Part shown: one piece after another, positions 1 to 64,000 of the stretch
How positions within the stretch are numbered: the first letter of the stretch is position 1
How the letters are laid out: every line of letters starts with the position of its first letter
DNA from: an uncultured delta proteobacterium
GTDB taxonomy: Bacteria > Myxococcota_A > Polyangia > Haliangiales > Haliangiaceae
Reading direction: 5' to 3'
Length of the DNA: 64,000 nucleotides
NCBI GenBank assembly: GCA_963848295.1
Contig: CAWKDB010000010.1
Coordinates: 1,568,001-1,632,000, forward strand
Translations under genes and position numbers: made by a program
Notes under the pieces: generated by a model
The model's database searches: none
What the model saw: the letters and a program-made list of their open reading frames with translations, nothing else
Told to the model about the DNA's origin: nothing

Positions 1-13
1 CGATGTACCACCG

Positions 14-47
14 AAAATGAAAACGCCGCCCAGGTGGCGGCGGTTTC
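14..47 (-). terminator. Rho-independent terminator of the small secreted protein gene
   Basis: Minus strand CGCCGCC-ACCTG-GGCGGCG stem followed by TTTTCATTTT, about 20 nt after the stop at 65. Confidence 0.8.
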
Positions 48-64
48 GGACGAGGTAACCGGAG

Positions 65-277
65 TTACTTGGTCGCGGGAGCCTTCTTGGTCGTCTTGGG
101 CGCCTTCGCGTCGGTCTTCGGCGCGTCCTTGCCGGTCGCCTTCGCGTCGGTCTTCGCGTCCTTCGACTTCGCGTCCTTCGCCGCCGGGGCTTCCTTCTTC
201 GCCGGAGCATCGGCCATGACGACGGCCGGGGTGAGGAGCGAGCCGATGATGAGAGCAGACTTGATGATGTTGCGCAT
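65..277 (-). CDS. Small secreted Lys/Ala/Asp-rich low-complexity protein
   Basis: Signal peptide (MRNIIKSALIIGSLLTPAVVMA), KDAK/TDAK repeats, strong SD AAGGAG 6 nt upstream, terminator downstream. Confidence 0.8.
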   Translation of the reverse strand: MRNIIKSALIIGSLLTPAVVMADAPAKKEAPAAKDAKSKDAKTDAKATGKDAPKTDAKAPKTTKKAPATK

Positions 278-337
278 GGAGATCTCCTTGGGAGGTCGGT
301 TCAGAGTTCAGGGGTTGCGGGTTGCGTCGGGACCTTT

Positions 338-353
338 TGCACCCGGTATGCCG
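338..353 (-). promoter_or_regulatory. Putative sigma54 -24/-12 promoter
   Basis: CGGCATACCGGGTGCA (GG-N10-GC) about 60 nt upstream of ATG 277. Confidence 0.5.
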
Positions 354-498
354 CCGGGCCCGTCTAGTTCCGCCTGGTTATAGGTCGGGTTTTCGAGGCC
401 CGATGCCCCCTCGTGGCAATTAGCCTCGCCGCCACCGGCAGGTTGAATAGCCACCCAACGGCGCGCGTTCAATGAGGGTTTCGGCATAGTGGTCGGGC

Positions 499-2028
499 GT
501 GCGGCGAGATCGTCTAGCTCCGTGGCTCATGTTGGTCGCCGGCGCGGCCATCGCGATCGGTGCGCAGACGCTGCTGCCCACCGCAGCCGCGAAGGGCCGG
601 GCGCGGCGCGAGGTCGGTACGGTCGTGGTCCAGATTGCGGATGACAACGGAGCACCTTTGCCAGCGCGCCTGACGTTCAGACCGGTCGGCGAGACGCCGG
701 AGGTGTTCTTCACCACGACCGACATCGGCCGCGAAGAAGTCGGCGCGATCGCGGCCTACGATCGCGTGTTCGTGCTGCGCGGCGCGGCCGAGCTCCGCGT
801 GCCTACCGGGACCTACGACGTGTGGATCTGTCACGGCCCGGAGTGGGACACATCGCGGGTGAGGATCACGGTCAACGCGGGCGCCGACACCGAGCTCGAC
901 GCGAAGCTGCACCACGTGATCGACACGCCGGGCTGGATCTCCGGCGACTTCCACGTTCACGCCGCGCCGTCACTCGACTCGCGCGTGCCGATGCGCGACC
1001 GAGTGCACCAGTTCGTCGCCGATGGCGTCGACCTCATCGTCTCGACCGATCACAACATCATCTCGGACTACAAACCGATCATCGCGGAGCTCGGCGTCGG
1101 CGACTTGCTCGCGTCGGCGACCGGCGACGAGATCACGACGAAGTCATGGGGCCACTTCGGCGCGTTCCCGCTGCCATCGGAAGAAGGCGAGCTCGGACGC
1201 GGCGCGGTGCCGGTCGGCATCCACACGCCGGGGGAGATCTTCGCCGAGGTGCGCTCGAAGGCGCCGACCGCTCTGATCGACATCCACCATCCGCGGCTGG
1301 AGCAAGGCAAGATCGGTTACTTCCATCTCGCCGAGCTCGACGGCAAGACTGGTAAGGCGAAGCGCGCTGGCTTCTCGATGGACTTCGATGCGATCGAAGT
1401 CCTGAACGGCTACCAAGACGCCGATCGCAAGACGGTCGGTCGCGTGATCAGCGATTGGGTATCGTTCCTCGACAGCGGCAAGCGCGTCACCGCGACGGGC
1501 AACTCGGACACCCATCACCTCACGTTCAACCTCGGCGGGTATCCGCGCAACTACGTCAACATCGGCGACGTCCCGATCACCGCGATCGATCCCGTTGCGG
1601 TCGCCGCCGCAGTGAAAGCGGGCCACTCGTACTTCACGACCGGCCCGATCCTCGACGTGACGATCGATGGCAAAGGTCCCGGCGAGCAGGCCACGGCGCA
1701 CGGCGGCAAGGTCGCGCTCAAGATCCGCGTGCGCGCGGCGAACTGGATCTCGGTCACGTCATTGACCGTGATCGGTTCGGCCGGCGCGGTGCTCGCGACT
1801 CGACCGATCGCGAAGTCGACCGCAGTCGTCCGGTTCGACGAGTCGATCGACCTAGACGTCCCGCGCGACGGTTATGCGATCGTGCGCGTCGATGGCGATC
1901 GCCCCGAGGCGCCGAATGTCGGCGACCTCGGTGGCTGGCAGGTGTATCCGCTCGCGATCGCGAATCCGATCTGGATCGACGCCGACGGCGACGGCAAGAT
2001 CACGCCGAGCGCGCCCTACAAACCGTGA
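499..2028 (+). CDS. Secreted PHP-fold metallohydrolase (CehA/McbA-like)
   Basis: N-terminal signal; GDFHVH, STDHN, GHFG, HHPR, GNSDTH metal-binding motifs. Confidence 0.8.
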   Translation: MRRDRLAPWLMLVAGAAIAIGAQTLLPTAAAKGRARREVGTVVVQIADDNGAPLPARLTFRPVGETPEVFFTTTDIGREEVGAIAAYDRVFVLRGAAELRVPTGTYDVWICHGPEWDTSRVRITVNAGADTELDAKLHHVIDTPGWISGDFHVHAAPSLDSRVPMRDRVHQFVADGVDLIVSTDHNIISDYKPIIAELGVGDLLASATGDEITTKSWGHFGAFPLPSEEGELGRGAVPVGIHTPGEIFAEVRSKAPTALIDIHHPRLEQGKIGYFHLAELDGKTGKAKRAGFSMDFDAIEVLNGYQDADRKTVGRVISDWVSFLDSGKRVTATGNSDTHHLTFNLGGYPRNYVNIGDVPITAIDPVAVAAAVKAGHSYFTTGPILDVTIDGKGPGEQATAHGGKVALKIRVRAANWISVTSLTVIGSAGAVLATRPIAKSTAVVRFDESIDLDVPRDGYAIVRVDGDRPEAPNVGDLGGWQVYPLAIANPIWIDADGDGKITPSAPYKP

Positions 2029-2087
2029 GACGCGGCGCCGCGCACGCGAGCGGCTCGGCGAGCGCGCCGAACAAGCGCTCGAGCGCG

Positions 2088-2597
2088 TTACAGGCGGTCC
2101 CACACGTAAGCGACCTCTACGACCGGGAAGCCGCCCACCGTCGTCCTCAGTCGCGACCGGAGACGCCCGCCCATCGCCTCGTAGAAGCCGCGCGCGTGGG
2201 CGTTGTGCTCGAGCACCCAGATCACCATCGAGCCCATCCCGCTCGCACGCAGCCACGCGATCACCCGATCGAGCATCTCTTGGCCGATGCCGTGCCGCTT
2301 CGCGTGATGCACGAGATAGATCGCGTACAGCTCGCCCGCCGCGAGCTCCGGTCGGCGCGCCGGCCCCGCGTCGCAGAAGCCGACGATATCTTGATGGGTG
2401 ACATCGAACGCGACGAGCGACAACACCGAACGATCGCGCAGGATCTGCCTGCGCGTCGACGCGCGTTGGCCCACGTCGATCCGGTCGAGGATCGCGTCGG
2501 GCAAGATGCCGCGGTAGGTCGTTCGCCAACTCGCAGTGTGAGCCCTTGCGATCCCGTGTGCATCGCCGAGTGCCGCTTCGCGAATCGCAAACCTCAT
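2088..2597 (-). CDS. GNAT-family N-acetyltransferase
   Basis: Start reassigned to MRFAIREA; ELYAIYL..KRHGIG and WVLEHNAHARGFYEAMG motifs. Confidence 0.88.
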   Translation of the reverse strand: MRFAIREAALGDAHGIARAHTASWRTTYRGILPDAILDRIDVGQRASTRRQILRDRSVLSLVAFDVTHQDIVGFCDAGPARRPELAAGELYAIYLVHHAKRHGIGQEMLDRVIAWLRASGMGSMVIWVLEHNAHARGFYEAMGGRLRSRLRTTVGGFPVVEVAYVWDRL

Positions 2598-2655
2598 CGA
2601 CCCACGATCAGCGTAGCTGATCGCACGTCGGCTGGCTCGTGATCGCGTCGATCGC

Positions 2656-4032
<1,377 letters not shown>

Positions 4033-4036
<4 letters not shown>

Positions 4037-5499
4037 GCGGCACCGCCCTTCCGCGGCAAGTAGACGGTGAACGTCGAGCCCTTACCTCGCGACGACGCGA
4101 CATCGATCCAGCCACCGTGCTCGCGCACGATGCCCCAGCTGACGCTGAGCCCGAGACCGGTGCCTTCGCCGACCTCCTTCGTCGTGAAGAACGGCTCGAA
4201 GATCCGCTGACGCGTCGGCTCGTCCATGCCGTGACCGGTATCGGCGACCGCGATCGCCATCCAATCGTGGGCATCGCTGTCGACGTACGAGGGCGCGACG
4301 TGCTCGACGACACGCGTCGTGATCGTCACGGTCCCACCACCTTCTGGCATCGCCTGGACGGCGTTGACGACGAGGTTCGTCAACACTTGCCCCATCTGGC
4401 CATCATCGGCTTCGATTCGCAGCGAGTCGTCGAACGGCGGAGCGACGAGCGTGACGTTCGCTTTGCGTGCGATGGTGCCGACCAGCTCGCAGACCCGAGC
4501 CGCGAGCGTGGAGACGTTGACCGGCGTGGTCTCGAGCGCACGCGGTCGCGCGAAGTCGAGCAGCTGGCGGATCAGCGCGGTCATCCGCTCCGATTGCTCG
4601 AGCACGATCCGCGCGGAGTCGATCGCTTCGGCGCCTTCGACCTCGCGTTCGACGATCAGCCTCGCACGGCCCGATACGACGTTGAGCGGCGTGCCGAGCT
4701 CGTGCGCGAGCCCCGATGCGAGCTTGCCGACGGTGGTGAGCCGATCGGCGTGGCGGAGCTGCTCGGTCGCCGATTCGCGCGCACTGCGTTCATCGGCCAG
4801 CCGTTCGCACATCAGGTTGATCTCCGTCGCGAGCTCGCCGAGCTCGTCGTGCTGCGCGAGCTGGAGCGGACCGGACAGATCGCCGGTGCCGACCCGCCGC
4901 GCCTTCGCCGCGAGCCGCGAGATCGGCCGCCCGATGAACACGACGCCGAGGCCGAGCGCGAGCGCCGCCGCGATCGCGACTTCGCTCGCCGAGCCGATGA
5001 TCTCGTTGCGCAACGACTCGCGCACGAACGTATCGATGTGCTGCAGCGACTGCGTGATCTCGACGCCGCCGAGCTTCGGCGGATCGCCCGGCTTGTCGGG
5101 ATCGACGCCGGTGTCGACCGGGATATACGTGATCATTCGCTGGTTCGCGCCATCGCGAATGATCACCGGCTCGCCATCCTTCATCGCGCCGAGCTCGCTC
5201 GCTGGCACCAAGGGCTTGTGCGACGAGCCGACCTGCGCGTCGAGCCAGACCCAGCGCGCGCGTGTCCGCTCGCCGTGGGTGGTCGCCGCTTCGAGATATT
5301 GGATCGCGACGACCTCGCCGTCGTGATTCCACACCACGCCGACGCCGCCCGCGAGCGCGTGCCCGAGTGCGATCGCTTCCGACTTTAGTTGCGACTCGAA
5401 CACCTCGGTTTCGCGGCGGTAGTCGAACCACCCCTGCACCAGGGCGACGAGTGCCACCCCGATGATCAGCGCCGCGATGAATTTGCGAGTTAGCCTCAT
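4033..5499 (-). CDS. Membrane HAMP sensor histidine kinase, cognate to the NtrC-like regulator
   Basis: Two TM segments, HAMP, LAHELGTPLN H-box, N/G1/F/G2 boxes; 4-nt overlap with the regulator. Confidence 0.92.
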
Positions 5500-5616
5500 G
5501 GTCGGGACGAGTTCTACCCGATCCGCGAAGCCCACGGGCCCGGCCATCGGGAACGCCATCTCAGCGGGACTCCTCGCAGATCGGCCGAAGGGCCCACGCC
5601 ACTGCGCTTTCCCGCT

Positions 5617-5631
5617 GGGGCACAATGCCCC
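5617..5631. promoter_or_regulatory. Palindrome GGGGCA-CAA-TGCCCC, candidate enhancer-binding-protein site
   Basis: Perfect 6-bp inverted repeat about 110 nt upstream of a sigma54-like site, between the divergent HK/EBP and USP genes. Confidence 0.35.
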
Positions 5632-5741
5632 CACGAAGGGCGTGCGAAATCACGCGGAGCGCCATGCTGTGGGTCCCCGCAGCGAGCGATCTACTCCATG
5701 AAGAAACCATTAGGTCTAGGCGCCACCGCACGTGAACGGCG

Positions 5742-5757
5742 TGGCTCAGATCCTGAA
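5742..5757 (+). promoter_or_regulatory. Degenerate sigma54-like promoter for the USP gene
   Basis: TGGCTCAGATCCTGAA (GG-N10-GA instead of GC), 14 nt from the -12 position to ATG 5771. Confidence 0.3.
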
Positions 5758-5770
5758 GTTACGCGAGCTC

Positions 5771-6238
5771 ATGACGACCTCAAACATCCTCGTTCCGACC
5801 GATCTCGGGGAAGGCGCGACCGAGGCGCTCGACTACGCGTGCGACCTAGCGGCCGACCTCGGCGCCACCGTCCACGTGTTGAACGTCATCGCCGTCCCGG
5901 GGCTCGGCGTGCCCGAGCTTGGCGTCGCCATGACCGCTGGGGTGATCGACGCGATGGTCCATGACAACCAAGCGACCCTCGAAAAGCTCGCGGACGACCG
6001 GCGAAGCCGAGTCAAGATCGGCAAGGTCTTGATGCGCGGCGGCGACGCTCGCGACCAGATCAACGAGGTGGCACGCGAGCTCGACTGCGACCTGATCGTG
6101 ATGGCGACGCACGGCCGTCGCGGTGTGTCACGCGTGCTGCTGGGCAGCGTCGCGGAGTCGGTCGTGCGGACCGCGCCGTGTCCCGTCCTGACCGTGCGCA
6201 CCGGCTCGGTCGTGCGGCCCCGTCACGCCGCGGCTTGA
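5771..6238 (+). CDS. Universal stress protein (UspA family)
   Basis: NILVPTD, DLIVMATHGRRG..LLGSVAESVVRTAPCPVLTV. Confidence 0.95.
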   Translation: MTTSNILVPTDLGEGATEALDYACDLAADLGATVHVLNVIAVPGLGVPELGVAMTAGVIDAMVHDNQATLEKLADDRRSRVKIGKVLMRGGDARDQINEVARELDCDLIVMATHGRRGVSRVLLGSVAESVVRTAPCPVLTVRTGSVVRPRHAAA

Positions 6239-6255
6239 GGCTAGAGTAGGCGGGG

Positions 6256-6888
6256 ATGTCGGGACTGCACGAGATGATCAGCGGCCAGCTCCAGCGCCGC
6301 GACATCACCGATCCCGCCGTGCTCGCGGCGTTCGGCCGGGTCCAGCGCGAAGCGTTTGTCCCACAGGACGAGCTGGCGAGGGCGTACGACGACGGGCCGT
6401 TACCGATCGGATTCGGTCAGACGATCTCGCAGCCTTACGTCGTCGCCGTGATGGCGCAAGCGCTGCGTCTCCGCGCGTCCGATCGCGTGCTCGAGATCGG
6501 CACCGGCTCGGGCTATGCCGCGGCGATCCTGAGCGAGCTGGCCGCGTCGGTCGACACGGTCGAACGGATCGAGGATCTGGCGACGGCCGCGCGCGATCGA
6601 CTCGCGAGGCTCGGCTACGATCGCGTGAGCGTGCATCGCGGCGACGGTTCGCTCGGCTGGCCGCCGGGCGCACCCTACGATGCGATCGCGGTCGCGTGCG
6701 CCGCGCCGGTCGCGCCACCGTCGTTGCTTGCCCAGCTCGCGATCGGGGGGCGCATGGTCGCGCCGGTCGGCCGCGACGACGACCAACAGCTCGTGCGCAT
6801 CACCCGAACCGACGCGACGACGTTCCAGACCGAGGCCCTCGGGGACGTTCGGTTCGTGCCGCTGCTCGGCGCTGAGGGCTTTCCCTAA
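6256..6888 (+). CDS. pcm: Protein-L-isoaspartate O-methyltransferase
   Basis: GQTISQPY, VLEIGTGSGY, GDGSLGW..APYDAI, VRFVPL. Confidence 0.95.
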   Translation: MSGLHEMISGQLQRRDITDPAVLAAFGRVQREAFVPQDELARAYDDGPLPIGFGQTISQPYVVAVMAQALRLRASDRVLEIGTGSGYAAAILSELAASVDTVERIEDLATAARDRLARLGYDRVSVHRGDGSLGWPPGAPYDAIAVACAAPVAPPSLLAQLAIGGRMVAPVGRDDDQQLVRITRTDATTFQTEALGDVRFVPLLGAEGFP

Positions 6889-7430
6889 GCAGCGACGGTC
6901 GCGGCTTTCTTGACCGCTTCGATCTCGAGCGAGATCTCGATCTTGTCGCCGACCGCCACGCCGCCGGCTTCGAGCAGCTGGTTCCAGGTCAGGCCGAAGT
7001 CTTTGCGACTGATCGTCGTCTTCGCCGAGAACCCGGTGCGCGTGCCGCCCCAGGGATCCTTGACCTGACCCGCCGGCTCGACCTTGAGATGCACCGGACG
7101 GGTCACGCCATGGATCGTGAGCTCGCCGTCGACCGCGAGGTCGTCGCCATCGCGCTCGACCCGCGTGCTCTTGAACGTCAGATGCGGAAAGTTCGCGGCG
7201 TCGAGGAAGTCGGCCGAACGCAGGTGTTCGTCGCGCTTGGGTTCTTTCGTGTCGATGCTCGCCGCGTCGATCTGAACTTCGACATGCGACTTGGTCGGAT
7301 CGACCGGGTCGAGCTGCAACGACCCGGTCCAGCCCTGGAACCGGCCGTGGACCTTCGAGATCATCAGGTGACGGACGTGGAAGCCGATGCTCGAGTGCGT
7401 CAGATCGAAATCCCATTGCTCAGCAGACAT
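6885..7430 (-). CDS. YceI-family polyisoprenoid-binding protein
   Basis: HSSIGFHVRHLMISKVHGRF, RDEHLRSADF, DPWGGTRTGF; SD AAGGAG. Confidence 0.93.
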   Translation of the reverse strand: MSAEQWDFDLTHSSIGFHVRHLMISKVHGRFQGWTGSLQLDPVDPTKSHVEVQIDAASIDTKEPKRDEHLRSADFLDAANFPHLTFKSTRVERDGDDLAVDGELTIHGVTRPVHLKVEPAGQVKDPWGGTRTGFSAKTTISRKDFGLTWNQLLEAGGVAVGDKIEISLEIEAVKKAATVAA

Positions 7431-7463
7431 GGCAGACTCCTTGAAGGTTCTCGCTATTGCCTT

Positions 7464-7480
7464 GGATACAAATCGTAACC
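7464..7480. promoter_or_regulatory. Candidate HxlR-family operator GGATAC-N5-GTAACC
   Basis: Near-perfect inverted repeat in the AT-rich gap between divergent yceI-like and HxlR genes. Confidence 0.4.
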
Positions 7481-7528
7481 ATGGTGAATAGTGAGAACCG
7501 CATGGCGAATCCGCAAGAGGGCACAGCG

Positions 7529-7915
7529 ATGTCACCAAGGCACACCAAGCTTCGTCCGGCACACTCGTGTCCAGCCGTACGCGAGGTATTGCATCGAGTT
7601 GGCGACAAGTGGAGCGTTCAGATCGTCGCGTTGCTCGGCGATGGCCCGCTGCGATTCTCCGAGTTGCGGCGGGCGATCGAAGGCATCTCGCAACGCATGC
7701 TGACGCTCACGCTGCGCGGGCTCGAACGCGACGGCCTGATCACGCGCACCGTCTATGCGGAGATTCCGCCGCGCGTCGACTACGAGCTGACCAAGCTCGG
7801 CGACACGTTGCTCGAGCCCATCCAAGGGCTCGCCGAGTGGGCCGAGCGGTACCGCACGGCGATCCAAGACGCGCGCGCGAAGTTCGATAGCCGGCCGGCG
7901 AAGAAGACCGCGTAG
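7529..7915 (+). CDS. HxlR-family winged-helix transcriptional regulator
   Basis: [47 protein letters not shown]. Confidence 0.93.
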
Positions 7916-7937
7916 TCGCTGTGGCCGCAGCCGCGCG

Positions 7938-9344
7938 CTAGCCCTCCTCGATCAGCGCCGCCACGCGACCCTGAGTCGCGCGCGCCCAGCGACCGGTCGA
8001 AGCCACGCCGAGCGCGACGATCGCGACCCCGCAACCCACGACGAGATACGAGAACGGATGGGTCGCGAGCGCGAAGTTCGGGCTCGTTGCCACCGCGCTC
8101 GTACCACCGCCGGCGAGCATACCCGCGAGTGCGACACCGAGCGATGACCCGACTTGCCGGCTGGTCGATGCGAGCGCGGCCGCGACCCCGGCCTGCCCCC
8201 TCGGCATGCCCGAGACTGCGGTGTTCGTGATCGGCGCGTTGACCATCCCGACACCGACGCCGAGGCACGTGTAAGCGAGGATGAGCTGGACGAGCGGCGT
8301 ATCGACACGGAGCCCGACGAGCAAGCCCGCACCGAGCGCGGTCGCGATGCCGGCGATCACGACCGCGGTCCGCACCTGGCCTCTACCGACGAGCCGCCCC
8401 GACAGCGGCGAGCACGTGACGAGCGCGATCGCGACGGGTAACAAGCACAGCCCGGCGCGCGACGGCGCCAGCCCGCGCGTGTCTTGCAGATAGAGCGAGT
8501 TGACGAACAAGAACCCGGCGAATGCGGTGAACGCGAGCACCGCGGTCACCGTCGCCGATGCAAACGGCGCGCTGCGAAAGAATCGAGGATCGATCAGCGG
8601 ATCGATCCGGCGCCGCTCGTAAGCCACGAGCGCGATGACCGCGCACCCGGCGGTCGCAAATGCGGCGATGATCCACGGCGAATCCCAACCCGCAGTCGGG
8701 CCCTCGATCAACCCGGAGGTCAGCGTGGCCAACGCGATCACGACCAGCGCCTGACCGACGAGATCGGGACGACGCGGTCGCTCGGCGAGCGACTCCGGAA
8801 CGTAGCGCGTGGCGAGCACGATCGCGGCGAGCCCGATCGGCACGTTGATCCAGAAGATCGAGCGCCAGCCGACGTTCTCGACGAGAAATCCCCCGAGCGG
8901 CGGCCCGATCGCCATCGACACGCCGAACACCGCGCCCCAGATCCCGATCGCCTGCGCGCGCTGTTTCGGATCGACGAACACGTTGACGATGATCGACATC
9001 GCGACTGGATTGAGCATCGCGCCGCCGAGCGCTTGCACGATGCGAAACGCGACGAGCATCTGGATCGACGTCGCGAGACTGCACAACAGCGAGCCACCCG
9101 AGAACAGCGCGAGGCCGAGACGGAACACGCGGCGGCGGCCGACGCGGTCGGCGGTCGAGCCGGCGAGCATGAGGAAGCTCGCGATGACGAGCGTGTAGCC
9201 GTCGACCGTCCACTGCTGGCCGGCGACCGACGTGTGGAGCCGAGTACCGATCTCGGGCAGCGCGACGTTCATGATCGTCACGTCCATCGACACGAGGAAC
9301 AAGCTCGAACAGCAGATCGCGAGGACCAGCCAGGGTCGGGTCAT
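7938..9344 (-). CDS. DHA2-family MFS efflux transporter
   Basis: DVTIMNVALP, GSTADRVGRRR, GWRSIFWINVPIG; many TM segments. Confidence 0.93.
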   Translation of the reverse strand: MTRPWLVLAICCSSLFLVSMDVTIMNVALPEIGTRLHTSVAGQQWTVDGYTLVIASFLMLAGSTADRVGRRRVFRLGLALFSGGSLLCSLATSIQMLVAFRIVQALGGAMLNPVAMSIIVNVFVDPKQRAQAIGIWGAVFGVSMAIGPPLGGFLVENVGWRSIFWINVPIGLAAIVLATRYVPESLAERPRRPDLVGQALVVIALATLTSGLIEGPTAGWDSPWIIAAFATAGCAVIALVAYERRRIDPLIDPRFFRSAPFASATVTAVLAFTAFAGFLFVNSLYLQDTRGLAPSRAGLCLLPVAIALVTCSPLSGRLVGRGQVRTAVVIAGIATALGAGLLVGLRVDTPLVQLILAYTCLGVGVGMVNAPITNTAVSGMPRGQAGVAAALASTSRQVGSSLGVALAGMLAGGGTSAVATSPNFALATHPFSYLVVGCGVAIVALGVASTGRWARATQGRVAALIEEG

Positions 9345-10930
9345 CGCGGCGGGATGAACGACATCGCGCGCTCGGCAAGTGCGGTGATCGTGAAGCTCGG
9401 GTTGACGCCGAGGTTCGCGCCGACCGCGGCACCATCAACGACGTACAGGTTGCGATAACCGAACACGCGGTGCTGCGCATCGATCACGCCGTGCTCCGGA
9501 TCGGTACCCATCACGCAGCCGCCGATGCAATGCGCGGTCATCGGCAAGCCAAACAGGATCTCCGGCGTCGACGTGATCGCGGTGCCACCGAGCTTGGCCG
9601 CGGCGCGTTCCGCGAACACGTTTGCCGCCGGAATGTTCGTCGGGATCCGATCGCCTTCGCTGCACAGCAGGCGCGTGAACGGCCAGAACCAGCGGCGGCG
9701 CAGCCGCATCCGCAGCGTGGCGTCGATCGTCTGCATCACCAACAAGATCAGCGTCTGGCGCGCGAACCCGAACGGCCAGCCGGCACGCGCGAACTTGATC
9801 GGGTGGCGAAAGGCGTTGCCGATCCACTTCGCGATTCGCTTCCAGCCGCTGCCGGTGACGAGCATCGTCGCGAGTAGGCCGAGCGCGTCGGATCCGCGCG
9901 GATAGCGCGTCGCTTCGATGTGGGTGAACCGATCGATGTGGATGCCCGAACCGATCGCGATGCCCTGCGACATGTCGAGCCGTTTACCGGGGAACCGCAC
10001 GCCGACGAGCGATTCGCTGTTCGTCCGGACGTCGTCGCCGAGCCGAGATGACAGTGCCGGCAACGATCCGCGCTGCTTGAGCCGCAGCAGCAGGTCGGTC
10101 GAGCCGAGCGCCGATGCCGACAGCACCACGCCGCGTGCCGTGAACGTGTGCCGTCGCTTCGCGAACCATGCGGTCGAGCGCTCGGTCGTGACCCGATAGC
10201 CGGCAGTACCGTCGCCGCCGCGATCGATCGGCTGAATATCGACGACGCGGGTCTCCGCGAAGATCTTCGCGCCGTGCTTCTCTGCGAAGTACAGGTAGTT
10301 CTTGTCGAGCGTGTTCTTCGCGTTGAACCTGCAGCCCACCATGCAGCCGCCGCAGCCGATGCAGCTCGACCGCGGCGGCCCTTGGCCGTCGAAGTATGGA
10401 TCGGGATGGGGCTCGCCCTGCTTGTCGCCGAAATACACGGCGACGTCGGTGCGATAGAACGACGCGCCCACACCTTGGTCTTCGGCGGCTGCTTGCAGCG
10501 CGCGATCGGCATCGCCGAGGATCTTGTTCTCGGTGACGCCGAGCATCCGGCGCGCGGTCGCGAAGTGCGCGGGCATCTCGCTCTGCCACGCAGCGATGCC
10601 TTTCCACGAGCCCTCGCTCCACACCGAGTCCGGCGGCACGAGCATCGTGTTCGCGTAGGTGATCGATCCGCCGCCGACCGCGTTGCCGCACAAGATCATC
10701 ACGTGCTTGAACGGCCGGAGGTTGAAGAACCCGAACAGCTTCGCGCCCGGCCGCCAGATGAACTTGCGCGCGTTCCACGACGTCTTCGGGAAATCGCCGG
10801 CGGTCCACCGCTTGCCCATCTCGAGCACCGCGACCGCATAGCCCTTCTCCGCTAGCCGGCACGCCGACACCGCGCCGCCGAACCCCGAGCCAACGACGAT
10901 GTAGTCGTAGTCGAAGGACGGTTCGGTCAT
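9341..10930 (-). CDS. GMC-family FAD oxidoreductase, cholesterol oxidase (ChoD)-like
   Basis: VVGSGFGG, VGGGSITYAN, CIGCGGCMVGCRFNAKNTLDKNYL, AHCIGG, NLGVNPSFTITALAER. Confidence 0.88.
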   Translation of the reverse strand: MTEPSFDYDYIVVGSGFGGAVSACRLAEKGYAVAVLEMGKRWTAGDFPKTSWNARKFIWRPGAKLFGFFNLRPFKHVMILCGNAVGGGSITYANTMLVPPDSVWSEGSWKGIAAWQSEMPAHFATARRMLGVTENKILGDADRALQAAAEDQGVGASFYRTDVAVYFGDKQGEPHPDPYFDGQGPPRSSCIGCGGCMVGCRFNAKNTLDKNYLYFAEKHGAKIFAETRVVDIQPIDRGGDGTAGYRVTTERSTAWFAKRRHTFTARGVVLSASALGSTDLLLRLKQRGSLPALSSRLGDDVRTNSESLVGVRFPGKRLDMSQGIAIGSGIHIDRFTHIEATRYPRGSDALGLLATMLVTGSGWKRIAKWIGNAFRHPIKFARAGWPFGFARQTLILLVMQTIDATLRMRLRRRWFWPFTRLLCSEGDRIPTNIPAANVFAERAAAKLGGTAITSTPEILFGLPMTAHCIGGCVMGTDPEHGVIDAQHRVFGYRNLYVVDGAAVGANLGVNPSFTITALAERAMSFIPPR

Positions 10931-10936
10931 GCCTTA

Positions 10937-13815
<2,879 letters not shown>

Positions 13816-13819
<4 letters not shown>

Positions 13820-14196
13820 GCGCTGTCCCCTTTGCCCGCGTACTTCGCGATCAACTGCGGCAGTGCCCGCGTGTCGATCGGCTTGGTGACGTAGTCATCG
13901 CATCCCGCGGCGATCGCGCGCTCGCGATCGCCCTTCATCGCGTAGGCGGTCACCGCGATGATCGAGATCGATGCGGTCTCGGGCACCGCTTTGAGCAGAC
14001 GGGTCAGCGCGAGGCCGTCGATCCCGGGCAACTGGAGGTCCATCAAGATCACGCGAGGTGGATGTTCGCGCACTTCGACGAGCGCCGCCGACGCATCGCT
14101 CGCGGTTCGCACTTCGTAACCTGCCGCCTGGACGAGATAGGACACCAGCTTCAGATTCAGCGCGTTGTCATCGACGATCAGGATGCGGGGCTTCAC
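13816..14196 (-). CDS. Single-domain response regulator (DivK-like)
   Basis: IVDDN, MDLQLP, VTAYAMKGD, TKPID. Confidence 0.92.
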
Positions 14197-16532
14197 GCCG
14201 CACCTCCGAGCAACACTTGCAGTTGTTCGACGACGCTCGAGGCGGTCGCCTGCCCTTTGACGACGATCGCCTGCGCGCTCTGCGCGAGACGCGCACAGTC
14301 GGCCGCATCGAGCTCTTTGACGGTCCAGATCAGCACCGGCGTGCGTGCATGCTGCGGCAACCGGCGAAACCGGTCGAGAAATTCGATGCCGTCCATCTCG
14401 GGCATCACGAGGTCGAGCACGACGGCAGCGGGGCGCAGCTGCTCGGCCGCCACCAGCGCGCTCGCACCCGTGGTGCGCGTGATCGCGGCGAACCCGAGCT
14501 GGCCGAGCGTCACATCCATCAGGCGCAGCGCGCTCGGATCGTCATCGACCACGAGCACGCCGCCCTTCGCATCCGGCTTGACGCCTGCGGTGCGGAGCGC
14601 GGCGAGCACGCGCTCGCGCGTGAACGGCTTGTGTAGGACGTCCGCGACCGAGAATCCCGCGACTACACGCTGGTTCGCGACGACGGTGACCACGACGATC
14701 GGCAGCGCGTGCGTTCTTTGATCGCCGCGCAGCGCGCTCAGCAGCTCGAGCCCGGTCATGTCGGGCAGCAGCAGATCCAAGGTGGCGCCGTCGAACGTTC
14801 GTTCGGCACAGCGAGCCAGCGCTTCGGAGCCAGTCGCCGCGGTCTCGACCGCATAGCCCGCCGAGGTCAGGGTCGCGACCAGCAGCTCGCGGTCGCGTTC
14901 GTCGTCCTCGACGACCAGGATCGTCGGCGAACCGCTCTCGATCCGCGGCGACGGGGGGGTGACCACCGCCGCGGTCGTCGACTTCCCGCGCCGCGGCAAC
15001 GTCGCGAAGAACACGCTCCCGGTGCCGGGCATGCTTTGAACGCCGACCGTGCCGCCTTGTGCTTCGACGAGCTTGCGGGTCAACGCGAGCCCGAGACCGG
15101 TACCTTGGTGGCGCTTCGCGGTCCCCGCTTCGAGCTGGTGGAAATCGAGGAACAGCCGGCTGATGTCACTAGGCGCGATGCCGATGCCGGTGTCGGCGAC
15201 CTCGAGCCGGAAGGCCGCGTCGCCCTCGGCGGTCACGCGGACGCGGACGCTGCCACCGTTGGGCGTGAACTTCAGCGCGTTCGACAAGTAGTTGTAGGCG
15301 ACCTGCTTGAGCCGCGCCGGGTCGAGGACGATGCCGACGAGGCTCGGATCGACGAACGTCGTGACGTGGATCTTCTTGATCGCTGCGGTCGTGCGCGTGA
15401 TCGCGACGACTTCGCCGATCACCTTGTCGAGCTCGATCGCCTCGGGTCGGAAGTCGAGCTTGCCCGCCTCGACCTTCGCGAGATCGAGGACGTCGTTGAT
15501 CAGCTGGAGCAGGTGACGACCGCTGGTCAGGATGTCGCCGAGGAACTCGCCGTGCTCCGGTGACCCCGCCGCGACTTGGCCGTAGTGCAACAGCTCCGCG
15601 AAGCCGATGATCGCGTTGAGCGGCGTGCGCAGCTCGTGTGACATGTTCGCGAGGAATTCGCTCTTGAGTCGGTTCGCCTCCTGGATCCGGCGATTCTCGA
15701 GCTCGAGATCCGCGGAGCGCCGCCTGATCTCCTCGGCGCGCCTGCGCTCGCGCAGGTCGGTCATCGACACCCGGATCAACCGCTGGTTCGACGCGGGCAG
15801 GAGGCCGAAGCTGACCTCGCACGGCAGCTCGGCGCCGGTCTTGTCGCGGAACATGAACTCGCCGGTCACGATCTCGCCCTGCACCGCGCGCGCGATGTGC
15901 TCGACGATCACCTCGCGCGAAGGCCGGCCGTCAGGTTGATGCTCCGGCGTCAACCGCCCGAGCTTGTTGCCGAGCAGATCTTCGCGCGTGTAGCCGAACA
16001 GCTTGAGCATCGCGGCGTTGACGTCGACGGTCTGGAACTTGTCGATGTCGTACGTGATGACCGGTTCGGGCGCGAGCTCGAACGCGGCGCGATAGCGCTG
16101 CTCGGCGAACCTTAGCTCGCGCTCCGTCGCGATCCGGTCGCGGCGCTCCTGGGTCTCGCGCAGCGCGCGTTCGACGGCCGGCACGAACCGCCGCGGCTTG
16201 TCCTTCGACAAGAAGTCGAGCGCGCCCGCGTGCAGCGCGGCGACCGCGACCTCTTCGTTCGGCGTCCCCGAGATCACGATACACGGCAGATCGAGGCCGC
16301 GCTGGGAGAGCAGCTGCAGCGTCGCGAGCCCGCCGAACCCCGGCATCATCCAGTCGGTGACCAGCAGATCCCACGACCGATCGAGCGCCGCGCTCAGCGC
16401 AGCCGCGGTCGCGACGCGCTCGGCCTCGACCGTGTAACCAGCCTTGATCAGCTCGCGAACGAGCAACGTGAAGTCATCCTCGGAGTCCTCGACCACGAGG
16501 AGCCGCAAGCGAGCCGGTTCAATTGGCGCCAT
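14193..16532 (-). CDS. Hybrid histidine kinase REC-PAS-HisKA-HATPase-REC-REC
   Basis: FLANMSHELRTPLN, NYLSNALKFT, GTGLGL; three receiver domains. Confidence 0.92.
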   Translation of the reverse strand: MAPIEPARLRLLVVEDSEDDFTLLVRELIKAGYTVEAERVATAAALSAALDRSWDLLVTDWMMPGFGGLATLQLLSQRGLDLPCIVISGTPNEEVAVAALHAGALDFLSKDKPRRFVPAVERALRETQERRDRIATERELRFAEQRYRAAFELAPEPVITYDIDKFQTVDVNAAMLKLFGYTREDLLGNKLGRLTPEHQPDGRPSREVIVEHIARAVQGEIVTGEFMFRDKTGAELPCEVSFGLLPASNQRLIRVSMTDLRERRRAEEIRRRSADLELENRRIQEANRLKSEFLANMSHELRTPLNAIIGFAELLHYGQVAAGSPEHGEFLGDILTSGRHLLQLINDVLDLAKVEAGKLDFRPEAIELDKVIGEVVAITRTTAAIKKIHVTTFVDPSLVGIVLDPARLKQVAYNYLSNALKFTPNGGSVRVRVTAEGDAAFRLEVADTGIGIAPSDISRLFLDFHQLEAGTAKRHQGTGLGLALTRKLVEAQGGTVGVQSMPGTGSVFFATLPRRGKSTTAAVVTPPSPRIESGSPTILVVEDDERDRELLVATLTSAGYAVETAATGSEALARCAERTFDGATLDLLLPDMTGLELLSALRGDQRTHALPIVVVTVVANQRVVAGFSVADVLHKPFTRERVLAALRTAGVKPDAKGGVLVVDDDPSALRLMDVTLGQLGFAAITRTTGASALVAAEQLRPAAVVLDLVMPEMDGIEFLDRFRRLPQHARTPVLIWTVKELDAADCARLAQSAQAIVVKGQATASSVVEQLQVLLGGAA

Positions 16533-16704
16533 TCACCTGCCCCGACCAACGATAGGGCGATCGCCCCTCGCGAACAAGCTGTGAGACGCGGCTAGCTCAC
16601 AGCTACCCGAGCGGAGTCGGGCCGGCGTAAACCTATACGCGCGAACTGGCCGATCATGCTGTCCGGCGGGACGGGTCGCGGTCGCTCACCTGGCGCCGGT
16701 TATC

Positions 16705-17508
16705 TTACAGCGCGCCCAAGAACTGCTCGATCGCCGCGGTTACCGCGGCCGGTTCTTCGACCGACGAGCTGTGGCCGGCGCGCGGGATGCGCACGAGCTT
16801 CGCACCGGCGATCGCAGCGACGAGCGCTTCGGCCTTCGCCGGCACGGTCGCGACGTCTTCTTCACCCACGACGACGAGCGTCGGAGCCGAGATCCGCGCG
16901 AGCTCGCCCGCGACTCCAACGCGATCGATCACGCCGTTGACCGCGCGCCAGATGTCGCGCCTGCGCTCCATCACGGCTTGGATCTTCGCGAGCTCGTGCT
17001 TGCGCGCCGGATCGTTGAGGATCGTCTTGCCGAGCATGATCGGGCCGACACGACGGCGCACGATGCGATTGCCGAGCGCGCGCGTCACCGCGGTCAACGC
17101 GCGATATTTGCCGACGTTCTCGATCGGCTCGGGATCCGCCGAGGTCTCGAGCAAGATCAACGACCGCACGAGGTCGGGGCGACGCGCGCCCATCCGCATC
17201 GCGACGAAGCCGCCCATCGACAACCCCGCGAAGTGGACCGGGCCGCCCGCGACCCGATCGAGCAGCGCCGCCGCGTCGCTCCACACCGTCTCGAGATCGA
17301 TGCAGTGCCGCCGATCCGCGGCGCTCTTGCCTTGGCCGCGATGGTCCCACGCGATGCAGCGATAGCGATCTCGCAACGCAGCGACCTGCGGCGCGAACAG
17401 CTCGGTGCTCCATAACAGGCCGTGGCTAAACGCGATCGTTTCGCCGGTCGAGCCCGGCCCGGTGTCCTCGTAGTAAAGCTCGGTGTCGTTGACCGCGATC
17501 GTGGGCAT
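16705..17508 (-). CDS. Alpha/beta-fold hydrolase (enol-lactonase-like)
   Basis: HGL, DHRGQG, GLSMGG nucleophile elbow, GEED, AGH. Confidence 0.9.
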   Translation of the reverse strand: MPTIAVNDTELYYEDTGPGSTGETIAFSHGLLWSTELFAPQVAALRDRYRCIAWDHRGQGKSAADRRHCIDLETVWSDAAALLDRVAGGPVHFAGLSMGGFVAMRMGARRPDLVRSLILLETSADPEPIENVGKYRALTAVTRALGNRIVRRRVGPIMLGKTILNDPARKHELAKIQAVMERRRDIWRAVNGVIDRVGVAGELARISAPTLVVVGEEDVATVPAKAEALVAAIAGAKLVRIPRAGHSSSVEEPAAVTAAIEQFLGAL

Positions 17509-17576
17509 GGCGCGGATTGTCGTCGAACCCGATGATCAGATGGAAGATCGGGTCAACTCGCCTGTATGATAACGCA

Positions 17577-17909
17577 ATGGCCGAGCAACAAGACCTGGTC
17601 TCCGACGAGCTCCTCGAGGTCGATGTCGAGCAGGGGATCGAGTCCGACAAGGAGCGCACGGGCGACTCCGAGCATGAAGGCGCCGGCGTTCATGCGCTGA
17701 ATCGGCTGATCGCGCGCACCGGCATGCCCGATGTCGCCGATGTCGTTCATTTGATGGAGCGGTTCCCGAAGCACCAAGACGCGATGCTCCGCGAGCTGCA
17801 CCGCAAGCTCGGCAACACGTACGTCCAGCAAGTCTCGAACGCGCTCGTCATCCAGCGCGCCGCGCACCCCGACCGGTACGACGAGAACGCTCCCGACGCT
17901 CCCGAGTAA
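17577..17909 (+). CDS. Hypothetical acidic protein
   Basis: Host-like codon use; TATGAT -10 box 6 nt upstream of ATG. Confidence 0.7.
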   Translation: MAEQQDLVSDELLEVDVEQGIESDKERTGDSEHEGAGVHALNRLIARTGMPDVADVVHLMERFPKHQDAMLRELHRKLGNTYVQQVSNALVIQRAAHPDRYDENAPDAPE

Positions 17910-17936
17910 CCGTAAGTTCGCTACGATGCGGCTCGG

Positions 17937-18719
17937 ATGTGCGAGTTGCTCGGTATGGAGTGCAACGTCCCGACGGACATCGTGTTCTCGTTCTCGGGAC
18001 TCGCTTTGCGGGGTGGCGCGAAGGGACCGCACGCGGACGGCTGGGGCCTCGCACTCTACGACGGCCGCGCGGCTCGCACGTTCCTCGAGCCGCACGCCGC
18101 CGCGAGCTCTCCGCTCGCTGACTACGTCCGCGCCCATCCGATCAAGACGCTGCTCGCGATCGCACACGTCCGCAAAAGGACGCGCGGCCGGGTGTGTCTC
18201 GCGAACACGCATCCGTTCGTGCGCGAGCTGTGGGGGCGGACGTTCACGTTCGCGCACAACGGCACGGTCAAGGGGGTGCGGTCGCAGTCGACCGGTCGGT
18301 TCACGCCGATCGGCGACACCGACAGCGAGCACGCGTTCTGTGTCTTGCTCGAGGCGCTGCGCCGGCGCTGGTCGAGCTATCCGAAGCGACCGAGCGAGCT
18401 GTGGCGCGCCGTCGCCGAGATCGGCGGCCGGCTCGGCCGCCGCGGCACGTTCAATTTTCTACTCGGCGACGGCACGCACTTGTACGCGCGCTGCGCCACG
18501 AAGCTCTGCTATGTGATCCGCAAGGCGCCGTTCACGCAAGCGACGCTCGCCGACGACGATCTCACGGTAGACTTTGCTCGCGTGACCAACCCCGCCGACA
18601 GAGTCGCGATCGTCGCGACCGCGCCGCTGACGCGCGACGAGCACTGGACGATCGGCGCACCGGGCTCGTTGTGGGTGTTTCGCGGCGGGGCGCTGCGCGG
18701 GACGCTCGCATCGACATGA
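17937..18719 (+). CDS. Class II glutamine amidotransferase (YafJ/EgtC-like)
   Basis: MCELLG N-terminal Cys, HADGWG, NTHPF, FAHNGT, GDTDSE. Confidence 0.92.
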   Translation: MCELLGMECNVPTDIVFSFSGLALRGGAKGPHADGWGLALYDGRAARTFLEPHAAASSPLADYVRAHPIKTLLAIAHVRKRTRGRVCLANTHPFVRELWGRTFTFAHNGTVKGVRSQSTGRFTPIGDTDSEHAFCVLLEALRRRWSSYPKRPSELWRAVAEIGGRLGRRGTFNFLLGDGTHLYARCATKLCYVIRKAPFTQATLADDDLTVDFARVTNPADRVAIVATAPLTRDEHWTIGAPGSLWVFRGGALRGTLAST

Positions 18720-20080
18720 TGGCCCGTGTCCTGTTCACGCTCGCGACCGCGGCGCTGTGCTCGGCACCGACGTGCGGCGGATCGGCGCCCGCGGTCGATT
18801 GCGCGGGCGATCCGGGAACGTGCCGGACGACCTGCGGCTATGGCTCCGGCGATCTCGCGACGCTGACGCTGTCGGACTTCACGGCGCTCGGCGACCAGAT
18901 CCCGATCGACACGATCGTGCTCGTGATGCAGGAGAACCGCACGTTCGATTCGTATTTCTCGTCGTTGACCGTGCCGGGTCAGACCGTCGATGGCGCGGCG
19001 CCCGACGCGACGAACCCGGATCCGACGATGCCGGGCGCGACCGTCTCGCGGTTCCACCAAACGGCGGCTTGCTTCGACAACCCGGCCGAGAGCTGGGACG
19101 AAGTCCATCGCGAAGTCGATGGCGGCGCGCTCGACGGCTTCACGACGCAGAACGCGCTGTCCGATGCCGCCGATCCGCAGGGCCTGCGCTCGATGGGTTA
19201 CTACGACGAGACCGATCTGCCGTACTACTACGCGCTCGCGCGCGCCTGGGCGATCTCCGACCGCCACTTCGCCTCGGTGCTCGCGAACACGTTCACGAAT
19301 CGGCTGTTCTACATGGCCGGCACCGCGTACGGCATCACGTCGAACGTCGTACCGCCCCAGACCGCGCCCGACGGCAGCGTGTTGCCGAACCTGTTCACAC
19401 GGCTCGACGACGCGAACATCACATGGGCGTTCTACGCGCAGGATGCGGCGAGCCTCGCGCTGTTGACGCAGACCTGGGCGAAGAACCTCGCGCACGTCCT
19501 GCCGCTCGACCAATTCGCGACCGATGCCGCGGCCGGGGCGCTGCCGCAGGTCGTGTTTGTCGAAGGCTCCGACATGCTCGGCGGTGCCTCGCCCGACGAG
19601 GATCCGCCGGCGGATTTCCAGGCCGGCCAGGCGTTCGTGTCCACGGTCGTGAGCGAAGTGACGAGCTCGCCGCAGTGGCCGCACCTCGCGATGTTCTTCA
19701 GCTACGACGAGCAAGGCGGGTTGTACGACCACGTCCCGCCGCCCGCCGCGTGCATTCCGGACGATCTGCCGCCGATGATCGACAGCGGTGGCGTCGATGC
19801 CGCATACGACAGCTACGGACTGCGCGTACCGCTGTTCGTGATCTCGCCCTACGCGAAGCGCGGCTACGTGTCGCACGAGGTCACCGATCACACGAGCATC
19901 CTGCGCTTCATCGAGGCGCGGTTCGGGCTGCCGGCGCTCACTCATCGCGACGCGAACGCGGTGCCGCCGTTCGACATGTTCGACTTCGCGAATCCCGACA
20001 CGTCGGTGCCGAGCCTGCCGACGCCGACCGTCGACCAGACCCAGCTCGCGGCATGCGCGTCGAAATATCCCAAGTCCTAG
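18716..20080 (+). CDS. Secreted phospholipase C / phosphoesterase family protein
   Basis: LVMQENRTFDSYF, SMGYYD..LPYY, YDEQGGLYDHVPP, GLRVP, DHTSILRFIE. Confidence 0.9.
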   Translation: MMARVLFTLATAALCSAPTCGGSAPAVDCAGDPGTCRTTCGYGSGDLATLTLSDFTALGDQIPIDTIVLVMQENRTFDSYFSSLTVPGQTVDGAAPDATNPDPTMPGATVSRFHQTAACFDNPAESWDEVHREVDGGALDGFTTQNALSDAADPQGLRSMGYYDETDLPYYYALARAWAISDRHFASVLANTFTNRLFYMAGTAYGITSNVVPPQTAPDGSVLPNLFTRLDDANITWAFYAQDAASLALLTQTWAKNLAHVLPLDQFATDAAAGALPQVVFVEGSDMLGGASPDEDPPADFQAGQAFVSTVVSEVTSSPQWPHLAMFFSYDEQGGLYDHVPPPAACIPDDLPPMIDSGGVDAAYDSYGLRVPLFVISPYAKRGYVSHEVTDHTSILRFIEARFGLPALTHRDANAVPPFDMFDFANPDTSVPSLPTPTVDQTQLAACASKYPKS

Positions 20081-21207
20081 TCGTGCTCGCCGGGTGTGGC
20101 GCGGCGATCCCCGAGCTGCCGAGCAAGGGGGGGCCGGCGTGGACCGAGCTGACGAGCGACCACTTCACGCTGTGGACCGATGCGGCGATCCCCCAGGCGA
20201 CCGCGCTGATCCAAGGCATGGAGGATCTGCGCGAAGCCGAGACCGGCGTCGCATTTCACGGCGTCTCGCCGGTCGGCCGCAGCTTCGTCATCGCGCTCGC
20301 CGATCGCGACGAGCTCCACGCGTTCGTCCCCACGCAGTTCGAGGCGTACGCCGCCACGATGGAGGGCGCGTTCAGCCAACCGATGATCGTGCTCGCCGCG
20401 TCCGACGACGTGACGACCGGCATCGCGGCGCACGAGCTGACCCACGTGATCTCGCACTCGGTGATGCGCTATCAGCCGCGGTGGTTCTCGGAGGGGATGG
20501 CGAAGTATTTCGAGACGATCCGGATCGATCACGCGAGCGGCAGCGTCATCGTGGGAGCGCCACCGGTCGAAGCGCCGTTGCATCGGCTGATGCCGCTGCG
20601 CTCGATGCTCGAATGCAACGAGGTCTCGTGTCTCGACGCCGGGTTCTATGCGACGGCATGGGCGGTGTACACGTTCTTGTCGAACGTCCATCCCGACGAT
20701 CTCGCGAAGCTCGAGCGCGGCATGCAGGAGACGCACGGCGATCCGACCGCGGCGTGGCACGACGTGTTCGGCACACAGACCGCCGAGATCGAGGGCGAGC
20801 TCTACGACTGGCTCGATACCGGGCGGCACCTCGAGCTGCGCTACCACTCGACGTTCCACGACTGGCCGGTCACCCAGCGCGTGCTCCGCGACGCCGATGT
20901 CGACGCGGTGCGCGGCTTGCTCCACTGGATCTTCGGTCGCCCGCTCGCCGCGACGACCGAGGTCCATGCCGCGCTCGCCGCCGATCCGACGAACGTCCTC
21001 GCGCGCCTCGTGTCGGTTGCGGTCGGCCTACCGATCTCGGTCGCGGAGGCGCGCGCGCTCGTCAAGGCTCACGATGATGACTGGCGCGCCTGGTTCTTGC
21101 TGTTCCATGTCGTCGCCGGCGATGAGCAAAGCATGGCACACGCCGAAGTGTGCGGCTTGCTCGCCGAGAATCCGGTGATCACGCCTCCGCTGAAGTGCCC
21201 GCCCTAG
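20053..21207 (+). CDS. Lipoprotein with gluzincin-type metallopeptidase domain (DUF1570-like)
   Basis: Lipobox LAGC, AHELTH, PRWFSEGMAKYFET, FYATAWA. Confidence 0.78.
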   Translation: MRVEISQVLVVLAGCGAAIPELPSKGGPAWTELTSDHFTLWTDAAIPQATALIQGMEDLREAETGVAFHGVSPVGRSFVIALADRDELHAFVPTQFEAYAATMEGAFSQPMIVLAASDDVTTGIAAHELTHVISHSVMRYQPRWFSEGMAKYFETIRIDHASGSVIVGAPPVEAPLHRLMPLRSMLECNEVSCLDAGFYATAWAVYTFLSNVHPDDLAKLERGMQETHGDPTAAWHDVFGTQTAEIEGELYDWLDTGRHLELRYHSTFHDWPVTQRVLRDADVDAVRGLLHWIFGRPLAATTEVHAALAADPTNVLARLVSVAVGLPISVAEARALVKAHDDDWRAWFLLFHVVAGDEQSMAHAEVCGLLAENPVITPPLKCPP

Positions 21208-21743
21208 GTTCTCGCGAGGTCACGCAAGGCGAGCACGGTGCGCCAGTTGCGAAGCGTGCAGGTCGTCGCGAGCGCCTTGTCGAAGTAGGCGTTCGTCAGC
21301 TTGGTCTTGCCGACGCCGCGCGGGAGATGAAAGTAGATCTCGCGGCCCACGACGGCGAACGCGTCGCCCGGCGATCGGTTCGGCTCGAGCGACGCGATCG
21401 CGGCGGCGGTCGGACGGGTGGTGAGAAAGCCGACGTGCACGAGATCGGCAGCGACCCCGGCGGCGAGGTACGGGTTGTGCGTCGTGATCGCTTCGAGCTC
21501 GGCGCCACTGCGTACGGTCAGCGGCGGTCTGAATCCGAACGCGCGTTCGATCGCGGCGCCGAGCTTCTGCGGCAGCTGCTTCGCGACCGCGGCGGTCGCC
21601 TGGAACGCGAGGTTGCCGCTTTGAATGTACGTCTGGACCTCGGCCGCGCCGGCGCGCTTGCACAGCTCGACGAGCTGCTTCATCGGCAAGAGGTTGTTGC
21701 CGCCGACGTTGATGCCTCGAAGTAGCGCGACGTAGGCCGCCAT
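21204..21743 (-). CDS. DUF1697 family protein
   Basis: YVALLRGINVGG, TYIQSGN, TLRNWRTV. Confidence 0.92.
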   Translation of the reverse strand: MAAYVALLRGINVGGNNLLPMKQLVELCKRAGAAEVQTYIQSGNLAFQATAAVAKQLPQKLGAAIERAFGFRPPLTVRSGAELEAITTHNPYLAAGVAADLVHVGFLTTRPTAAAIASLEPNRSPGDAFAVVGREIYFHLPRGVGKTKLTNAYFDKALATTCTLRNWRTVLALRDLART

Positions 21744-21768
21744 GCGCGCATGGTAGTAGAGTCTGCCC

Positions 21769-22620
21769 ATGATCGCATTCCTCGGCATGGGCTTACTCGG
21801 TTCGAACTTCGTCAAGGCGTTGCGCAAGCGCGGCGAAGCGGTCCAGGTGTGGAATCGCTCGCCGGCGCGCGCGACCGCGCTCGATCCGATCGGAGCGCGG
21901 TCGTTCGCGAGCGCGGCTGATGCGGTGCGCGGCGCCGCCCGCGTGCATCTCACGCTCAAGGACGACGCCGCGGTCGACGACGTGCTCGAAGCGGCGCGCG
22001 GCGGGCTCGCTGCAGGCGCGGTGATCGTCGATCACACGACGACGTCGGCGGCCGGTACGCTCGCTCGGATCGCGCGGTGGCGGGAGCGCGGCATCACGTA
22101 CGTCCACGCGCCGGTGTTCATGGGCCCGCAGAACGCGCGCGAGTCGACCGGCATCATGATGATCTCCGGCGCGCGCGCGGCCGTCGATCCGCTGCGCGAG
22201 CCGCTCGCCGCGATGACCGGCAAGCTCGTCGACCTCGGCGAGCGACCCGACGCCGGTGCGGCGTTCAAGCTGCTCGGCAATTCATTCTTGATGGCGCTGA
22301 CCGCAGGGATCGCCGATGTCCTCGCGCTCGCGAAGGTCCACGGCGTGACCAGCGACCAAGCCGCCACGCTGTTCGAGTTCTTCAACCCCGCCGGGCTGAT
22401 CGCACCGCGGATGAAGCGGATGGCCGAGGGTGCTTTTGGCGACCCGTCGTGGGAGCTCGCGATGGCGCGCAAGGACGCCGGCTTGATGCTCGAGGCGGCC
22501 GCCGCGGCGCACACCTCGTTGATCGTCACACCCGCGATCGCGGCACGCATGGACGCGGCGATCGCGACGGGCCACGGCGCCGACGACTGGACCGTCATCG
22601 CGGTCGAGCCGACCCGCTAA
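21769..22620 (+). CDS. NAD(P)-dependent oxidoreductase, 3-hydroxyisobutyrate dehydrogenase family
   Basis: FLGMGLLG, WNRS, HAPVFMG, FKLLGN, ARKDA. Confidence 0.9.
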   Translation: MIAFLGMGLLGSNFVKALRKRGEAVQVWNRSPARATALDPIGARSFASAADAVRGAARVHLTLKDDAAVDDVLEAARGGLAAGAVIVDHTTTSAAGTLARIARWRERGITYVHAPVFMGPQNARESTGIMMISGARAAVDPLREPLAAMTGKLVDLGERPDAGAAFKLLGNSFLMALTAGIADVLALAKVHGVTSDQAATLFEFFNPAGLIAPRMKRMAEGAFGDPSWELAMARKDAGLMLEAAAAAHTSLIVTPAIAARMDAAIATGHGADDWTVIAVEPTR

Positions 22621-22743
22621 GTCACGTTGCAGATGTCGGGCGAGGCATGTTGCCGCCTCGCGACACCCGGCTCGGTCCGTGGCGCTGGCACCACAGCAAA
22701 GGTCGGACGTTGGCCGGCGAACCGCGGCAGGCCCGTACCGATC

Positions 22744-22759
22744 TGGCGTGACGCTTGCT
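22744..22759 (+). promoter_or_regulatory. Sigma54 -24/-12 promoter
   Basis: TGGCGTGACGCTTGCT; 14 nt from the -12 C to ATG 22773. Confidence 0.65.
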
Positions 22760-22772
22760 GTGACCCCCCGAC

Positions 22773-23276
22773 ATGTCCGTTCGGTTTGCCGCGATCGTCA
22801 CCTCCATCGGCCTCGGTCTCGCGGGCTGCAAGGGCATGGGAGGCTTCGCGTCGGGGCTCGGCCATGTCGCGTCGGGGCTCGGCCATGTCGCGTCGGGGCT
22901 CGGCCACGTCGCGGGCAGTGTCGCGGTCGCGGCGGCTCGAGCGGCGCCGGCCATCGCGCGCGCTACGCCGCTCGTCGCTCGCGCCGCAGGCCAGGCGATC
23001 CCGGTCGCCCTGCGAGTCACCGAGACGGTCGCCGAGGCGGTCGCGTTGGCGAGCGACACCTCGGGCGACGATGATCAGCCAGCGTCCGAGGCGGCGGCGT
23101 CGGAGTCGGACTCGGCGCCGTCGTCGGGCGAGAACGACGTTCCCGGGGCGCCCGGCGCCTACGACCCGTGCGTATCGTGCCCGGACGCGATGCCGTGCGA
23201 AGCGTGCATGGGCTGGAACAACAACGCCTGCCGCGACACGCCGGGCGGCGCGCTGCTGCGCTGCGAATCGCAGTGA
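22773..23276 (+). CDS. Lipoprotein with (ASGLGHV)3 repeat and Cys-rich C-terminus
   Basis: Lipobox LAGC; acidic linker; six Cys at the C-terminus. Confidence 0.7.
   Translation: MSVRFAAIVTSIGLGLAGCKGMGGFASGLGHVASGLGHVASGLGHVAGSVAVAAARAAPAIARATPLVARAAGQAIPVALRVTETVAEAVALASDTSGDDDQPASEAAASESDSAPSSGENDVPGAPGAYDPCVSCPDAMPCEACMGWNNNACRDTPGGALLRCESQ
22846..22913 (+). repeat. 21-bp tandem repeat, about 3.2 copies
   Basis: TCGCGTCGGGGCTCGGCCATG repeated, third copy with one mismatch. Confidence 0.9.
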
Positions 23277-23277
23277 C

Positions 23278-23559
23278 CTAGAAGCAGCAGGAGTCGCGGT
23301 AGCCGCAGGCCGGGCACTTGTAGTGCGCGTGCTCGGGCTGCATCTGCGTGTTGCAGCTCGGGCAGATCGTCGACAAGTCGGCCGAACGCCCGACGCGTAG
23401 CTCCGCCGAAGGCGGTGCGGAGGTCATCGACAGGTCGCAGCTCGGCCGGCGGGGAGGCTCGGCGACGACCTCGGGTGGCCGGGTGACCGCGTTCGGCGCG
23501 ATCGTGGCGACCGCCGCAAACCGGGACGGGGGCAAGGTACCGCGTGGGAATCGCTCCAT
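23278..23559 (-). CDS. Small zinc-ribbon protein (start uncertain)
   Basis: C-terminal CPSC..EHAHYKCPACGYRDSCCF; TAGGGC -10-like box 6 nt before ATG 23559. Confidence 0.65.
   Translation of the reverse strand: MERFPRGTLPPSRFAAVATIAPNAVTRPPEVVAEPPRRPSCDLSMTSAPPSAELRVGRSADLSTICPSCNTQMQPEHAHYKCPACGYRDSCCF
23370..23431 (-). repeat. 57-bp structured intragenic repeat, copy D (divergent)
   Basis: GTCGATGACCTCCGCACCGCCTTCGGCGGAGCTACGCGTCGGGCGTTCGGCCGACTT followed by GTCGA; period exactly 57. Confidence 0.65.
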
Positions 23560-23587
23560 GGCCGAGCCCTAGCACAGCGGTCTGACG

Positions 23588-26500
23588 ATGGCGGATACTC
23601 GAGGCGTGAGCATCGAGCGGGACGACACCATCCAGCCGACGACCAAGCTCGGGGTTGGCGAAGTGCCGACCGCTGACTTGCGTCCGGCACGGATGCGCAT
23701 CGCCACGATCGAGATCCCCGGCTACACCGTCACCGACCTGCTCGGCGAGGGCGGGATGGGCACGGTCTACGCCGCGGAACAGGACAACCCGCACCGGCGG
23801 GTCGCGATCAAGGTGCTCGAAGGCCGGTCGCAGAGCGCATTCATTCGGTTTCAGAACGAAGCCGAGATCATGGCGCGGCTCGATCATCCCGGCATCGCGC
23901 GCGTGCTCGAAGCGGGCGAAGCCGATGGCCGGCCGTTCCTCGTGATGGAGCACGTCGATGGCACGACGCTCGATCGCTACGTCAAGGAGCTCGGGTTGCG
24001 CGCGCGGCTCGAGCTGTTCGTCGCGTTATGCGAGGCGGTCCAACACGCGCACATCAAGGGCGTGATCCATCGCGATCTCAAGCCGGCGAACGTGATGGTG
24101 CGCAGCGACGGTCGCGTCGTCGTGCTCGACTTCGGCGTCGCGCGGCTCGCGGTCGACGATGGCTCGATGACGCCGACCGCGACGCGCGCGGGCGAGCTGA
24201 TCGGCACGCCGATCTACATGAGCCCCGAGCAAGCGCGGCTGCGCCCCGACGAGGTCGACGCGCGCACCGATGTCTACACGCTCGGCGTCATGCTCTACGA
24301 GCTGTGCAGCAACGAGCTGCCGTACGAAACGCGCGACGCGCCGCTGCCGATCCTGACGTGCATGATCTGCGAGGATCCGGCGACGCCGCTCGCGAAGCGC
24401 GATCCGGCGCTGCGCGGCGATCTCGACGCGATCACCGGCAAGGCGCTCGCGAAGGAACCGGGCGAGCGCTACCAATCGATCGCGGCGCTCGGCGACGACG
24501 TGCGCCGTCACCTCGACAAGTTGCCGGTCTCGGTGCGCTCGCCGGGAGCGATCGAGCGCACGGCGCGGTTCGTGCGCCGCCGGCCGTATCTCGCAAGCGC
24601 GATCGGGGTCGCGGTCGCCGCGGCTGCCGCGTTCGCGATCGTCGTGACGATCCTGTGGCGCGAAGCCGCGGTCGCGCGCATCGTCGCCGAAGGTGCGACC
24701 GCGCAGAGCGAGGTCCGGCGCGCCGCACTCGAGACCCGGACGAATCAGCTCACGCTCCGCACCGCCCGCGCCGCGCTCGCCCGCGATCCGACCGAAGCGC
24801 TCGCGTATCTCGCGACGTTGACCTCGCGCGGCGTCGACGCCGGCACCGCGTGGGCGATCGCCGACGAAGCGCTCGCTCGCGGCGTCGCGAAGGACGTGCT
24901 GCGCGGCCACTCCGACGAAGTCCACCGCATGGCCGAGCTGCCGGGCGGCTTCGTCAGCGCCGGCTACGACGGCAAGGTCATCGTGTGGGATCCGGCGCCG
25001 CGCACCGTGTTCACCGCGAAGAAGGGCCGCGCCCACGTCGCGGTGCCTTCACCCGACGGCTCCGAGATCGCGGTCGGCGGCGACTTCGGCGGGCTCGACG
25101 TCGTCAGCCGCGACGGCAAGCACCTGGCTTCGCTCCCCGGCTACGCCGGCGACGTCCAGCACGTCGCTTGGTCCGCCGACGGCGCGTGGCTCGCCGCCGG
25201 CGACGACCACGGCCGGCTCGCGGTATGGCCCAAGGGTCGCGCACCGTGCGTCGAGCTCATTCCGGGTGGCTCGACGATCGGCACGGTCGCGTTCGCGCCG
25301 ACCGGCGAGCTCGCATCCGGCGATCACGCGGGCGTCGTCCGCTGGTATGACCTCGCGACGCACGCGAGTGCATCGGCGGCGACCGGCACCGATATCGCGA
25401 CGGTGTGGACCGATGGCAAGCGTGTGATCTCGGCCGACGCGGGTGGCACGGTGCGCACGTTCCGCGTCGATCGAACCGCACCGCCATCCGGCGGCGCTGC
25501 CGGTCCCGGGCAAGCCGGCACCGTCGAAGGCACTCCACCGGCGCTCGTCGCCGATCACGTCAAGGCGACCGGCGTGAACGTCAAGCGCGCGGTGTTCGGC
25601 CCGGCCGGCGCCTGGCTCGTGCTCGGCGGCGTCGGCGGCACGGTGACGCGGGTCGTGCTCGACGCGGGGCAGGCCGGCGCCGTCGACGGCGATACGCTCG
25701 AACCGATCGGCCTGCATCACTCGCAGGTTCGCAGCATCGCGATCTCGGAAGATGGCCGGTGGATCGCGCACGGCGGCGACGACGGCACGCTCGCGCTCTA
25801 CGATCGAATCAGCCGGCGCACGCGCGAGCTCGCGGGGCACACCGGCCGGATCCGCCACCTGCTATTCGTCGACGGCGGCAAGCAACTGCTGTCGTCGGAT
25901 AGCGACGGGGTCGTGCGCCGCTGGGACCTGACCGAGATGCCGCCGACCGAGCTCTCGGCGGGCGGCGAGGCGATCGATCGGCTCGCGATCTCGCCCGACG
26001 GCGCGACCGTCGCGACGGTCGATGCGGCGTACGGCGTCTCGACCTGGAATACCGCGACCGGCGCGCACGTCGCGCTCGGCACCGCCGACAGCCGCGTCAC
26101 CGCACTCGCGTTCGCCGGCGATCGGGTCGTGACCGGCACGACCGAAGGCATCGTCACGCTGTGGGGGGACCCGCCGCACAAGGAGTCCGTTCACGCGATC
26201 GTCAAGGCGATCGCGACGAGCAGCGATCGGATCGCGGTCGCGACCTCGGCGGGCCCGATCGCGATGTTCTCGGTCGCGGGCGGTGCGCTGCCCTCGCTCG
26301 CGGGCAACCCAGCCGGCACCGAGGCGATCGCGTTCGCGCCGAGCGGCGACCTGCTGGCCTCGGGCGGACAAGATCGTTCGGTCCGCGTGTGGCGGCGCAC
26401 GACCGACGCGTGGACTCAGGTCGCCGCGCTCGACGGTCCGAAGGGCGACACCACGTTCGTCGCGTTCTCGCCGGGCGGCGACTTGCTCGCGAGCGCGGGC

Positions 26501-26974
26501 AACGACGGCGTGGTCTACGCGTGGCGCGTCACGAACGGCGCCGTAGATCCCGGTTCGCGAATGATCGTCGCTCGTCACACCGGCGCGGTCACCGCGCTCG
26601 CGGTCACCGCCGGCTGGATCGCCTCGGCGGGCCGCGACGTCGTCATCACGCGCGCGAAGGTGTCGGCCGGCTCGGTCGGCGCTTCCGAAACCGCGACGAT
26701 CCCCGCCGCCGCAACTCGGCTCGTGCTCGAAGACGATGGCGACTTGCGCGCGGTGACCCGCGCCGGCGGCGTGATCCGGTGGTCGCTCGGCTCGCCCGCC
26801 GTCGTCGAGAGCGAGCACGGCGCGCGCGACGCGGTGCGGCTCGCCGATCACGGTCGTTGGCTCGAGGCGTTCGACGACGGCGCGCTCGTCGCCGGCTCGC
26901 TGCACGCGCGCTCGCTCGCCGAGCTCCGAGCCACGCTCGCGCGCGCCACGACGTACACGCTCACGGCGCGCTAG
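23588..26974 (+). CDS. Hanks-type Ser/Thr protein kinase with TM segment and WD40 propellers
   Basis: LGEGGMG, VAIK, HRDLKPAN, DFG, YMSPEQ; many GH..WD-like repeats. Confidence 0.95.
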   Translation: MADTRGVSIERDDTIQPTTKLGVGEVPTADLRPARMRIATIEIPGYTVTDLLGEGGMGTVYAAEQDNPHRRVAIKVLEGRSQSAFIRFQNEAEIMARLDHPGIARVLEAGEADGRPFLVMEHVDGTTLDRYVKELGLRARLELFVALCEAVQHAHIKGVIHRDLKPANVMVRSDGRVVVLDFGVARLAVDDGSMTPTATRAGELIGTPIYMSPEQARLRPDEVDARTDVYTLGVMLYELCSNELPYETRDAPLPILTCMICEDPATPLAKRDPALRGDLDAITGKALAKEPGERYQSIAALGDDVRRHLDKLPVSVRSPGAIERTARFVRRRPYLASAIGVAVAAAAAFAIVVTILWREAAVARIVAEGATAQSEVRRAALETRTNQLTLRTARAALARDPTEALAYLATLTSRGVDAGTAWAIADEALARGVAKDVLRGHSDEVHRMAELPGGFVSAGYDGKVIVWDPAPRTVFTAKKGRAHVAVPSPDGSEIAVGGDFGGLDVVSRDGKHLASLPGYAGDVQHVAWSADGAWLAAGDDHGRLAVWPKGRAPCVELIPGGSTIGTVAFAPTGELASGDHAGVVRWYDLATHASASAATGTDIATVWTDGKRVISADAGGTVRTFRVDRTAPPSGGAAGPGQAGTVEGTPPALVADHVKATGVNVKRAVFGPAGAWLVLGGVGGTVTRVVLDAGQAGAVDGDTLEPIGLHHSQVRSIAISEDGRWIAHGGDDGTLALYDRISRRTRELAGHTGRIRHLLFVDGGKQLLSSDSDGVVRRWDLTEMPPTELSAGGEAIDRLAISPDGATVATVDAAYGVSTWNTATGAHVALGTADSRVTALAFAGDRVVTGTTEGIVTLWGDPPHKESVHAIVKAIATSSDRIAVATSAGPIAMFSVAGGALPSLAGNPAGTEAIAFAPSGDLLASGGQDRSVRVWRRTTDAWTQVAALDGPKGDTTFVAFSPGGDLLASAGNDGVVYAWRVTNGAVDPGSRMIVARHTGAVTALAVTAGWIASAGRDVVITRAKVSAGSVGASETATIPAAATRLVLEDDGDLRAVTRAGGVIRWSLGSPAVVESEHGARDAVRLADHGRWLEAFDDGALVAGSLHARSLAELRATLARATTYTLTAR
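25466..25527 (+). repeat. 57-bp structured intragenic repeat, copy A
   Basis: GTCGATCGAACCGCACCGCCATCCGGCGGCGCTGCCGGTCCCGGGCAAGCCGGCACC followed by GTCGA; encodes VDRTAPPSGGAAGPGQAGT within the WD40 region. Confidence 0.8.
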
Positions 26975-28049
26975 CCCCCGACTTGTTCTTGACCGCGAAC
27001 AGCAGGTTGTCGAATCCGGCAGCCTTGGCGGTGAGCACGATGCGGTTGATCACGATGGCGTCGGTGAGCTCGTCGGCCTGAAGGATCAGGACGCCCTGCG
27101 ACTTCCTACCGGGTGGCAGCGCCGCCGTGAGCTCGGCGATCGCGCCCGAGCCCTTGCGCAGTGCCGCGGTGGTCGCGAGCGCGTGATGCTCGAACTGCAG
27201 CTCGGTCTTGGTCACGATCACGACCGGTGCTTGGCGCAGACCGGCGTCGGTCGTCGGCAGCGATGGGGTCGGGGCCGGAGCGCGCGCCGTCATCGGCTGG
27301 TCCTTCGGCGGAGCGCAGTGACTCCGCGCGCCTTGCGGATCGGTCGGCAGCGGTCCGTAGGTGAGCGACCCGGGGTCGTCGAGCCCGGAGTCCATGCCGT
27401 GCTTGATCGCGATGTCCATCGCGTGGATCGTGTCTTGATACACGACGCCCGGCGCTGACGCCACGTCGGCCTCGGCTCCGCACGTGGCCGACTCGAAGGT
27501 CGCGATCTCGGCGTCGAGCCAAGTCGTGTCGATCGCGCCCGCTCGCCGTGGCGCATAGCAATGCTGGTCCGCCGCGGTCGCGATCCACACGCCGCCGGTG
27601 TCGATGTAGATCTGGAAGTCGCGGACACAGGTTGCCACCGGCCGCGTGCTCGGCTGGGGGTTGATCGAATCGATCGCGGTCTGCTTCATCACCGCGATAA
27701 TCTTCCCGCACTCGTCGGCGTGCGCGAGGATGTAGCTCGGCAGCATGCAGCGCTGCATCTCGGGCGGCATGCCGCGGCACTGCTTCGCGGCATCCGCCGT
27801 GGGGGCGTGAAGGTTCGGCGCCATCGTCGGGATCGCCGCGATCAGCTTCGCGAACCGGTCGCACAGCTCCCCGCTCGGCGCGACGCAGCCTTCGATCGTC
27901 GTCGCGACCTTGACCGGATCGCCGGGATAGCGCGCCGTGATCGCGACCATCGCGTTCGCCGGCTTGCCGAGCACGAGCTCGCAGTCGCTCGGCTGCGCGC
28001 GCGAGCCGCAGCCAACCACGAGCACCGCGATGACGAGCGAGCGACACAT
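26961..28049 (-). CDS. Cys-rich lipoprotein with ExbD/TolR-like periplasmic domain(s)
   Basis: Lipobox VVGC; C-terminal LILQADELTDAIVINRIVLTAKAAGFDNLLFAV. Confidence 0.65.
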   Translation of the reverse strand: MCRSLVIAVLVVGCGSRAQPSDCELVLGKPANAMVAITARYPGDPVKVATTIEGCVAPSGELCDRFAKLIAAIPTMAPNLHAPTADAAKQCRGMPPEMQRCMLPSYILAHADECGKIIAVMKQTAIDSINPQPSTRPVATCVRDFQIYIDTGGVWIATAADQHCYAPRRAGAIDTTWLDAEIATFESATCGAEADVASAPGVVYQDTIHAMDIAIKHGMDSGLDDPGSLTYGPLPTDPQGARSHCAPPKDQPMTARAPAPTPSLPTTDAGLRQAPVVIVTKTELQFEHHALATTAALRKGSGAIAELTAALPPGRKSQGVLILQADELTDAIVINRIVLTAKAAGFDNLLFAVKNKSGASAP

Positions 28050-28094
28050 ACGCCGGTGATAACACGCCTCGCCCCGCGCGCCGGGTAGCTCGGA

Positions 28095-28856
28095 TCACCG
28101 GTCGCGAGCCGGGACGGGCTCGACGAGGTGCGCATGGATCTTGACGTGCATCGTGCCGGCCTTGCGGCCGTCGTCGATGAGCTCGCCCGCTTGATCGAGG
28201 TCGCGCCCGGTATTCGAGAGCCGCAGGGTGCCCTTTGCATGGATCGAACGGGCAACGGGCAGGTCGGACGTGAGCTCGACATCGAACAAGATCGCTTGCT
28301 CATCGATCGCGCGCACGACGAGCTCGACGTCGTCGGCGTTGAGCTGCAGGCCGAGCCGCTCGCCTCGCGTGGGTCGGTAGCGCTCGCCGACCGTGAAGCG
28401 GTGCGAGTAAAACGAGCGGCGCCCGGCCTCGCCTTGCAGCTCGGATCGAGCTTCCTGCATGTCGTGGTCCTGTTCACCGGCGGGTACCGGCGCGCCGTTC
28501 TTCGAAACCACGATCCCCGAAGCAGTGATCGTCGCGTCGATCGTATCGAGGTCGGGTGGCTGGACGACCCCGTCCTTGACCCTGCGATCCACGCTCGCTG
28601 TCGTCCGGTAACGAGTCACCTGGTCGCCGGCGACCGCGAGCACCTCGCCGGCGAGCTCGCTGTGCCCCGTGATCACGTGCTCGACGCCATCGCGTTCGAC
28701 GATTTCGGTGTCGAGATCGAACGTCCAGTCGACGCGGTCGCCGACGCGCGGCGGAACCCAATGAAGCGGGCTCGGCGCCGAGGATCCCGCGCGTTCGCAT
28801 GCCCCGACGCAGACCGGCAGGGCGAACAGCGACGCGAACGCGACGCGGCGATCCAC
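28095..28856 (-). CDS. Hypothetical lipoprotein
   Basis: GTG start VDRRVAFASLFALPVCVGAC lipobox; beta-rich body. Confidence 0.6.
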   Translation of the reverse strand: MDRRVAFASLFALPVCVGACERAGSSAPSPLHWVPPRVGDRVDWTFDLDTEIVERDGVEHVITGHSELAGEVLAVAGDQVTRYRTTASVDRRVKDGVVQPPDLDTIDATITASGIVVSKNGAPVPAGEQDHDMQEARSELQGEAGRRSFYSHRFTVGERYRPTRGERLGLQLNADDVELVVRAIDEQAILFDVELTSDLPVARSIHAKGTLRLSNTGRDLDQAGELIDDGRKAGTMHVKIHAHLVEPVPARDR

Positions 28857-28879
28857 GCCGGTGGTAATACCACGCCGCG

Positions 28880-29482
28880 ATGTGGCGAACCGGCAGCGCC
28901 TGGACCGACCGCGATGCACTCGCACGACAGTGGCGCGGCGCCCAGCCGTTTCCGCACCTGGTGTTCGATGACGTGTTGACCGAGCCAGCGCTCGCCGAGC
29001 TGTTCGCGATCCTCGACGAAGAATCGGTAGATCCGTACGAAGGCGACATCTTGTCGTTCGAGGCATCGCCGCCCGAGCCCCGCACCGCCGAGCTCCGCGC
29101 CGTGCGCGAGGCCTTCGCGGCCGCCTACGCCGCACCGCTCGCGGCGATCACCCACAAAGTGCTCGCGCGCGCCGACATGCGCGCGTTCGCGTATCGCATC
29201 GGCCACTACCTCCTGCCGCACACCGATCACCGCGACGGGCTGCACCGCGCGCTCGCGTACGCGTACTACCTGCCGTCGCCCGAGCCGCCGACCGGTGGCG
29301 AGCTCGAGCTGTTTCGCTGCTCGATCGCCGATGGCGAGCTCACGGAGACGACGTCGGCGCTGCTGATCGAACCGCGCGGCAATCGCCTGGTCGTGTTCGA
29401 GGTCAACGACGTGTCGTTGCACCAGGTCCGCGAGGTCACCGCCGGGCTGCGGATGTCGCTCGCCGGATGGTTCTATCCGTGA
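28880..29482 (+). CDS. 2OG-Fe(II) oxygenase, OGFOD1/Tpa1-like prolyl hydroxylase catalytic domain
   Basis: PFPH N-terminal motif, YLLPHTD (HxD), GGELELF, NRLVVFEV..SLHQVREV, RMSLAGWF. Confidence 0.85.
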   Translation: MWRTGSAWTDRDALARQWRGAQPFPHLVFDDVLTEPALAELFAILDEESVDPYEGDILSFEASPPEPRTAELRAVREAFAAAYAAPLAAITHKVLARADMRAFAYRIGHYLLPHTDHRDGLHRALAYAYYLPSPEPPTGGELELFRCSIADGELTETTSALLIEPRGNRLVVFEVNDVSLHQVREVTAGLRMSLAGWFYP

Positions 29483-29997
29483 CGCCGGCCGAGCAGCTCG
29501 CGAACGAAGGCGTCGCTCTCGTCGCCGACGCCGTCTCGGTCGCGCTCGCCGCCGCGGTTCGCGCTCGCCTCGCCTATCGCCGGTTCGCGTTGCTCGATCG
29601 CGGTAGCTACGAATTCGCCGAGCGCGTCGTCGAGCCCGAGCTGTTCGCGACGCTCGCCGCGATCGCCTCGCAAGCGACCGGGCGTACGCTCGCCGCGAGC
29701 GACGCGCGCGCCCTGCGTTTGCGCGCGGGCGACTATGTCCTCGCGCATCACGATCGGTTCTACGACGACCGGCCGATCGAGGCCGTGCTCGATCTGTCGC
29801 CGGCCGCCGTGCCACAGGCCGAGCTGCACTATCGCAGGCGCGGCCAGGTGTTCTTCCGGTTCCCGAGCGCGCCGCGGGCGCTCGCGCTCGTCGATCGCAC
29901 ACCGGTCGTGACCTGCAACCACGTCTACGTCAGCCGATCGGTCCCGACCGCGGACGTCATCCGACTCGTCGTCACGCTGCGGGCTACGACGTCGTAG
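29479..29997 (+). CDS. Second DSBH protein resembling the OGFOD1/Tpa1/Ofd1 C-terminal domain
   Basis: GTGA overlap with the upstream gene; RLRAGDYVLAHHD, RALALVDR..YVSR. Confidence 0.65.
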   Translation: MTPAEQLANEGVALVADAVSVALAAAVRARLAYRRFALLDRGSYEFAERVVEPELFATLAAIASQATGRTLAASDARALRLRAGDYVLAHHDRFYDDRPIEAVLDLSPAAVPQAELHYRRRGQVFFRFPSAPRALALVDRTPVVTCNHVYVSRSVPTADVIRLVVTLRATTS

Positions 29998-31198
29998 GCG
30001 CGTCGGGCTTCGCCGCCGCCGAGATCGGCAGCATGATCGTGACCGTCGTCCCGATCCCGACTTCGCTCTCGATGTGCAATCGCCCGCCGGCGGTACCGAC
30101 GAGACGCTGACACTGCGCGATCCCCAAGCCGGTGCCCTCGGTGCGGGTCGTGAAGAACGGCGTGCCGACCTTCGACAGCACCTCGGGCTTCATCCCGACG
30201 CCATCGTCCTTGATCCGGAACTCGAGCATGTTGTCGTCGTTGGCGTGTACCGCGATCGAGACGTGACCGTTGGTCTTGCCGCGCGCGGCGACCGCCTGCG
30301 CACCATTCGACAGGACGTTGATCAGGACCTGCGTCAGCTCGGTCGCGGGCATCGTGACGCGCGGCAGCTCGGTCGGCCCGATGTAATCCACCGACGCGCC
30401 TGCGCGAATCGAGATCTGCTGACACACCGCCATCGCGTGCCGCAAGATCGGTAGCGGATCGGTCATCGGCGTCGACTTCGGATCGCGCGGCCGGCTGAAC
30501 TCGCGCAGGTTCGAGATCATGTGGTTGAGGTGCTCGGCCGACGCCTTGAGGTCGGCCATGAGCGGATCGATGTCGCCGAGCGCGGTGATCAGCGCGTCGC
30601 GCTCCGCCGATTTCGGCTCGCCCGCGAGCAGCGCGCGATGGATCATCGGCGCGTTCTGCGTGAGCTCGTCGAGCAGCTCGAGGTTGACGAGCAGTGACAC
30701 GACCGGCTGCTTGAGGTCGTGGACGAGCATGCCGGAGATCGTGCCGAGCGTGACCAGGCGCTCGGTGTCGAGCAGCCGGCGTTGCAACGCCTCCGAATCG
30801 CGGCTGAACGTCCACGCGCCGATCGCCCAGCGCAGGACCTGGATCGACCTCGGTCCGCTCCCACGGCTTGACGATGTAGCGCGCGACCAGACCCTCGTTG
30901 ATCGCCCGCAGGATCGGCTCGACATCGGCGTACGCGGTGATCACCATCCGGATCGTCCGCGGGTACTTCTCTTTGACGATCGCGGAGCAGCTCCTCGCCA
31001 GACATCGTCGGCATCCTCATGTCGCTGACGATCACGGCGACGTCGCCCTCTTCGAGCGCGCGGAACGCCTCTTCAGGCGTCTCGCAGGTCAAGACCGTAA
31101 ACATGCTGCCGATCGACAGCTCGAACACCGTGCGGTTCGGCTTCTTCGTCGTCGACGTAAATGACGAGCGGGCTCGGGGGCGGATCGGCGGCGGGCAT
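29984..31198 (-). CDS. REC-HisKA-HATPase hybrid kinase, three +1 frameshifts (about 31145, 30981, 30845)
   Basis: Reassembled: VIYVDDE..VSDMRMP..MVITAY..KPW; LVHDLKQP; NVLSNGA; DDGVG; PFFTT; GTGLG. Confidence 0.8.
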
Positions 31199-31343
31199 GG
31201 ACGAGCCCCCCCAGCATACCGCGTCGGTCAGGCCGGGAGGAGCCCCCGGCCGCTAGCCGTCCACTGTGCGTGGTAACCGGACTCCAACACCTCCGGACCG
31301 AGGTCATGGTCGGACGAGGCGAGTTGGGCCATCATCGGCCGCG

Positions 31344-32048
31344 ATGACCGATGACGCCTGGCAACCACCCGCGCGTGGCGCACTCGACGACACCGCGTGG
31401 CCGGAGAAGCTCGTCGCGAGAGCGATCGAGCCCGGTTCCGATGACGACCGCCTGCATGGCTACGCCGTCGTGGGAGACCTCGCGAAGCACTACGAGCTGT
31501 CGGAGGTGCTCTACCTCGCGATCGTAGGCGAGCTGCCGAACGCGGCGCAGGCGAACCGGTTCCGAGTCGCGCTGATCAGCCTCGCCGCGATAGGGGTGAA
31601 CGAGGCACCGACCCATGTTGCGCTGCTCAGTCGAATCTGCGCCGGTGCGATCTCGTCCGCGCTCGGCGCCGGGCTTGTTGTCGCTGCCGATCAAGCGCGC
31701 TTCAAGCTCGAGGCCAACTGGCCGCTGTTCGCATGGTTGGCAAACCCGGTCGGGCCCCCGCCTGATGAGGTATGCAGCCGCGATCCCGACGACGCGCGCT
31801 GGGTTGTTACCTTGCGCCGCGCCGCCCCCGACAGCACGCTGGTTCATGATTCGCTATCGCGCGATGCCGCGCGCATCGCGCTGCTCTACGACGCCGGGCT
31901 GCGCGAGCCGGCGCAGATCGAGGCCGCGTTCGTAGCCTCGCGAGTCTGCGGCATCGCCGCCGAGGCCCTCCGCGCTGGTCCGAAGGACCTCGGTTCGTAT
32001 CCGGTCAAGCTACCACCGTTCCACTACGTCGAAGACGAGGTGGCGTAA
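31344..32048 (+). CDS. Divergent citrate-synthase/citryl-CoA-lyase-fold protein A
   Basis: RLHGYAVVGDLAKHYELSEVLYLAIVGELP matches the CS-fold N-terminus; C-terminal SRVCGIAAEA. Confidence 0.65.
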   Translation: MTDDAWQPPARGALDDTAWPEKLVARAIEPGSDDDRLHGYAVVGDLAKHYELSEVLYLAIVGELPNAAQANRFRVALISLAAIGVNEAPTHVALLSRICAGAISSALGAGLVVAADQARFKLEANWPLFAWLANPVGPPPDEVCSRDPDDARWVVTLRRAAPDSTLVHDSLSRDAARIALLYDAGLREPAQIEAAFVASRVCGIAAEALRAGPKDLGSYPVKLPPFHYVEDEVA

Positions 32049-32833
32049 TGATCGAGCTCGAGCCAATTGTCACACGCGTCGCCCATACCGGTGCCGACGA
32101 GCTCCGCTTCCAGGGACGCAAGGTCTTCGCCGAGCTGCTCGGCCACGCGTCGGTCGGGCAGATGCTCGTGCTTGGGATCAGCGGCAAGCTGCTCGATGCG
32201 GAGGCGATCGCGATCATCGACGACATCGTGACCGCGATGTCCTCGGCCGATCCGCGCATGTGGCCGTTCAAGTTGACCCGGCTCGGCGCGGCGCACGGGC
32301 TTGCATCACTCGGCACCTCGGTAAGTCTGATCGCCGCTGAGGGCGGAATGTTCGGCTCGAATCGGATGTTGGCCTCGACGACCTGGCTGCTCGACCTTCA
32401 CGGAGCCGTCGGCGCGGGACCGATCGAGAAGGCTGCGATCCTGGACGCCCTCGATCGCGATTCCCGCGGGTTCGGAGTCCTCTACCGCGCTCGTGACGAG
32501 CGATTCGAGGCCCTAGTACGACAGATCGTTCGACGCGGTCGTGCCGAGCGTCCCTTCACGGCGCTATGCCTGCGCGCAGTCGAGGTCGCTCGCACCGAGC
32601 GTAAGGTCGAACCACATGTGTTCCTCGTGGTCGCCGCGATCTGCCTCGACCTCGGCATCGCGCCCCACGCCATCGCCAGCGTCGCGACCTTGTTGCTGTT
32701 TCACGATTCGTTGGCAAACGCGGTCGAAGGTGCGCATCAGCACCCAACCTCCCTACAGTCGCTGCCTCGCCGATGCGTTGACTATGTAGGAGTTCCAACG
32801 CGCACGAGCGAGCGCGCGAACCGATCGAAATAG
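32048..32833 (+). CDS. Divergent citrate-synthase/citryl-CoA-lyase-fold protein B
   Basis: TAATG overlap; ADPRMWP, GFGVLYRARDER (compare GFGH..DPR), AAICLDLG, terminal YVG. Confidence 0.65.
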   Translation: MIELEPIVTRVAHTGADELRFQGRKVFAELLGHASVGQMLVLGISGKLLDAEAIAIIDDIVTAMSSADPRMWPFKLTRLGAAHGLASLGTSVSLIAAEGGMFGSNRMLASTTWLLDLHGAVGAGPIEKAAILDALDRDSRGFGVLYRARDERFEALVRQIVRRGRAERPFTALCLRAVEVARTERKVEPHVFLVVAAICLDLGIAPHAIASVATLLLFHDSLANAVEGAHQHPTSLQSLPRRCVDYVGVPTRTSERANRSK

Positions 32834-32873
32834 CGGGACACGCGCGCGATGCGATACGATCGAAGGACATGAC

Positions 32874-33389
32874 ATGATCGCAGCACCTCCGGGGCTTCGG
32901 CTGATCGAAGCCACTGAAAAATGGGCGATGGGGGAGTACGAACGCTGCTTGGCGATGATCTGGAGCGGTCAGCCAGATCCCGAAGCGATGCGAAGGCGCG
33001 CAGCGCAGCTCGTCGAGCTCTGCGGGAAGTACCCCGGCCGGTGCGCGCTCGTCGAGGTCGTCGAACCGACGTCGAAGCCGCCCAACAATCAAACCCGCAA
33101 GATCGCGATGGATGTGTTCCGCGAGCTAGGTCCGAAGCTCTCGTCGATTAGCTTCGTGCTCGAGGGTGGCCAGATGAGCTCGGTGCTCGCCCGCGCGGTG
33201 ATCACGGGCATGCTGTTCTTCCTGAAGCAGCCCCAGCCGTCGAAGGTATTCAAGCACGTCCGCGACATGGCTAATTGGGTCAAGCCGCGCATCCAACCCG
33301 ACAACCCGGAGTTCGAAGTCGGGCTCGGTGCTGCGTTCGAACATCTTCGCGAGGTCATGCGCTCGCACGGACACGGTAGTTCGCAGTAA
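32874..33389 (+). CDS. SpoIIAA/STAS-SEC14-like small alpha/beta protein
   Basis: PP..TRK, SFVLEG...ARAVITGM..PSKVF..VRDMANWV pattern; SD AAGGA. Confidence 0.55.
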   Translation: MIAAPPGLRLIEATEKWAMGEYERCLAMIWSGQPDPEAMRRRAAQLVELCGKYPGRCALVEVVEPTSKPPNNQTRKIAMDVFRELGPKLSSISFVLEGGQMSSVLARAVITGMLFFLKQPQPSKVFKHVRDMANWVKPRIQPDNPEFEVGLGAAFEHLREVMRSHGHGSSQ

Positions 33390-33397
33390 CTTGCAGC

Positions 33398-35786
33398 GTG
33401 GTCGAGGATGTCGCGAGCGCCGACGCCGTCGCCGAGCTAGAGCGTCAAGCGCGCCGGCTCGATACCGCATATAGCGTCATCCAGGCGGTCCACGAAGAGC
33501 TCGCGCTCGATCACATGGTGGCATCGATCGCCCAGCAGCTCGTCGAGGTCGCCGGATTCAGCGGCGCCGAGATCCGGCTGAACGCCGACTTCGACGGGTT
33601 TCATGTCGAACAATCGGCGTCCGCAGGTACTCCTCCGGCGACGCAGAGCTGACGCGGGTCACACCGATCTTCATCCGCGGCACCGAGATCGGGACGATCG
33701 TGACGCACTTCCGCTCGGTCGACGCGATGGGCGAGCAGTCCGAGCTCCTCGAGTTCGTGCTGCCGACTCTGTCCTCGGCATCGATCACGCGGTGTCGTTC
33801 GCCGAGGTGCTCGACTACCGGGCCACGCTGGAGAAGCGCGTCGAGGAACGCACCGCCGAGCTCCACGAGGCCCATGTCCAGCTCGAGCACACGATCGAAG
33901 ACCTTCGCGAGACCAGGCTGTCGCGCGACCGATTCTTCGCGAACATCAACCACGAGATCCGCACGCCGCTGACGCTGATCCAACTTGCCGCCGAGGCGGT
34001 GACGCTGTCACGTGAGGCGACGCCGATGGTGCGCGAACGCGGCGAGGAGATCCACACCGCAACCCGGCGGTTGCTGCATCTCGTCAACAGCTTGCTCCAG
34101 CTCGCCGCCGGTCACGAAGGCAAGCTCCAGGTCAAGCCGCGCGCGGTCGACGCCGCGGCGAACGTGCGCAACCTCGTCGCGAGCTGGAACACCGCTGCCA
34201 GCCACGCGCGCATCGAGCTCGCGTTCGACGGGCCCGAGCACTGCCCCGCGTCACTCGATGAAGCGGCGCTCGACACCGTCGTCGGCAACTTGGTGTCGAA
34301 CGCGGTGAAGTTCACCCCGCCCGGTGGGCGCGTCACCACGTCGATGCGCGCGACCGACAGCGAGATCACGATCGGCGTCCGCGACACAGGCGTCGGCATC
34401 GATCCCGAGTTCATCCCGAAGCTGTTCGGTAGGTTCGAACGGTCGACCAGCACCTCGGGGATTCGCGGCAGCGGCATCGGCCTCGCGCTCGCGAAAGATC
34501 TGGTCGAGCTGCAGGGCGGCACGCTGGCGGTGTTCCGCCACGAGGATCCTCGGGGCACCGAGTTCGTGCTGACGCTGCCGCGTCATCAACCGATCGCGGC
34601 GGTGATCGCGGACCCGAGCAGCGCACCGCAGCGCCGACCGATTCCGCTGACCCCGACGACGCCACAGCCGGACGTCGAAGTGAGCGTCCGCGCACCCGCC
34701 CCGATCGCGCCGGAGCATGCGGCAGCGACGATCGTGCTCGCCGAGGATGACGCCGGGCTCGCCCGTCAGGTCGCCAACATCCTGTCGGAACACTACCGCG
34801 TGTTGGTCGCTAGCAACGGCAGGGATGCGCTCGAGCTCGCGAGAAAACATCGCCCGGACTTGCTCGTTACCGACCTCGACATGCCGGAGATGGACGGCAT
34901 CGAGCTGACCAAGCAGTTCGTCGCGATCGAGGGGATGGCGTTGTCGCCGGTGTTGATCGTGAGCGCTCACTCCGGGCTCGGCGAGCGGCTCGCGGGGTTC
35001 GAGGCCGGTGCGGTGGACTACGTCACGAAGCCATTCTCGGCCGAGGAGCTGCTCGCCCGCATTCGCTCCCAGCTCGCGATGCGCAAGCTCGCGCTTCGGC
35101 TACACGAGAACGAGAAGCTCGCGGCGATGGGCATCATGTCGGCCGGGCTCGCGCACGAGCTGCGCAATCCGGCGAACGCGATCGTCAACGCGCTCGACCC
35201 GCTGCTGTCGCTGCTGCCCGAGGCTCAACGCCAGCCGGGATCGGCCGGCAAGTTGCTATCGCAAGTGCTGACCACCGCCGGCACTCAGCTGCGCGATCGC
35301 TGCCGCAGCATCCTCGACCTGTCGCGCACCGGCAAGTTCGACCGAAAGCCGGAGGCGCTCGCCCCCTTGATCGCGCGGTCGCGGCTCGTGCTCCGCACCC
35401 AGCTCGCCGAGATCACCGTGGTCGAGACCGCCAACGTGCAACCGGCGTCGTGTTCCGGATCCATGATCGAACAGATCCTGGTCAACCTGCTCGATAACGC
35501 CGCGTACGCTGCCGGGCGCGGCGGCACGATCTGGATCGAGGCGCGCGACGAAGGCGATCTCGCGGTGGTCGAGATCAGGGACAGCGGCGCCGGCGTGCCT
35601 CCGGCGCTACGCCAACGGATCTTCGAGCCGTTCTACACGACGAAGCCCGTGGGCATCGGCACCGGCTTGGGCTTGAGCGTGTCGCGCCGGATCGCGCTCG
35701 ATCACGGTGGCGACCTTCGCATCGTCGCGCGCGGCGACGACACCGTGTTCAGGCTCGAGCTACCACGTCAGCAACGCGCGAGTTGA
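33398..35786 (+). CDS. Hybrid kinase GAF-like-HisKA-HATPase-REC-HisKA-HATPase, two -1 frameshifts (about 33636, 33773)
   Basis: FFANINHEIRTPL, NLVSNAVKFT, receiver AEDD/TDLDMP, second LAHELRNP, NLLDNA, PFYTTK. Confidence 0.85.
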
Positions 35787-37125
35787 GCGCCGCCCCCGGG
35801 CCGATCCGCGGAGCTGGTGCCGCGCGTACGACCAAGCCTTTGCTCGGGGTCAGGAACGCGCCGCGCCAGCTCGGCACGACCTCGCGCTGGACGATCTCGA
35901 GCGAGAACCGCTCGATCATCGACGCGAGCACGAGCTTGATCTCGAACATCGCGAACGGCATGCCGAGGCAGCGCCGCGTCCCGCCGCCGAACGGCACGGA
36001 CTCGTACGGCGAGTACTTCGCGGTCATGAACCGCTCGGGCCAGAACTCGCCGGCGCGCTCGAACACCTGTGGCTTGCGGTGGACGGCGTGAAACGCGACG
36101 CTGACCATCGCGCCGGCAGGAACGCGATATCCGCCGAGCGTGAAGTCGCGCTTGACGATCCGGCCGCTGCCGTTCGGGATCATCGAGTAGTAGCGCAGCG
36201 ACTCGCGGATCACGGCGTCCATGTACGGCAGCTCGCCGCCGACGCCGTTCGGGCTCGCCGCGAGCTCGGCGCGCAGCTTCGCGAGCACGCTCGGCCGGCT
36301 GAACACCGCGTAGCTCAGCCATGTGAGCGACATCGCGGTGGTCTCGTGACCGGCGGCCACGATCGTCATGATCTCGTCGCGGACCTCGTCGTCCGAGAGC
36401 GGCGAGCCGTCGTCGTGGCGCGCCGCGAGCAAGAGGCCGGTGATGTCGTTCTGTTCGGTCAGGTCGGCGCGGCGCCGGCGGATCTCGGTCTCGACCGCCG
36501 CCCGCGCAGCGGCGACGACGCGCAGCACCCGACCCCACGGACTGAGCGCACCGAGATCGCGTTGCAACGCCGGGAACATCAGCAAGCGCGACGTCACCGC
36601 GCGGTTCGCGAAGTTGCGCAACGCCTCGAGCAGCTCGCCGACCAGCCGCGGTGGCGTCGCCGAGAACAGCGCGCGCCCGATCACATCGAACGCGATGCGA
36701 TGCATGTATGGATGGAGCGCGAACGTGCCGCCCTTCGGCATCGCGTCGAGCGTGCGCTCGCAGGCATCGAGCATGACCGGCCGAAACCCTTCCATCATCT
36801 CGCCGCGAAACCGGGGCAGCATCAGCCGGCGGCGCTTGAGGTGCGCCGGACCGTCGAGCAACAGCGTCGACGACTGGCCGAGCAGCTTGCCGAAGATCTT
36901 GATCTTCGCCTCGCCCGCGACCAGCGTGTCCTCGCCGGAGGTGTAGACCTCTTTCGCGAGCTCGGGCGAGCACACGAACACCATGCCGTGATTGACGAGC
37001 TTGATCGAGAACACATCGCCGTAGCGACGCTGGCACTGCTCGATGTAGCCGATCGGATCGCGCATGTAGCGGATGCGCTGGACCAGCGGCGAGTCGGTGG
37101 GGCCGGGGACGGCGATGGGCGACAT
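35749..37125 (-). CDS. Cytochrome P450
   Basis: AAGHETT I-helix, ESLR, FWPERF, PFGGGTRRCLG heme motif; start MSPIAVPGP. Confidence 0.95.
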   Translation of the reverse strand: MSPIAVPGPTDSPLVQRIRYMRDPIGYIEQCQRRYGDVFSIKLVNHGMVFVCSPELAKEVYTSGEDTLVAGEAKIKIFGKLLGQSSTLLLDGPAHLKRRRLMLPRFRGEMMEGFRPVMLDACERTLDAMPKGGTFALHPYMHRIAFDVIGRALFSATPPRLVGELLEALRNFANRAVTSRLLMFPALQRDLGALSPWGRVLRVVAAARAAVETEIRRRRADLTEQNDITGLLLAARHDDGSPLSDDEVRDEIMTIVAAGHETTAMSLTWLSYAVFSRPSVLAKLRAELAASPNGVGGELPYMDAVIRESLRYYSMIPNGSGRIVKRDFTLGGYRVPAGAMVSVAFHAVHRKPQVFERAGEFWPERFMTAKYSPYESVPFGGGTRRCLGMPFAMFEIKLVLASMIERFSLEIVQREVVPSWRGAFLTPSKGLVVRAAPAPRIGPGAALNSRVADVVARA

Positions 37126-37136
37126 GATGACTCCGA

Positions 37137-39281
37137 TTAGTTCGCGATCGACAAGTGACGCGCCGATGCCGGGCGCGCGGGCGTGTGGACCGGTGCATTC
37201 GAGATCATCGTCGCGACGCGATCTTGCTTGACCATCGCGATGTCCTGATCGATGTGGACATCGAAGATCACCGGTCCGGTGACCTGCCGCATCATCCAGG
37301 TCGCGGCGCGAAACTGAGCGACGCTCGTGATCTTCATCGTCTGCGCACCGAGGCCGCGCGCGACCGAGCACACGTCGAGCGGTGCGGTCGAATACTTGGG
37401 ACGGCGGCCGTAGACCGTCTCGTGGCCGCGCTCGACCATGCCGAGGCGCGCGTCGTTGAACACGAACACGCGGATCGGCAGCTGCTCTTGCACTGCGGTC
37501 GCGATCTCGAACGCGTTCATCGCGAAGCAGCCATCGCCGCAGATCGCGGTGACCGTGCGGTCGGGGTGCGCGAGCTGTGCGCCGATCGCCGCGCCGATCG
37601 ATTGGCCCATCGAGCCGAGTCCGGTCATCACGATGAACGAGTCGGGCAGGGCGATCTCGAGGTACTGCACGGCGAACAGGAAGTGCTCGCCGGAGTCGAT
37701 GGTGTAGATCGTGTCCGCCGGCAAGAGGCTTTGTATGTTCGCGGATCGCGTCATGCGGCGCCGACCTTGTCGGTGCGCAGCGAGGCCGGCAGCACGTGAC
37801 GCTCGACGCCGTAGACGCCCGGCTTCGGCACGCTGCCGTCGAGCATGTCGGCGAGCCCACCGAGGAGCTCGGCTGCCGATGCGACGACCGCGTGAGTCGG
37901 CGTGTAGCTCTTGCCGATCTGACGGGCGTCGATGTCGATGTGAACGAGCGCGCGCGTGCCTTGCAGCTGCGGCGCGAACCCGTCGGTCGACATGTCGCCG
38001 AGGCTCGTGCCGATCGCGATCACGACATCGACGTCGCTGTCGAGGTACTTGCGCGCCGACGGATGCCCGCCGAGCCCGAGCACGCCGAGCGCGAGCGGAT
38101 GATCTTCGGGGAACACGCCCTTGGCCTTCGGCGTCGTCGCGACCGGGCAACCGAAGCGCTCGGCCACCGTGCGCAGCCGCGCCGGCGCGCCGTCTCCGCG
38201 CACGCCGCTGCCCGCGAGGATCAGCGGCCGCTTCGCGCCGCGGACCAGCTCGATGAGCTCTTCGAGGATCTCCGGCGCGACGTGCTCGCCGAACGTGACC
38301 GAGCCGCCGACGCGCGGCATCGAGGTCTGCGCGGTCGTCACGTCGATCGGCAGCGTCAGCATCACCGGACCCTTGCGGCCCGAGCAGCGCCGTCGCGATC
38401 GCACGGCGCAGCAGGTGCGGCAGCGCGCTCGGCCGCGGCACCTCGGCCGACAGCTTCGTGACGTGGCGCGCCATCTCGACGAGCTGGAGCCCGTGCGCCG
38501 AGCCGTCTTGCAAGACGCCCTTGCCATGCGCGAGGCGAGCGACCTCGCCGACGAGCAACAACACCGGCAAGCCGTCGCACCAGGCCGAGGCGAGGCCGGT
38601 CATCGAGTTGAGCGCACCCGGACCGGACGTGACGGCGACGACGCCGAGCTTGCCGGTCGCGCGCGCGTAGGCCGCCGCCGCGAACATCGCTCCGCTCTCG
38701 TGCCGGGTCGTGACGACGCGGATGTTCGTGTCCATCAACGCATCGTGGATCGGCGAGATCGCACCGCCGGGCAGGCCGAACACGACCTCGACACCGGCGT
38801 CGACGAGCATGTTGACGACCAGGTTCGCACCGCGGAGCTGCACCGGCTTTGCCGCCGGCACTTCGTCGAACTCGCCGGTCTGCTCGACCTCGAACTCGCT
38901 CGGGGTCGCGTGCGCCGCGACCGAGGCGACGAGCGCCTTGACGTCGAACGGCTTCGACACCACGCAGCGCGCTCCCGCGGCGCGGGCGACGTCTTCGAGG
39001 TCCGGCGCGACCACCGCGGTCGCGAGCACGATGTCGATATCGCGAGTCTCGGGGTTTGCCTTGATCCGGCGGCACGCTTCGATGCCATCGAGGCCCGGCA
39101 TGAACACGTCCATCACGATCAGGTCGGGTTTCGCGAGGCCGACTTGCAGCATCGCGTCGACTCCGTTGTCTGCGAACCGCGCATCGACCAGCTGCTGACC
39201 CCGCAACACCCGCTCCACCGCCCGGAGTTGTGACGCGTCGTCATCGACGACGAGTAGACGAGTTGTACCAGTGGAAAGCAT
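37137..39281 (-). CDS. Receiver domain fused to an acetolactate-synthase-like ThDP-dependent enzyme, three +1 frameshifts (about 38384, 37762, 37737)
   Basis: LLVVDDD/MDVFMP/KPF receiver; VFGLPGG, RHESGA, TSGPG, GSMG, GDGCF..FND. Confidence 0.85.
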   Translation of the reverse strand: MLSTGTTRLLVVDDDASQLRAVERVLRGQQLVDARFADNGVDAMLQVGLAKPDLIVMDVFMPGLDGIEACRRIKANPETRDIDIVLATAVVAPDLEDVARAAGARCVVSKPFDVKALVASVAAHATPSEFEVEQTGEFDEVPAAKPVQLRGANLVVNMLVDAGVEVVFGLPGGAISPIHDALMDTNIRVVTTRHESGAMFAAAAYARATGKLGVVAVTSGPGALNSMTGLASAWCDGLPVLLLVGEVARLAHGKGVLQDGSAHGLQLVEMARHVTKLSAEVPRPSALPHLLRRAIATALLGPQGSGDADAADRRDDRADLDAARRRLGHVRRARRAGDPRRAHRAGPRREAAADPRGQRRARRRRAGAAAHGGRALRLPGRDDAEGQGRVPRRSSARARRARARRASVGAQVPRQRRRCRDRDRHEPRRHVDRRVRAAAARHARARSHRHRRPSDRQELHADSRGRRIGSRAPRWARRHARRQRAEAGRLRRRASRAAGLAAHRQGRRRMTRSANIQSLLPADTIYTIDSGEHFLFAVQYLEIALPDSFIVMTGLGSMGQSIGAAIGAQLAHPDRTVTAICGDGCFAMNAFEIATAVQEQLPIRVFVFNDARLGMVERGHETVYGRRPKYSTAPLDVCSVARGLGAQTMKITSVAQFRAATWMMRQVTGPVIFDVHIDQDIAMVKQDRVATMISNAPVHTPARPASARHLSIAN

Positions 39282-39319
39282 CGCGGCCTTATACTCCGAA
39301 GGAGGTTGGCGGCGCGCTA

Positions 39320-40783
39320 CTACTTGGTGAGCCTTCGAACAGCGCGTCGCAGCTCGCCTACATCGAACGGCTTCTCGAAATATATAGGGCCGAGATTCGC
39401 CAGTGCGCGAGCGGCCGCCGGGTCGCCCGCGGTGACGAGAATGAACCGAGGTACGTGATGCGGCGACCGGACTTGCAGGTCCCGGACGAGCTCGATCCCA
39501 CTCATTCCAGGCATCTGGACGTCGCACACGACCGCGGCGAATTGCTCTCCCGAGATGAACCGTTGTAACGCCGAGACCGCTGAGTGCTCGACGACGACCT
39601 CGTAGTCCCGCGCCAGCAGCCTGCGCAGCGAGGTGGCGACGATGACGTCGTCGTCGACCACTAGCACGCGGGCCCGCCGGCCGAGCGCGGTCGGTCCGGA
39701 ATCTGCCTCATCGGAGCTCCCTGGCCCGCTCGGCGCATCCTCGGTCGGCCACGTGATCCGGACCCGATGACCGGCATCGAGCTCGAACGTGATGGTGCCG
39801 CCGATCGAGCGCACGATCTCCCTGAACAACGCGAGCTCGACGCCGAGCGCGCCCGTCGGGTCGACCACCGGGCCGACGTTCGGGCCGGTCGCATGGAGCT
39901 CGACGAGCGCCCATCCAGCGGAATCGACGCGGGTCGCGATCGCGAGTTGGCCGAGCTCGGGCCCACCGGGCTGGAACGCGCGCGCGATGTAGACCAGCAG
40001 CTTGACGAACAACGTCGCGATCCGCGCTTCGTTCGCGGTCAGCTCGGGGAGCGGCGCGAAGTGCGTGACGACGCGCGCCCGATCGAACAGCTGGAAGTCG
40101 ATGAGATCGATCGTGTCGCGCAGCGCGCGCACGACGTTCACTCGAGCCACCACATTGGGCGCGCGAGCGAAGGCGCCGAGGGCGCTCACGACCCGCTTGA
40201 TCCGCTCCACGCCGGACCGGGCATCGCGCATCATCGCGGAGACTTCGCTCGCGTCGAGCTTGGCGCCGGATCCGCTCAGGCCGTCGAGCATCTCGAGGTT
40301 CGCGGCGAGAAACGCGAGCGGGTTGTTGATGCCGTGGACGACGCCGGACGCGACATGCGATAGCGATGACATTCGCTCCGCCAGCGCCAGGCTCGCCGCG
40401 CGTTCGTTGCGCGCGGTCAGATCGCGCGCGATCGTCACCATGCCGACGCTCGCGCCGCTGTCGTCACGCAACGGCACCGACGCGAGCTCGACGTCGACGA
40501 TCGCGCCATCCTTGTTGAGCCAGCGCGTCTCGAACGGGCCGCAGTGCGAGCCGCGCGCGATCCGCTCGCGTCGGATCCGAGCTTCGCTGCGATCGTGCGC
40601 CGGGACGATCAGCTCGCTCGACCGGCCGACCATCTCGTCGCCGGTGTAACCGACGAGATGCTCCGCCCCGCGACTCCATCGCGTGATCGTGCCCTCGAGC
40701 GTCTCGTAGACGATCGCGTCCGGCGAGGCCTCTTCCAGGGCGAGCAGACGATGGTCGACGAGTGGGGTCGTATCGCTCGACAT
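39320..40783 (-). CDS. PAS-HisKA-degenerate HATPase-REC protein
   Basis: PAS/PAC, VHGINNPL H-box, degenerate N/G boxes, intact C-terminal receiver. Confidence 0.8.
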   Translation of the reverse strand: MSSDTTPLVDHRLLALEEASPDAIVYETLEGTITRWSRGAEHLVGYTGDEMVGRSSELIVPAHDRSEARIRRERIARGSHCGPFETRWLNKDGAIVDVELASVPLRDDSGASVGMVTIARDLTARNERAASLALAERMSSLSHVASGVVHGINNPLAFLAANLEMLDGLSGSGAKLDASEVSAMMRDARSGVERIKRVVSALGAFARAPNVVARVNVVRALRDTIDLIDFQLFDRARVVTHFAPLPELTANEARIATLFVKLLVYIARAFQPGGPELGQLAIATRVDSAGWALVELHATGPNVGPVVDPTGALGVELALFREIVRSIGGTITFELDAGHRVRITWPTEDAPSGPGSSDEADSGPTALGRRARVLVVDDDVIVATSLRRLLARDYEVVVEHSAVSALQRFISGEQFAAVVCDVQMPGMSGIELVRDLQVRSPHHVPRFILVTAGDPAAARALANLGPIYFEKPFDVGELRRAVRRLTK

Positions 40784-40916
40784 GGTGCGGCGTGCACGAG
40801 ACCGATATAGCTTTTTACTCTGGTCGTGTTGCTCGGCGCAATGCTGAGGCTTCATCACGACGCGATGAGGCGATCGCTCCCGGACCGGGGTGTAGGTGGA
40901 CCTGGGTAGAGCGCGA

Positions 40917-41903
40917 CTAGGTCTTGTGCCGGAGCCAGCGATGCAGCGTCGACGGGTCGATCCCGAGCTGTTGCGCTGCTTTCGTCTTGTTGTGATCGCA
41001 GCGCTCGAGCACCCACGCGACGTACTCGGCCTCGACCTCGCGGAGTGTGGCCCGGCGCTCGCGCGGTAGCTCGTAGCGCTCGGTGCCATGGTCTCGGACG
41101 ACGTACGGCACGAAGCGCGCGATATCGGCGGCCGACAGCTCGCGGGTGCCGCCGAACACGGTGAGGCGTTCGATCAGATTCTCGAGCTCCCGGACGTTAC
41201 CGGGCCAGGCGTAGCGGCTGAGTAGCGGGACGACGTCCGGCGCCAACTGTTCGACCGTCGCGCGCGGATTGCGCGTTCGCGCCCGATCGAAGAAGTGCGC
41301 GACGAGGGCCGGGAGATCCTGGGGGCGCGCCCGCAGCGGTGGGACGGCGATCGGCACGACGTCGAGGCGATAGAACAGATCCGCCCGGAACTGGCCGGTG
41401 CGGATTCGCTCCTCGAGATCGCGATTCGTCGCGGCGATCACGCGGACGTCGACGTGGCGAGCACGATCGGCGCCGACCGCGCGCACCTCGCCGTCCTGGA
41501 GCACGCGCAGCAACTTCGCTTGCAACGTCGACGGCATGTCGCCGACCTCGTCGAGGAACAGCGTGCCGCCGCTCGCCTCCGCGAACAGCCCGTCGCGGCC
41601 GCCGACCGCGCCCGTGAACGCGCCGCGAGCGTGACCGAACAACTCGGTCTCGACGAGCGCTTCCGGCATCGCGGTGCAGTTGATCGCCACGAACGGTCCG
41701 GCTCGGCGCGGGCTCGCGTCGTGGATCGCACGCGCGACGAGCTCCTTGCCGGTGCCGCTCTCGCCGCGGATCAACACCGGCGCAGGCGACGGGGCGACGC
41801 ACTCGATGAGCCGAACGAGCTCCGCGATCGCATCGCTCGTGCCGACGAGTCGCGGTGTGGTTGCCGGGGAAATGTCGAAGCTATAGTCGGGCGCGGAACG
41901 CAT
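40917..41903 (-). CDS. Sigma54 enhancer-binding protein lacking an N-terminal sensory domain (AAA+-Fis HTH)
   Basis: [43 protein letters not shown]; only about 18 aa before the AAA+ domain. Confidence 0.9.
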   Translation of the reverse strand: MRSAPDYSFDISPATTPRLVGTSDAIAELVRLIECVAPSPAPVLIRGESGTGKELVARAIHDASPRRAGPFVAINCTAMPEALVETELFGHARGAFTGAVGGRDGLFAEASGGTLFLDEVGDMPSTLQAKLLRVLQDGEVRAVGADRARHVDVRVIAATNRDLEERIRTGQFRADLFYRLDVVPIAVPPLRARPQDLPALVAHFFDRARTRNPRATVEQLAPDVVPLLSRYAWPGNVRELENLIERLTVFGGTRELSAADIARFVPYVVRDHGTERYELPRERRATLREVEAEYVAWVLERCDHNKTKAAQQLGIDPSTLHRWLRHKT

Positions 41904-41986
41904 GATGCACCTGGCCGGCTTTGCGGAGAGCGAGCGTCGACCGTGGAGCGGCGACGTCGCGGTTGATCGATTCGAGCTGCGAACGA

Positions 41987-42283
41987 TCAGCCGACCGGGG
42001 GGCCGCGAGATGAACGAACCGATGCACCGCAATCCTCGACGGTGATCGCACGCCGATCGAGCTGGATGCATGACGTGTGGCGAGTGACATCCGGGCCGGC
42101 CGACACCGACGCGGTGACGAACGGAGCGACTCGAGCCGACGTGCGCGCGCGGTGGACCGCGTGGAGGTGCGGTGACGACGGTCCGTGGAGCTGCTGGACG
42201 TGATCGACGCGATCGACCATCGAATGGCCGGTCCCGGCCGCCACGAGGCAGCAGGCGATCACGAAGGCCCAGACCGATCGCAT
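41987..42283 (-). CDS. His-rich small protein with signal/TM N-terminus and C-terminal RGPP (candidate arrest peptide)
   Basis: MRSVWAFVIACCLVAAG..7 His..SSRGPPVG-stop. Confidence 0.6.
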   Translation of the reverse strand: MRSVWAFVIACCLVAAGTGHSMVDRVDHVQQLHGPSSPHLHAVHRARTSARVAPFVTASVSAGPDVTRHTSCIQLDRRAITVEDCGASVRSSRGPPVG

Positions 42284-42393
42284 CGATATATTCGTAGCAC
42301 GCGACCACGGCGCGCGCGTGCACGATGCGTGGCTGCGTCTCGCAGATTGCAAGACCTCGCGGCGATGTCCGCGATTCGCCTACGCATGCGCGC

Positions 42394-42409
42394 TGGCGTG
42401 ACGCGTGCA
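42394..42409 (+). promoter_or_regulatory. Sigma54 -24/-12 promoter
   Basis: TGGCGTGACGCGTGCA; 14 nt from the -12 C to ATG 42423. Confidence 0.6.
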
Positions 42410-42422
42410 AATCCGTGGTCGC

Positions 42423-42875
42423 ATGCAAGATCACCTCGATTCGGAGCAGGCGTTCGACGACGAACCGACTCGGCCGATCGAGCCGCGACCGGCGCGGGTG
42501 TTGATCGCCGAAGATGATCCGGCGCTGCGCGCGCTGATGGTGTCTCGCCTCCGCGCCGATGGCTGCGAGGTGATCGAGGTGCGCTCGGGCGATCAGGCAC
42601 TCGATGCGCTGACCGACGCCGCGATCGACGCCGACCATCGCTCGCTGTCGCTCGTCGTGCTCGATCATCGCATGCCCGGGCTCACCGGCATGGAGGTGTC
42701 GTATCTCGTACGCGCCTGGGGCATGAAGATGCCCGTCCTGCTCGTCACCGCGTATCCCGACCCGGAGATCTTCGACGAAGCCGACCTGTTGAACGTGCGA
42801 GTGCTGGCGAAACCGTTCGCCTTCACCCAACTGAGCCGGATCGCGGCGGCCGCGATCGATCGTCGACCATCGTGA
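42423..42875 (+). CDS. Single-domain response regulator
   Basis: VLIAEDD, VVLDHRMPG, VTAY, AKPF. Confidence 0.88.
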   Translation: MQDHLDSEQAFDDEPTRPIEPRPARVLIAEDDPALRALMVSRLRADGCEVIEVRSGDQALDALTDAAIDADHRSLSLVVLDHRMPGLTGMEVSYLVRAWGMKMPVLLVTAYPDPEIFDEADLLNVRVLAKPFAFTQLSRIAAAAIDRRPS

Positions 42876-43903
42876 GCTCGCTCGCTCGCCATCCGATCCT
42901 CGGCGCCGTCGTGTTGATGGCGATCGTCGCGATCGCCGACTACGTGACCGACGTCGAGATGACGTTCGTCGAGCTGACCTACCTGCTGCCGATCACGCTC
43001 GCGACCTGGCACAGCGGTCGCGTCGCGGGCATCTGTCTCGCGGTGCTCGCCACGTTCAGCACGACCGCCATCTTCGTGCACGAATCGACGACGGCATCGG
43101 CGTTGGGCGTCAGCCTCAACGCGATCGGCGCGTTCGGCATGTTCGCCGCGATGATCGGGATCCTCGACGCGTTGCGCGGCCACGTCGAACGCGAGCGCGC
43201 TCAGCGCCGGCTCGCGATCGAACAATTGCGACACTCGGAGCGACTCAACGTCCTCGGCGTGCTCGCCGCCGGTGTGGCGCACGAGCTCGGCACGCCGCTC
43301 AACGTGATCTCGGGCGCTGCCGAGATGCTCCAGGAGCTCGAGCCCGATCGAGTCGACGCCCGCCACGCCGCTCGCATGATCCTGACCCAGACCGAGCGGA
43401 TCACCTCGATCATCCGTCACCTGCTCGACTTCGGCCGGCGCGGCAACGCCAGCTCGAAGCAACTGGTGGATCCCGAACGCGCCGCGGCGTCGGCCGTGGA
43501 GTTACTCACCCCGACCGCGTCGAAGGCCGGCACGACGATCAAGTTCACGCCGAGCACGCCGAGCGGCCGGGTTCGCGCGGACCTCGCGGAGATCGAGCAG
43601 GTCGTGTCGAACCTGATCCTCAATGGGATTCAAGCGATGCCGCGCGGCGGGACGCTCGAGGTCGCGACGGCGATCGAGGACGGGTTCGCGGCGATCACGG
43701 TCGTCGACGCGGGCACCGGGATCCGCGAGGCCGACCTGCCGTACATCTTCGATCCGTTCTTCACCACGAAGGGGGTCGGCCAGGGCACCGGGCTCGGGCT
43801 GTCGGTCAGCTACGGCATCGTCGGCGACTGCGGGGGTACGATCGATGTCGCGAGCGCGATCGGTGCGGGCACGAAGTTCGTCGTGCGCCTCCCGCTTGCT
43901 TAG
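42872..43903 (+). CDS. Membrane sensor histidine kinase
   Basis: Hydrophobic N-terminal TM segments, AHELGTPLN, NLILNG, PFFTTK, GTGLGL; GTGA overlap with the regulator. Confidence 0.92.
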   Translation: MSSLARHPILGAVVLMAIVAIADYVTDVEMTFVELTYLLPITLATWHSGRVAGICLAVLATFSTTAIFVHESTTASALGVSLNAIGAFGMFAAMIGILDALRGHVERERAQRRLAIEQLRHSERLNVLGVLAAGVAHELGTPLNVISGAAEMLQELEPDRVDARHAARMILTQTERITSIIRHLLDFGRRGNASSKQLVDPERAAASAVELLTPTASKAGTTIKFTPSTPSGRVRADLAEIEQVVSNLILNGIQAMPRGGTLEVATAIEDGFAAITVVDAGTGIREADLPYIFDPFFTTKGVGQGTGLGLSVSYGIVGDCGGTIDVASAIGAGTKFVVRLPLA

Positions 43904-44967
43904 CGATCGCCGGCGCGGCGCATTGCACGGTCGTCGAAGCGCGCGATCGCGGAGGCCAGCGCAGCACGCTCCGCTGGGCTCGGCCTGATCGAAAGCGTCG
44001 CCGAGATTCCGGTCTTCGCGCGCTTCCACGTCCCGACGACCTTGCCATCGATCAACAGCGCGTTCGAGAAGATGATGCCGCCCCGCCCGACCGACCGCGC
44101 CCGCACGCGATCGTCGATCACCTCGACCCGATCGACGTACGCGACCAGATACTCGTCGAAGTTCGCGAGCACGTGCGCGATCGGCGTGCGCGGTCTCGCG
44201 ATCACCGAGCCCGCGTCGGCGGCACCGACGAGGTAGCTCGTACCGTCGTACCGCTCCGCCGCAAGCCCATCGCCGGCGAGCGCAACCGCGAGTCGGCAGT
44301 CCGCGACGGTCAGGCCCGACCACCACGCAAGATCGGCGATCGTCGCCGGACCGTGGCCCGTGAAGAATCGCCGCGCGAGCTCGGCGAGTGCGGGCTCGCG
44401 ATCGAGCGTGGCCGTAGGCACTCGATCCGCGACGAGCGCGTAGGTGTGCTGGTTACCGCGCAGCGCCCCGCTGCAGATGATCGCGTCGAGCTCGGCGCGC
44501 ATCAAGATCTGGACGAGTCGCTGCCCGGTCGCGGCGAGGTTCGCGCGGGCGAACACCGCGACGAGCTCGGCGCGAGTCCGTTGAACGCCGGCGAGCTCGC
44601 GCTCGAACACGGCGCGCGTCCGCGCGAACACCTTGTCGTCGAGCCCGCACTTGCGATCTTGATACGCGCACAACTGGCGAACGCGTGGCGCGGTGAGCTG
44701 CTGCAGCCAGCGCAGATCGGTGGCCGCCACCAGGTGCCACGTCGGGCGCATCACGTGGGTACGCACGATCGCTCCACTCGCGAATGCCGCGGCCACCTCG
44801 CCGGCCGCGCTCGGGGCGAGTCGCTGCGCCACGGCCCAGCTCGCGCCGGCGAAGTCTTGCGCCTGTACCGCGCCGAGGTGGTGAACGAGCTCGCGGGCAC
44901 TGTGTTCGCGGGACGCGACCAGCCGGTGCGCGCGCAGCCGACGGCGGAGCACGGCGGCCGAGATCAT
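43900..44967 (-). CDS. AlkZ/YcaQ-family (HTH_42) winged-helix DNA glycosylase
   Basis: AVQAQD (QxQ), RTHVMRPTWH, HGPAT..DLAWWSGL, FDEYLVAY. Confidence 0.88.
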   Translation of the reverse strand: MISAAVLRRRLRAHRLVASREHSARELVHHLGAVQAQDFAGASWAVAQRLAPSAAGEVAAAFASGAIVRTHVMRPTWHLVAATDLRWLQQLTAPRVRQLCAYQDRKCGLDDKVFARTRAVFERELAGVQRTRAELVAVFARANLAATGQRLVQILMRAELDAIICSGALRGNQHTYALVADRVPTATLDREPALAELARRFFTGHGPATIADLAWWSGLTVADCRLAVALAGDGLAAERYDGTSYLVGAADAGSVIARPRTPIAHVLANFDEYLVAYVDRVEVIDDRVRARSVGRGGIIFSNALLIDGKVVGTWKRAKTGISATLSIRPSPAERAALASAIARFDDRAMRRAGDR

Positions 44968-45154
44968 CGGTCCGGTTTATCACCGCGCGTTCCGGTGATC
45001 GGCCGGTCGGCGGGCCAAAGGGGCGATTTGCCGCGGCTTCGCATGCCGTCGACGGTGACCTGAGGACCGGCCGTGAGGTGTGCGGACGGCTTTGGCGCGA
45101 TTGACTGTCAGCGGCGTCACGTTCGCCCGAACGAGCTGCGTGTTACCCAGATGT

Positions 45155-46396
45155 ATGACTCGCGCGCGCCTCGTCATCGCCGGGATCCTCTTGTCCGCTG
45201 CCGCTTGCGGCAACAGCTCGAACGGCTCGCCCGATGGCCTCACCGTCGACGCGAAGCCTGATGCGTTCGAGCTCGGCGTCGAGGCGATCCCGCTGACCAC
45301 GCCGGACGGCAGCTACTACAACGTGTCGCTGATGATGGGTGCCGGCACGTTCGCGCTCGATCTCGATACCGGCTCGACCTCGGTCGGCGTCGCCGGCTCG
45401 ACGTGCACCGGTTGCGGCGTCACCCCGCTCTACAACGCATCGAGCGGGACCGATCTGCACAAGACGGCGTCGACCGAGTACGACGACGGCACCGGCTGGT
45501 CGGGCGAGATCTACTCGGACAGCGTCTCGCTCGGCCACGAGACCCCATCGGTGAAGATCGCGTTCGTCGATATCACCGCACAACAGAACGGCTTCTTCGA
45601 CGGCTCGGACTACCAGGGCATCATGGGCCTCGGCCCGCAGCAGAATGCCGAGGACGGCACGACCGCGTATGTCGATGCCGCGAGCGCTGCAGGCGTCCCG
45701 AAGATCATGGCGTTCGAGCTGTGCCCGTCGCACGGAAACATGTGGTACGGCGGCTTCGATCCGAGCGCCGGCACCGGCGACGTCCAGTACGCGACGATGA
45801 TCCCGATCGACGACAACAACCCGTACTACGCCATCAACATCGACGACATGCAGCTCGGCGGCACGAGCCTCGGCTTCACCGCCCCCGATTTCCAGGAGCC
45901 GATCCTCGACACCGGCACGAGCTACACGTATCTGCCGACGCCCGTGCACACCGCGCTCGTCAACGCGATCAATGCGGACCCGGCGTTCCAGTCGATGTTC
46001 AACTCCAAGAAGATCAGCGACAACACCTGCGTGACCAAGGCCGGCTCGACCGCGGCGCAGGTCGATGCAGCGTTGCCCGTGCTGTCGATGAAGGTGCCGT
46101 CCGCGTCGGGCGACATCACGATCTCGGTGCCCCCGAGCCAGTCGTACCTGCTCGACTTCGGCGGCGGCCAATGGTGCCTCGGGATCGCCGACGGCGGCGC
46201 GGACGGCGGCGGCACGCTCGGCGATACGTTCATGCGCGGCTACCTGTCGGTCATCGACACGCAGGGCAGCCGGATCGGCTTTGCTCCCGACGCGGGCTGT
46301 GCCGCGTCCGGCGACCCGAACACGATTATCCACATGACCAAGCCGCACCACCCGCGGCCGCACCCGCGCTCGCCGGCGACGTTGAACCGGAAATAA
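45155..46396 (+). CDS. Bilobal pepsin-like (A1) aspartic protease, lipoprotein
   Basis: Lipobox AAAC; LDTGST and LDTGTSYTYLP; flap Tyr (EYDDG); GIMGLG; LGDTFMR..RIGFA. Confidence 0.9.
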   Translation: MTRARLVIAGILLSAAACGNSSNGSPDGLTVDAKPDAFELGVEAIPLTTPDGSYYNVSLMMGAGTFALDLDTGSTSVGVAGSTCTGCGVTPLYNASSGTDLHKTASTEYDDGTGWSGEIYSDSVSLGHETPSVKIAFVDITAQQNGFFDGSDYQGIMGLGPQQNAEDGTTAYVDAASAAGVPKIMAFELCPSHGNMWYGGFDPSAGTGDVQYATMIPIDDNNPYYAINIDDMQLGGTSLGFTAPDFQEPILDTGTSYTYLPTPVHTALVNAINADPAFQSMFNSKKISDNTCVTKAGSTAAQVDAALPVLSMKVPSASGDITISVPPSQSYLLDFGGGQWCLGIADGGADGGGTLGDTFMRGYLSVIDTQGSRIGFAPDAGCAASGDPNTIIHMTKPHHPRPHPRSPATLNRK

Positions 46397-46421
46397 CGGG
46401 TTTTCCGCGCTACGGTGCGGC

Positions 46422-47453
<1,032 letters not shown>

Positions 47454-47456
47454 GTA

Positions 47457-49085
47457 TTACGGCTCGAGCAGGATCGGATTGCCATCGACCGGCGCCGAGC
47501 CGACGCACGGGTGAGAGACGCCGGGACCGAGTGGGGAGATCTCGAATAGGCGGCAGTACGAGTGATACGAACCGCAGTCGATCGTCGACGCGCTCGCAGT
47601 GTCCCACGCGATCAGCGCGGTGTAGCCCGGCGCGGCGAGCGCGGTCGGCGAGCACCCGGTGAGCCGTGTCGGATCCTTGCCGGTGATCGCGTAGGTCCAC
47701 TGGGTGTCGGCGTGAGACAGCGGGCCCATCGTAGCGCCGACCAGCCACTGATACATCGCGGCCCACGCGTAGGTGGTCGCGGTTGGCTGTAGCGTCGCGG
47801 TCGCCTTGATGTAGTCGCCGAACGAGCCCCACTCGCCCGCGCCCGGGGCGTACCAATAGAACCGCGCGACGCCCGCGGCGAGCATCTGCAAGTAGCCGCG
47901 CACGAGGAACCCCGGCGCGGGTGCGTTCGTGAGCGTCGTCTTCGTCGTCGTGATCGTCTCGGTCGCGATGCTGTCGGCATCCATGCACGGCTTGATCGGC
48001 GCGTCGAGGCAGCCGCAGTCGCTGTTCGCGCACAGCGCGGTCGAGTTGCCGTTCGTTTGATAGTTCTCGCCCCAGCCGCCTTCGTCGACCCACATCGGCT
48101 TGCCGCCCATGTGGTCTTGCTCGCCGGTCGTGAGCGCCGCGTAACTGGCGAGCCGCGTCGCCCAGTTGACCTCGGGCATGCCGGCCGCAAACGCCTGCGT
48201 GTCTCCCGCGGAATCACCGGTGCCGTAGATGTGGAACACGAGCATGTCGGCGACGTCGCCCGGCGACGGCGTCTGGTCGAGGTAGTACTTCAGATCGTCG
48301 TAGCCCGCCGCTTGCGTGAACGACGGCGTGCCGACGACGACGGTCGGGTCGACGTACTTCACGATCCTTTGTAGGTCGGTCGCGGCGCGCGCGAGGTTCG
48401 CGCATGGCGTCGCCTGGTTGGCCTGACACGGAGGCGTCAGGTACTGCTTCGAGTTGACCTCGTTGCCGGGCGAGAAGCTGCGGATCTGCAGCGTGCCGTG
48501 CCAGCCGTTCGCCTCGCTGCAGCCGTCGCAGGTCTTCATCGCGAGCGCGAACACGAACTCCTGAAACGCACAGTCGTCCTGCGGCAGAGCCGCGGCGGTG
48601 CGAAACGACGCAGGGATGTTCACGCAATCCGCGCCGGTCGGCATCGTCAGATCGTCGGGGAGCACGCCGGAGCCCGCGCCACCGACGGGATGACTCCAGT
48701 CCGGATAGTCAGCCGCGACGAAGTGGACGTCGCTGTTGTGCGCGAGGAACGCGCCGAGACTCGCCCAGCTCCAGCACGACGCATCGAGCTGCGTCGGATC
48801 GCAGCGCGCGGTCTCGAGCCCGGCCCAGTCGACGTCGGAGCCCCAGGTCCGCAAGCTCCCGATGTCCGAGCCCGCGAGGGTCGGCCACGGCGTGTTCACC
48901 TTCGGCGCCGACGCGGGGTTCGCCGGCCAGTTGATCGAGAACAACATCGGCGTCACGCCGGTGTGACCGACCGCGGCGTCGCCGGCATCGCTGTCGGCGA
49001 CGACGTCCTGGCCCGGCGCGCTATCGATGACCGTCGCGCTGTGCGAGCTGCAGGCTGTGAAGACGAGCGCGATCGCGAATCGCAT
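47457..49085 (-). CDS. Lipoprotein, probable clan GH-A glycoside hydrolase
   Basis: Lipobox FTAC; GNE acid/base motif, FHIY, MWVDEGGW nucleophile motif, FYWY. Confidence 0.65.
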   Translation of the reverse strand: MRFAIALVFTACSSHSATVIDSAPGQDVVADSDAGDAAVGHTGVTPMLFSINWPANPASAPKVNTPWPTLAGSDIGSLRTWGSDVDWAGLETARCDPTQLDASCWSWASLGAFLAHNSDVHFVAADYPDWSHPVGGAGSGVLPDDLTMPTGADCVNIPASFRTAAALPQDDCAFQEFVFALAMKTCDGCSEANGWHGTLQIRSFSPGNEVNSKQYLTPPCQANQATPCANLARAATDLQRIVKYVDPTVVVGTPSFTQAAGYDDLKYYLDQTPSPGDVADMLVFHIYGTGDSAGDTQAFAAGMPEVNWATRLASYAALTTGEQDHMGGKPMWVDEGGWGENYQTNGNSTALCANSDCGCLDAPIKPCMDADSIATETITTTKTTLTNAPAPGFLVRGYLQMLAAGVARFYWYAPGAGEWGSFGDYIKATATLQPTATTYAWAAMYQWLVGATMGPLSHADTQWTYAITGKDPTRLTGCSPTALAAPGYTALIAWDTASASTIDCGSYHSYCRLFEISPLGPGVSHPCVGSAPVDGNPILLEP

Positions 49086-49140
49086 CCCTCATCTTGCGAC
49101 GAGCCCGAAACCGCCCGCTAGTCTCAAAAAACTGAGTGGC

Positions 49141-49425
49141 TCAACGCCGAGCGCGTTCATTACCAAACCGTAGCCTCGACCGTTGCTTCGCCTTCTCGGA
49201 CTCGATCGCACGATCGCGAGGCGGCGCCTCGGTCTCGAGCGAATCGATCAGCTTGCGCGCCACGCGAAACGTCTCGACCACGGCGCGATCGAACGCCGCG
49301 GTGTTGGCCTGCGACGGGTGCGCGTAGCCGCTGAGCTTGCGGACGAACTGGAGCGACGCGGCCCGGATCTCTTCGTCGGTCGCCGGGGGCGCGAAGTTGA
49401 ACAGGGTCTTGATGTTGCGGCACAT
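49141..49425 (-). CDS. DUF2277 family protein
   Basis: MCRNIKTLFNFAPPATDEEIRAASLQFVRKLSG. Confidence 0.9.
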   Translation of the reverse strand: MCRNIKTLFNFAPPATDEEIRAASLQFVRKLSGYAHPSQANTAAFDRAVVETFRVARKLIDSLETEAPPRDRAIESEKAKQRSRLRFGNERARR

Positions 49426-49468
49426 CCCCAGGAAGCTACGCGACGCAAAACGCGTCCGCAACGCCACG

Positions 49469-49675
49469 CTAGGCGTGAACGAGGGCGCGGCGAACGATCG
49501 ACTCGGCGATCGCGACGAACACGACTCGCGTCACCGCGCGCAGGATGCCTTCCCGGCGCACGGGCGGCGTGGGCTTGGCGGCGGCGTCGCGATGAGCGAG
49601 CTCGTAGCCGATCGCGATGCCGAGCCCGAACCGGGCCCACGGGCTGTCGAGCACGACGTTGACGGGCGATCGCAT
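49469..49675 (-). CDS. Small hypothetical membrane-associated protein
   Basis: Starts 1 nt after the DUF883-like stop; SPWARFGLGIAIGY hydrophobic segment. Confidence 0.5.
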   Translation of the reverse strand: MRSPVNVVLDSPWARFGLGIAIGYELAHRDAAAKPTPPVRREGILRAVTRVVFVAIAESIVRRALVHA

Positions 49676-49676
49676 G

Positions 49677-49898
49677 CTAACCGCGGTGGAGCAGGCGCGC
49701 GCCGAGATAGCCAGCCGCGACTCCGAGCGCGATCGCGGCAAACGGGTGATATCGGACCGTCGTGCCGACGGTCTTGACCCCCTTGCCGACGCTGCGCTGC
49801 GCGTCGTCCTTGAGCTCGATGATCTTGTCGCTCGCGTCGTGGAACCGGCTCGCGAGGTCGTCTGCCGCTCTGCTGATGGTCTTGGCTACAGTCGTCAT
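49677..49898 (-). CDS. DUF883/YqjD/ElaB-like tail-anchored protein
   Basis: Helical body then HPFAAIALGVAAGYLGARLL. Confidence 0.75.
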   Translation of the reverse strand: MTTVAKTISRAADDLASRFHDASDKIIELKDDAQRSVGKGVKTVGTTVRYHPFAAIALGVAAGYLGARLLHRG

Positions 49899-49910
49899 GC
49901 CACGAAGAAG

Positions 49911-49926
49911 TGCAACGCGTGTACCG
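49911..49926 (-). promoter_or_regulatory. Sigma54 -24/-12 promoter
   Basis: CGGTACACGCGTTGCA; 13 nt from the -12 C to ATG 49898. Confidence 0.6.
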
Positions 49927-50010
49927 CGCAGCAGGGCGCGCAGACGCGAACCTACATGGCCGAGCCGAGCGCACGAGCCCGGCTGCACGCGGCCGTGCGC
50001 GAGCGCGCGA

Positions 50011-50862
50011 TCAAGGCGACTGGCCGGCGAAGAACGGGCGCAACACGTCCGCGACCTTCGCGGGCTGGCCGGTGTTGTCGGCGGCGGTGTGGCCGACGCG
50101 GCGGAGCTCGATGCGCGTCGCCGACGGCAGCTGATCGGCGAGCTCGTCGAGCGCGACTCGCAGGAACCGGGCGCTGCGCTCGCCGCCGAGCAGCAACAGC
50201 GGGCAGCGCAGGTCGCGAAAGCTCGAGTCGTCCGCGATCTCGCGCACGAGCTGGACGTCGTAGTGCATCGTCGGGACCAGCGCGCGGAGCGCGACGTGGT
50301 CTTCGTGCTTGTCCGCGGCGTCGAGCCGCATCGCGAGCCTCATGCCGGCCACGAGCAGCGCGCGCGGCACGTGAGCGAGTGCCGAGTGGTCGCTCGTGCC
50401 TTTGATCGCCGCGACGATCGCCGCCGCGAGATCGCCGCTCTCGAGCGCGCGCTCGTAGTCGGGCACCCACGCGTCGGGCCGGGCACCGCGCACCGTCAGT
50501 GGCGGCTCGTACAGCGCGAGCTTGGCGATCGCGGTGAGCGTCCGCGCCGCGTACAACGCGATGACCGCGCCGGAGCTGAGCCCGAACACGCAGCGCGCAC
50601 TCGTCGCACGCAACAGCGCCTCGAGATCGGCGCGCTCCGCGGCGAGGCCGTAGCTCGGTCCGAACGCGCCGCTCTTGCCGCGGCCCCGCCGATCCGGCAC
50701 GTGGACCGTGAACGTGTCGCCGAGTGCGAGCGCGAGCTTGTCGAAGTTCTGCGCAGCCTGAAGCCCGCCGTGGAGCAGCACGACGCCCGGGCCGCTACCG
50801 TAGCTCCGATAGCTGATCGCGGTGCCATCGGCGGAGACCAGCGACGCGGTGCGATACGACAC
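50011..50862 (-). CDS. Alpha/beta-fold hydrolase
   Basis: LLHGG, DRRGRG, GLSSG, LYEPP, VGH. Confidence 0.88.
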   Translation of the reverse strand: MSYRTASLVSADGTAISYRSYGSGPGVVLLHGGLQAAQNFDKLALALGDTFTVHVPDRRGRGKSGAFGPSYGLAAERADLEALLRATSARCVFGLSSGAVIALYAARTLTAIAKLALYEPPLTVRGARPDAWVPDYERALESGDLAAAIVAAIKGTSDHSALAHVPRALLVAGMRLAMRLDAADKHEDHVALRALVPTMHYDVQLVREIADDSSFRDLRCPLLLLGGERSARFLRVALDELADQLPSATRIELRRVGHTAADNTGQPAKVADVLRPFFAGQSP

Positions 50863-50877
50863 GGCGCTCGACGAACG

Positions 50878-51309
50878 TCAGGGCTTGACCGCTCGCTTGC
50901 GCGGCAGGATCTCGTCGCTCTCGATCGCGGTCCTGAACGCTGGGTCGTTGTCGCAGGCTTGCGCCGCGGCCTTGACCTTGTCGAACGCGTTCTTCATGCG
51001 CGCCTCGTAGGCTTTCTTGAACCATTCCTTCGCCGCCGCGTCGGTCATCGTCTTGGTTCTCACCACGTCGACATCCGCGGCGATCGCTTTGCCGATCTCG
51101 GAGCTCGCGTGCACCGCTTCGACGGCCTTGCCGCAGTCGGATCCCGCGGCTTCGAGATCACCGGCGAACTTTTCGAGCGCACCCGCGTACTTGTCAGCGG
51201 TCGCGACCATCTCGTCGGTGATGCCCGCCGGGCGGTCGCTCGCGCTCTTGCTGCATCCGGCGGCGAGCACCACCGCGACAGCGACGCTCGTGATTCGGCT
51301 CATGCCCAT
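50878..51309 (-). CDS. Helical lipoprotein of unknown function
   Basis: Lipobox AAGC; host-like codon use. Confidence 0.7.
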   Translation of the reverse strand: MGMSRITSVAVAVVLAAGCSKSASDRPAGITDEMVATADKYAGALEKFAGDLEAAGSDCGKAVEAVHASSEIGKAIAADVDVVRTKTMTDAAAKEWFKKAYEARMKNAFDKVKAAAQACDNDPAFRTAIESDEILPRKRAVKP

Positions 51310-51338
51310 GGACGCGGTGATAACGCGACCCGTCTCGC

Positions 51339-52061
51339 TCATGCGAGGTTCGTATAGACATTCTGCACGTCGTCATCCTCTTCGAGAGCCGCGACGAGCT
51401 TCAACACCTCGTCGGTCTTGTCGTCGGGCAGCTCCGTCGTGGTCGCCGGAAGGTACTCCGATGCGGTCGAGATCGGCGAGATCTTGCGAGCATCGAGCGC
51501 GCTCTGCATCGTGCCAAAGTCGGTGAACGCGACCCGCACCACGAGATGCTTCTCGCCCTTGTCGCCCTCGCCGTCCTCGAGCGCGACCAAGCCGTGATCG
51601 ATCAGATCGAGCTCGAGCGCATCGCGATCGAGCCCTTCGGGGTTGAGCCGGAACAGTCCCTGACGACTGAACATGAACGCGACGCTGTTCGTGGCGCCCA
51701 TGTTGCCGCCGTGCGATTTGAAGTAGCTACGGACGTTCGCGACCGTGCGCGTGACGTTGTCGGTGGCGGTCTCGACCAACATCGCGACGCCATTCGGACC
51801 GTAGCCTTCGTACACCACGATGTCGTAGTCGGTCGCGCCCGCGCCGCTCGCCTTCTTGATCGCCGCTTCGATGCGATCCTTGGGCATGTTGACCGCGCGC
51901 GCGTTCTGCAACGCCCGGCGCAGCGACGGGTTACCATCCGGGCTCGCGCCGCCGGCCTTGACCGCCATCGCGATGTCCTTGCCGACCTTGCTGAACTGCT
52001 TCGCGACGCGATCCATGCGCGCGAAGATGGTGGATTTGCGTTTTTCGAAGGCGCGGCCCAC
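51339..52061 (-). CDS. yebC: YebC/PmpR family protein
   Basis: [47 protein letters not shown]. Confidence 0.95.
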
Positions 52062-52231
52062 GGCGGGGAGACCCTAGCATTAGTACGTGTTCGAGTCCGA
52101 GGGCGAAGAGCGCGAGCTGCTCGCGGCGCTACGAGCGGCTCCGCCCCAGCCCGCGTGATCCGCGAGCTCGGATTCCTCGCGTTGCCGAATCCTACAGCGC
52201 CGCCGGTACGACCCTTGCTCGACGTAGGTTG

Positions 52232-53557
52232 ATGCGTGCCGCCGTGCTGCTCTGCATCCTCTCGGCCTGTCACCCCCAGACCATGTCGGCCCAGCCCGAT
52301 GCCCACCCGGGCGACGGCTCGAATGCGGATGCGACGCCGGCTGTAGGATTTGTCCACGTCGGCAGTGGGGCGATCGTGGACGGGGCCGACGCGCCGCTCC
52401 GTCTCCGATGCGTCAACCTGGGAGGCTGGCTCGAGCCGGAAGGCTATCTCTTCGGTACGGCGCTGCTCGGGCTGGTCCGGAGCCCGAGCGAGATCCGCGC
52501 GAACCTCGTGACGCTCGTCGGTCAAACCGCGGCGGATGCGTTCTGGCAGCAATGGGAGGCGGCGTATGTCACCGAGGCCGACTTCATGCGGATCGCGGCG
52601 CTCGGGTTCAATTGTGTGAGGCTTCCGGTCAATGCCAAACGGATCGCGAGCGTCGCCGGGACGACCGTCGCGCTCGACAGCGTCGAGCTCGCGCCAGTCG
52701 ATCACGCGGTCGCCTGGGGGGCCGCGCATGGCGTCTATGTCGTGCTCGATCTACACGCGACGTTCGGCGCTCAGAACTTCGCGCCGACGAGCAGCGATGT
52801 GCCGAGCACCGATACGTTTCCGCAGCTGTGGGTCGGTCCCAACGGCGAGTATCCGAGCGACGTCGCCGCGGCGAACCAGGCGCTGACCGTCCAGCTATGG
52901 AGCCTGCTCGCGACGCGCTATGCCGACGCGACCTCGATCGCGGGCTTCGATCTCTTGAACGAGCCCGAGCTGAACCACATGGGCAAGCCGAGCCAGAGCC
53001 CGGTGCCACAGACCGACCTGATCGCGTTCTATCAAGCGGTGATCTCCGCGATCCGCACGGTCGATCCGCACCACATGCTCTTCGTCGAAGGCGATGCGCT
53101 CGCGACCGACTTCACGCCATTCACGGCCGCTCTCGATCCGAACTCGACGTACGAGCTCCACGCGTACCAGACGGCCACGGCCTGGGTAGACCCGACCGCG
53201 ACGCCGTCGCAGCTGGATCCGTACGTCGCGCTGTCGACCGCGCAACATCTGCCGCTGTGGCTGGGCGAGTTCGGCGAGAACACGGCGGCGTGGCAACAGG
53301 AGATGGTGGCGCTCGTCGAGGCACACGACACCGGCTGGGCGGTGTGGCCGTGGAAGCGCCGCGAGACGTTCGCGACGCATCCCGTGGTCGAGACGATCGT
53401 GCTCCCGGCGACGTGGGAGCCCGTGTTCGACTATCTGGTCGGCTCGACCTCGACGGCGCCGGCGAACCCCGCGCAGGCGATGACCGACCTACTCGCAGCA
53501 CTCCCGCTCGCCAGTTGCACCGAAGACGCGTCGTTCGCGGCTACGCTGGTCCAATGA
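52232..53557 (+). CDS. Glycoside hydrolase family 5 lipoprotein
   Basis: Lipobox [43 protein letters not shown]. Confidence 0.9.
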
Positions 53558-55929
53558 CCTCCGATCGGCTTGCCTGGCGTTTGCGAACCGCGGCGTTCGC
53601 CTGTCTGGCGCTCGCGGCGTGCATCACGGACGGACTCGTGCCGTGCGGCGACGAGCTCTGCCCGATCGGCTCGGTGTGCCTGGAGGGCCTATGCACGACG
53701 AGCGATCAGGCGACCGCGTGTGTTGGCGAGCCCGAAGGGGCGACGTGCTCGACGCCCACGACCACCGGGTACTGCGTCTCCGGAGGTTGTCGCGCGTCGG
53801 TGTGCGGCGACGGCAAGCTCGAGTACGGCGAGGTATGCGACGACGGCAACCAGACCTCCGGCGACGGTTGCTCGGCGCGGTGCGACTCCAACGAGACGTG
53901 CGGAAACAACGTCGTCGACTATGCGGTCGGCGAGCAATGCGACGACGGCAGCTACGGGCTGTCCGGAGATGGCTGCTCGTCGACTTGCAAGCTCGAGCTC
54001 GCGGTGTGGCGCGAGCAGTCCCCGCTCGCGTCGCCGTACGCGCGTGCGAGTCAGGGGATGGCGTACGACAGCGTGCGCGATCGCGTCGTCGTGTTCGGCG
54101 GCGTGCGCGGCGTGACCGGCCAGAACGATACGTGGGAGTGGGACGGGCTCAACTGGATCTTGCGCACGCCGCCGACCTCGCCCAGCCCGCGCGCATCGCC
54201 GGCGACGGCGTACGACTCGGTGCATCATCGCACCGTCATCTTCGGTGGCGAGTTCGGCCCGACGCTGTACAACGACACCTGGCTGTGGGACGGAACGACG
54301 TGGACGCAGGCCGCGACCTCGACCGCGCCATCGCCGCGCACCGACACCGCGGTCGCGTTCGACAAAGCGCGCGGCAGGCTCGTGCTGTTCGGCGGCCGAG
54401 ACAGCAGCGGCATCGTCGGCGACCTCTGGGAGTGGGATGGCGCGGCCTGGCGACAGATCGCGTTCACCGGCGGGCCCCCGGCGCGTCATCTCCACGTGCT
54501 CGCGTACGACGAGGTCCGCGCACGAGTCGTGCTCGTCGGCGGAACGGACGGCACGACCAACTTCACCGACACCTGGGAATGGGATGGCACGACGTGGACG
54601 CAACGCACGCCGGCCACGACCATGCCTGCGGTTCGCATCGCCGCCAGCGCGACCTATGACTCGGATCGCCACGTCGTGGTCGTGTACAGCGGAACGTCGG
54701 GGTCGACGATGCCGCCCGACACCGACACGTGGGAGTGGAGCGGCACCGACTGGGCTCGTCGCACCGCGACCGCCCCGAAACCGCCTGCCGTGTTACTCGG
54801 CGGCGCGGCGTTCGATGCCGTCGCACATGCCACGATCATCTTCGGCGGAAGCACCGCGATCGCCGATAACGCCGAGACGTGGGCGTTGAACGCCAGCGGG
54901 TGGCAAGAGCTCGATCACGCGTCGCCGTTGCCGCGAATCAACGCCGGATTCGTCGACGAGCCGACGCGCGGGTTCGTGCTGATGTTCGGCGGTCTGGACG
55001 GGCTGACTGCGCTGAACGACACCTGGGAATGGGATGGCACGAACTGGCTCCAGCGGGTGCCGGCGACATCGCCCTCGCCGCGCAGGCACGTCTCGCTCGC
55101 GTACGATGCGTCGCGCGATCGCGTCGTGATGTTCGGTGGCCTACAAAACTCGACTGCGCTCGGCGACACCTGGCAATGGGACGGCAGCGTGTGGACGCAG
55201 CTGACCGTGGCCGCGTCACCGTCGCCGCGTGCCGGGCATCGGCTCGTCTACGACGCAGCGCACGAGCGCACGATCCTCTTCGGCGGCACCGACGCCACGA
55301 ACACCGTGCTCGCCGACACGTGGATGTTCGATGGCACGACGTGGACACAGCTGACGCCGGCGCACAGCCCACCGCCGACCACGGAGTTCTCGTTCACGTA
55401 CGATCCCGATCGGCAGGTCGCCGTGCTGTGGAAGGATCCGACGACCGGCATCTGGCTGTGGGATGGAACCGACTGGACCGAGCACGACAACTCGAATCTG
55501 CCCTCGGACGCGGTCCTCGCGTATCACGCGAAGCGCCACAGCATGATCGCGTTCGGTGGCGACACCCCGGGCGCGACGCTCGTCGGCGAGACCTGGGAAT
55601 CGTTCGACGACACGACGTGGACGCTCCAGACCCCGGCGGCGTCGCCACCCGAACGCGTCGATCACGGGTTGGCGTACGACGCCGCACGCGGTCAGCTCTT
55701 GCTGTACGGAGGATTCACGTCGCAGGAAACCGAGGTCGGGGATACGTGGACCTATGGCCTCGAGTCCGGCACGCCGCCGGACCAGTGTGAGGGCGTCGAC
55801 ACCGATGGCGATGGCCTTGTCGGCTGCGCCGATCCCGACTGCGCCGCGCGGTGCGCGTACTGCGGCGATGGGACGTGCGAGCTCGTCGAAGACTATCTGC
55901 TGTGTCCGATCGACTGTGCGCCGCCCTAG
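53554..55929 (+). CDS. Lipoprotein with myxobacterial Cys-rich (DUF4215-type) repeats and 12 Kelch-like repeats
   Basis: [16 protein letters not shown] twice; repeated AYD..R..FGG..DTWEWDG..W; ATGA overlap with the GH5 gene. Confidence 0.85.
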
Positions 55930-55984
55930 CGGCCGCGACGCCGACTCGACCCGGCCTCGATGTAGGATCTTGCGACTGGTTCTT

Positions 55985-56000
55985 TGGCATGCGGCCTGCT
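55985..56000 (+). promoter_or_regulatory. Sigma54 -24/-12 promoter
   Basis: TGGCATGCGGCCTGCT; 13 nt from the -12 C to ATG 56013. Confidence 0.55.
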
Positions 56001-56012
56001 TTACCAAACCCG

Positions 56013-57230
56013 ATGAGCCCGAGGTCGTTCATCCTGGCTGCCCTGCTCGGATGCGGGCACCCGGGCGCCGGTTCCCCCGACACCCCGGCGGCCGACACCC
56101 CGGCGGCCGACACGCGGAGCAGCGACGCCGGCCTCACGACGCTGGACTGCGTCGCGAACGATCCCGCGTGTCCGGAGCTCGCGATCATGGGCGACTCGCC
56201 GTCGGGCGAAGCGTTCACCGGCTTCGCCGATCCGACGATCCGGCGTGACGGGGCTCGACTGTGGCTCGCCTACTCGTCCGCTCACACCACGCCGGCCGAC
56301 GTGATCGACGTCCGCCTCGCGCACAGCGACGACGAGGGGGCGACCTGGCAGTTCGACACCGTGCTGTGGCCCACCGTGCAGGTCACGAATCCGATCACGA
56401 ACACCGCGAACTATACGTCGAGCGAGGTCGCGAACCTCGCGACCGACGGCGCCGGGACCTGGTACGGCATCCGCGCGACGTACCTGGTCGATCCGGCGAA
56501 GGCGCAGTACGCGCAACCCGGGACCAGCGGGATGACGATCACGACGGCTTCTTCGCCGTCGGGGCTCGCGACCGCGCCGTCGGCGCTGCTCGGCAGCACG
56601 TTGACCAACGCGAAGATGAACCCCGCCGTCGATCTCCACGCGCTGTCGCCCGCTCTCGCCCACTGCGATCTGTTCAACGAGCCCGCGCTGATCGTACGCG
56701 GTGGCACGCTCTATCTGCTCGCGCAGTGCCTGTCGTACAACGGCCTGACGTACGATCCGAGCAGCGACTTCTACGCCGTGTTCGCGACGCAGCCGAGCGG
56801 CGCACCGGCCACCTGGACCTGGCGCTACGCCGGCGCGTTCGGCACGCACGCAGACGCCGAGGCGCTCGACGGGCATACGTACTGGGTGCAGCTCGATATC
56901 GCGACCGCGCTCGACGGCACGCTGCTCGCGATCGTGACTCCCAGCGAGTTCGACACCGCGGATGTCGTCGACATCCACTTCGGCTGCCGCGCGATCGAGC
57001 TCGCCGCGCTCGATCCTCCGGTGCTCGCCCGCGATGCCACGGGTGCGCCGGTCCTGCGCGCGTCGGTCACCGCGTCGGATCTCGCGCAACCGGACGGCTA
57101 CGGCCCGGGAGCATGCAGCTACGATCCGAGCTCGACTACCGGCATCCTGCTCGTGCGTCGCACCGGCCTCGTGATCGGCGAGAGCATCGGTGTGTTCACG
57201 CTGCACCGCACGGGTGTCCTCGCGCCGTGA
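56013..57230 (+). CDS. Lipoprotein, probable beta-propeller glycosidase/sialidase-like
   Basis: Lipobox LLGC; FADPTI, Asp-box SDDEGATW, NEPAL; (DTPAA)2 repeat near the N-terminus. Confidence 0.6.
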   Translation: MSPRSFILAALLGCGHPGAGSPDTPAADTPAADTRSSDAGLTTLDCVANDPACPELAIMGDSPSGEAFTGFADPTIRRDGARLWLAYSSAHTTPADVIDVRLAHSDDEGATWQFDTVLWPTVQVTNPITNTANYTSSEVANLATDGAGTWYGIRATYLVDPAKAQYAQPGTSGMTITTASSPSGLATAPSALLGSTLTNAKMNPAVDLHALSPALAHCDLFNEPALIVRGGTLYLLAQCLSYNGLTYDPSSDFYAVFATQPSGAPATWTWRYAGAFGTHADAEALDGHTYWVQLDIATALDGTLLAIVTPSEFDTADVVDIHFGCRAIELAALDPPVLARDATGAPVLRASVTASDLAQPDGYGPGACSYDPSSTTGILLVRRTGLVIGESIGVFTLHRTGVLAP

Positions 57231-57305
57231 GCGCGTGTCTCGATTTCCACCACAGCACTGAGGTTCGAGCCGGGCGATGTCGCAGCGGTCGAGTAAGCTG
57301 GCCGC

Positions 57306-60300
57306 GTGTCCCTCGTCCAGGCTCTGACCACCGCACAGCTGCGCGCGCGCGCCGGCCGCGGGTTCGAGCGCGGCGAGCGCTATTGGCGGCAAGGCCGAGT
57401 CAGCTCGTATGTCTCGCGCCCGGATCTCGTCACCGGGATCGTTCATGGCAGCGAGGCCTACCACGTGCGGTTGCTCGCGCGCGGCAAGCAGCTCGAGGCG
57501 GACTGCACGTGCCCGGTCGGCGTGCGCGGTGAGATGTGCAAGCACGCGGTCGCGCTCGCGCTCCACCATCTCGCGGTTGGCGGAGCCGCGAATCGCGTCG
57601 TGGCCGCCACCGCGAGCGCCTTCGCGACCCGCGCCGAGCTCGACGCCTGGGCGAGCGCGCATCGCGTCGAGTTCGAGCTCGACGTCACCGCCGAGGTGAT
57701 CGCGCCCGAGCTCGAGCCATTCCATGCGAGCGCGTGGCACCTGCGGCGCGAGCTCGCGCTCGTCCGGTTGCGCGACGTCGGATCGATCGAAGGTACGAGC
57801 CGGATGTTCGGCGACGCGGCGTTGTGCCAGCGCGCCGCGGAGGTCGTGGCGCATCGGCTCGAGCAGACCGCCGCCGACATCGCGACCGGCATCGCCGAGG
57901 AGCGCGAGCGTGCATCGACGTCGGGGGCTCGCCCCCCGACATCAGCATCGCCGGATGGCGCTGCGGTTAGATCGACCGGTGATGCGCTGCGGACGGCGCT
58001 CGTCGAGTTGCGCCGCCGCCTGCGCGCGAAGGCCGTGCCGCGATCGCGAGCCGCGCGCGCGACCGGTGCGTGGAGCTTCGACCGCGAAGGGCTCGCGATC
58101 GAATGGCGCGAGCCGATCAAGCTGCGCGGTCCGAGCTACACGATCGTGCCGGTCGTCGCGCGGCTCCGGCTCGAGCCGACCCCGGCCACGGCATGCGCGT
58201 GCCGGCTGCCGGCATGTACGCACGCGATCGCGCTGATCGACGCGACGCTCGATCGCCTCGAGGCGGACGATCCCGCGGCGCGCGAGGCCGCGCTCGAGCT
58301 CGGCCGTCCGCCGTGGCAGCGCGCGCTCGCCGCGCTTGCCGCCGACGAGGCGACCACGAAGCCGCTGGCTCGCGTCGAAGTATGGTGGGAGATCGATCAA
58401 GAGCTCGGCAACCTCGCGGTCACACCCGTCGTCAAGCGCGAGCTCAAGAAGGGTGGGATGTCGGCGGGCACTCGGATCAGCGCGGTGCGCCTGCTGCGCG
58501 ACCACGGCACCACGCTGTCCGATCGCGACCGCGAGATCGCGGCCCACATCGACAGTTGGCGGGCCGGACCCGCGACGAGCTATCCGGTCGGTGCCTTCGC
58601 GGCGTTGATCGGCCACCCGCGCGTGATGTTCGCCGGCGATCCGATCGCGGTGCGCCGGTGCCCGCTCGGCTTCACCGCCGTCGATCTAACCGCATCGCCA
58701 TCCGGCGATGCTGCCGTCCGGGGGCAAGCCCCGGCCGGCGTGGCCGGCGGCGACATCCGGCTCGAGCCCTCGGTCGATGGCGCACGATTCTCGCCGCGCC
58801 TGCTCGCGCCGCTGCTCGAGACGTTTCCGCCGAACGAGCCGTTGATCGTGCTCGAGCCCGAGCACGGGCGGTGCACGATGATCGACGTCGGGGAGCACGC
58901 GCGCCGCGTGTGGGCGGTCCTGGCGCGCCACGGCGATACGTTCCCGCCCGAGGCACACGCGCAGTTGTTCGACCGCCTCGCGAAGCTCGAGCACAAGCTG
59001 CCGGTCGGCGTGCCGACGTCGTTGCTCGGCGACGAGATCTTCGAGCCGACGACCGTCGTGCTCCGGTTGAGACTGCAACCCGATACCTCGCTCGAGCTCG
59101 AGCCGTTCGTCCGCGCTGCCGACGGCGCGCCGCTCTATCCTGCCGGCGTCGGCCCGCGCGACGTCATGATCGCACGCGACGGCAAGCGCAGCTACGTCCG
59201 CCGCGAGCTCGGGATCGAACGGGCGAAGGTCGACGCCGCGCTCGCCGCGTTGCCGCTCGCGACCGCTGAAGCGGGCCCGCCGAACTGCTACCGGATCGAG
59301 GAGCCGGACGCGGCGCTCACCGTGGTCGCCGCGGTGCAGACGCTCCCGGCTGGCGTCGTCGCGGAGTGGGTCGACGCGCGCGCCCGGATCGTGGCATCCG
59401 CGGGCTTGCCGCAGTTGCGCGTCGCGATCGAGGCGAAGCGCGATTGGTTCGGGATGACCGGCGGCGTCACGGTCGAAGCCGGCCGGATCGAGCTCGCGGT
59501 GTTGCTCGATGCAGCCCGCCGGCAGCAGCGGTTCGTCCGGCTCGACGAGCACCGCTGGGTCGAGCTCGCGGCGGCGTTGCGCACGCGGCTCGGCGAGCTC
59601 GCGGACCGCACGTTCGAGGCGACCGGTGGGCAGCTCGAGGTTTCGGTCGCGGCGGTGCCGGCGGTGCGCGCGCTCGCCGACGAAGGCGCGCAGGTCGACT
59701 CGGCCGCCACGTGGCAGCAGCTCGCGACCAAGCTGGCCGCGGCGACGAAGCTGCGCCCTCGCCCGCCGAAGGCGCTGAACGCGACGCTGCGGCCGTATCA
59801 GATCGAAGGTCACGCGTGGCTGTCGCGGCTCGCCGCATGGGGCGCCGGCGCGTGCCTCGCCGATGACATGGGCCTGGGCAAGACCGTGCAGGCGATCGCG
59901 CTGCTCGTCGACCGCGCGGCCGCAGGCCCTGCGCTCGTGCTCGCACCGACCTCGGTCAGCTTGAACTGGCTCGACGAGCTGCGCCGGTTCGCGCCGACGC
60001 TGAACCCGATCGTCTACGGCGAGGCGAGCGACCGGATCGCGACGCTCGCGACGCTCGGCAAGCACGACGTGTTGATCGCGAGCTACGGCCTGATGACCCG
60101 CGACATCGAGCCGCTCGCTCGCATCAAGTTCGCGACGCTGGTCGCCGACGAGGCCCAGGCGCTGAAGAACCCGCGGACCGAGCGCTCCCGGGCGGCGCGC
60201 GCGATCGATGCCGAGTTCCGCGTCGCGCTGTCCGGCACGCCGCTCGAGAATCATCTCGGCGAGCTGTGGTCGCTGTTCTCGATCGCGTTTCCCGGCTTGC

Positions 60301-61172
60301 TCGGGAGCTGGGAGCAGTTTCGCTCGCGGTTCGCCGTGCCGATCGAGCGCAACAACAACCCCGAGGCGCGCGCCGCGCTCGCGCACTTGATCCGCCCGTT
60401 CCTGCTCCGCCGCACGAAGGCCGAGGTCGCGCCCGACCTGCCGCCGCGCACCGAGATCGGCGTGCCGATCGCGCTGTCGACCGAGGAGCGAGAGCTGTAC
60501 GAAGATGCTCGGCTCGCCGCGGTCGCCCACCTCGACAAGCTCGCGAAGCGAGGTGACCGCGACGAACGCCGCCGGTTCCAAGTGCTCGCGGCGTTGACTC
60601 GCCTGCGGCTGCTCGCGTCGCATCCGAAGCTCTACGACGCGACGTCGGCGGTGAGCTCGTCGAAGATGCAGCGCTTGCTCGAGCTCGTCGAGGAGCTGCG
60701 CGCCGAAGGCCATCGCACGCTCGTGTTCAGCCAGTTCACGTCACACCTCGCGCTCGTGCGCGAAGAGCTCGAACGCGCAGGCGTCTCGGTGCTGTACCTC
60801 GATGGCGCGACCCCCACGGCGACGCGCCGCACGTTGATCGAGCGGTTCCAGGCGGGCGAGGCGACCGCGTTCCTGATCTCGCTCAAGGCCGGCGGCACCG
60901 GCATCAACTTGACCGGCGCGGACAACGTGATCCATCTCGATCCTTGGTGGAATCCCGCGGTCGAGGATCAAGCGACCGATCGCGCGCATCGCATCGGCCA
61001 GGACAAGCCGGTCACGGTCTATCGGCTGATCGCCCGTGGCACGGTCGAGGAGAAGATCCTCGCGATGCACGCGACGAAGCGCGCCCTCGTCGCCGGCGTG
61101 CTCGCAGGCACCGATGCCGCCGCACGGCTCACGACCGGCGACCTCGTCGACCTGATCGCGGCGCGAGCGTAG
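57306..61172 (+). CDS. SWIM zinc-finger SNF2-family helicase/ATPase
   Basis: CTCP..CKH and a second CAC..CTH; LADDMGLGKT, DEAQ, SGTPLEN, LVFSQF, DPWWNPAVEDQATDRAHRIGQ. Confidence 0.95.
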   Translation: MSLVQALTTAQLRARAGRGFERGERYWRQGRVSSYVSRPDLVTGIVHGSEAYHVRLLARGKQLEADCTCPVGVRGEMCKHAVALALHHLAVGGAANRVVAATASAFATRAELDAWASAHRVEFELDVTAEVIAPELEPFHASAWHLRRELALVRLRDVGSIEGTSRMFGDAALCQRAAEVVAHRLEQTAADIATGIAEERERASTSGARPPTSASPDGAAVRSTGDALRTALVELRRRLRAKAVPRSRAARATGAWSFDREGLAIEWREPIKLRGPSYTIVPVVARLRLEPTPATACACRLPACTHAIALIDATLDRLEADDPAAREAALELGRPPWQRALAALAADEATTKPLARVEVWWEIDQELGNLAVTPVVKRELKKGGMSAGTRISAVRLLRDHGTTLSDRDREIAAHIDSWRAGPATSYPVGAFAALIGHPRVMFAGDPIAVRRCPLGFTAVDLTASPSGDAAVRGQAPAGVAGGDIRLEPSVDGARFSPRLLAPLLETFPPNEPLIVLEPEHGRCTMIDVGEHARRVWAVLARHGDTFPPEAHAQLFDRLAKLEHKLPVGVPTSLLGDEIFEPTTVVLRLRLQPDTSLELEPFVRAADGAPLYPAGVGPRDVMIARDGKRSYVRRELGIERAKVDAALAALPLATAEAGPPNCYRIEEPDAALTVVAAVQTLPAGVVAEWVDARARIVASAGLPQLRVAIEAKRDWFGMTGGVTVEAGRIELAVLLDAARRQQRFVRLDEHRWVELAAALRTRLGELADRTFEATGGQLEVSVAAVPAVRALADEGAQVDSAATWQQLATKLAAATKLRPRPPKALNATLRPYQIEGHAWLSRLAAWGAGACLADDMGLGKTVQAIALLVDRAAAGPALVLAPTSVSLNWLDELRRFAPTLNPIVYGEASDRIATLATLGKHDVLIASYGLMTRDIEPLARIKFATLVADEAQALKNPRTERSRAARAIDAEFRVALSGTPLENHLGELWSLFSIAFPGLLGSWEQFRSRFAVPIERNNNPEARAALAHLIRPFLLRRTKAEVAPDLPPRTEIGVPIALSTEERELYEDARLAAVAHLDKLAKRGDRDERRRFQVLAALTRLRLLASHPKLYDATSAVSSSKMQRLLELVEELRAEGHRTLVFSQFTSHLALVREELERAGVSVLYLDGATPTATRRTLIERFQAGEATAFLISLKAGGTGINLTGADNVIHLDPWWNPAVEDQATDRAHRIGQDKPVTVYRLIARGTVEEKILAMHATKRALVAGVLAGTDAAARLTTGDLVDLIAARA
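57914..57976 (-). repeat. 57-bp structured intragenic repeat, copy C (antisense within the SNF2 gene)
   Basis: GTCGATCTAACCGCAGCGCCATCCGGCGATGCTGATGTCGGGGGGCGAGCCCCCGAC followed by GTCGAT. Confidence 0.85.
58680..58736 (+). repeat. 57-bp structured intragenic repeat, copy B
   Basis: GTCGATCTAACCGCATCGCCATCCGGCGATGCTGCCGTCCGGGGGCAAGCCCCGGCC; 33/34 identical to copy C over the first 34 nt. Confidence 0.85.
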
Positions 61173-61185
61173 TGCGCGCGCTCGG

Positions 61186-62421
61186 TCAATCCGCGTCAGC
61201 GCCAAGCGCTGCTCCCGAGACGACGCCCGCGTCCTCACTTGCGCTGAGCGACGTTCGGACTCCAGGGAGCGAAGCTCGGCCTGTGACCGATGCGGTTGGA
61301 TCGATGATCGCGAGCACGCGGGCGGCCGGCACGCGACGAGTGAACGGCACGACCGGCGCACCGGCGGGTAACTGCATGGCATCCGCGGCGCGGCTCGCGT
61401 CGATGCAGAGGATCACGCGCACGTTCGCCGCGGCGTAGAGCTCGAGCTTGCGAGCGAGATAATTCGGCGTCCAGAACCCGACGATCTCGATCGACCAGCG
61501 CGTGTCATCGCGCTCGAGCACGAGATCGGGAAACGCAAACGAGCTCGCGACCGCGATCGGCGGTGGCTCGCTCACCACGGTCCACTGCGGCGCGTGCTTC
61601 GCGAGATCGGCGGCGAGTCGCTGCTCGACCGCGCGCCGCACTCCGCCCCTTGCATCGTAGCCCGGCAGCATGATCGGCGGCGCGATCCGGACGATCGTGG
61701 GGCTCGGCGACGGCGGAAGGTCGCAGCGCGCGATCAGCTCGAACGACTCGCAAGCGGCGAGCGCGGGGACGAGCGAGCCGAGCGCGCGGCCATACACCGC
61801 GGTGCGATGAAACAGCGCCAGTGGTCCCGACACGACGACCTCGACCATGTCGCCGCTCGCATGCGCACTCGCGATCAGACCGCGCCTGATCGCGCCGCGG
61901 ACGAGCGACCGCGAGCCGTCCGGCACGCGCAAGCGGAGCTCGTGACAGCGCAGCAGACAGCGTTGGATGATCGCGAGGTTCGCAGCGGCCGCGACGGCGA
62001 GCTCCGAGGGCCGCCCGAGCGGCAGCGAGATCGTACGCTCGTCCCACAAGTCGGCCCACATCAGCTGCTCGAAGTCCGCGTCCGACACGACGAGCTGCTC
62101 GGCTGCCGCCCGGATCCGGGTCGCGCGCTCGCGTTCGTCGAGCGCGAGCCGGCCGAGCAGGCGACTACGCATCTCGGGGGAGACCAGATCGTGGTGCACG
62201 CGGCCTCCGAGCAGCCGGCGCAGCGCGTGGACGATCGCGGCACGGCGCGCCGGCGAGCCGACCACCGGGATCGCGGCGATCGACTCGATCCATTCGCGCC
62301 ACGGCCGGCCGACCGCGCCGACAAATGCGTCCACGAGCTCGGCGATCCACGGCACGTCGGTGTCGTCGAGCAACTCGAGCGTCGCATCGCCGCCGTGATG
62401 GCGAACCGGCAGCGACCTCAC
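61186..62421 (-). CDS. DUF790 family (Bax1-like) PD-(D/E)xK-type endonuclease
   Basis: WADL..E, NLAIIQ..L, SGPLALF..T..YG, FPDL..EIVGFWTPNYLARKL; GTGA overlap with the helicase. Confidence 0.85.
   Translation of the reverse strand: MRSLPVRHHGGDATLELLDDTDVPWIAELVDAFVGAVGRPWREWIESIAAIPVVGSPARRAAIVHALRRLLGGRVHHDLVSPEMRSRLLGRLALDERERATRIRAAAEQLVVSDADFEQLMWADLWDERTISLPLGRPSELAVAAAANLAIIQRCLLRCHELRLRVPDGSRSLVRGAIRRGLIASAHASGDMVEVVVSGPLALFHRTAVYGRALGSLVPALAACESFELIARCDLPPSPSPTIVRIAPPIMLPGYDARGGVRRAVEQRLAADLAKHAPQWTVVSEPPPIAVASSFAFPDLVLERDDTRWSIEIVGFWTPNYLARKLELYAAANVRVILCIDASRAADAMQLPAGAPVVPFTRRVPAARVLAIIDPTASVTGRASLPGVRTSLSASEDAGVVSGAALGADAD
61274..61305 (-). repeat. Degenerate 5' part of the structured repeat in the DUF790 C-terminal tail
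   Basis: ATCGATCCAACCGCATCG (16/18 to copy B) followed by hairpin GCATCGGT-CACAG-GCCGAGC. Confidence 0.4.
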
Positions 62422-63782
62422 GACATCACCGCCGTCGTCGCGCTGCCGATCGCCCGGCGTCGCCGCCGCACGCTGTCGACATCGACCGTGCGTGACACCG
62501 CGAGCTCGTAGACGTGCGCGCGCTTGCCCGGCGCGGGGCGCAATACGCGACCGATGCGCTGGACGTGGCGCCGCCCGCTGCCCGATCCGCCGAGGATGAT
62601 CGCGATCTCGGCCTCCGGGACATCGAGCCCCTCGTCGAGCACCTGCGCGGAGACCAGCACGTTGATCTCGCCGGCGACGAACCGAGCGAGTGCGCGCGTC
62701 CGCTCCTTGCGGCCGATCTCGTGCGTGATCGGGTAGACCAGGAATTCGCGCGCGACGTCGTATGCGGTCCGATTGTCATGGGTGAACACGAGCGTCCGCC
62801 GATCGCGGTGACGCGCGAGCAACTCGCGCAGGACGCGCCGCTTGTCCGCCGGATACGCGAGCAGCGCCTTCGACGCACGCCACGCGGCGAGCGCCCGCCG
62901 CCCTTCGGGGGTTCGCGTCGCCGCCTTGACGAACGCGTCCCACGTCGCGCCTGGCTGGCGTCGCTGCAACGCCGAGAACGCGACGGCGAACACCGCGCGC
63001 GCGGCGTCGTAGCGTTCGCGCTCGCTCGGCTCGAGTCGGATCGGGATCGTCGTCAAGTCGAACTCGGCGAGCGCATCGCCGACCAGATCATCGATCGCGA
63101 GCGAGAAGACGACCGGCCCGATCGCGCGTTCGAGCGCCGCGGCGGAATCGCCGTCGGGCGGCGTCGCGGTCAGCCCGAGTCGCGCTGGCGCGACCAGCAT
63201 CTCGAGCAGCTCGGTCGGACACTCGGCGCCGACGTGATGCGCTTCGTCGACGATCACCAGCCCGAACCGATCGCCGATCGTCGGCGCCCACTTGATCGCG
63301 CTCGCATAGGTCGCCACCGTCACCGACGTGACCCGATGATCGCCGTCGCCGAGCCGGCCGATGTTGTCGAGGTGAAGCGCGAGCACGGTCGCCCATTGAT
63401 CGAGCAAGACGCGAGTCGGCACCAAGCACAGGGCGGAGACGCCGCATTCCGCGATCGCGGCGGTCGCGATCCGCGTCTTGCCCGCGCCGGTAGGCAGCGC
63501 GATCACGCCGTGGCGATGCGCTGCGGACCAGGCGGTCAGCGCTTCGCGCTGGTACCAGCGCAGGTCGGGCGCGGCTGCGATCGCTGTCCGGTGGTCCGGC
63601 GTCGTGTCCGAATACCGGACGCTTCCGTCCGCAAATCGGCCGAGCAGCGACGCATAGGCCTGAGCTGGTGCGCGCCACGTTTGCACGCGCGGATCCCACA
63701 CAACACCTGGAAGTTGCGCGGGATCGAGCCCGCTACTCGCACGATCGACGAGGATCGTGCCGCGATCGAATCGGATCTGCAT
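62418..63782 (-). CDS. XPB/Rad25-like superfamily 2 DNA helicase
   Basis: FDRGT..WDPR N-terminus, LRWYQREA, LPTGAGKT, DEAHH, LGLTATP, VLDEGLDVP, QRIGRVLR. Confidence 0.9.
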   Translation of the reverse strand: MQIRFDRGTILVDRASSGLDPAQLPGVVWDPRVQTWRAPAQAYASLLGRFADGSVRYSDTTPDHRTAIAAAPDLRWYQREALTAWSAAHRHGVIALPTGAGKTRIATAAIAECGVSALCLVPTRVLLDQWATVLALHLDNIGRLGDGDHRVTSVTVATYASAIKWAPTIGDRFGLVIVDEAHHVGAECPTELLEMLVAPARLGLTATPPDGDSAAALERAIGPVVFSLAIDDLVGDALAEFDLTTIPIRLEPSERERYDAARAVFAVAFSALQRRQPGATWDAFVKAATRTPEGRRALAAWRASKALLAYPADKRRVLRELLARHRDRRTLVFTHDNRTAYDVAREFLVYPITHEIGRKERTRALARFVAGEINVLVSAQVLDEGLDVPEAEIAIILGGSGSGRRHVQRIGRVLRPAPGKRAHVYELAVSRTVDVDSVRRRRRAIGSATTAVMS

Positions 63783-63794
63783 GCGGCGACGAAC

Positions 63795-63810
63795 AGCAAC
63801 GCGCGTGCCG
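63795..63810 (-). promoter_or_regulatory. Near-consensus sigma54 -24/-12 promoter for the XPB-DUF790 operon
   Basis: CGGCACGCGCGTTGCT; 13 nt from the -12 C to ATG 63782. Confidence 0.7.
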
Positions 63811-63832
63811 AGCTGTCGGTCATACTGCGGTG

Positions 63833-64000
63833 ATGGCGCGCGCCGCAGACCGGATCGCCGACAATGTCGCCGGCGACTTCTACGTCGATCGCTCGTGCAT
63901 CGACTGCGATCTATGCCGGCAACTCGCGCCCGAGAGCTTCGCGCGGAGCAACGCCGCCGCACAGTCGTACGTCGCGTGCCAACCGATCGACGATGCCGCG
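63833..64000 (+). CDS. N-terminus (partial) of a ferredoxin-domain protein, probably a ferredoxin-MBL-fold hydrolase fusion
   Basis: Not in the ORF track; MARAADRIADNVAGDFYVDRSCIDCDLCRQLAP (CxxCxxC); runs off the window end. Confidence 0.8.
   Translation, partial: MARAADRIADNVAGDFYVDRSCIDCDLCRQLAPESFARSNAAAQSYVACQPIDDAA

Follow-up and report, generated by a model that had tools for sequence, protein, structure and literature searches.

A 57-nt two-hairpin element at about 170 sites in the genome of a soil bacterium

Introduction

Rickettsia palindromic elements (RPEs) are palindromic repeats that lie in frame within unrelated protein-coding genes, and the passages that treat them in PMC10969869 and PMC3733652 do not say how they move. 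They are about 150 bp long, with 44 insertions in R. conorii and a conserved peptide, as summarized in part of PMC10969869. Some repetitive extragenic palindromes (REPs) are also intragenic, in Opitutus terrae and R. conorii, and occur in frame in helicases and tRNA synthetases, according to a section of PMC3733652 that also defines MITEs by a target-site duplication together with terminal inverted repeats of 15–30 bp. IS200/IS605 elements have a conserved target beside their left end, and guides encoded in the element determine where the cut is made (excerpts of PMC6006769 and PMC8266576), and HUH transposons generally make no target duplication (an excerpt of PMC10288648).

Here we describe a 57-nt element, composed of two hairpins, that is present at about 170 sites in the genome of a soil bacterium. 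Its hosts are represented by metagenome-assembled genomes. No description of such repeats in Kofleriaceae was found in the literature searched, a body with most subscription journals outside its coverage.

Results

Four copies in three unrelated genes

The window, the whole 64-kb stretch of DNA that was analysed, contains four copies (A–D) and two shorter matches:

25466..25527, plus strand: copy A, a 57-nt unit of the main subfamily with the junction repeated, 81 bits
58680..58741, plus strand: copy B, main subfamily, 83 bits
57915..57976, minus strand: copy C, main subfamily, 80 bits
23370..23433, minus strand: copy D, (CT)TGTC junction, member of the second subfamily, whose profile it matches at E 2.6e-16
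25651..25686, plus strand: decayed remnant of the hairpin-2 half, keeping the frame of the kinase gene
61274..61305, minus strand: possible truncated left end in a DUF790 gene, first 18 nt match
23588..26974, plus strand: host gene for a Ser/Thr kinase that carries WD40 repeats (Pfam)
57306..61172, plus strand: host gene, SWIM/SNF2 helicase (Pfam, translation)
23278..23559, minus strand: host gene, 93-aa zinc-ribbon protein, conserved in the genus

The first-pass annotation had proposed a repeat inserted into unrelated genes, and the three host reading frames are indeed real genes. As it had reported, copies A, B and C align to one another without gaps, all four copies start with GTCGAT, and GTCGA recurs 57 nt downstream in A, C and D, though not in B. 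The four do not form a single set as it had supposed: a covariance model gives A–C 79–83 bits, against at most 19 bits elsewhere in the window, and gives D 18 bits, which is background because D belongs to a second subfamily. The TAA noted as lacking in D is therefore a subfamily trait.

Copy A is in frame within a WD40 turn of the kinase. Copy B keeps the frame in the N-terminal part of the SNF2 gene and copy C is antisense to that gene, likewise in frame; both lie upstream of the SNF2 domain (aa 831–1109). Among the joints listed from three DNA sequencing runs, a list that omits 16, none skips B or C, which carries no weight either way. A close relative, about 90% identical, is without all three copies, being shorter by 60 nt at A, by exactly 57 nt at B and by 51 nt at C, and all five distant orthologs that cover the site of A are 21–24 aa shorter. 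Copy D, in frame in the zinc-ribbon gene, is common to the close relative. The protein has 93 aa here and 73–84 aa in element-free orthologs, and all 15 aligned element-free orthologs show a gap of exactly 19 residues at D; in a separate ortholog comparison, four of 19 rows were dropped as wrong-strand ORFs. The absence of A–C from the relative, together with the gap in the 15 orthologs at D, identifies the copies as insertions.

The two remnants proposed earlier fared differently. At the one placed at 25659, model positions 36–58 match with a background score, and 30 nt there are missing from the close relative, which upholds it. At 61274..61305 the model score is also background and the length equals that of the close relative, so its status as a remnant is uncertain.

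Genome-wide copies, covariation and reading frames

A genome scan yields 210 copies over 169 sites, 98 of them within called genes (90 genes), 38 intergenic and 33 at gene edges. An iterated profile finds 174 matches at E<=0.01 in the genome and none at E<=0.1 in the reversed genome, so the repeat proposed from the window alone has many further copies. Covariation runs through both hairpins, with 86.8% of cells paired and 79 double-sided changes; none of 500 shuffles scores as high, and slid controls reach 29–63%. Hairpin 1 is conserved in sequence, and hairpin 2, which ends at the junction, is conserved in pairing only. The D subfamily accounts for 36 copies at 20 sites and has a different second loop along with its (CT)TGTC junction.

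Unit length is a multiple of three in 137 of 152 measurable copies, with peaks at 57 nt (107 copies) and 54 nt (23 copies). Inserts occur in single-copy housekeeping genes, namely era and argS, the latter with five tandem units; its product, arginyl-tRNA synthetase, is predicted from sequence to carry 95 extra element-derived residues. Within genes, 55 sites are sense and 36 antisense. Five reading frames are used (48, 24, 12, 6 and 1 sites), and the frame classes, 72/18/1 observed and 72.5/16.3/2.2 expected, indicate that frame use follows TCGA availability.

The element is nearly limited to one Kofleriaceae genus, and among the genera searched the covariance model finds nothing strong outside it. 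In viral contigs the D pattern is absent and the sole match, which has no hairpin 2, is due to chance, and the plasmids searched hold one weak partial match.

Empty sites define two targets

For 75 of 93 full copies, the orthologous site was found in the relative G041, where 55 sites are empty or decayed and 20 are filled; 24 sites differ by exactly 57 nt. In 35 clean filled/empty pairs the crossover falls within the junction, and both ends are precise in most insertions. Of the 35 targets, 29 differ from TCGA by at most one mismatch (background 9.3%), and six of seven D-subfamily empty sites read CTTGT (background 0.07%). Judged from these sequences, the motif at which each subfamily inserts (TCGA-like or CTTGT) resembles that subfamily's own 3' end. 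The first base of the target tracks the end base of the element in two comparisons (4/7 vs 3/28, p=0.018; 13/27 vs 14/66, p=0.013).

One reading on which these data bear is that of a standard MITE, mobilized by a DDE transposase and duplicating TCGA as a 4-bp target; we regard it as very improbable. TCGA-like motifs do stand on both sides of a copy and once in the empty site, as that origin would have it, and the second GTCGA had earlier been likened to a target-site duplication. This GTCGA instead forms hairpin 2's foot. Covariation ties the right-hand motif to its partner in the stem, so it is not a plain target duplication. Furthermore, the bases on the left do not copy those on the right, apart from the first-base effect being uncorrelated with them (position 2 vs 59, 60 matches observed and 59.2 expected), no terminal inverted repeats lie inside the motif, and the two subfamilies have different motifs.

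Homology-based insertion at the junction motif, by another recombinase or by host repair, is a more serious contender, though on balance we consider it unlikely. Such a route has been suggested for SDR5, which enters HIP1 precisely according to one passage of PMC4390886. TCGA is a very common palindrome in the genome (1.3% of positions), and a route of this kind would suit both the match of frame use to TCGA availability and the lack of any fork bias or HUH link. It accounts poorly for the D subfamily, whose target CTTGT is rare and not a palindrome. Among enzymes, G000 (85% complete) has no IS110, and a resolvase is missing from one of five element-rich genomes.

Resident copies decay

Fifteen copies shared between genomes diverge by 11.1%, compared with 9.7% in their flanks, and show 31 pair-breaking and 5 compensatory changes where about 0.8 compensatory changes are expected. 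Resident copies thus decay like their flanks, which argues against a signal in mRNA. The first-pass annotation had offered a structured RNA signal carried inside mRNAs as an option, and a related idea is that the hairpins are excised from RNA, leaving the proteins unchanged. The strong covariation across copies, the excess of compensatory changes and the inserts in argS and era could all be read that way. Both orientations are used in genes, however, most sites are empty in the close relative, and excision would not call for the observed retention of frame and of codon-multiple lengths. We therefore hold a functional or excised RNA to be quite improbable.

Search for the mover

The mover had been suggested to be a RAYT/IS200-like enzyme. 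Y1 genes are indeed present, in G000, in all five element-rich genomes tested and in 59 of 61 genomes of the genus, many of which are without the element. The expected hairpins beside them are absent: the element flanks none of 38 Y1 loci and none of 16 more (0/54, a fraction of the Y1 loci of the genus). In a Y1 tree of 46 rows, with genomes labelled by us as rich or poor, no clade groups the element-rich genomes. Most Y1 genes of G000 carry a different, 171-nt repeat. One Y1 gene has, at its 3' end, a weak likeness to the element's left end (E 0.08 locally, 5.9 genome-wide), and another has one upstream; both are attributable to chance.

IS91-type Y2 enzymes, TnpB, IS110 and the resolvase fit less well than Y1. 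No TnpB is found in five genomes, no Y2/IS91 in the element-rich genomes G075, G072, G055, G016, G009 and G011, and none of 19 Y2 loci carries the element. IS91 targets CTTG. In G000, no gene is surrounded by split left and right ends. Close copy pairs flank a gene 17 times where 6.7 are expected, and none of the 17 surrounds a transposase. Neighbours shared across genomes and 121 metagenome loci include no Y1 gene and no transposase. Elimination alone puts the genus-wide family of RAYT-like Y1 enzymes first among the candidates.

Several observations count against an HUH enzyme. The 54 Y1 loci examined lack the element in their flanks, Y1 occurs in many element-free genomes, no transposase is a shared neighbour, and there are neither split ends in G000 nor a GTAG/GTGG tag. 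Orientation to the replication fork, by local GC skew, is 81:81 sites, and strand asymmetry is modest (hairpin 2, 49 A.C and 22 G.T; hairpin 1, none).

Insertion of an RNA copy by a reverse transcriptase, priming on short end homology, was also considered. G000 encodes three group II intron-type reverse transcriptases, and the likeness of the target to one of the element's ends is what such priming would predict. Neither a retron-like gene nor the element lies near these enzymes, and Rfam has no match within the window. Both precise ends and the location of most copies inside mRNAs, with no evident release of a 57-nt RNA, make this route improbable.

Discussion

We hypothesize, with a probability of roughly 0.55, that this is a selfish non-coding element of two hairpins that likely moves as single-stranded DNA by an HUH-type transposase acting in trans, and whose in-frame copies would be translated as tolerated 19-residue loops. 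The first-pass annotation had pictured a non-autonomous mobile element adding Gly/Ala/Pro-rich loops (as predicted) to proteins in frame, and copy number, covariation and empty sites bear it out; its choice of enzyme stays at the level of inference. A double-stranded circle of 57 bp would be too stiff to form easily. The folded strand is probably the reverse complement. Hairpin 1, being sequence-conserved, is a putative enzyme-binding site, and hairpin 2 might set the cut and help to pick a target like its own end. Only codon-multiple lengths would survive in genes, so they would come to dominate the donor pool. Once inserted, tandem arrays lengthened or shortened, with slippage between the terminal direct repeats as the likely cause.

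A bolder version is possible but tentative, namely that this is a minimal self-guided transposon adapted to life inside proteins and moved by an HUH clade that needs no REPtron. The terminal stem would pick a target like itself, so a few end-base changes would retarget the element, as between TCGA and CTTGT, and its length would evolve in whole codons. If true, it would naturally drive loop insertion in proteins and give rise to tandem repeats in them, and no earlier RPE-like element would have had a target rule readable from sequence.

With about 90 of roughly 6,700 called genes in one genome carrying an insert, the element would provide one route to protein loops and repeats, and it explains recurrent Ala/Gly/Pro-rich segments in unrelated Kofleriaceae proteins. 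Turnover is evident in that most compared sites differ between two genomes 10% apart. For a test of the mover, the family offers dozens of filled/empty pairs in which both ends are fixed, a difference in targets between its two subfamilies, and a limited set of candidate enzymes.

Among known systems, MITEs are set apart by terminal inverted repeats of 15–30 bp with a target-site duplication, and IS91/ISCR by a co-occurring Y2 transposase and an oriIS end, features that the element does not share. SDR5 of cyanobacteria, likened here from the description in one passage of PMC4390886, is another mobile repeat of very small size, with the over-represented palindrome HIP1 as its entry site, but differs in sequence and host. 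Derivatives of IS200/IS605 resemble the element in having two hairpins, a short target like the terminal motif flanking one end, no true duplication and a target tied to element sequence. They differ in their lagging-strand bias, where the element shows none; its hairpins are unlike each other, and G000 yielded no parent element that carries a transposase.

REPs and REPINs share with it short stem-loops, high copy number, several subfamilies per genome and tandem arrays, and the hairpin-2 core is identical to the GI REP palindrome of P. fluorescens SBW25 as given in part of PMC3116915. Instead of an inverted doublet, the element has two hairpins that differ from each other, is mostly intragenic where REPs are mainly extragenic, and has no REPtron among the Y1 loci above. 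Its position table lacks GTAG/GTGG, and CGTC is the 3' arm (foot) of stem 2, not a tag 5' of the hairpin foot; CGTC REPs also have no linked transposase. RPEs, finally, are alike in being palindromic insertions in frame within unrelated protein-coding genes. Compared with RPEs as described, the 57-nt element is shorter, reaches about 100 in-gene sites in one genome, and is not read as a single conserved peptide but mainly in four frames according to target availability, and its empty sites define two targets.

Insertions of a dispersed repeat family

Copies A to D of the 57-nt two-hairpin repeat lie where the first-pass annotation had placed them:

25466-25527, forward strand: copy A, in a kinase/WD40 gene
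58680-58741, forward strand: copy B, in a SNF2 gene
57915-57976, reverse strand: copy C, in the SNF2 gene
23370-23433, reverse strand: copy D, in a zinc-ribbon gene

An iterated profile seeded on A-C gave 174 matches at E<=0.01 in the source genome, G000 (7.78 Mb, ~68% G+C, 85% complete); the reversed genome gave none at E<=0.1. On a covariance model built from 43 copies, A, B and C score 79-83 bits; D scores 18 bits, the background level, and was assigned by way of variant copies in relatives to a second subfamily of 36 copies. Altogether, G000 holds 210 copies at 169 sites, 149 of the main type (the subfamily of A-C) and 20 of the D type, with tandem arrays of 2-6 units at 16 of these sites. 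A third variant, which occurs as 57- and 59-nt forms and ends differently, is present in other genomes of the genus (L078-L081, L084, L085, L096-L099).

When orthologs are aligned, copies A-D read as insertions. The element is absent from both sites in distant orthologs of the SNF2 gene, which share 57-63% identity; after 4 of 19 rows were dropped as wrong-strand, 15 were usable at B and 14 at C, and one of them carries an unrelated insert at B. Orthologs of the kinase are shorter by 21-24 residues at site A (n=5), and those of the zinc-ribbon protein lack exactly 19 residues at site D (n=15). A close relative, G041, whose flanks are ~90% identical to those of G000, is shorter by 60 nt at A, 57 nt at B and 51 nt at C, shares copy D, and is without 30 nt at 25659, in keeping with the remnant proposed there. 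Among 93 full G041 copies sampled from the 136 matches listed, 75 have an orthologous site in G000, of which 55 are empty or decayed and 20 filled; the length difference between the two genomes is exactly 57 nt at 24 sites. We consider the element mobile and non-autonomous, with a probability of about 0.9. In G041, the interval from the zinc-ribbon gene to the following gene is also ~650 bases longer (L215, adjoining window position 23277).

Target sites and structure of the element

Targets were analysed at 35 empty sites, each with one clean 57-nt gap. The crossover from left to right flank falls inside junction positions 1-5, which read G/A at 27 sites, T at 31, C at 24, G at 30 and A at 25. 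TCGA is matched with at most one mismatch by 29 of the 35 targets (background 9.3%) and exactly by 12. Eleven of 15 D-type loci in G041 have an ortholog in G000, seven of them empty, and CTTGT, the D type's own end motif, is present at six of these seven (background 0.07%). The first target base also tracks the matching base of the element end in two small tests (p=0.018 for empty sites, p=0.013 for G000 flanks). Thus, the entry sites of each subfamily resemble that subfamily's own 3' end. The repeated GTCGA had been likened to a target-site duplication, a reading that fails because the left motif does not duplicate the right, which covaries with its stem partner.

Each 57-nt unit opens with a junction motif and a short leader. 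Then comes hairpin 1, which is conserved in sequence and has 8 bp and a loop that ends T-N-C. A single base separates it from hairpin 2, which varies in sequence and has 11 bp and a 5-nt loop; the second junction motif forms the 3' foot of hairpin 2. In 93 solo copies, the top covarying columns are the pairs of both stems and loop 2. In the 43-copy alignment 86.8% of cells are paired, with 79 changed on both sides; no shuffle was as high and slid controls gave 29-63%, a significance that is overstated since the structure derives from the same, mutually related copies. For 73 of 93 copies, the reverse strand has the lower DNA folding energy. Mismatches in hairpin 2 comprise 49 A.C versus 22 G.T, an excess that would form wobble pairs on the reverse strand; hairpin 1 has no such asymmetry. 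An Rfam search of the window returned zero matches.

Copies within genes

On gene calls from our own dicodon model, 98 of the 169 sites (58%) lie well inside genes (90 genes) versus 76.5% of random positions, so in-gene insertion is depleted yet common. Where main-type copies lie inside genes (91 sites), the T of the junction occupies codon positions 2, 1 and 3 in 72, 18 and 1 cases, where TCGA availability predicts 72.5, 16.3 and 2.2, and the two orientations account for 55 and 36 sites. The frame is kept in 90/90 near-full in-gene copies and all nine frame-shifting variants lie outside genes or at gene edges, both tests being partly circular. Length is a multiple of codons in 137 of 152 measurable copies from other genomes and metagenomes (107 at 57 nt, 23 at 54), a set that omits 52 copies lacking a clear second stem. 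In the same genomes and metagenomes, tandem arrays repeat every 57 nt (29), 54 nt (7) or 58 nt (2). Unit number differs between G000 and G041 at shared sites, indicating that arrays changed after insertion. The 147-nt internal repeats of a Kelch-repeat protein (53581-55929, forward strand) are ordinary protein repeats.

Of 63 host proteins, 40 were scanned and 22 of these gave family matches, including Era, ArgS, EF-G, RecG, a UvrD-type helicase, SbcD, parts of CysG, CinA and an Lhr-type helicase with three inserts. Both argS and era are single-copy in the G000 assembly.

C11:700334-702295: argS (L398), the only one found

ArgS carries five tandem units (~95 extra residues) between two aligned blocks, just after the first, and the Era insert replaces four residues relative to the E. 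coli protein. The 15 copies common to G000 and G041 diverge by 11.1% and their flanks by 9.7%; 31 changes break pairs and 5 are compensatory (~0.8 expected). Change is mostly decay, plus a small compensatory excess that could come from conversion or hairpin repair. One gene, which from its motifs looks like thymidylate synthase, was struck at nearby, different sites in two genomes (L090 in G018, L271 in G041).

Candidate mobilizing enzymes

The element may have moved, as a non-autonomous unit, by HUH single-strand transposition, a route we favor slightly over the rest taken together. A target like its own end, no true duplication, end hairpins and several subfamilies fit this model, as described for IS200/IS605 and REP elements (PMC6006769, PMC8266576, PMC10288648), and the core of hairpin 2 is the palindrome of the SBW25 GI REP (PMC3116915). 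Genes of the enzyme classes considered include, in G000:

C10:3657361-3658119 and C10:1439431-1439988: examples of a multi-copy RAYT-like Y1 clade (L021-L029), 80-86% identical
C10:52000-54600: two broken IS91-family Y2 genes (L200, L201), head to head, beside an integrase-like gene
C11:619500, C11:721418 and C2:795818: group II intron-type reverse transcriptases (L202-L204)

The nine Y1 matches in G000 have weak similarity to RAYT and IS200 TnpA, below both cut-offs. Counting against their link to the element, a different, palindromic 171-nt repeat, of which there are about a dozen intergenic copies, precedes most of them, and the family is genus-wide (up to 37 matches per genome), occurring in 59 of 61 genomes regardless of element load. 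The proposed RAYT/IS200-like mover is an inference: Y1 genes are present, but the element is at 0 of 54 Y1 loci examined. Orientation relative to the replication fork, 81:81, also counts against an HUH link. IS91-type Y2 genes were not found in six element-rich genomes, IS110 in G000, or TnpB in five genomes. The three reverse transcriptases resemble group II intron proteins, and two look truncated or frameshifted. Searches for a parent element and for a neighbor gene shared by copies found none. A Y1-like gene without HUH and catalytic Tyr motifs (C10:653403-653750) has a decayed hairpin-2-like stretch ~500 nt upstream.

Distribution and relation to known elements

In a pattern scan of species genomes, 69 of the 80 matches listed fall in Kofleriaceae, Haliangiales, Myxococcales or unplaced Deltaproteobacteria; of the others listed, nine have no hairpin 2, and the remaining two are genuine copies in a bin labelled otherwise. 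The main-type model, which may overlook other subfamilies and gives minimum counts per genome, matches 24 of 53 same-genus genomes, with single weak matches in 2 of 47 genomes from the family's other genera and in 3 of 140 genomes of the phylum. G010 and G067, which are flagged as unpublished, contribute to tallies and to a single row of the SNF2 orthologs, and none of the conclusions rests on them.

We found no description of the element in Kofleriaceae in the literature searched, and regard it as a real, apparently undescribed family, distinguished by a readable target rule and a codon-quantized length. In behavior it resembles both the palindromic elements of Rickettsia and intragenic REPs (PMC10969869, PMC3733652), and differs from these in length, single peptide, tag, extragenic bias and REPtron (a RAYT gene flanked by its repeat).

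Follow-up and report, generated by a model that had tools for sequence, protein, structure and literature searches.

The two overlapping genes described here, real and conserved, are an unfused bacterial form within the OGFOD1 lineage, whose known members, human OGFOD1 (structures 4nhx and 4nhy), S. cerevisiae Tpa1 (3kt1, 3mgu and 4nhk) and S. pombe Ofd1 (C-terminal domain 6e0t), are prolyl 3- or 3,4-hydroxylases of the ribosomal protein uS12/Rps23. We consider it very likely that the products of gene 1 and gene 2 form a heterodimer of this lineage. That such an unfused heterodimer hydroxylates a protein proline, most plausibly the one in the PNSA loop of uS12, is a more tentative proposal, to which we give slightly less than an even chance.

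Gene 1 is located on the forward strand at 28880..29482 of the window (the whole stretch of 64,000 nucleotides that was analysed) and encodes a catalytic Fe(II)/2-oxoglutarate oxygenase domain of 200 amino acids, of the OGFOD1/Tpa1 N-terminal type. Gene 2, at 29479..29997 on the same strand, encodes 172 amino acids from a GTG codon and corresponds to a second double-stranded beta-helix domain of the Ofd1/OGFOD1 C-terminal type, the predicted partner subunit. The TGA stop codon of gene 1 and the GTG start codon of gene 2 overlap in the sequence GTGA at 29479..29482 (+), which suggests translational coupling, and coupled translation would yield the two proteins in 1:1 amounts. A sequence-only reading of this DNA had described these two overlapping ORFs, and both were recovered, together with all the motifs it had quoted from them. 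The OGFOD1 motifs that it had cited match the 4nhx chain, except that the human protein has Ala and not Tyr before LLCHDD, and the NSLAL motif could be followed up to the end of the 4nhx alignment, the rest lying beyond it. The GC content at the third codon position is 0.87 in gene 1 and gene 2 alike, and the closest named loci, with 84% identity, belong to the Kofleriaceae (Myxococcota), which makes it very likely that the host is a member of this family. A DNA contig from run X1 crosses the junction of the two genes without differences, but it was left out of the evidence because it possibly comes from the source sample itself. Downstream, a histidine kinase ORF (29984-30925, minus strand) is convergent with gene 2 and overlaps its 3' end by 14 bases, an arrangement that is not conserved beside the pair elsewhere. 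Further along the window, at 31266-32833 (+), lie two overlapping ORFs of about 260 amino acids, the first with a weak citrate-synthase match (E = 1.8e-4) and the second without a Pfam match.

The product of gene 1 matches the Pfam families 2OG-FeII_Oxy_3 (E = 3e-16) and 2OG-FeII_Oxy_4 (E = 1.3e-14), and a search of NCBIfam named neither gene 1 nor gene 2 above the cut-off. Two PDB sequences were found with gene 1 at E <= 1, human OGFOD1 (E = 2.3e-9) being the only strong match. With the predicted model (pLDDT 96.3), Foldseek returned Tpa1 and OGFOD1 at ranks 1 to 8, and VIA-align superposed 195 residues on OGFOD1 (4nhx, 24-239) with an rmsd of 2.1 A; the Z scores were 23.8 and 22.2 for OGFOD1/Tpa1, against 18.4 for the next family, PPHD. 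OGFOD1/Tpa1 came first by sequence, by Foldseek and by VIA-align, in agreement with the homology to the OGFOD1 catalytic domain that had been proposed for gene 1, and gene 1 did not group outright with generic bacterial 2-oxoglutarate oxygenases. When gene 1 was searched for in 401 Myxococcota genomes, 50 of them had a match at E <= 1e-5, with a gap after the first seven (E <= 3e-35), the rest starting from 1.8e-18. This gap and the VIA-align Z scores rule out that gene 1 is simply a generic bacterial oxygenase.

The catalytic residues of gene 1 are intact. The first two iron ligands, His114-x-Asp116 (29219..29227, +; H155 and D157 of OGFOD1), are present in 33/33 and 32/33 aligned relatives, respectively, and the third, His181 (29420..29422, +; OGFOD1 H218), in 33/33. 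The 2-oxoglutarate motif Arg191-x-Ser193, followed by Gly196-Trp197 (29450..29470, +; OGFOD1 R230, S232, G235 and W236), has Arg, Gly and Trp in all 33 relatives and Ser in 31, and together with Tyr130 the iron- and 2-oxoglutarate-binding residues are each kept in 31 to 33 of them. At the position of PHD2 Tyr310, where a Tyr is given as a feature of prolyl 4-hydroxylases in PMC4396695, the gene 1 family has a Leu (Leu111) in 33/33 sequences. The Pseudomonas EF-Tu prolyl 4-hydroxylase PPHD (4iw3, 4j25) and the PHD/EGL-9-type enzymes share the fold and the class of chemistry, and PPHD is a case of protein prolyl hydroxylation in bacteria; unlike gene 1, however, these enzymes carry the 4-hydroxylase Tyr and are single-domain proteins without a partner, in addition to their lower structural score.

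The assignment of gene 2 is less direct. Its match to the Pfam family Ofd1_CTDD (PF10637) has an E value of 0.016 and 15.1 bits, below the cut-off of 27, and a genome search with PF10637 missed it. The sequence-only reading had made its interpretation dependent on a match to this profile; the match is real, although under the cut-off. Ofd1_CTDD is also the only recurrent Pfam match in the gene 2 family, which consists of 180 stand-alone proteins, including one from Labilithrix luteola (AKJ09_07263): among the 119 of them retained in the family alignment, 47 match it at E <= 0.1 (best 4.3e-5), whereas the next Pfam family is matched by 3. Searches of PDB sequences with gene 2, as a single sequence or as a profile, gave immunoglobulin and other chance matches only. 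The predicted model (pLDDT 95.1) has the same double-stranded beta-helix fold as gene 1. The Ofd1 C-terminal domain 6e0t ranked first in Foldseek (E = 9.9e-9), with ranks 1 to 4 occupied by the Ofd1 C-terminal domain and Tpa1, whereas VIA-align placed PPHD first (Z = 16.8), ahead of the C-terminal domains of Ofd1 and OGFOD1 (15.2). The region of OGFOD1 aligned with gene 2 was 281-542, i.e. its C-terminal domain.

A more specific character is a signature block at residues 135-152 of gene 2 (29881..29934, +), which comprises Arg140, a segment three residues longer than in catalytic domains, and Tyr150. Between strands VI and VII, the segment 138-151 is 13 residues long in every gene 2 protein compared (22/22), in 8/9 of the fused proteins and in 16/21 archaeal and 11/19 eukaryote-type C-terminal domains; of the 72 OGFOD1-type catalytic domains, 71 have 10 residues there. 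Similarly, Arg or Lys is found at position 140 in 22/22 gene 2 proteins, 17/21 archaeal and 14/19 eukaryote-type C-terminal domains and in none of the 72 catalytic domains, and the aromatic residue at 150, the acidic residue at 101 and the aromatic residue at 118 divide the two kinds of domain in the same way. In a quick tree built jointly from 61 rows, all 27 C-terminal domains, from split and fused Myxococcota, archaeal and eukaryote-type proteins, fell into one clade with an SH-aLRT of 100, while two independently degenerate copies grouped with their own catalytic neighbours. The Foldseek result, the joint tree and the shared insertion and residues all support the proposal that gene 2 is homologous to OGFOD1's second domain.

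Gene 2 could instead be a degenerate duplicate of gene 1 that arose separately within the Myxococcota, its likeness to the eukaryotic two-domain layout being convergent. The gene 2 profile scores gene 1 (62.5) as high as the archaeal C-terminal domains (60.3), and the eukaryote-type ones lower (47.5); the topology with a separate duplication, although 17 log-likelihood units below the best tree, is not rejected by the AU test (p = 0.175), the trees being quick searches with long stem branches and uneven composition. An independent pair made up of a catalytic and a degenerate protein moreover exists in Myxococcota (L110 and L123). However, the insertion length, Arg140, Tyr150, acidic 101 and aromatic 118 are common to gene 2 and to the archaeal and eukaryote-type C-terminal domains, and none of the 72 catalytic domains has them, nor does either of the independent degenerate copies. 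The archaeal C-terminal-domain profile reaches up to 29 bits with outgroup oxygenases and gives 16 bits for gene 2 and a median of 21 for its family; nevertheless, 102 of the 119 family members score higher with it than with any catalytic-domain profile. The gene order is also identical to that of the archaeal pair. We regard a separate duplication as improbable and a common origin of gene 2 and the eukaryotic second domain as more likely. The independent pair itself (L110:1492-2683 and L123:1357-2603, both on the minus strand) is a second kind of two-gene 2-oxoglutarate oxygenase arrangement in Myxococcota, in which the degenerate gene lies upstream of its catalytic partner; in the joint tree it results from a duplication of its own, and it lacks the OGFOD1 C-terminal signatures.

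The second domain of the eukaryotic enzymes has no metal triad, according to PMC6746446. In gene 2, the codons for His90, His91 and Asp92 (29746-29754) and for His148 (29920-29922) may correspond to a residual or regained metal site. His90, Asp92, His148 and Arg162 align with His114, Asp116, His181 and Arg191 of gene 1, and 82 of the 119 family members have the complete set, so that gene 2 might bind a metal of its own in this clade and perhaps form a second active or sensing site; the ligand-like assignment comes from the sequence, and the register of His148 depends on the alignment. Against this reading, His90 is replaced by Arg in 35/119 members, Asp105 (118/119) stands at the place of the 2-oxoglutarate-binding Tyr (OGFOD1 Tyr169), and the second domains of divergent split and fused forms are without histidines of the His90/His148 type. 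We consider a metal-binding gene 2 very unlikely. Because Asp105 occupies the place of the 2-oxoglutarate-binding Tyr, gene 2 is probably inactive itself.

When the two proteins were modelled together, the complex obtained a score of 0.80, compared to 0.00 for the best of three controls; the mark set for this score is reached by 116 of 157 solved pairs and by 2 of 215 mismatched pairs. The runs agreed in at least 92% of the contacts, with a partner pLDDT of 92. Since OGFOD1/Tpa1-like structures have already been solved, the score reflects likeness to them rather than binding as such. The predicted interface involves residues 56-59 (the hairpin), 107-115 and 180-187 (minor-sheet strands) of gene 1, and the invariant residues Asp40, Gly84, Tyr86, Arg119, Gly122 and Tyr150 of gene 2. 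PMC4396695 describes the two domains of OGFOD1 as packing through their minor sheets and the beta4-beta5 hairpin, and the packing predicted for gene 1 and gene 2 agrees with that description. The two-subunit reading proposed from the sequence is thus favoured by separate, co-occurring and adjacent genes and by the difference between the predicted complex and its controls. The working unit would be a 1:1 heterodimer in which gene 1 binds Fe(II), 2-oxoglutarate and O2 and carries out the chemistry, while gene 2 would brace the hairpin and the minor sheet of gene 1 that line the substrate groove.

To compare with the known systems, the bacterial pair and OGFOD1/Tpa1/Ofd1 share a catalytic domain with a second double-stranded beta-helix domain after it, the H-x-D...H and R-x-S motifs, the equivalents of Tyr169, Leu152, Arg162 and Gly-Trp, and the predicted minor-sheet and hairpin packing. 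The bacterial version differs in consisting of two polypeptides without a linker and with a much shorter second domain, in the altered equivalents of K91, Q100, D156 and L159, in the histidines at ligand-like positions of the second domain, and in a host uS12 without the docking extension. The pair probably works like OGFOD1, although it falls outside strict membership by its lack of a single-chain layout, its Pfam score and its groove residues.

The two genes occur together. In the 401 Myxococcota genomes, the seven that contain gene 2 are exactly the seven with gene 1 at E <= 3e-35; within the host family, gene 2 occurs in 73 of 138 genomes, two of them unpublished, and within a second family in 13 of 201. 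No match to the pair was obtained among 72,556 plasmids, and no RNA data set carrying it was listed. We examined 47 loci selected for their best gene 2 scores (9 found earlier and 38 of the 39 new ones from these two families; 3 of the 47 are duplicates). In 44 of them the genes are split and adjacent, in two they are fused, and in one the pair is interrupted inside gene 1. A frameshift or an assembly artefact is ruled out as the cause of the split because it recurs in 44 of the 47 loci, and ATGA or GTGA occurs at the stop of gene 1 in 44 of the 45 unfused loci, as scored at the stop and not by frame. Fused Myxococcota forms include L009, L010 and others, and further fused proteins of 360-420 amino acids, one of them labelled Myxococcales, were found among the relatives of gene 1; 'unfused' probably describes the pair better than 'split'. 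Longer forms were also sought with the gene 1 profile, but the one protein recovered among 8000 scored was an unrelated 1883-amino-acid match, so that this result says little on fusions. Two short fused forms (P0202, 359 amino acids, and P0221, 368 amino acids) have a highly reduced second domain without a Pfam match. An interrupted gene 1 or gene 2 was seen at locus L136 and in three genomes (G486, G487 and G518), which fits a dispensable module or assembly errors.

As for the substrate, uS12/Rps23 is given as Ofd1's sole known enzyme substrate in PMC5690285, and a 20-mer of the uS12 loop is a substrate for human OGFOD1 (PMC4396695). The PNSA motif anticipated in the host uS12 is indeed present, and the loop was found in all six pair carriers checked, with a sequence around the proline close to that of eukaryotes. 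The loop is reported to be conserved in E. coli uS12 and, to our knowledge, is general in bacteria, so that its presence does not discriminate, while the pair itself is patchy. The heterodimer would act on unassembled uS12, and it would likely hydroxylate a protein proline, most plausibly that of PNSA and possibly the same proline that is modified in eukaryotes. If the two proteins do form an OGFOD1-lineage heterodimer, we lean slightly towards uS12 as its substrate.

The residues lining the substrate groove leave room for another target. K91, Q100 and D156 of OGFOD1 are each present in 22/22 archaeal proteins and, as K/R, Q and D, in 18/20, 20/20 and 20/20 eukaryote-type ones, whereas their equivalents are replaced in the Myxococcota gene 1 family (Q in 1/33, D in 0/33). 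The equivalents of L152, R162 and W236 are fixed in the 33 aligned Myxococcota sequences, but those of L152 and R162 are also found in 10/11 and 11/11 outgroup oxygenases and hence are not diagnostic. Among the other positions, D140 is variable (14/33), L95 corresponds to Ile or Leu, Y96 is Tyr or Phe in 28/33 and Leu in this gene 1, and L159 aligns with an Arg of gene 1. The loss of the K91, Q100 and D156 equivalents favours the alternative that the same heterodimer was retargeted after its transfer into bacteria and hydroxylates a protein or peptide other than uS12. Ofd1 docks on residues 1-23 of Rps23, an extension (PMC5690285), and inspection of the host uS12 sequence showed that it lacks this N-terminal docking segment, which also favours a different target, as do the patchy spread over 7/401, 73/138 and 13/201 genomes and the surroundings of a second, paralogous pair, which adjoins genes for a B12 radical SAM enzyme, an O-methyltransferase and a PAAR protein. 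On the other hand, no conserved neighbour of the main pair names another substrate, the uS12 loop around the proline is near the eukaryotic sequence, and the changes in the groove could equally suit a bacterial loop. Retargeting is thus a substantial possibility, but one that we rate below uS12 hydroxylation, in which the altered groove residues would fit the bacterial loop. The paralogous pair is divergent and occurs in some host-family genomes (L186, L187 and L188, at L188:2913-8147); it lies in a shared cassette with the B12-binding radical SAM enzyme, the O-methyltransferase and the PAAR-motif gene, and this copy was possibly recruited to another function.

The main pair sits alone, like a housekeeping module. 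No conserved third gene or regulator was found beside it in 21 Myxococcota neighbourhoods, nor was the uS12 loop motif found in the ORFs of 80 archaeal loci; synteny therefore names no substrate. The neighbourhoods also speak against the suggestion that the pair senses oxygen and thereby controls a regulator, the part that Ofd1 plays for Sre1 (PMC5690285): apart from this precedent in the family and the histidine kinase gene that convergently adjoins the pair in the window, kinase neighbours occur in only 4 of the 21 neighbourhoods and no regulator is conserved, so that we regard a sensor role as highly improbable.

The relatives of gene 1 include AT-rich single-domain proteins, two of which are labelled by their source as archaeal (Ca. 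Pacearchaeota and 'archaeon'). Their loci contain genes for archaeal-type RadA, aIF-2alpha, EF-1beta, S15, L44e and S3ae (eight neighbours tested, most matches being under the cut-off). Of 369 metagenome loci, the best 80 were considered: in 67 of these, a complete gene for the C-terminal domain follows immediately downstream, mostly overlapping, and in 8 others part of one is cut off by the contig end. These unfused archaeal pairs (DPANN, one labelled Ca. Pacearchaeota) share with the bacterial pair the gene order and the C-terminal signature block; unlike it, they have the full eukaryotic groove, all four that were tested score above the Ofd1_CTDD cut-off, and they are closer to eukaryotes. 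The catalytic profile score to eukaryote-type domains, a label inferred from length and domain content and not from named taxa, is 451 for the archaeal and 288 for the Myxococcota proteins. Similarly, quick trees joined archaeal and eukaryote-type proteins with a support of 96 when a few unassigned rows were included and 86 without them, the Myxococcota falling outside. Because the unfused archaeal pairs are closer to eukaryotes, the Myxococcota pair is probably not the source of the eukaryotic enzyme. The relevance to its origin claimed by the sequence-only reading is thereby weakened, although a myxobacterial sister group of the eukaryotes is not rejected (AU p = 0.145). The fused Myxococcota proteins nest inside the unfused ones (98 within 93 in one quick tree, less cleanly in the other), which suggests that the Myxococcota fusion is separate from the eukaryotic one. 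The pair would have arisen once, stayed unfused in archaea and in most Myxococcota, and become fused in eukaryotes and, independently of them, in some Myxococcota.

In PMC4396695, the OGFOD1 subfamily is stated to be restricted to eukaryotes and to be the sole 2-oxoglutarate oxygenases with tandem domains, and prokaryotic prolyl hydroxylases are called single-domain. Among the literature matches listed, none reports a bacterial OGFOD1; subscription papers, external data deposits and further supplements may bear on this. No match was found in the supplements of PMC12872458, PMC13468126 and PMC12872463 (except for one scanned file in two of them) or in the main text of PMC13734099. Data S3 of PMC12962969 contains an Asgard match to OGFOD1, in one protein over residues 5-225, and that row describes neither a pair nor bacteria. 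E. coli YcfD, an arginyl hydroxylase of uL16, is a bacterial ribosomal oxygenase with eukaryotic counterparts (PMC4396695) and thus a precedent for the role proposed here, although it belongs to a JmjC-related subfamily and modifies a different residue and ribosomal subunit.

The wider proposal is that an unfused OGFOD1 of two subunits hydroxylates the uS12 proline at the decoding centre in a bacterial lineage, that this mark spans the three domains, and that an old prokaryotic pair was fused at least twice separately; taken as a whole it is plausible, but we give it somewhat less than an even chance. If it is true, archaea, bacteria and eukaryotes share an oxygen-dependent mark on the ribosome, and the eukaryotic tandem enzyme goes back to one among at least two separate fusions of this pair. 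With uS12 as the target, bacteria would have a modification at the decoding centre through which oxygen could tune fidelity; with another target, the pair would be a ribosomal oxygenase retargeted after crossing domains. The small two-subunit version is suited to co-expression in E. coli and makes it possible to probe what the non-catalytic domain does by omitting it, and the pair speaks against OGFOD1 as a myxobacterial gift to eukaryotes. Beside these pairs, some single-domain OGFOD1-type proteins (P0214, P0246 and P0255) form a clade of their own on a long branch, in which the P0214 cluster has 209 members, one of them from Tara.
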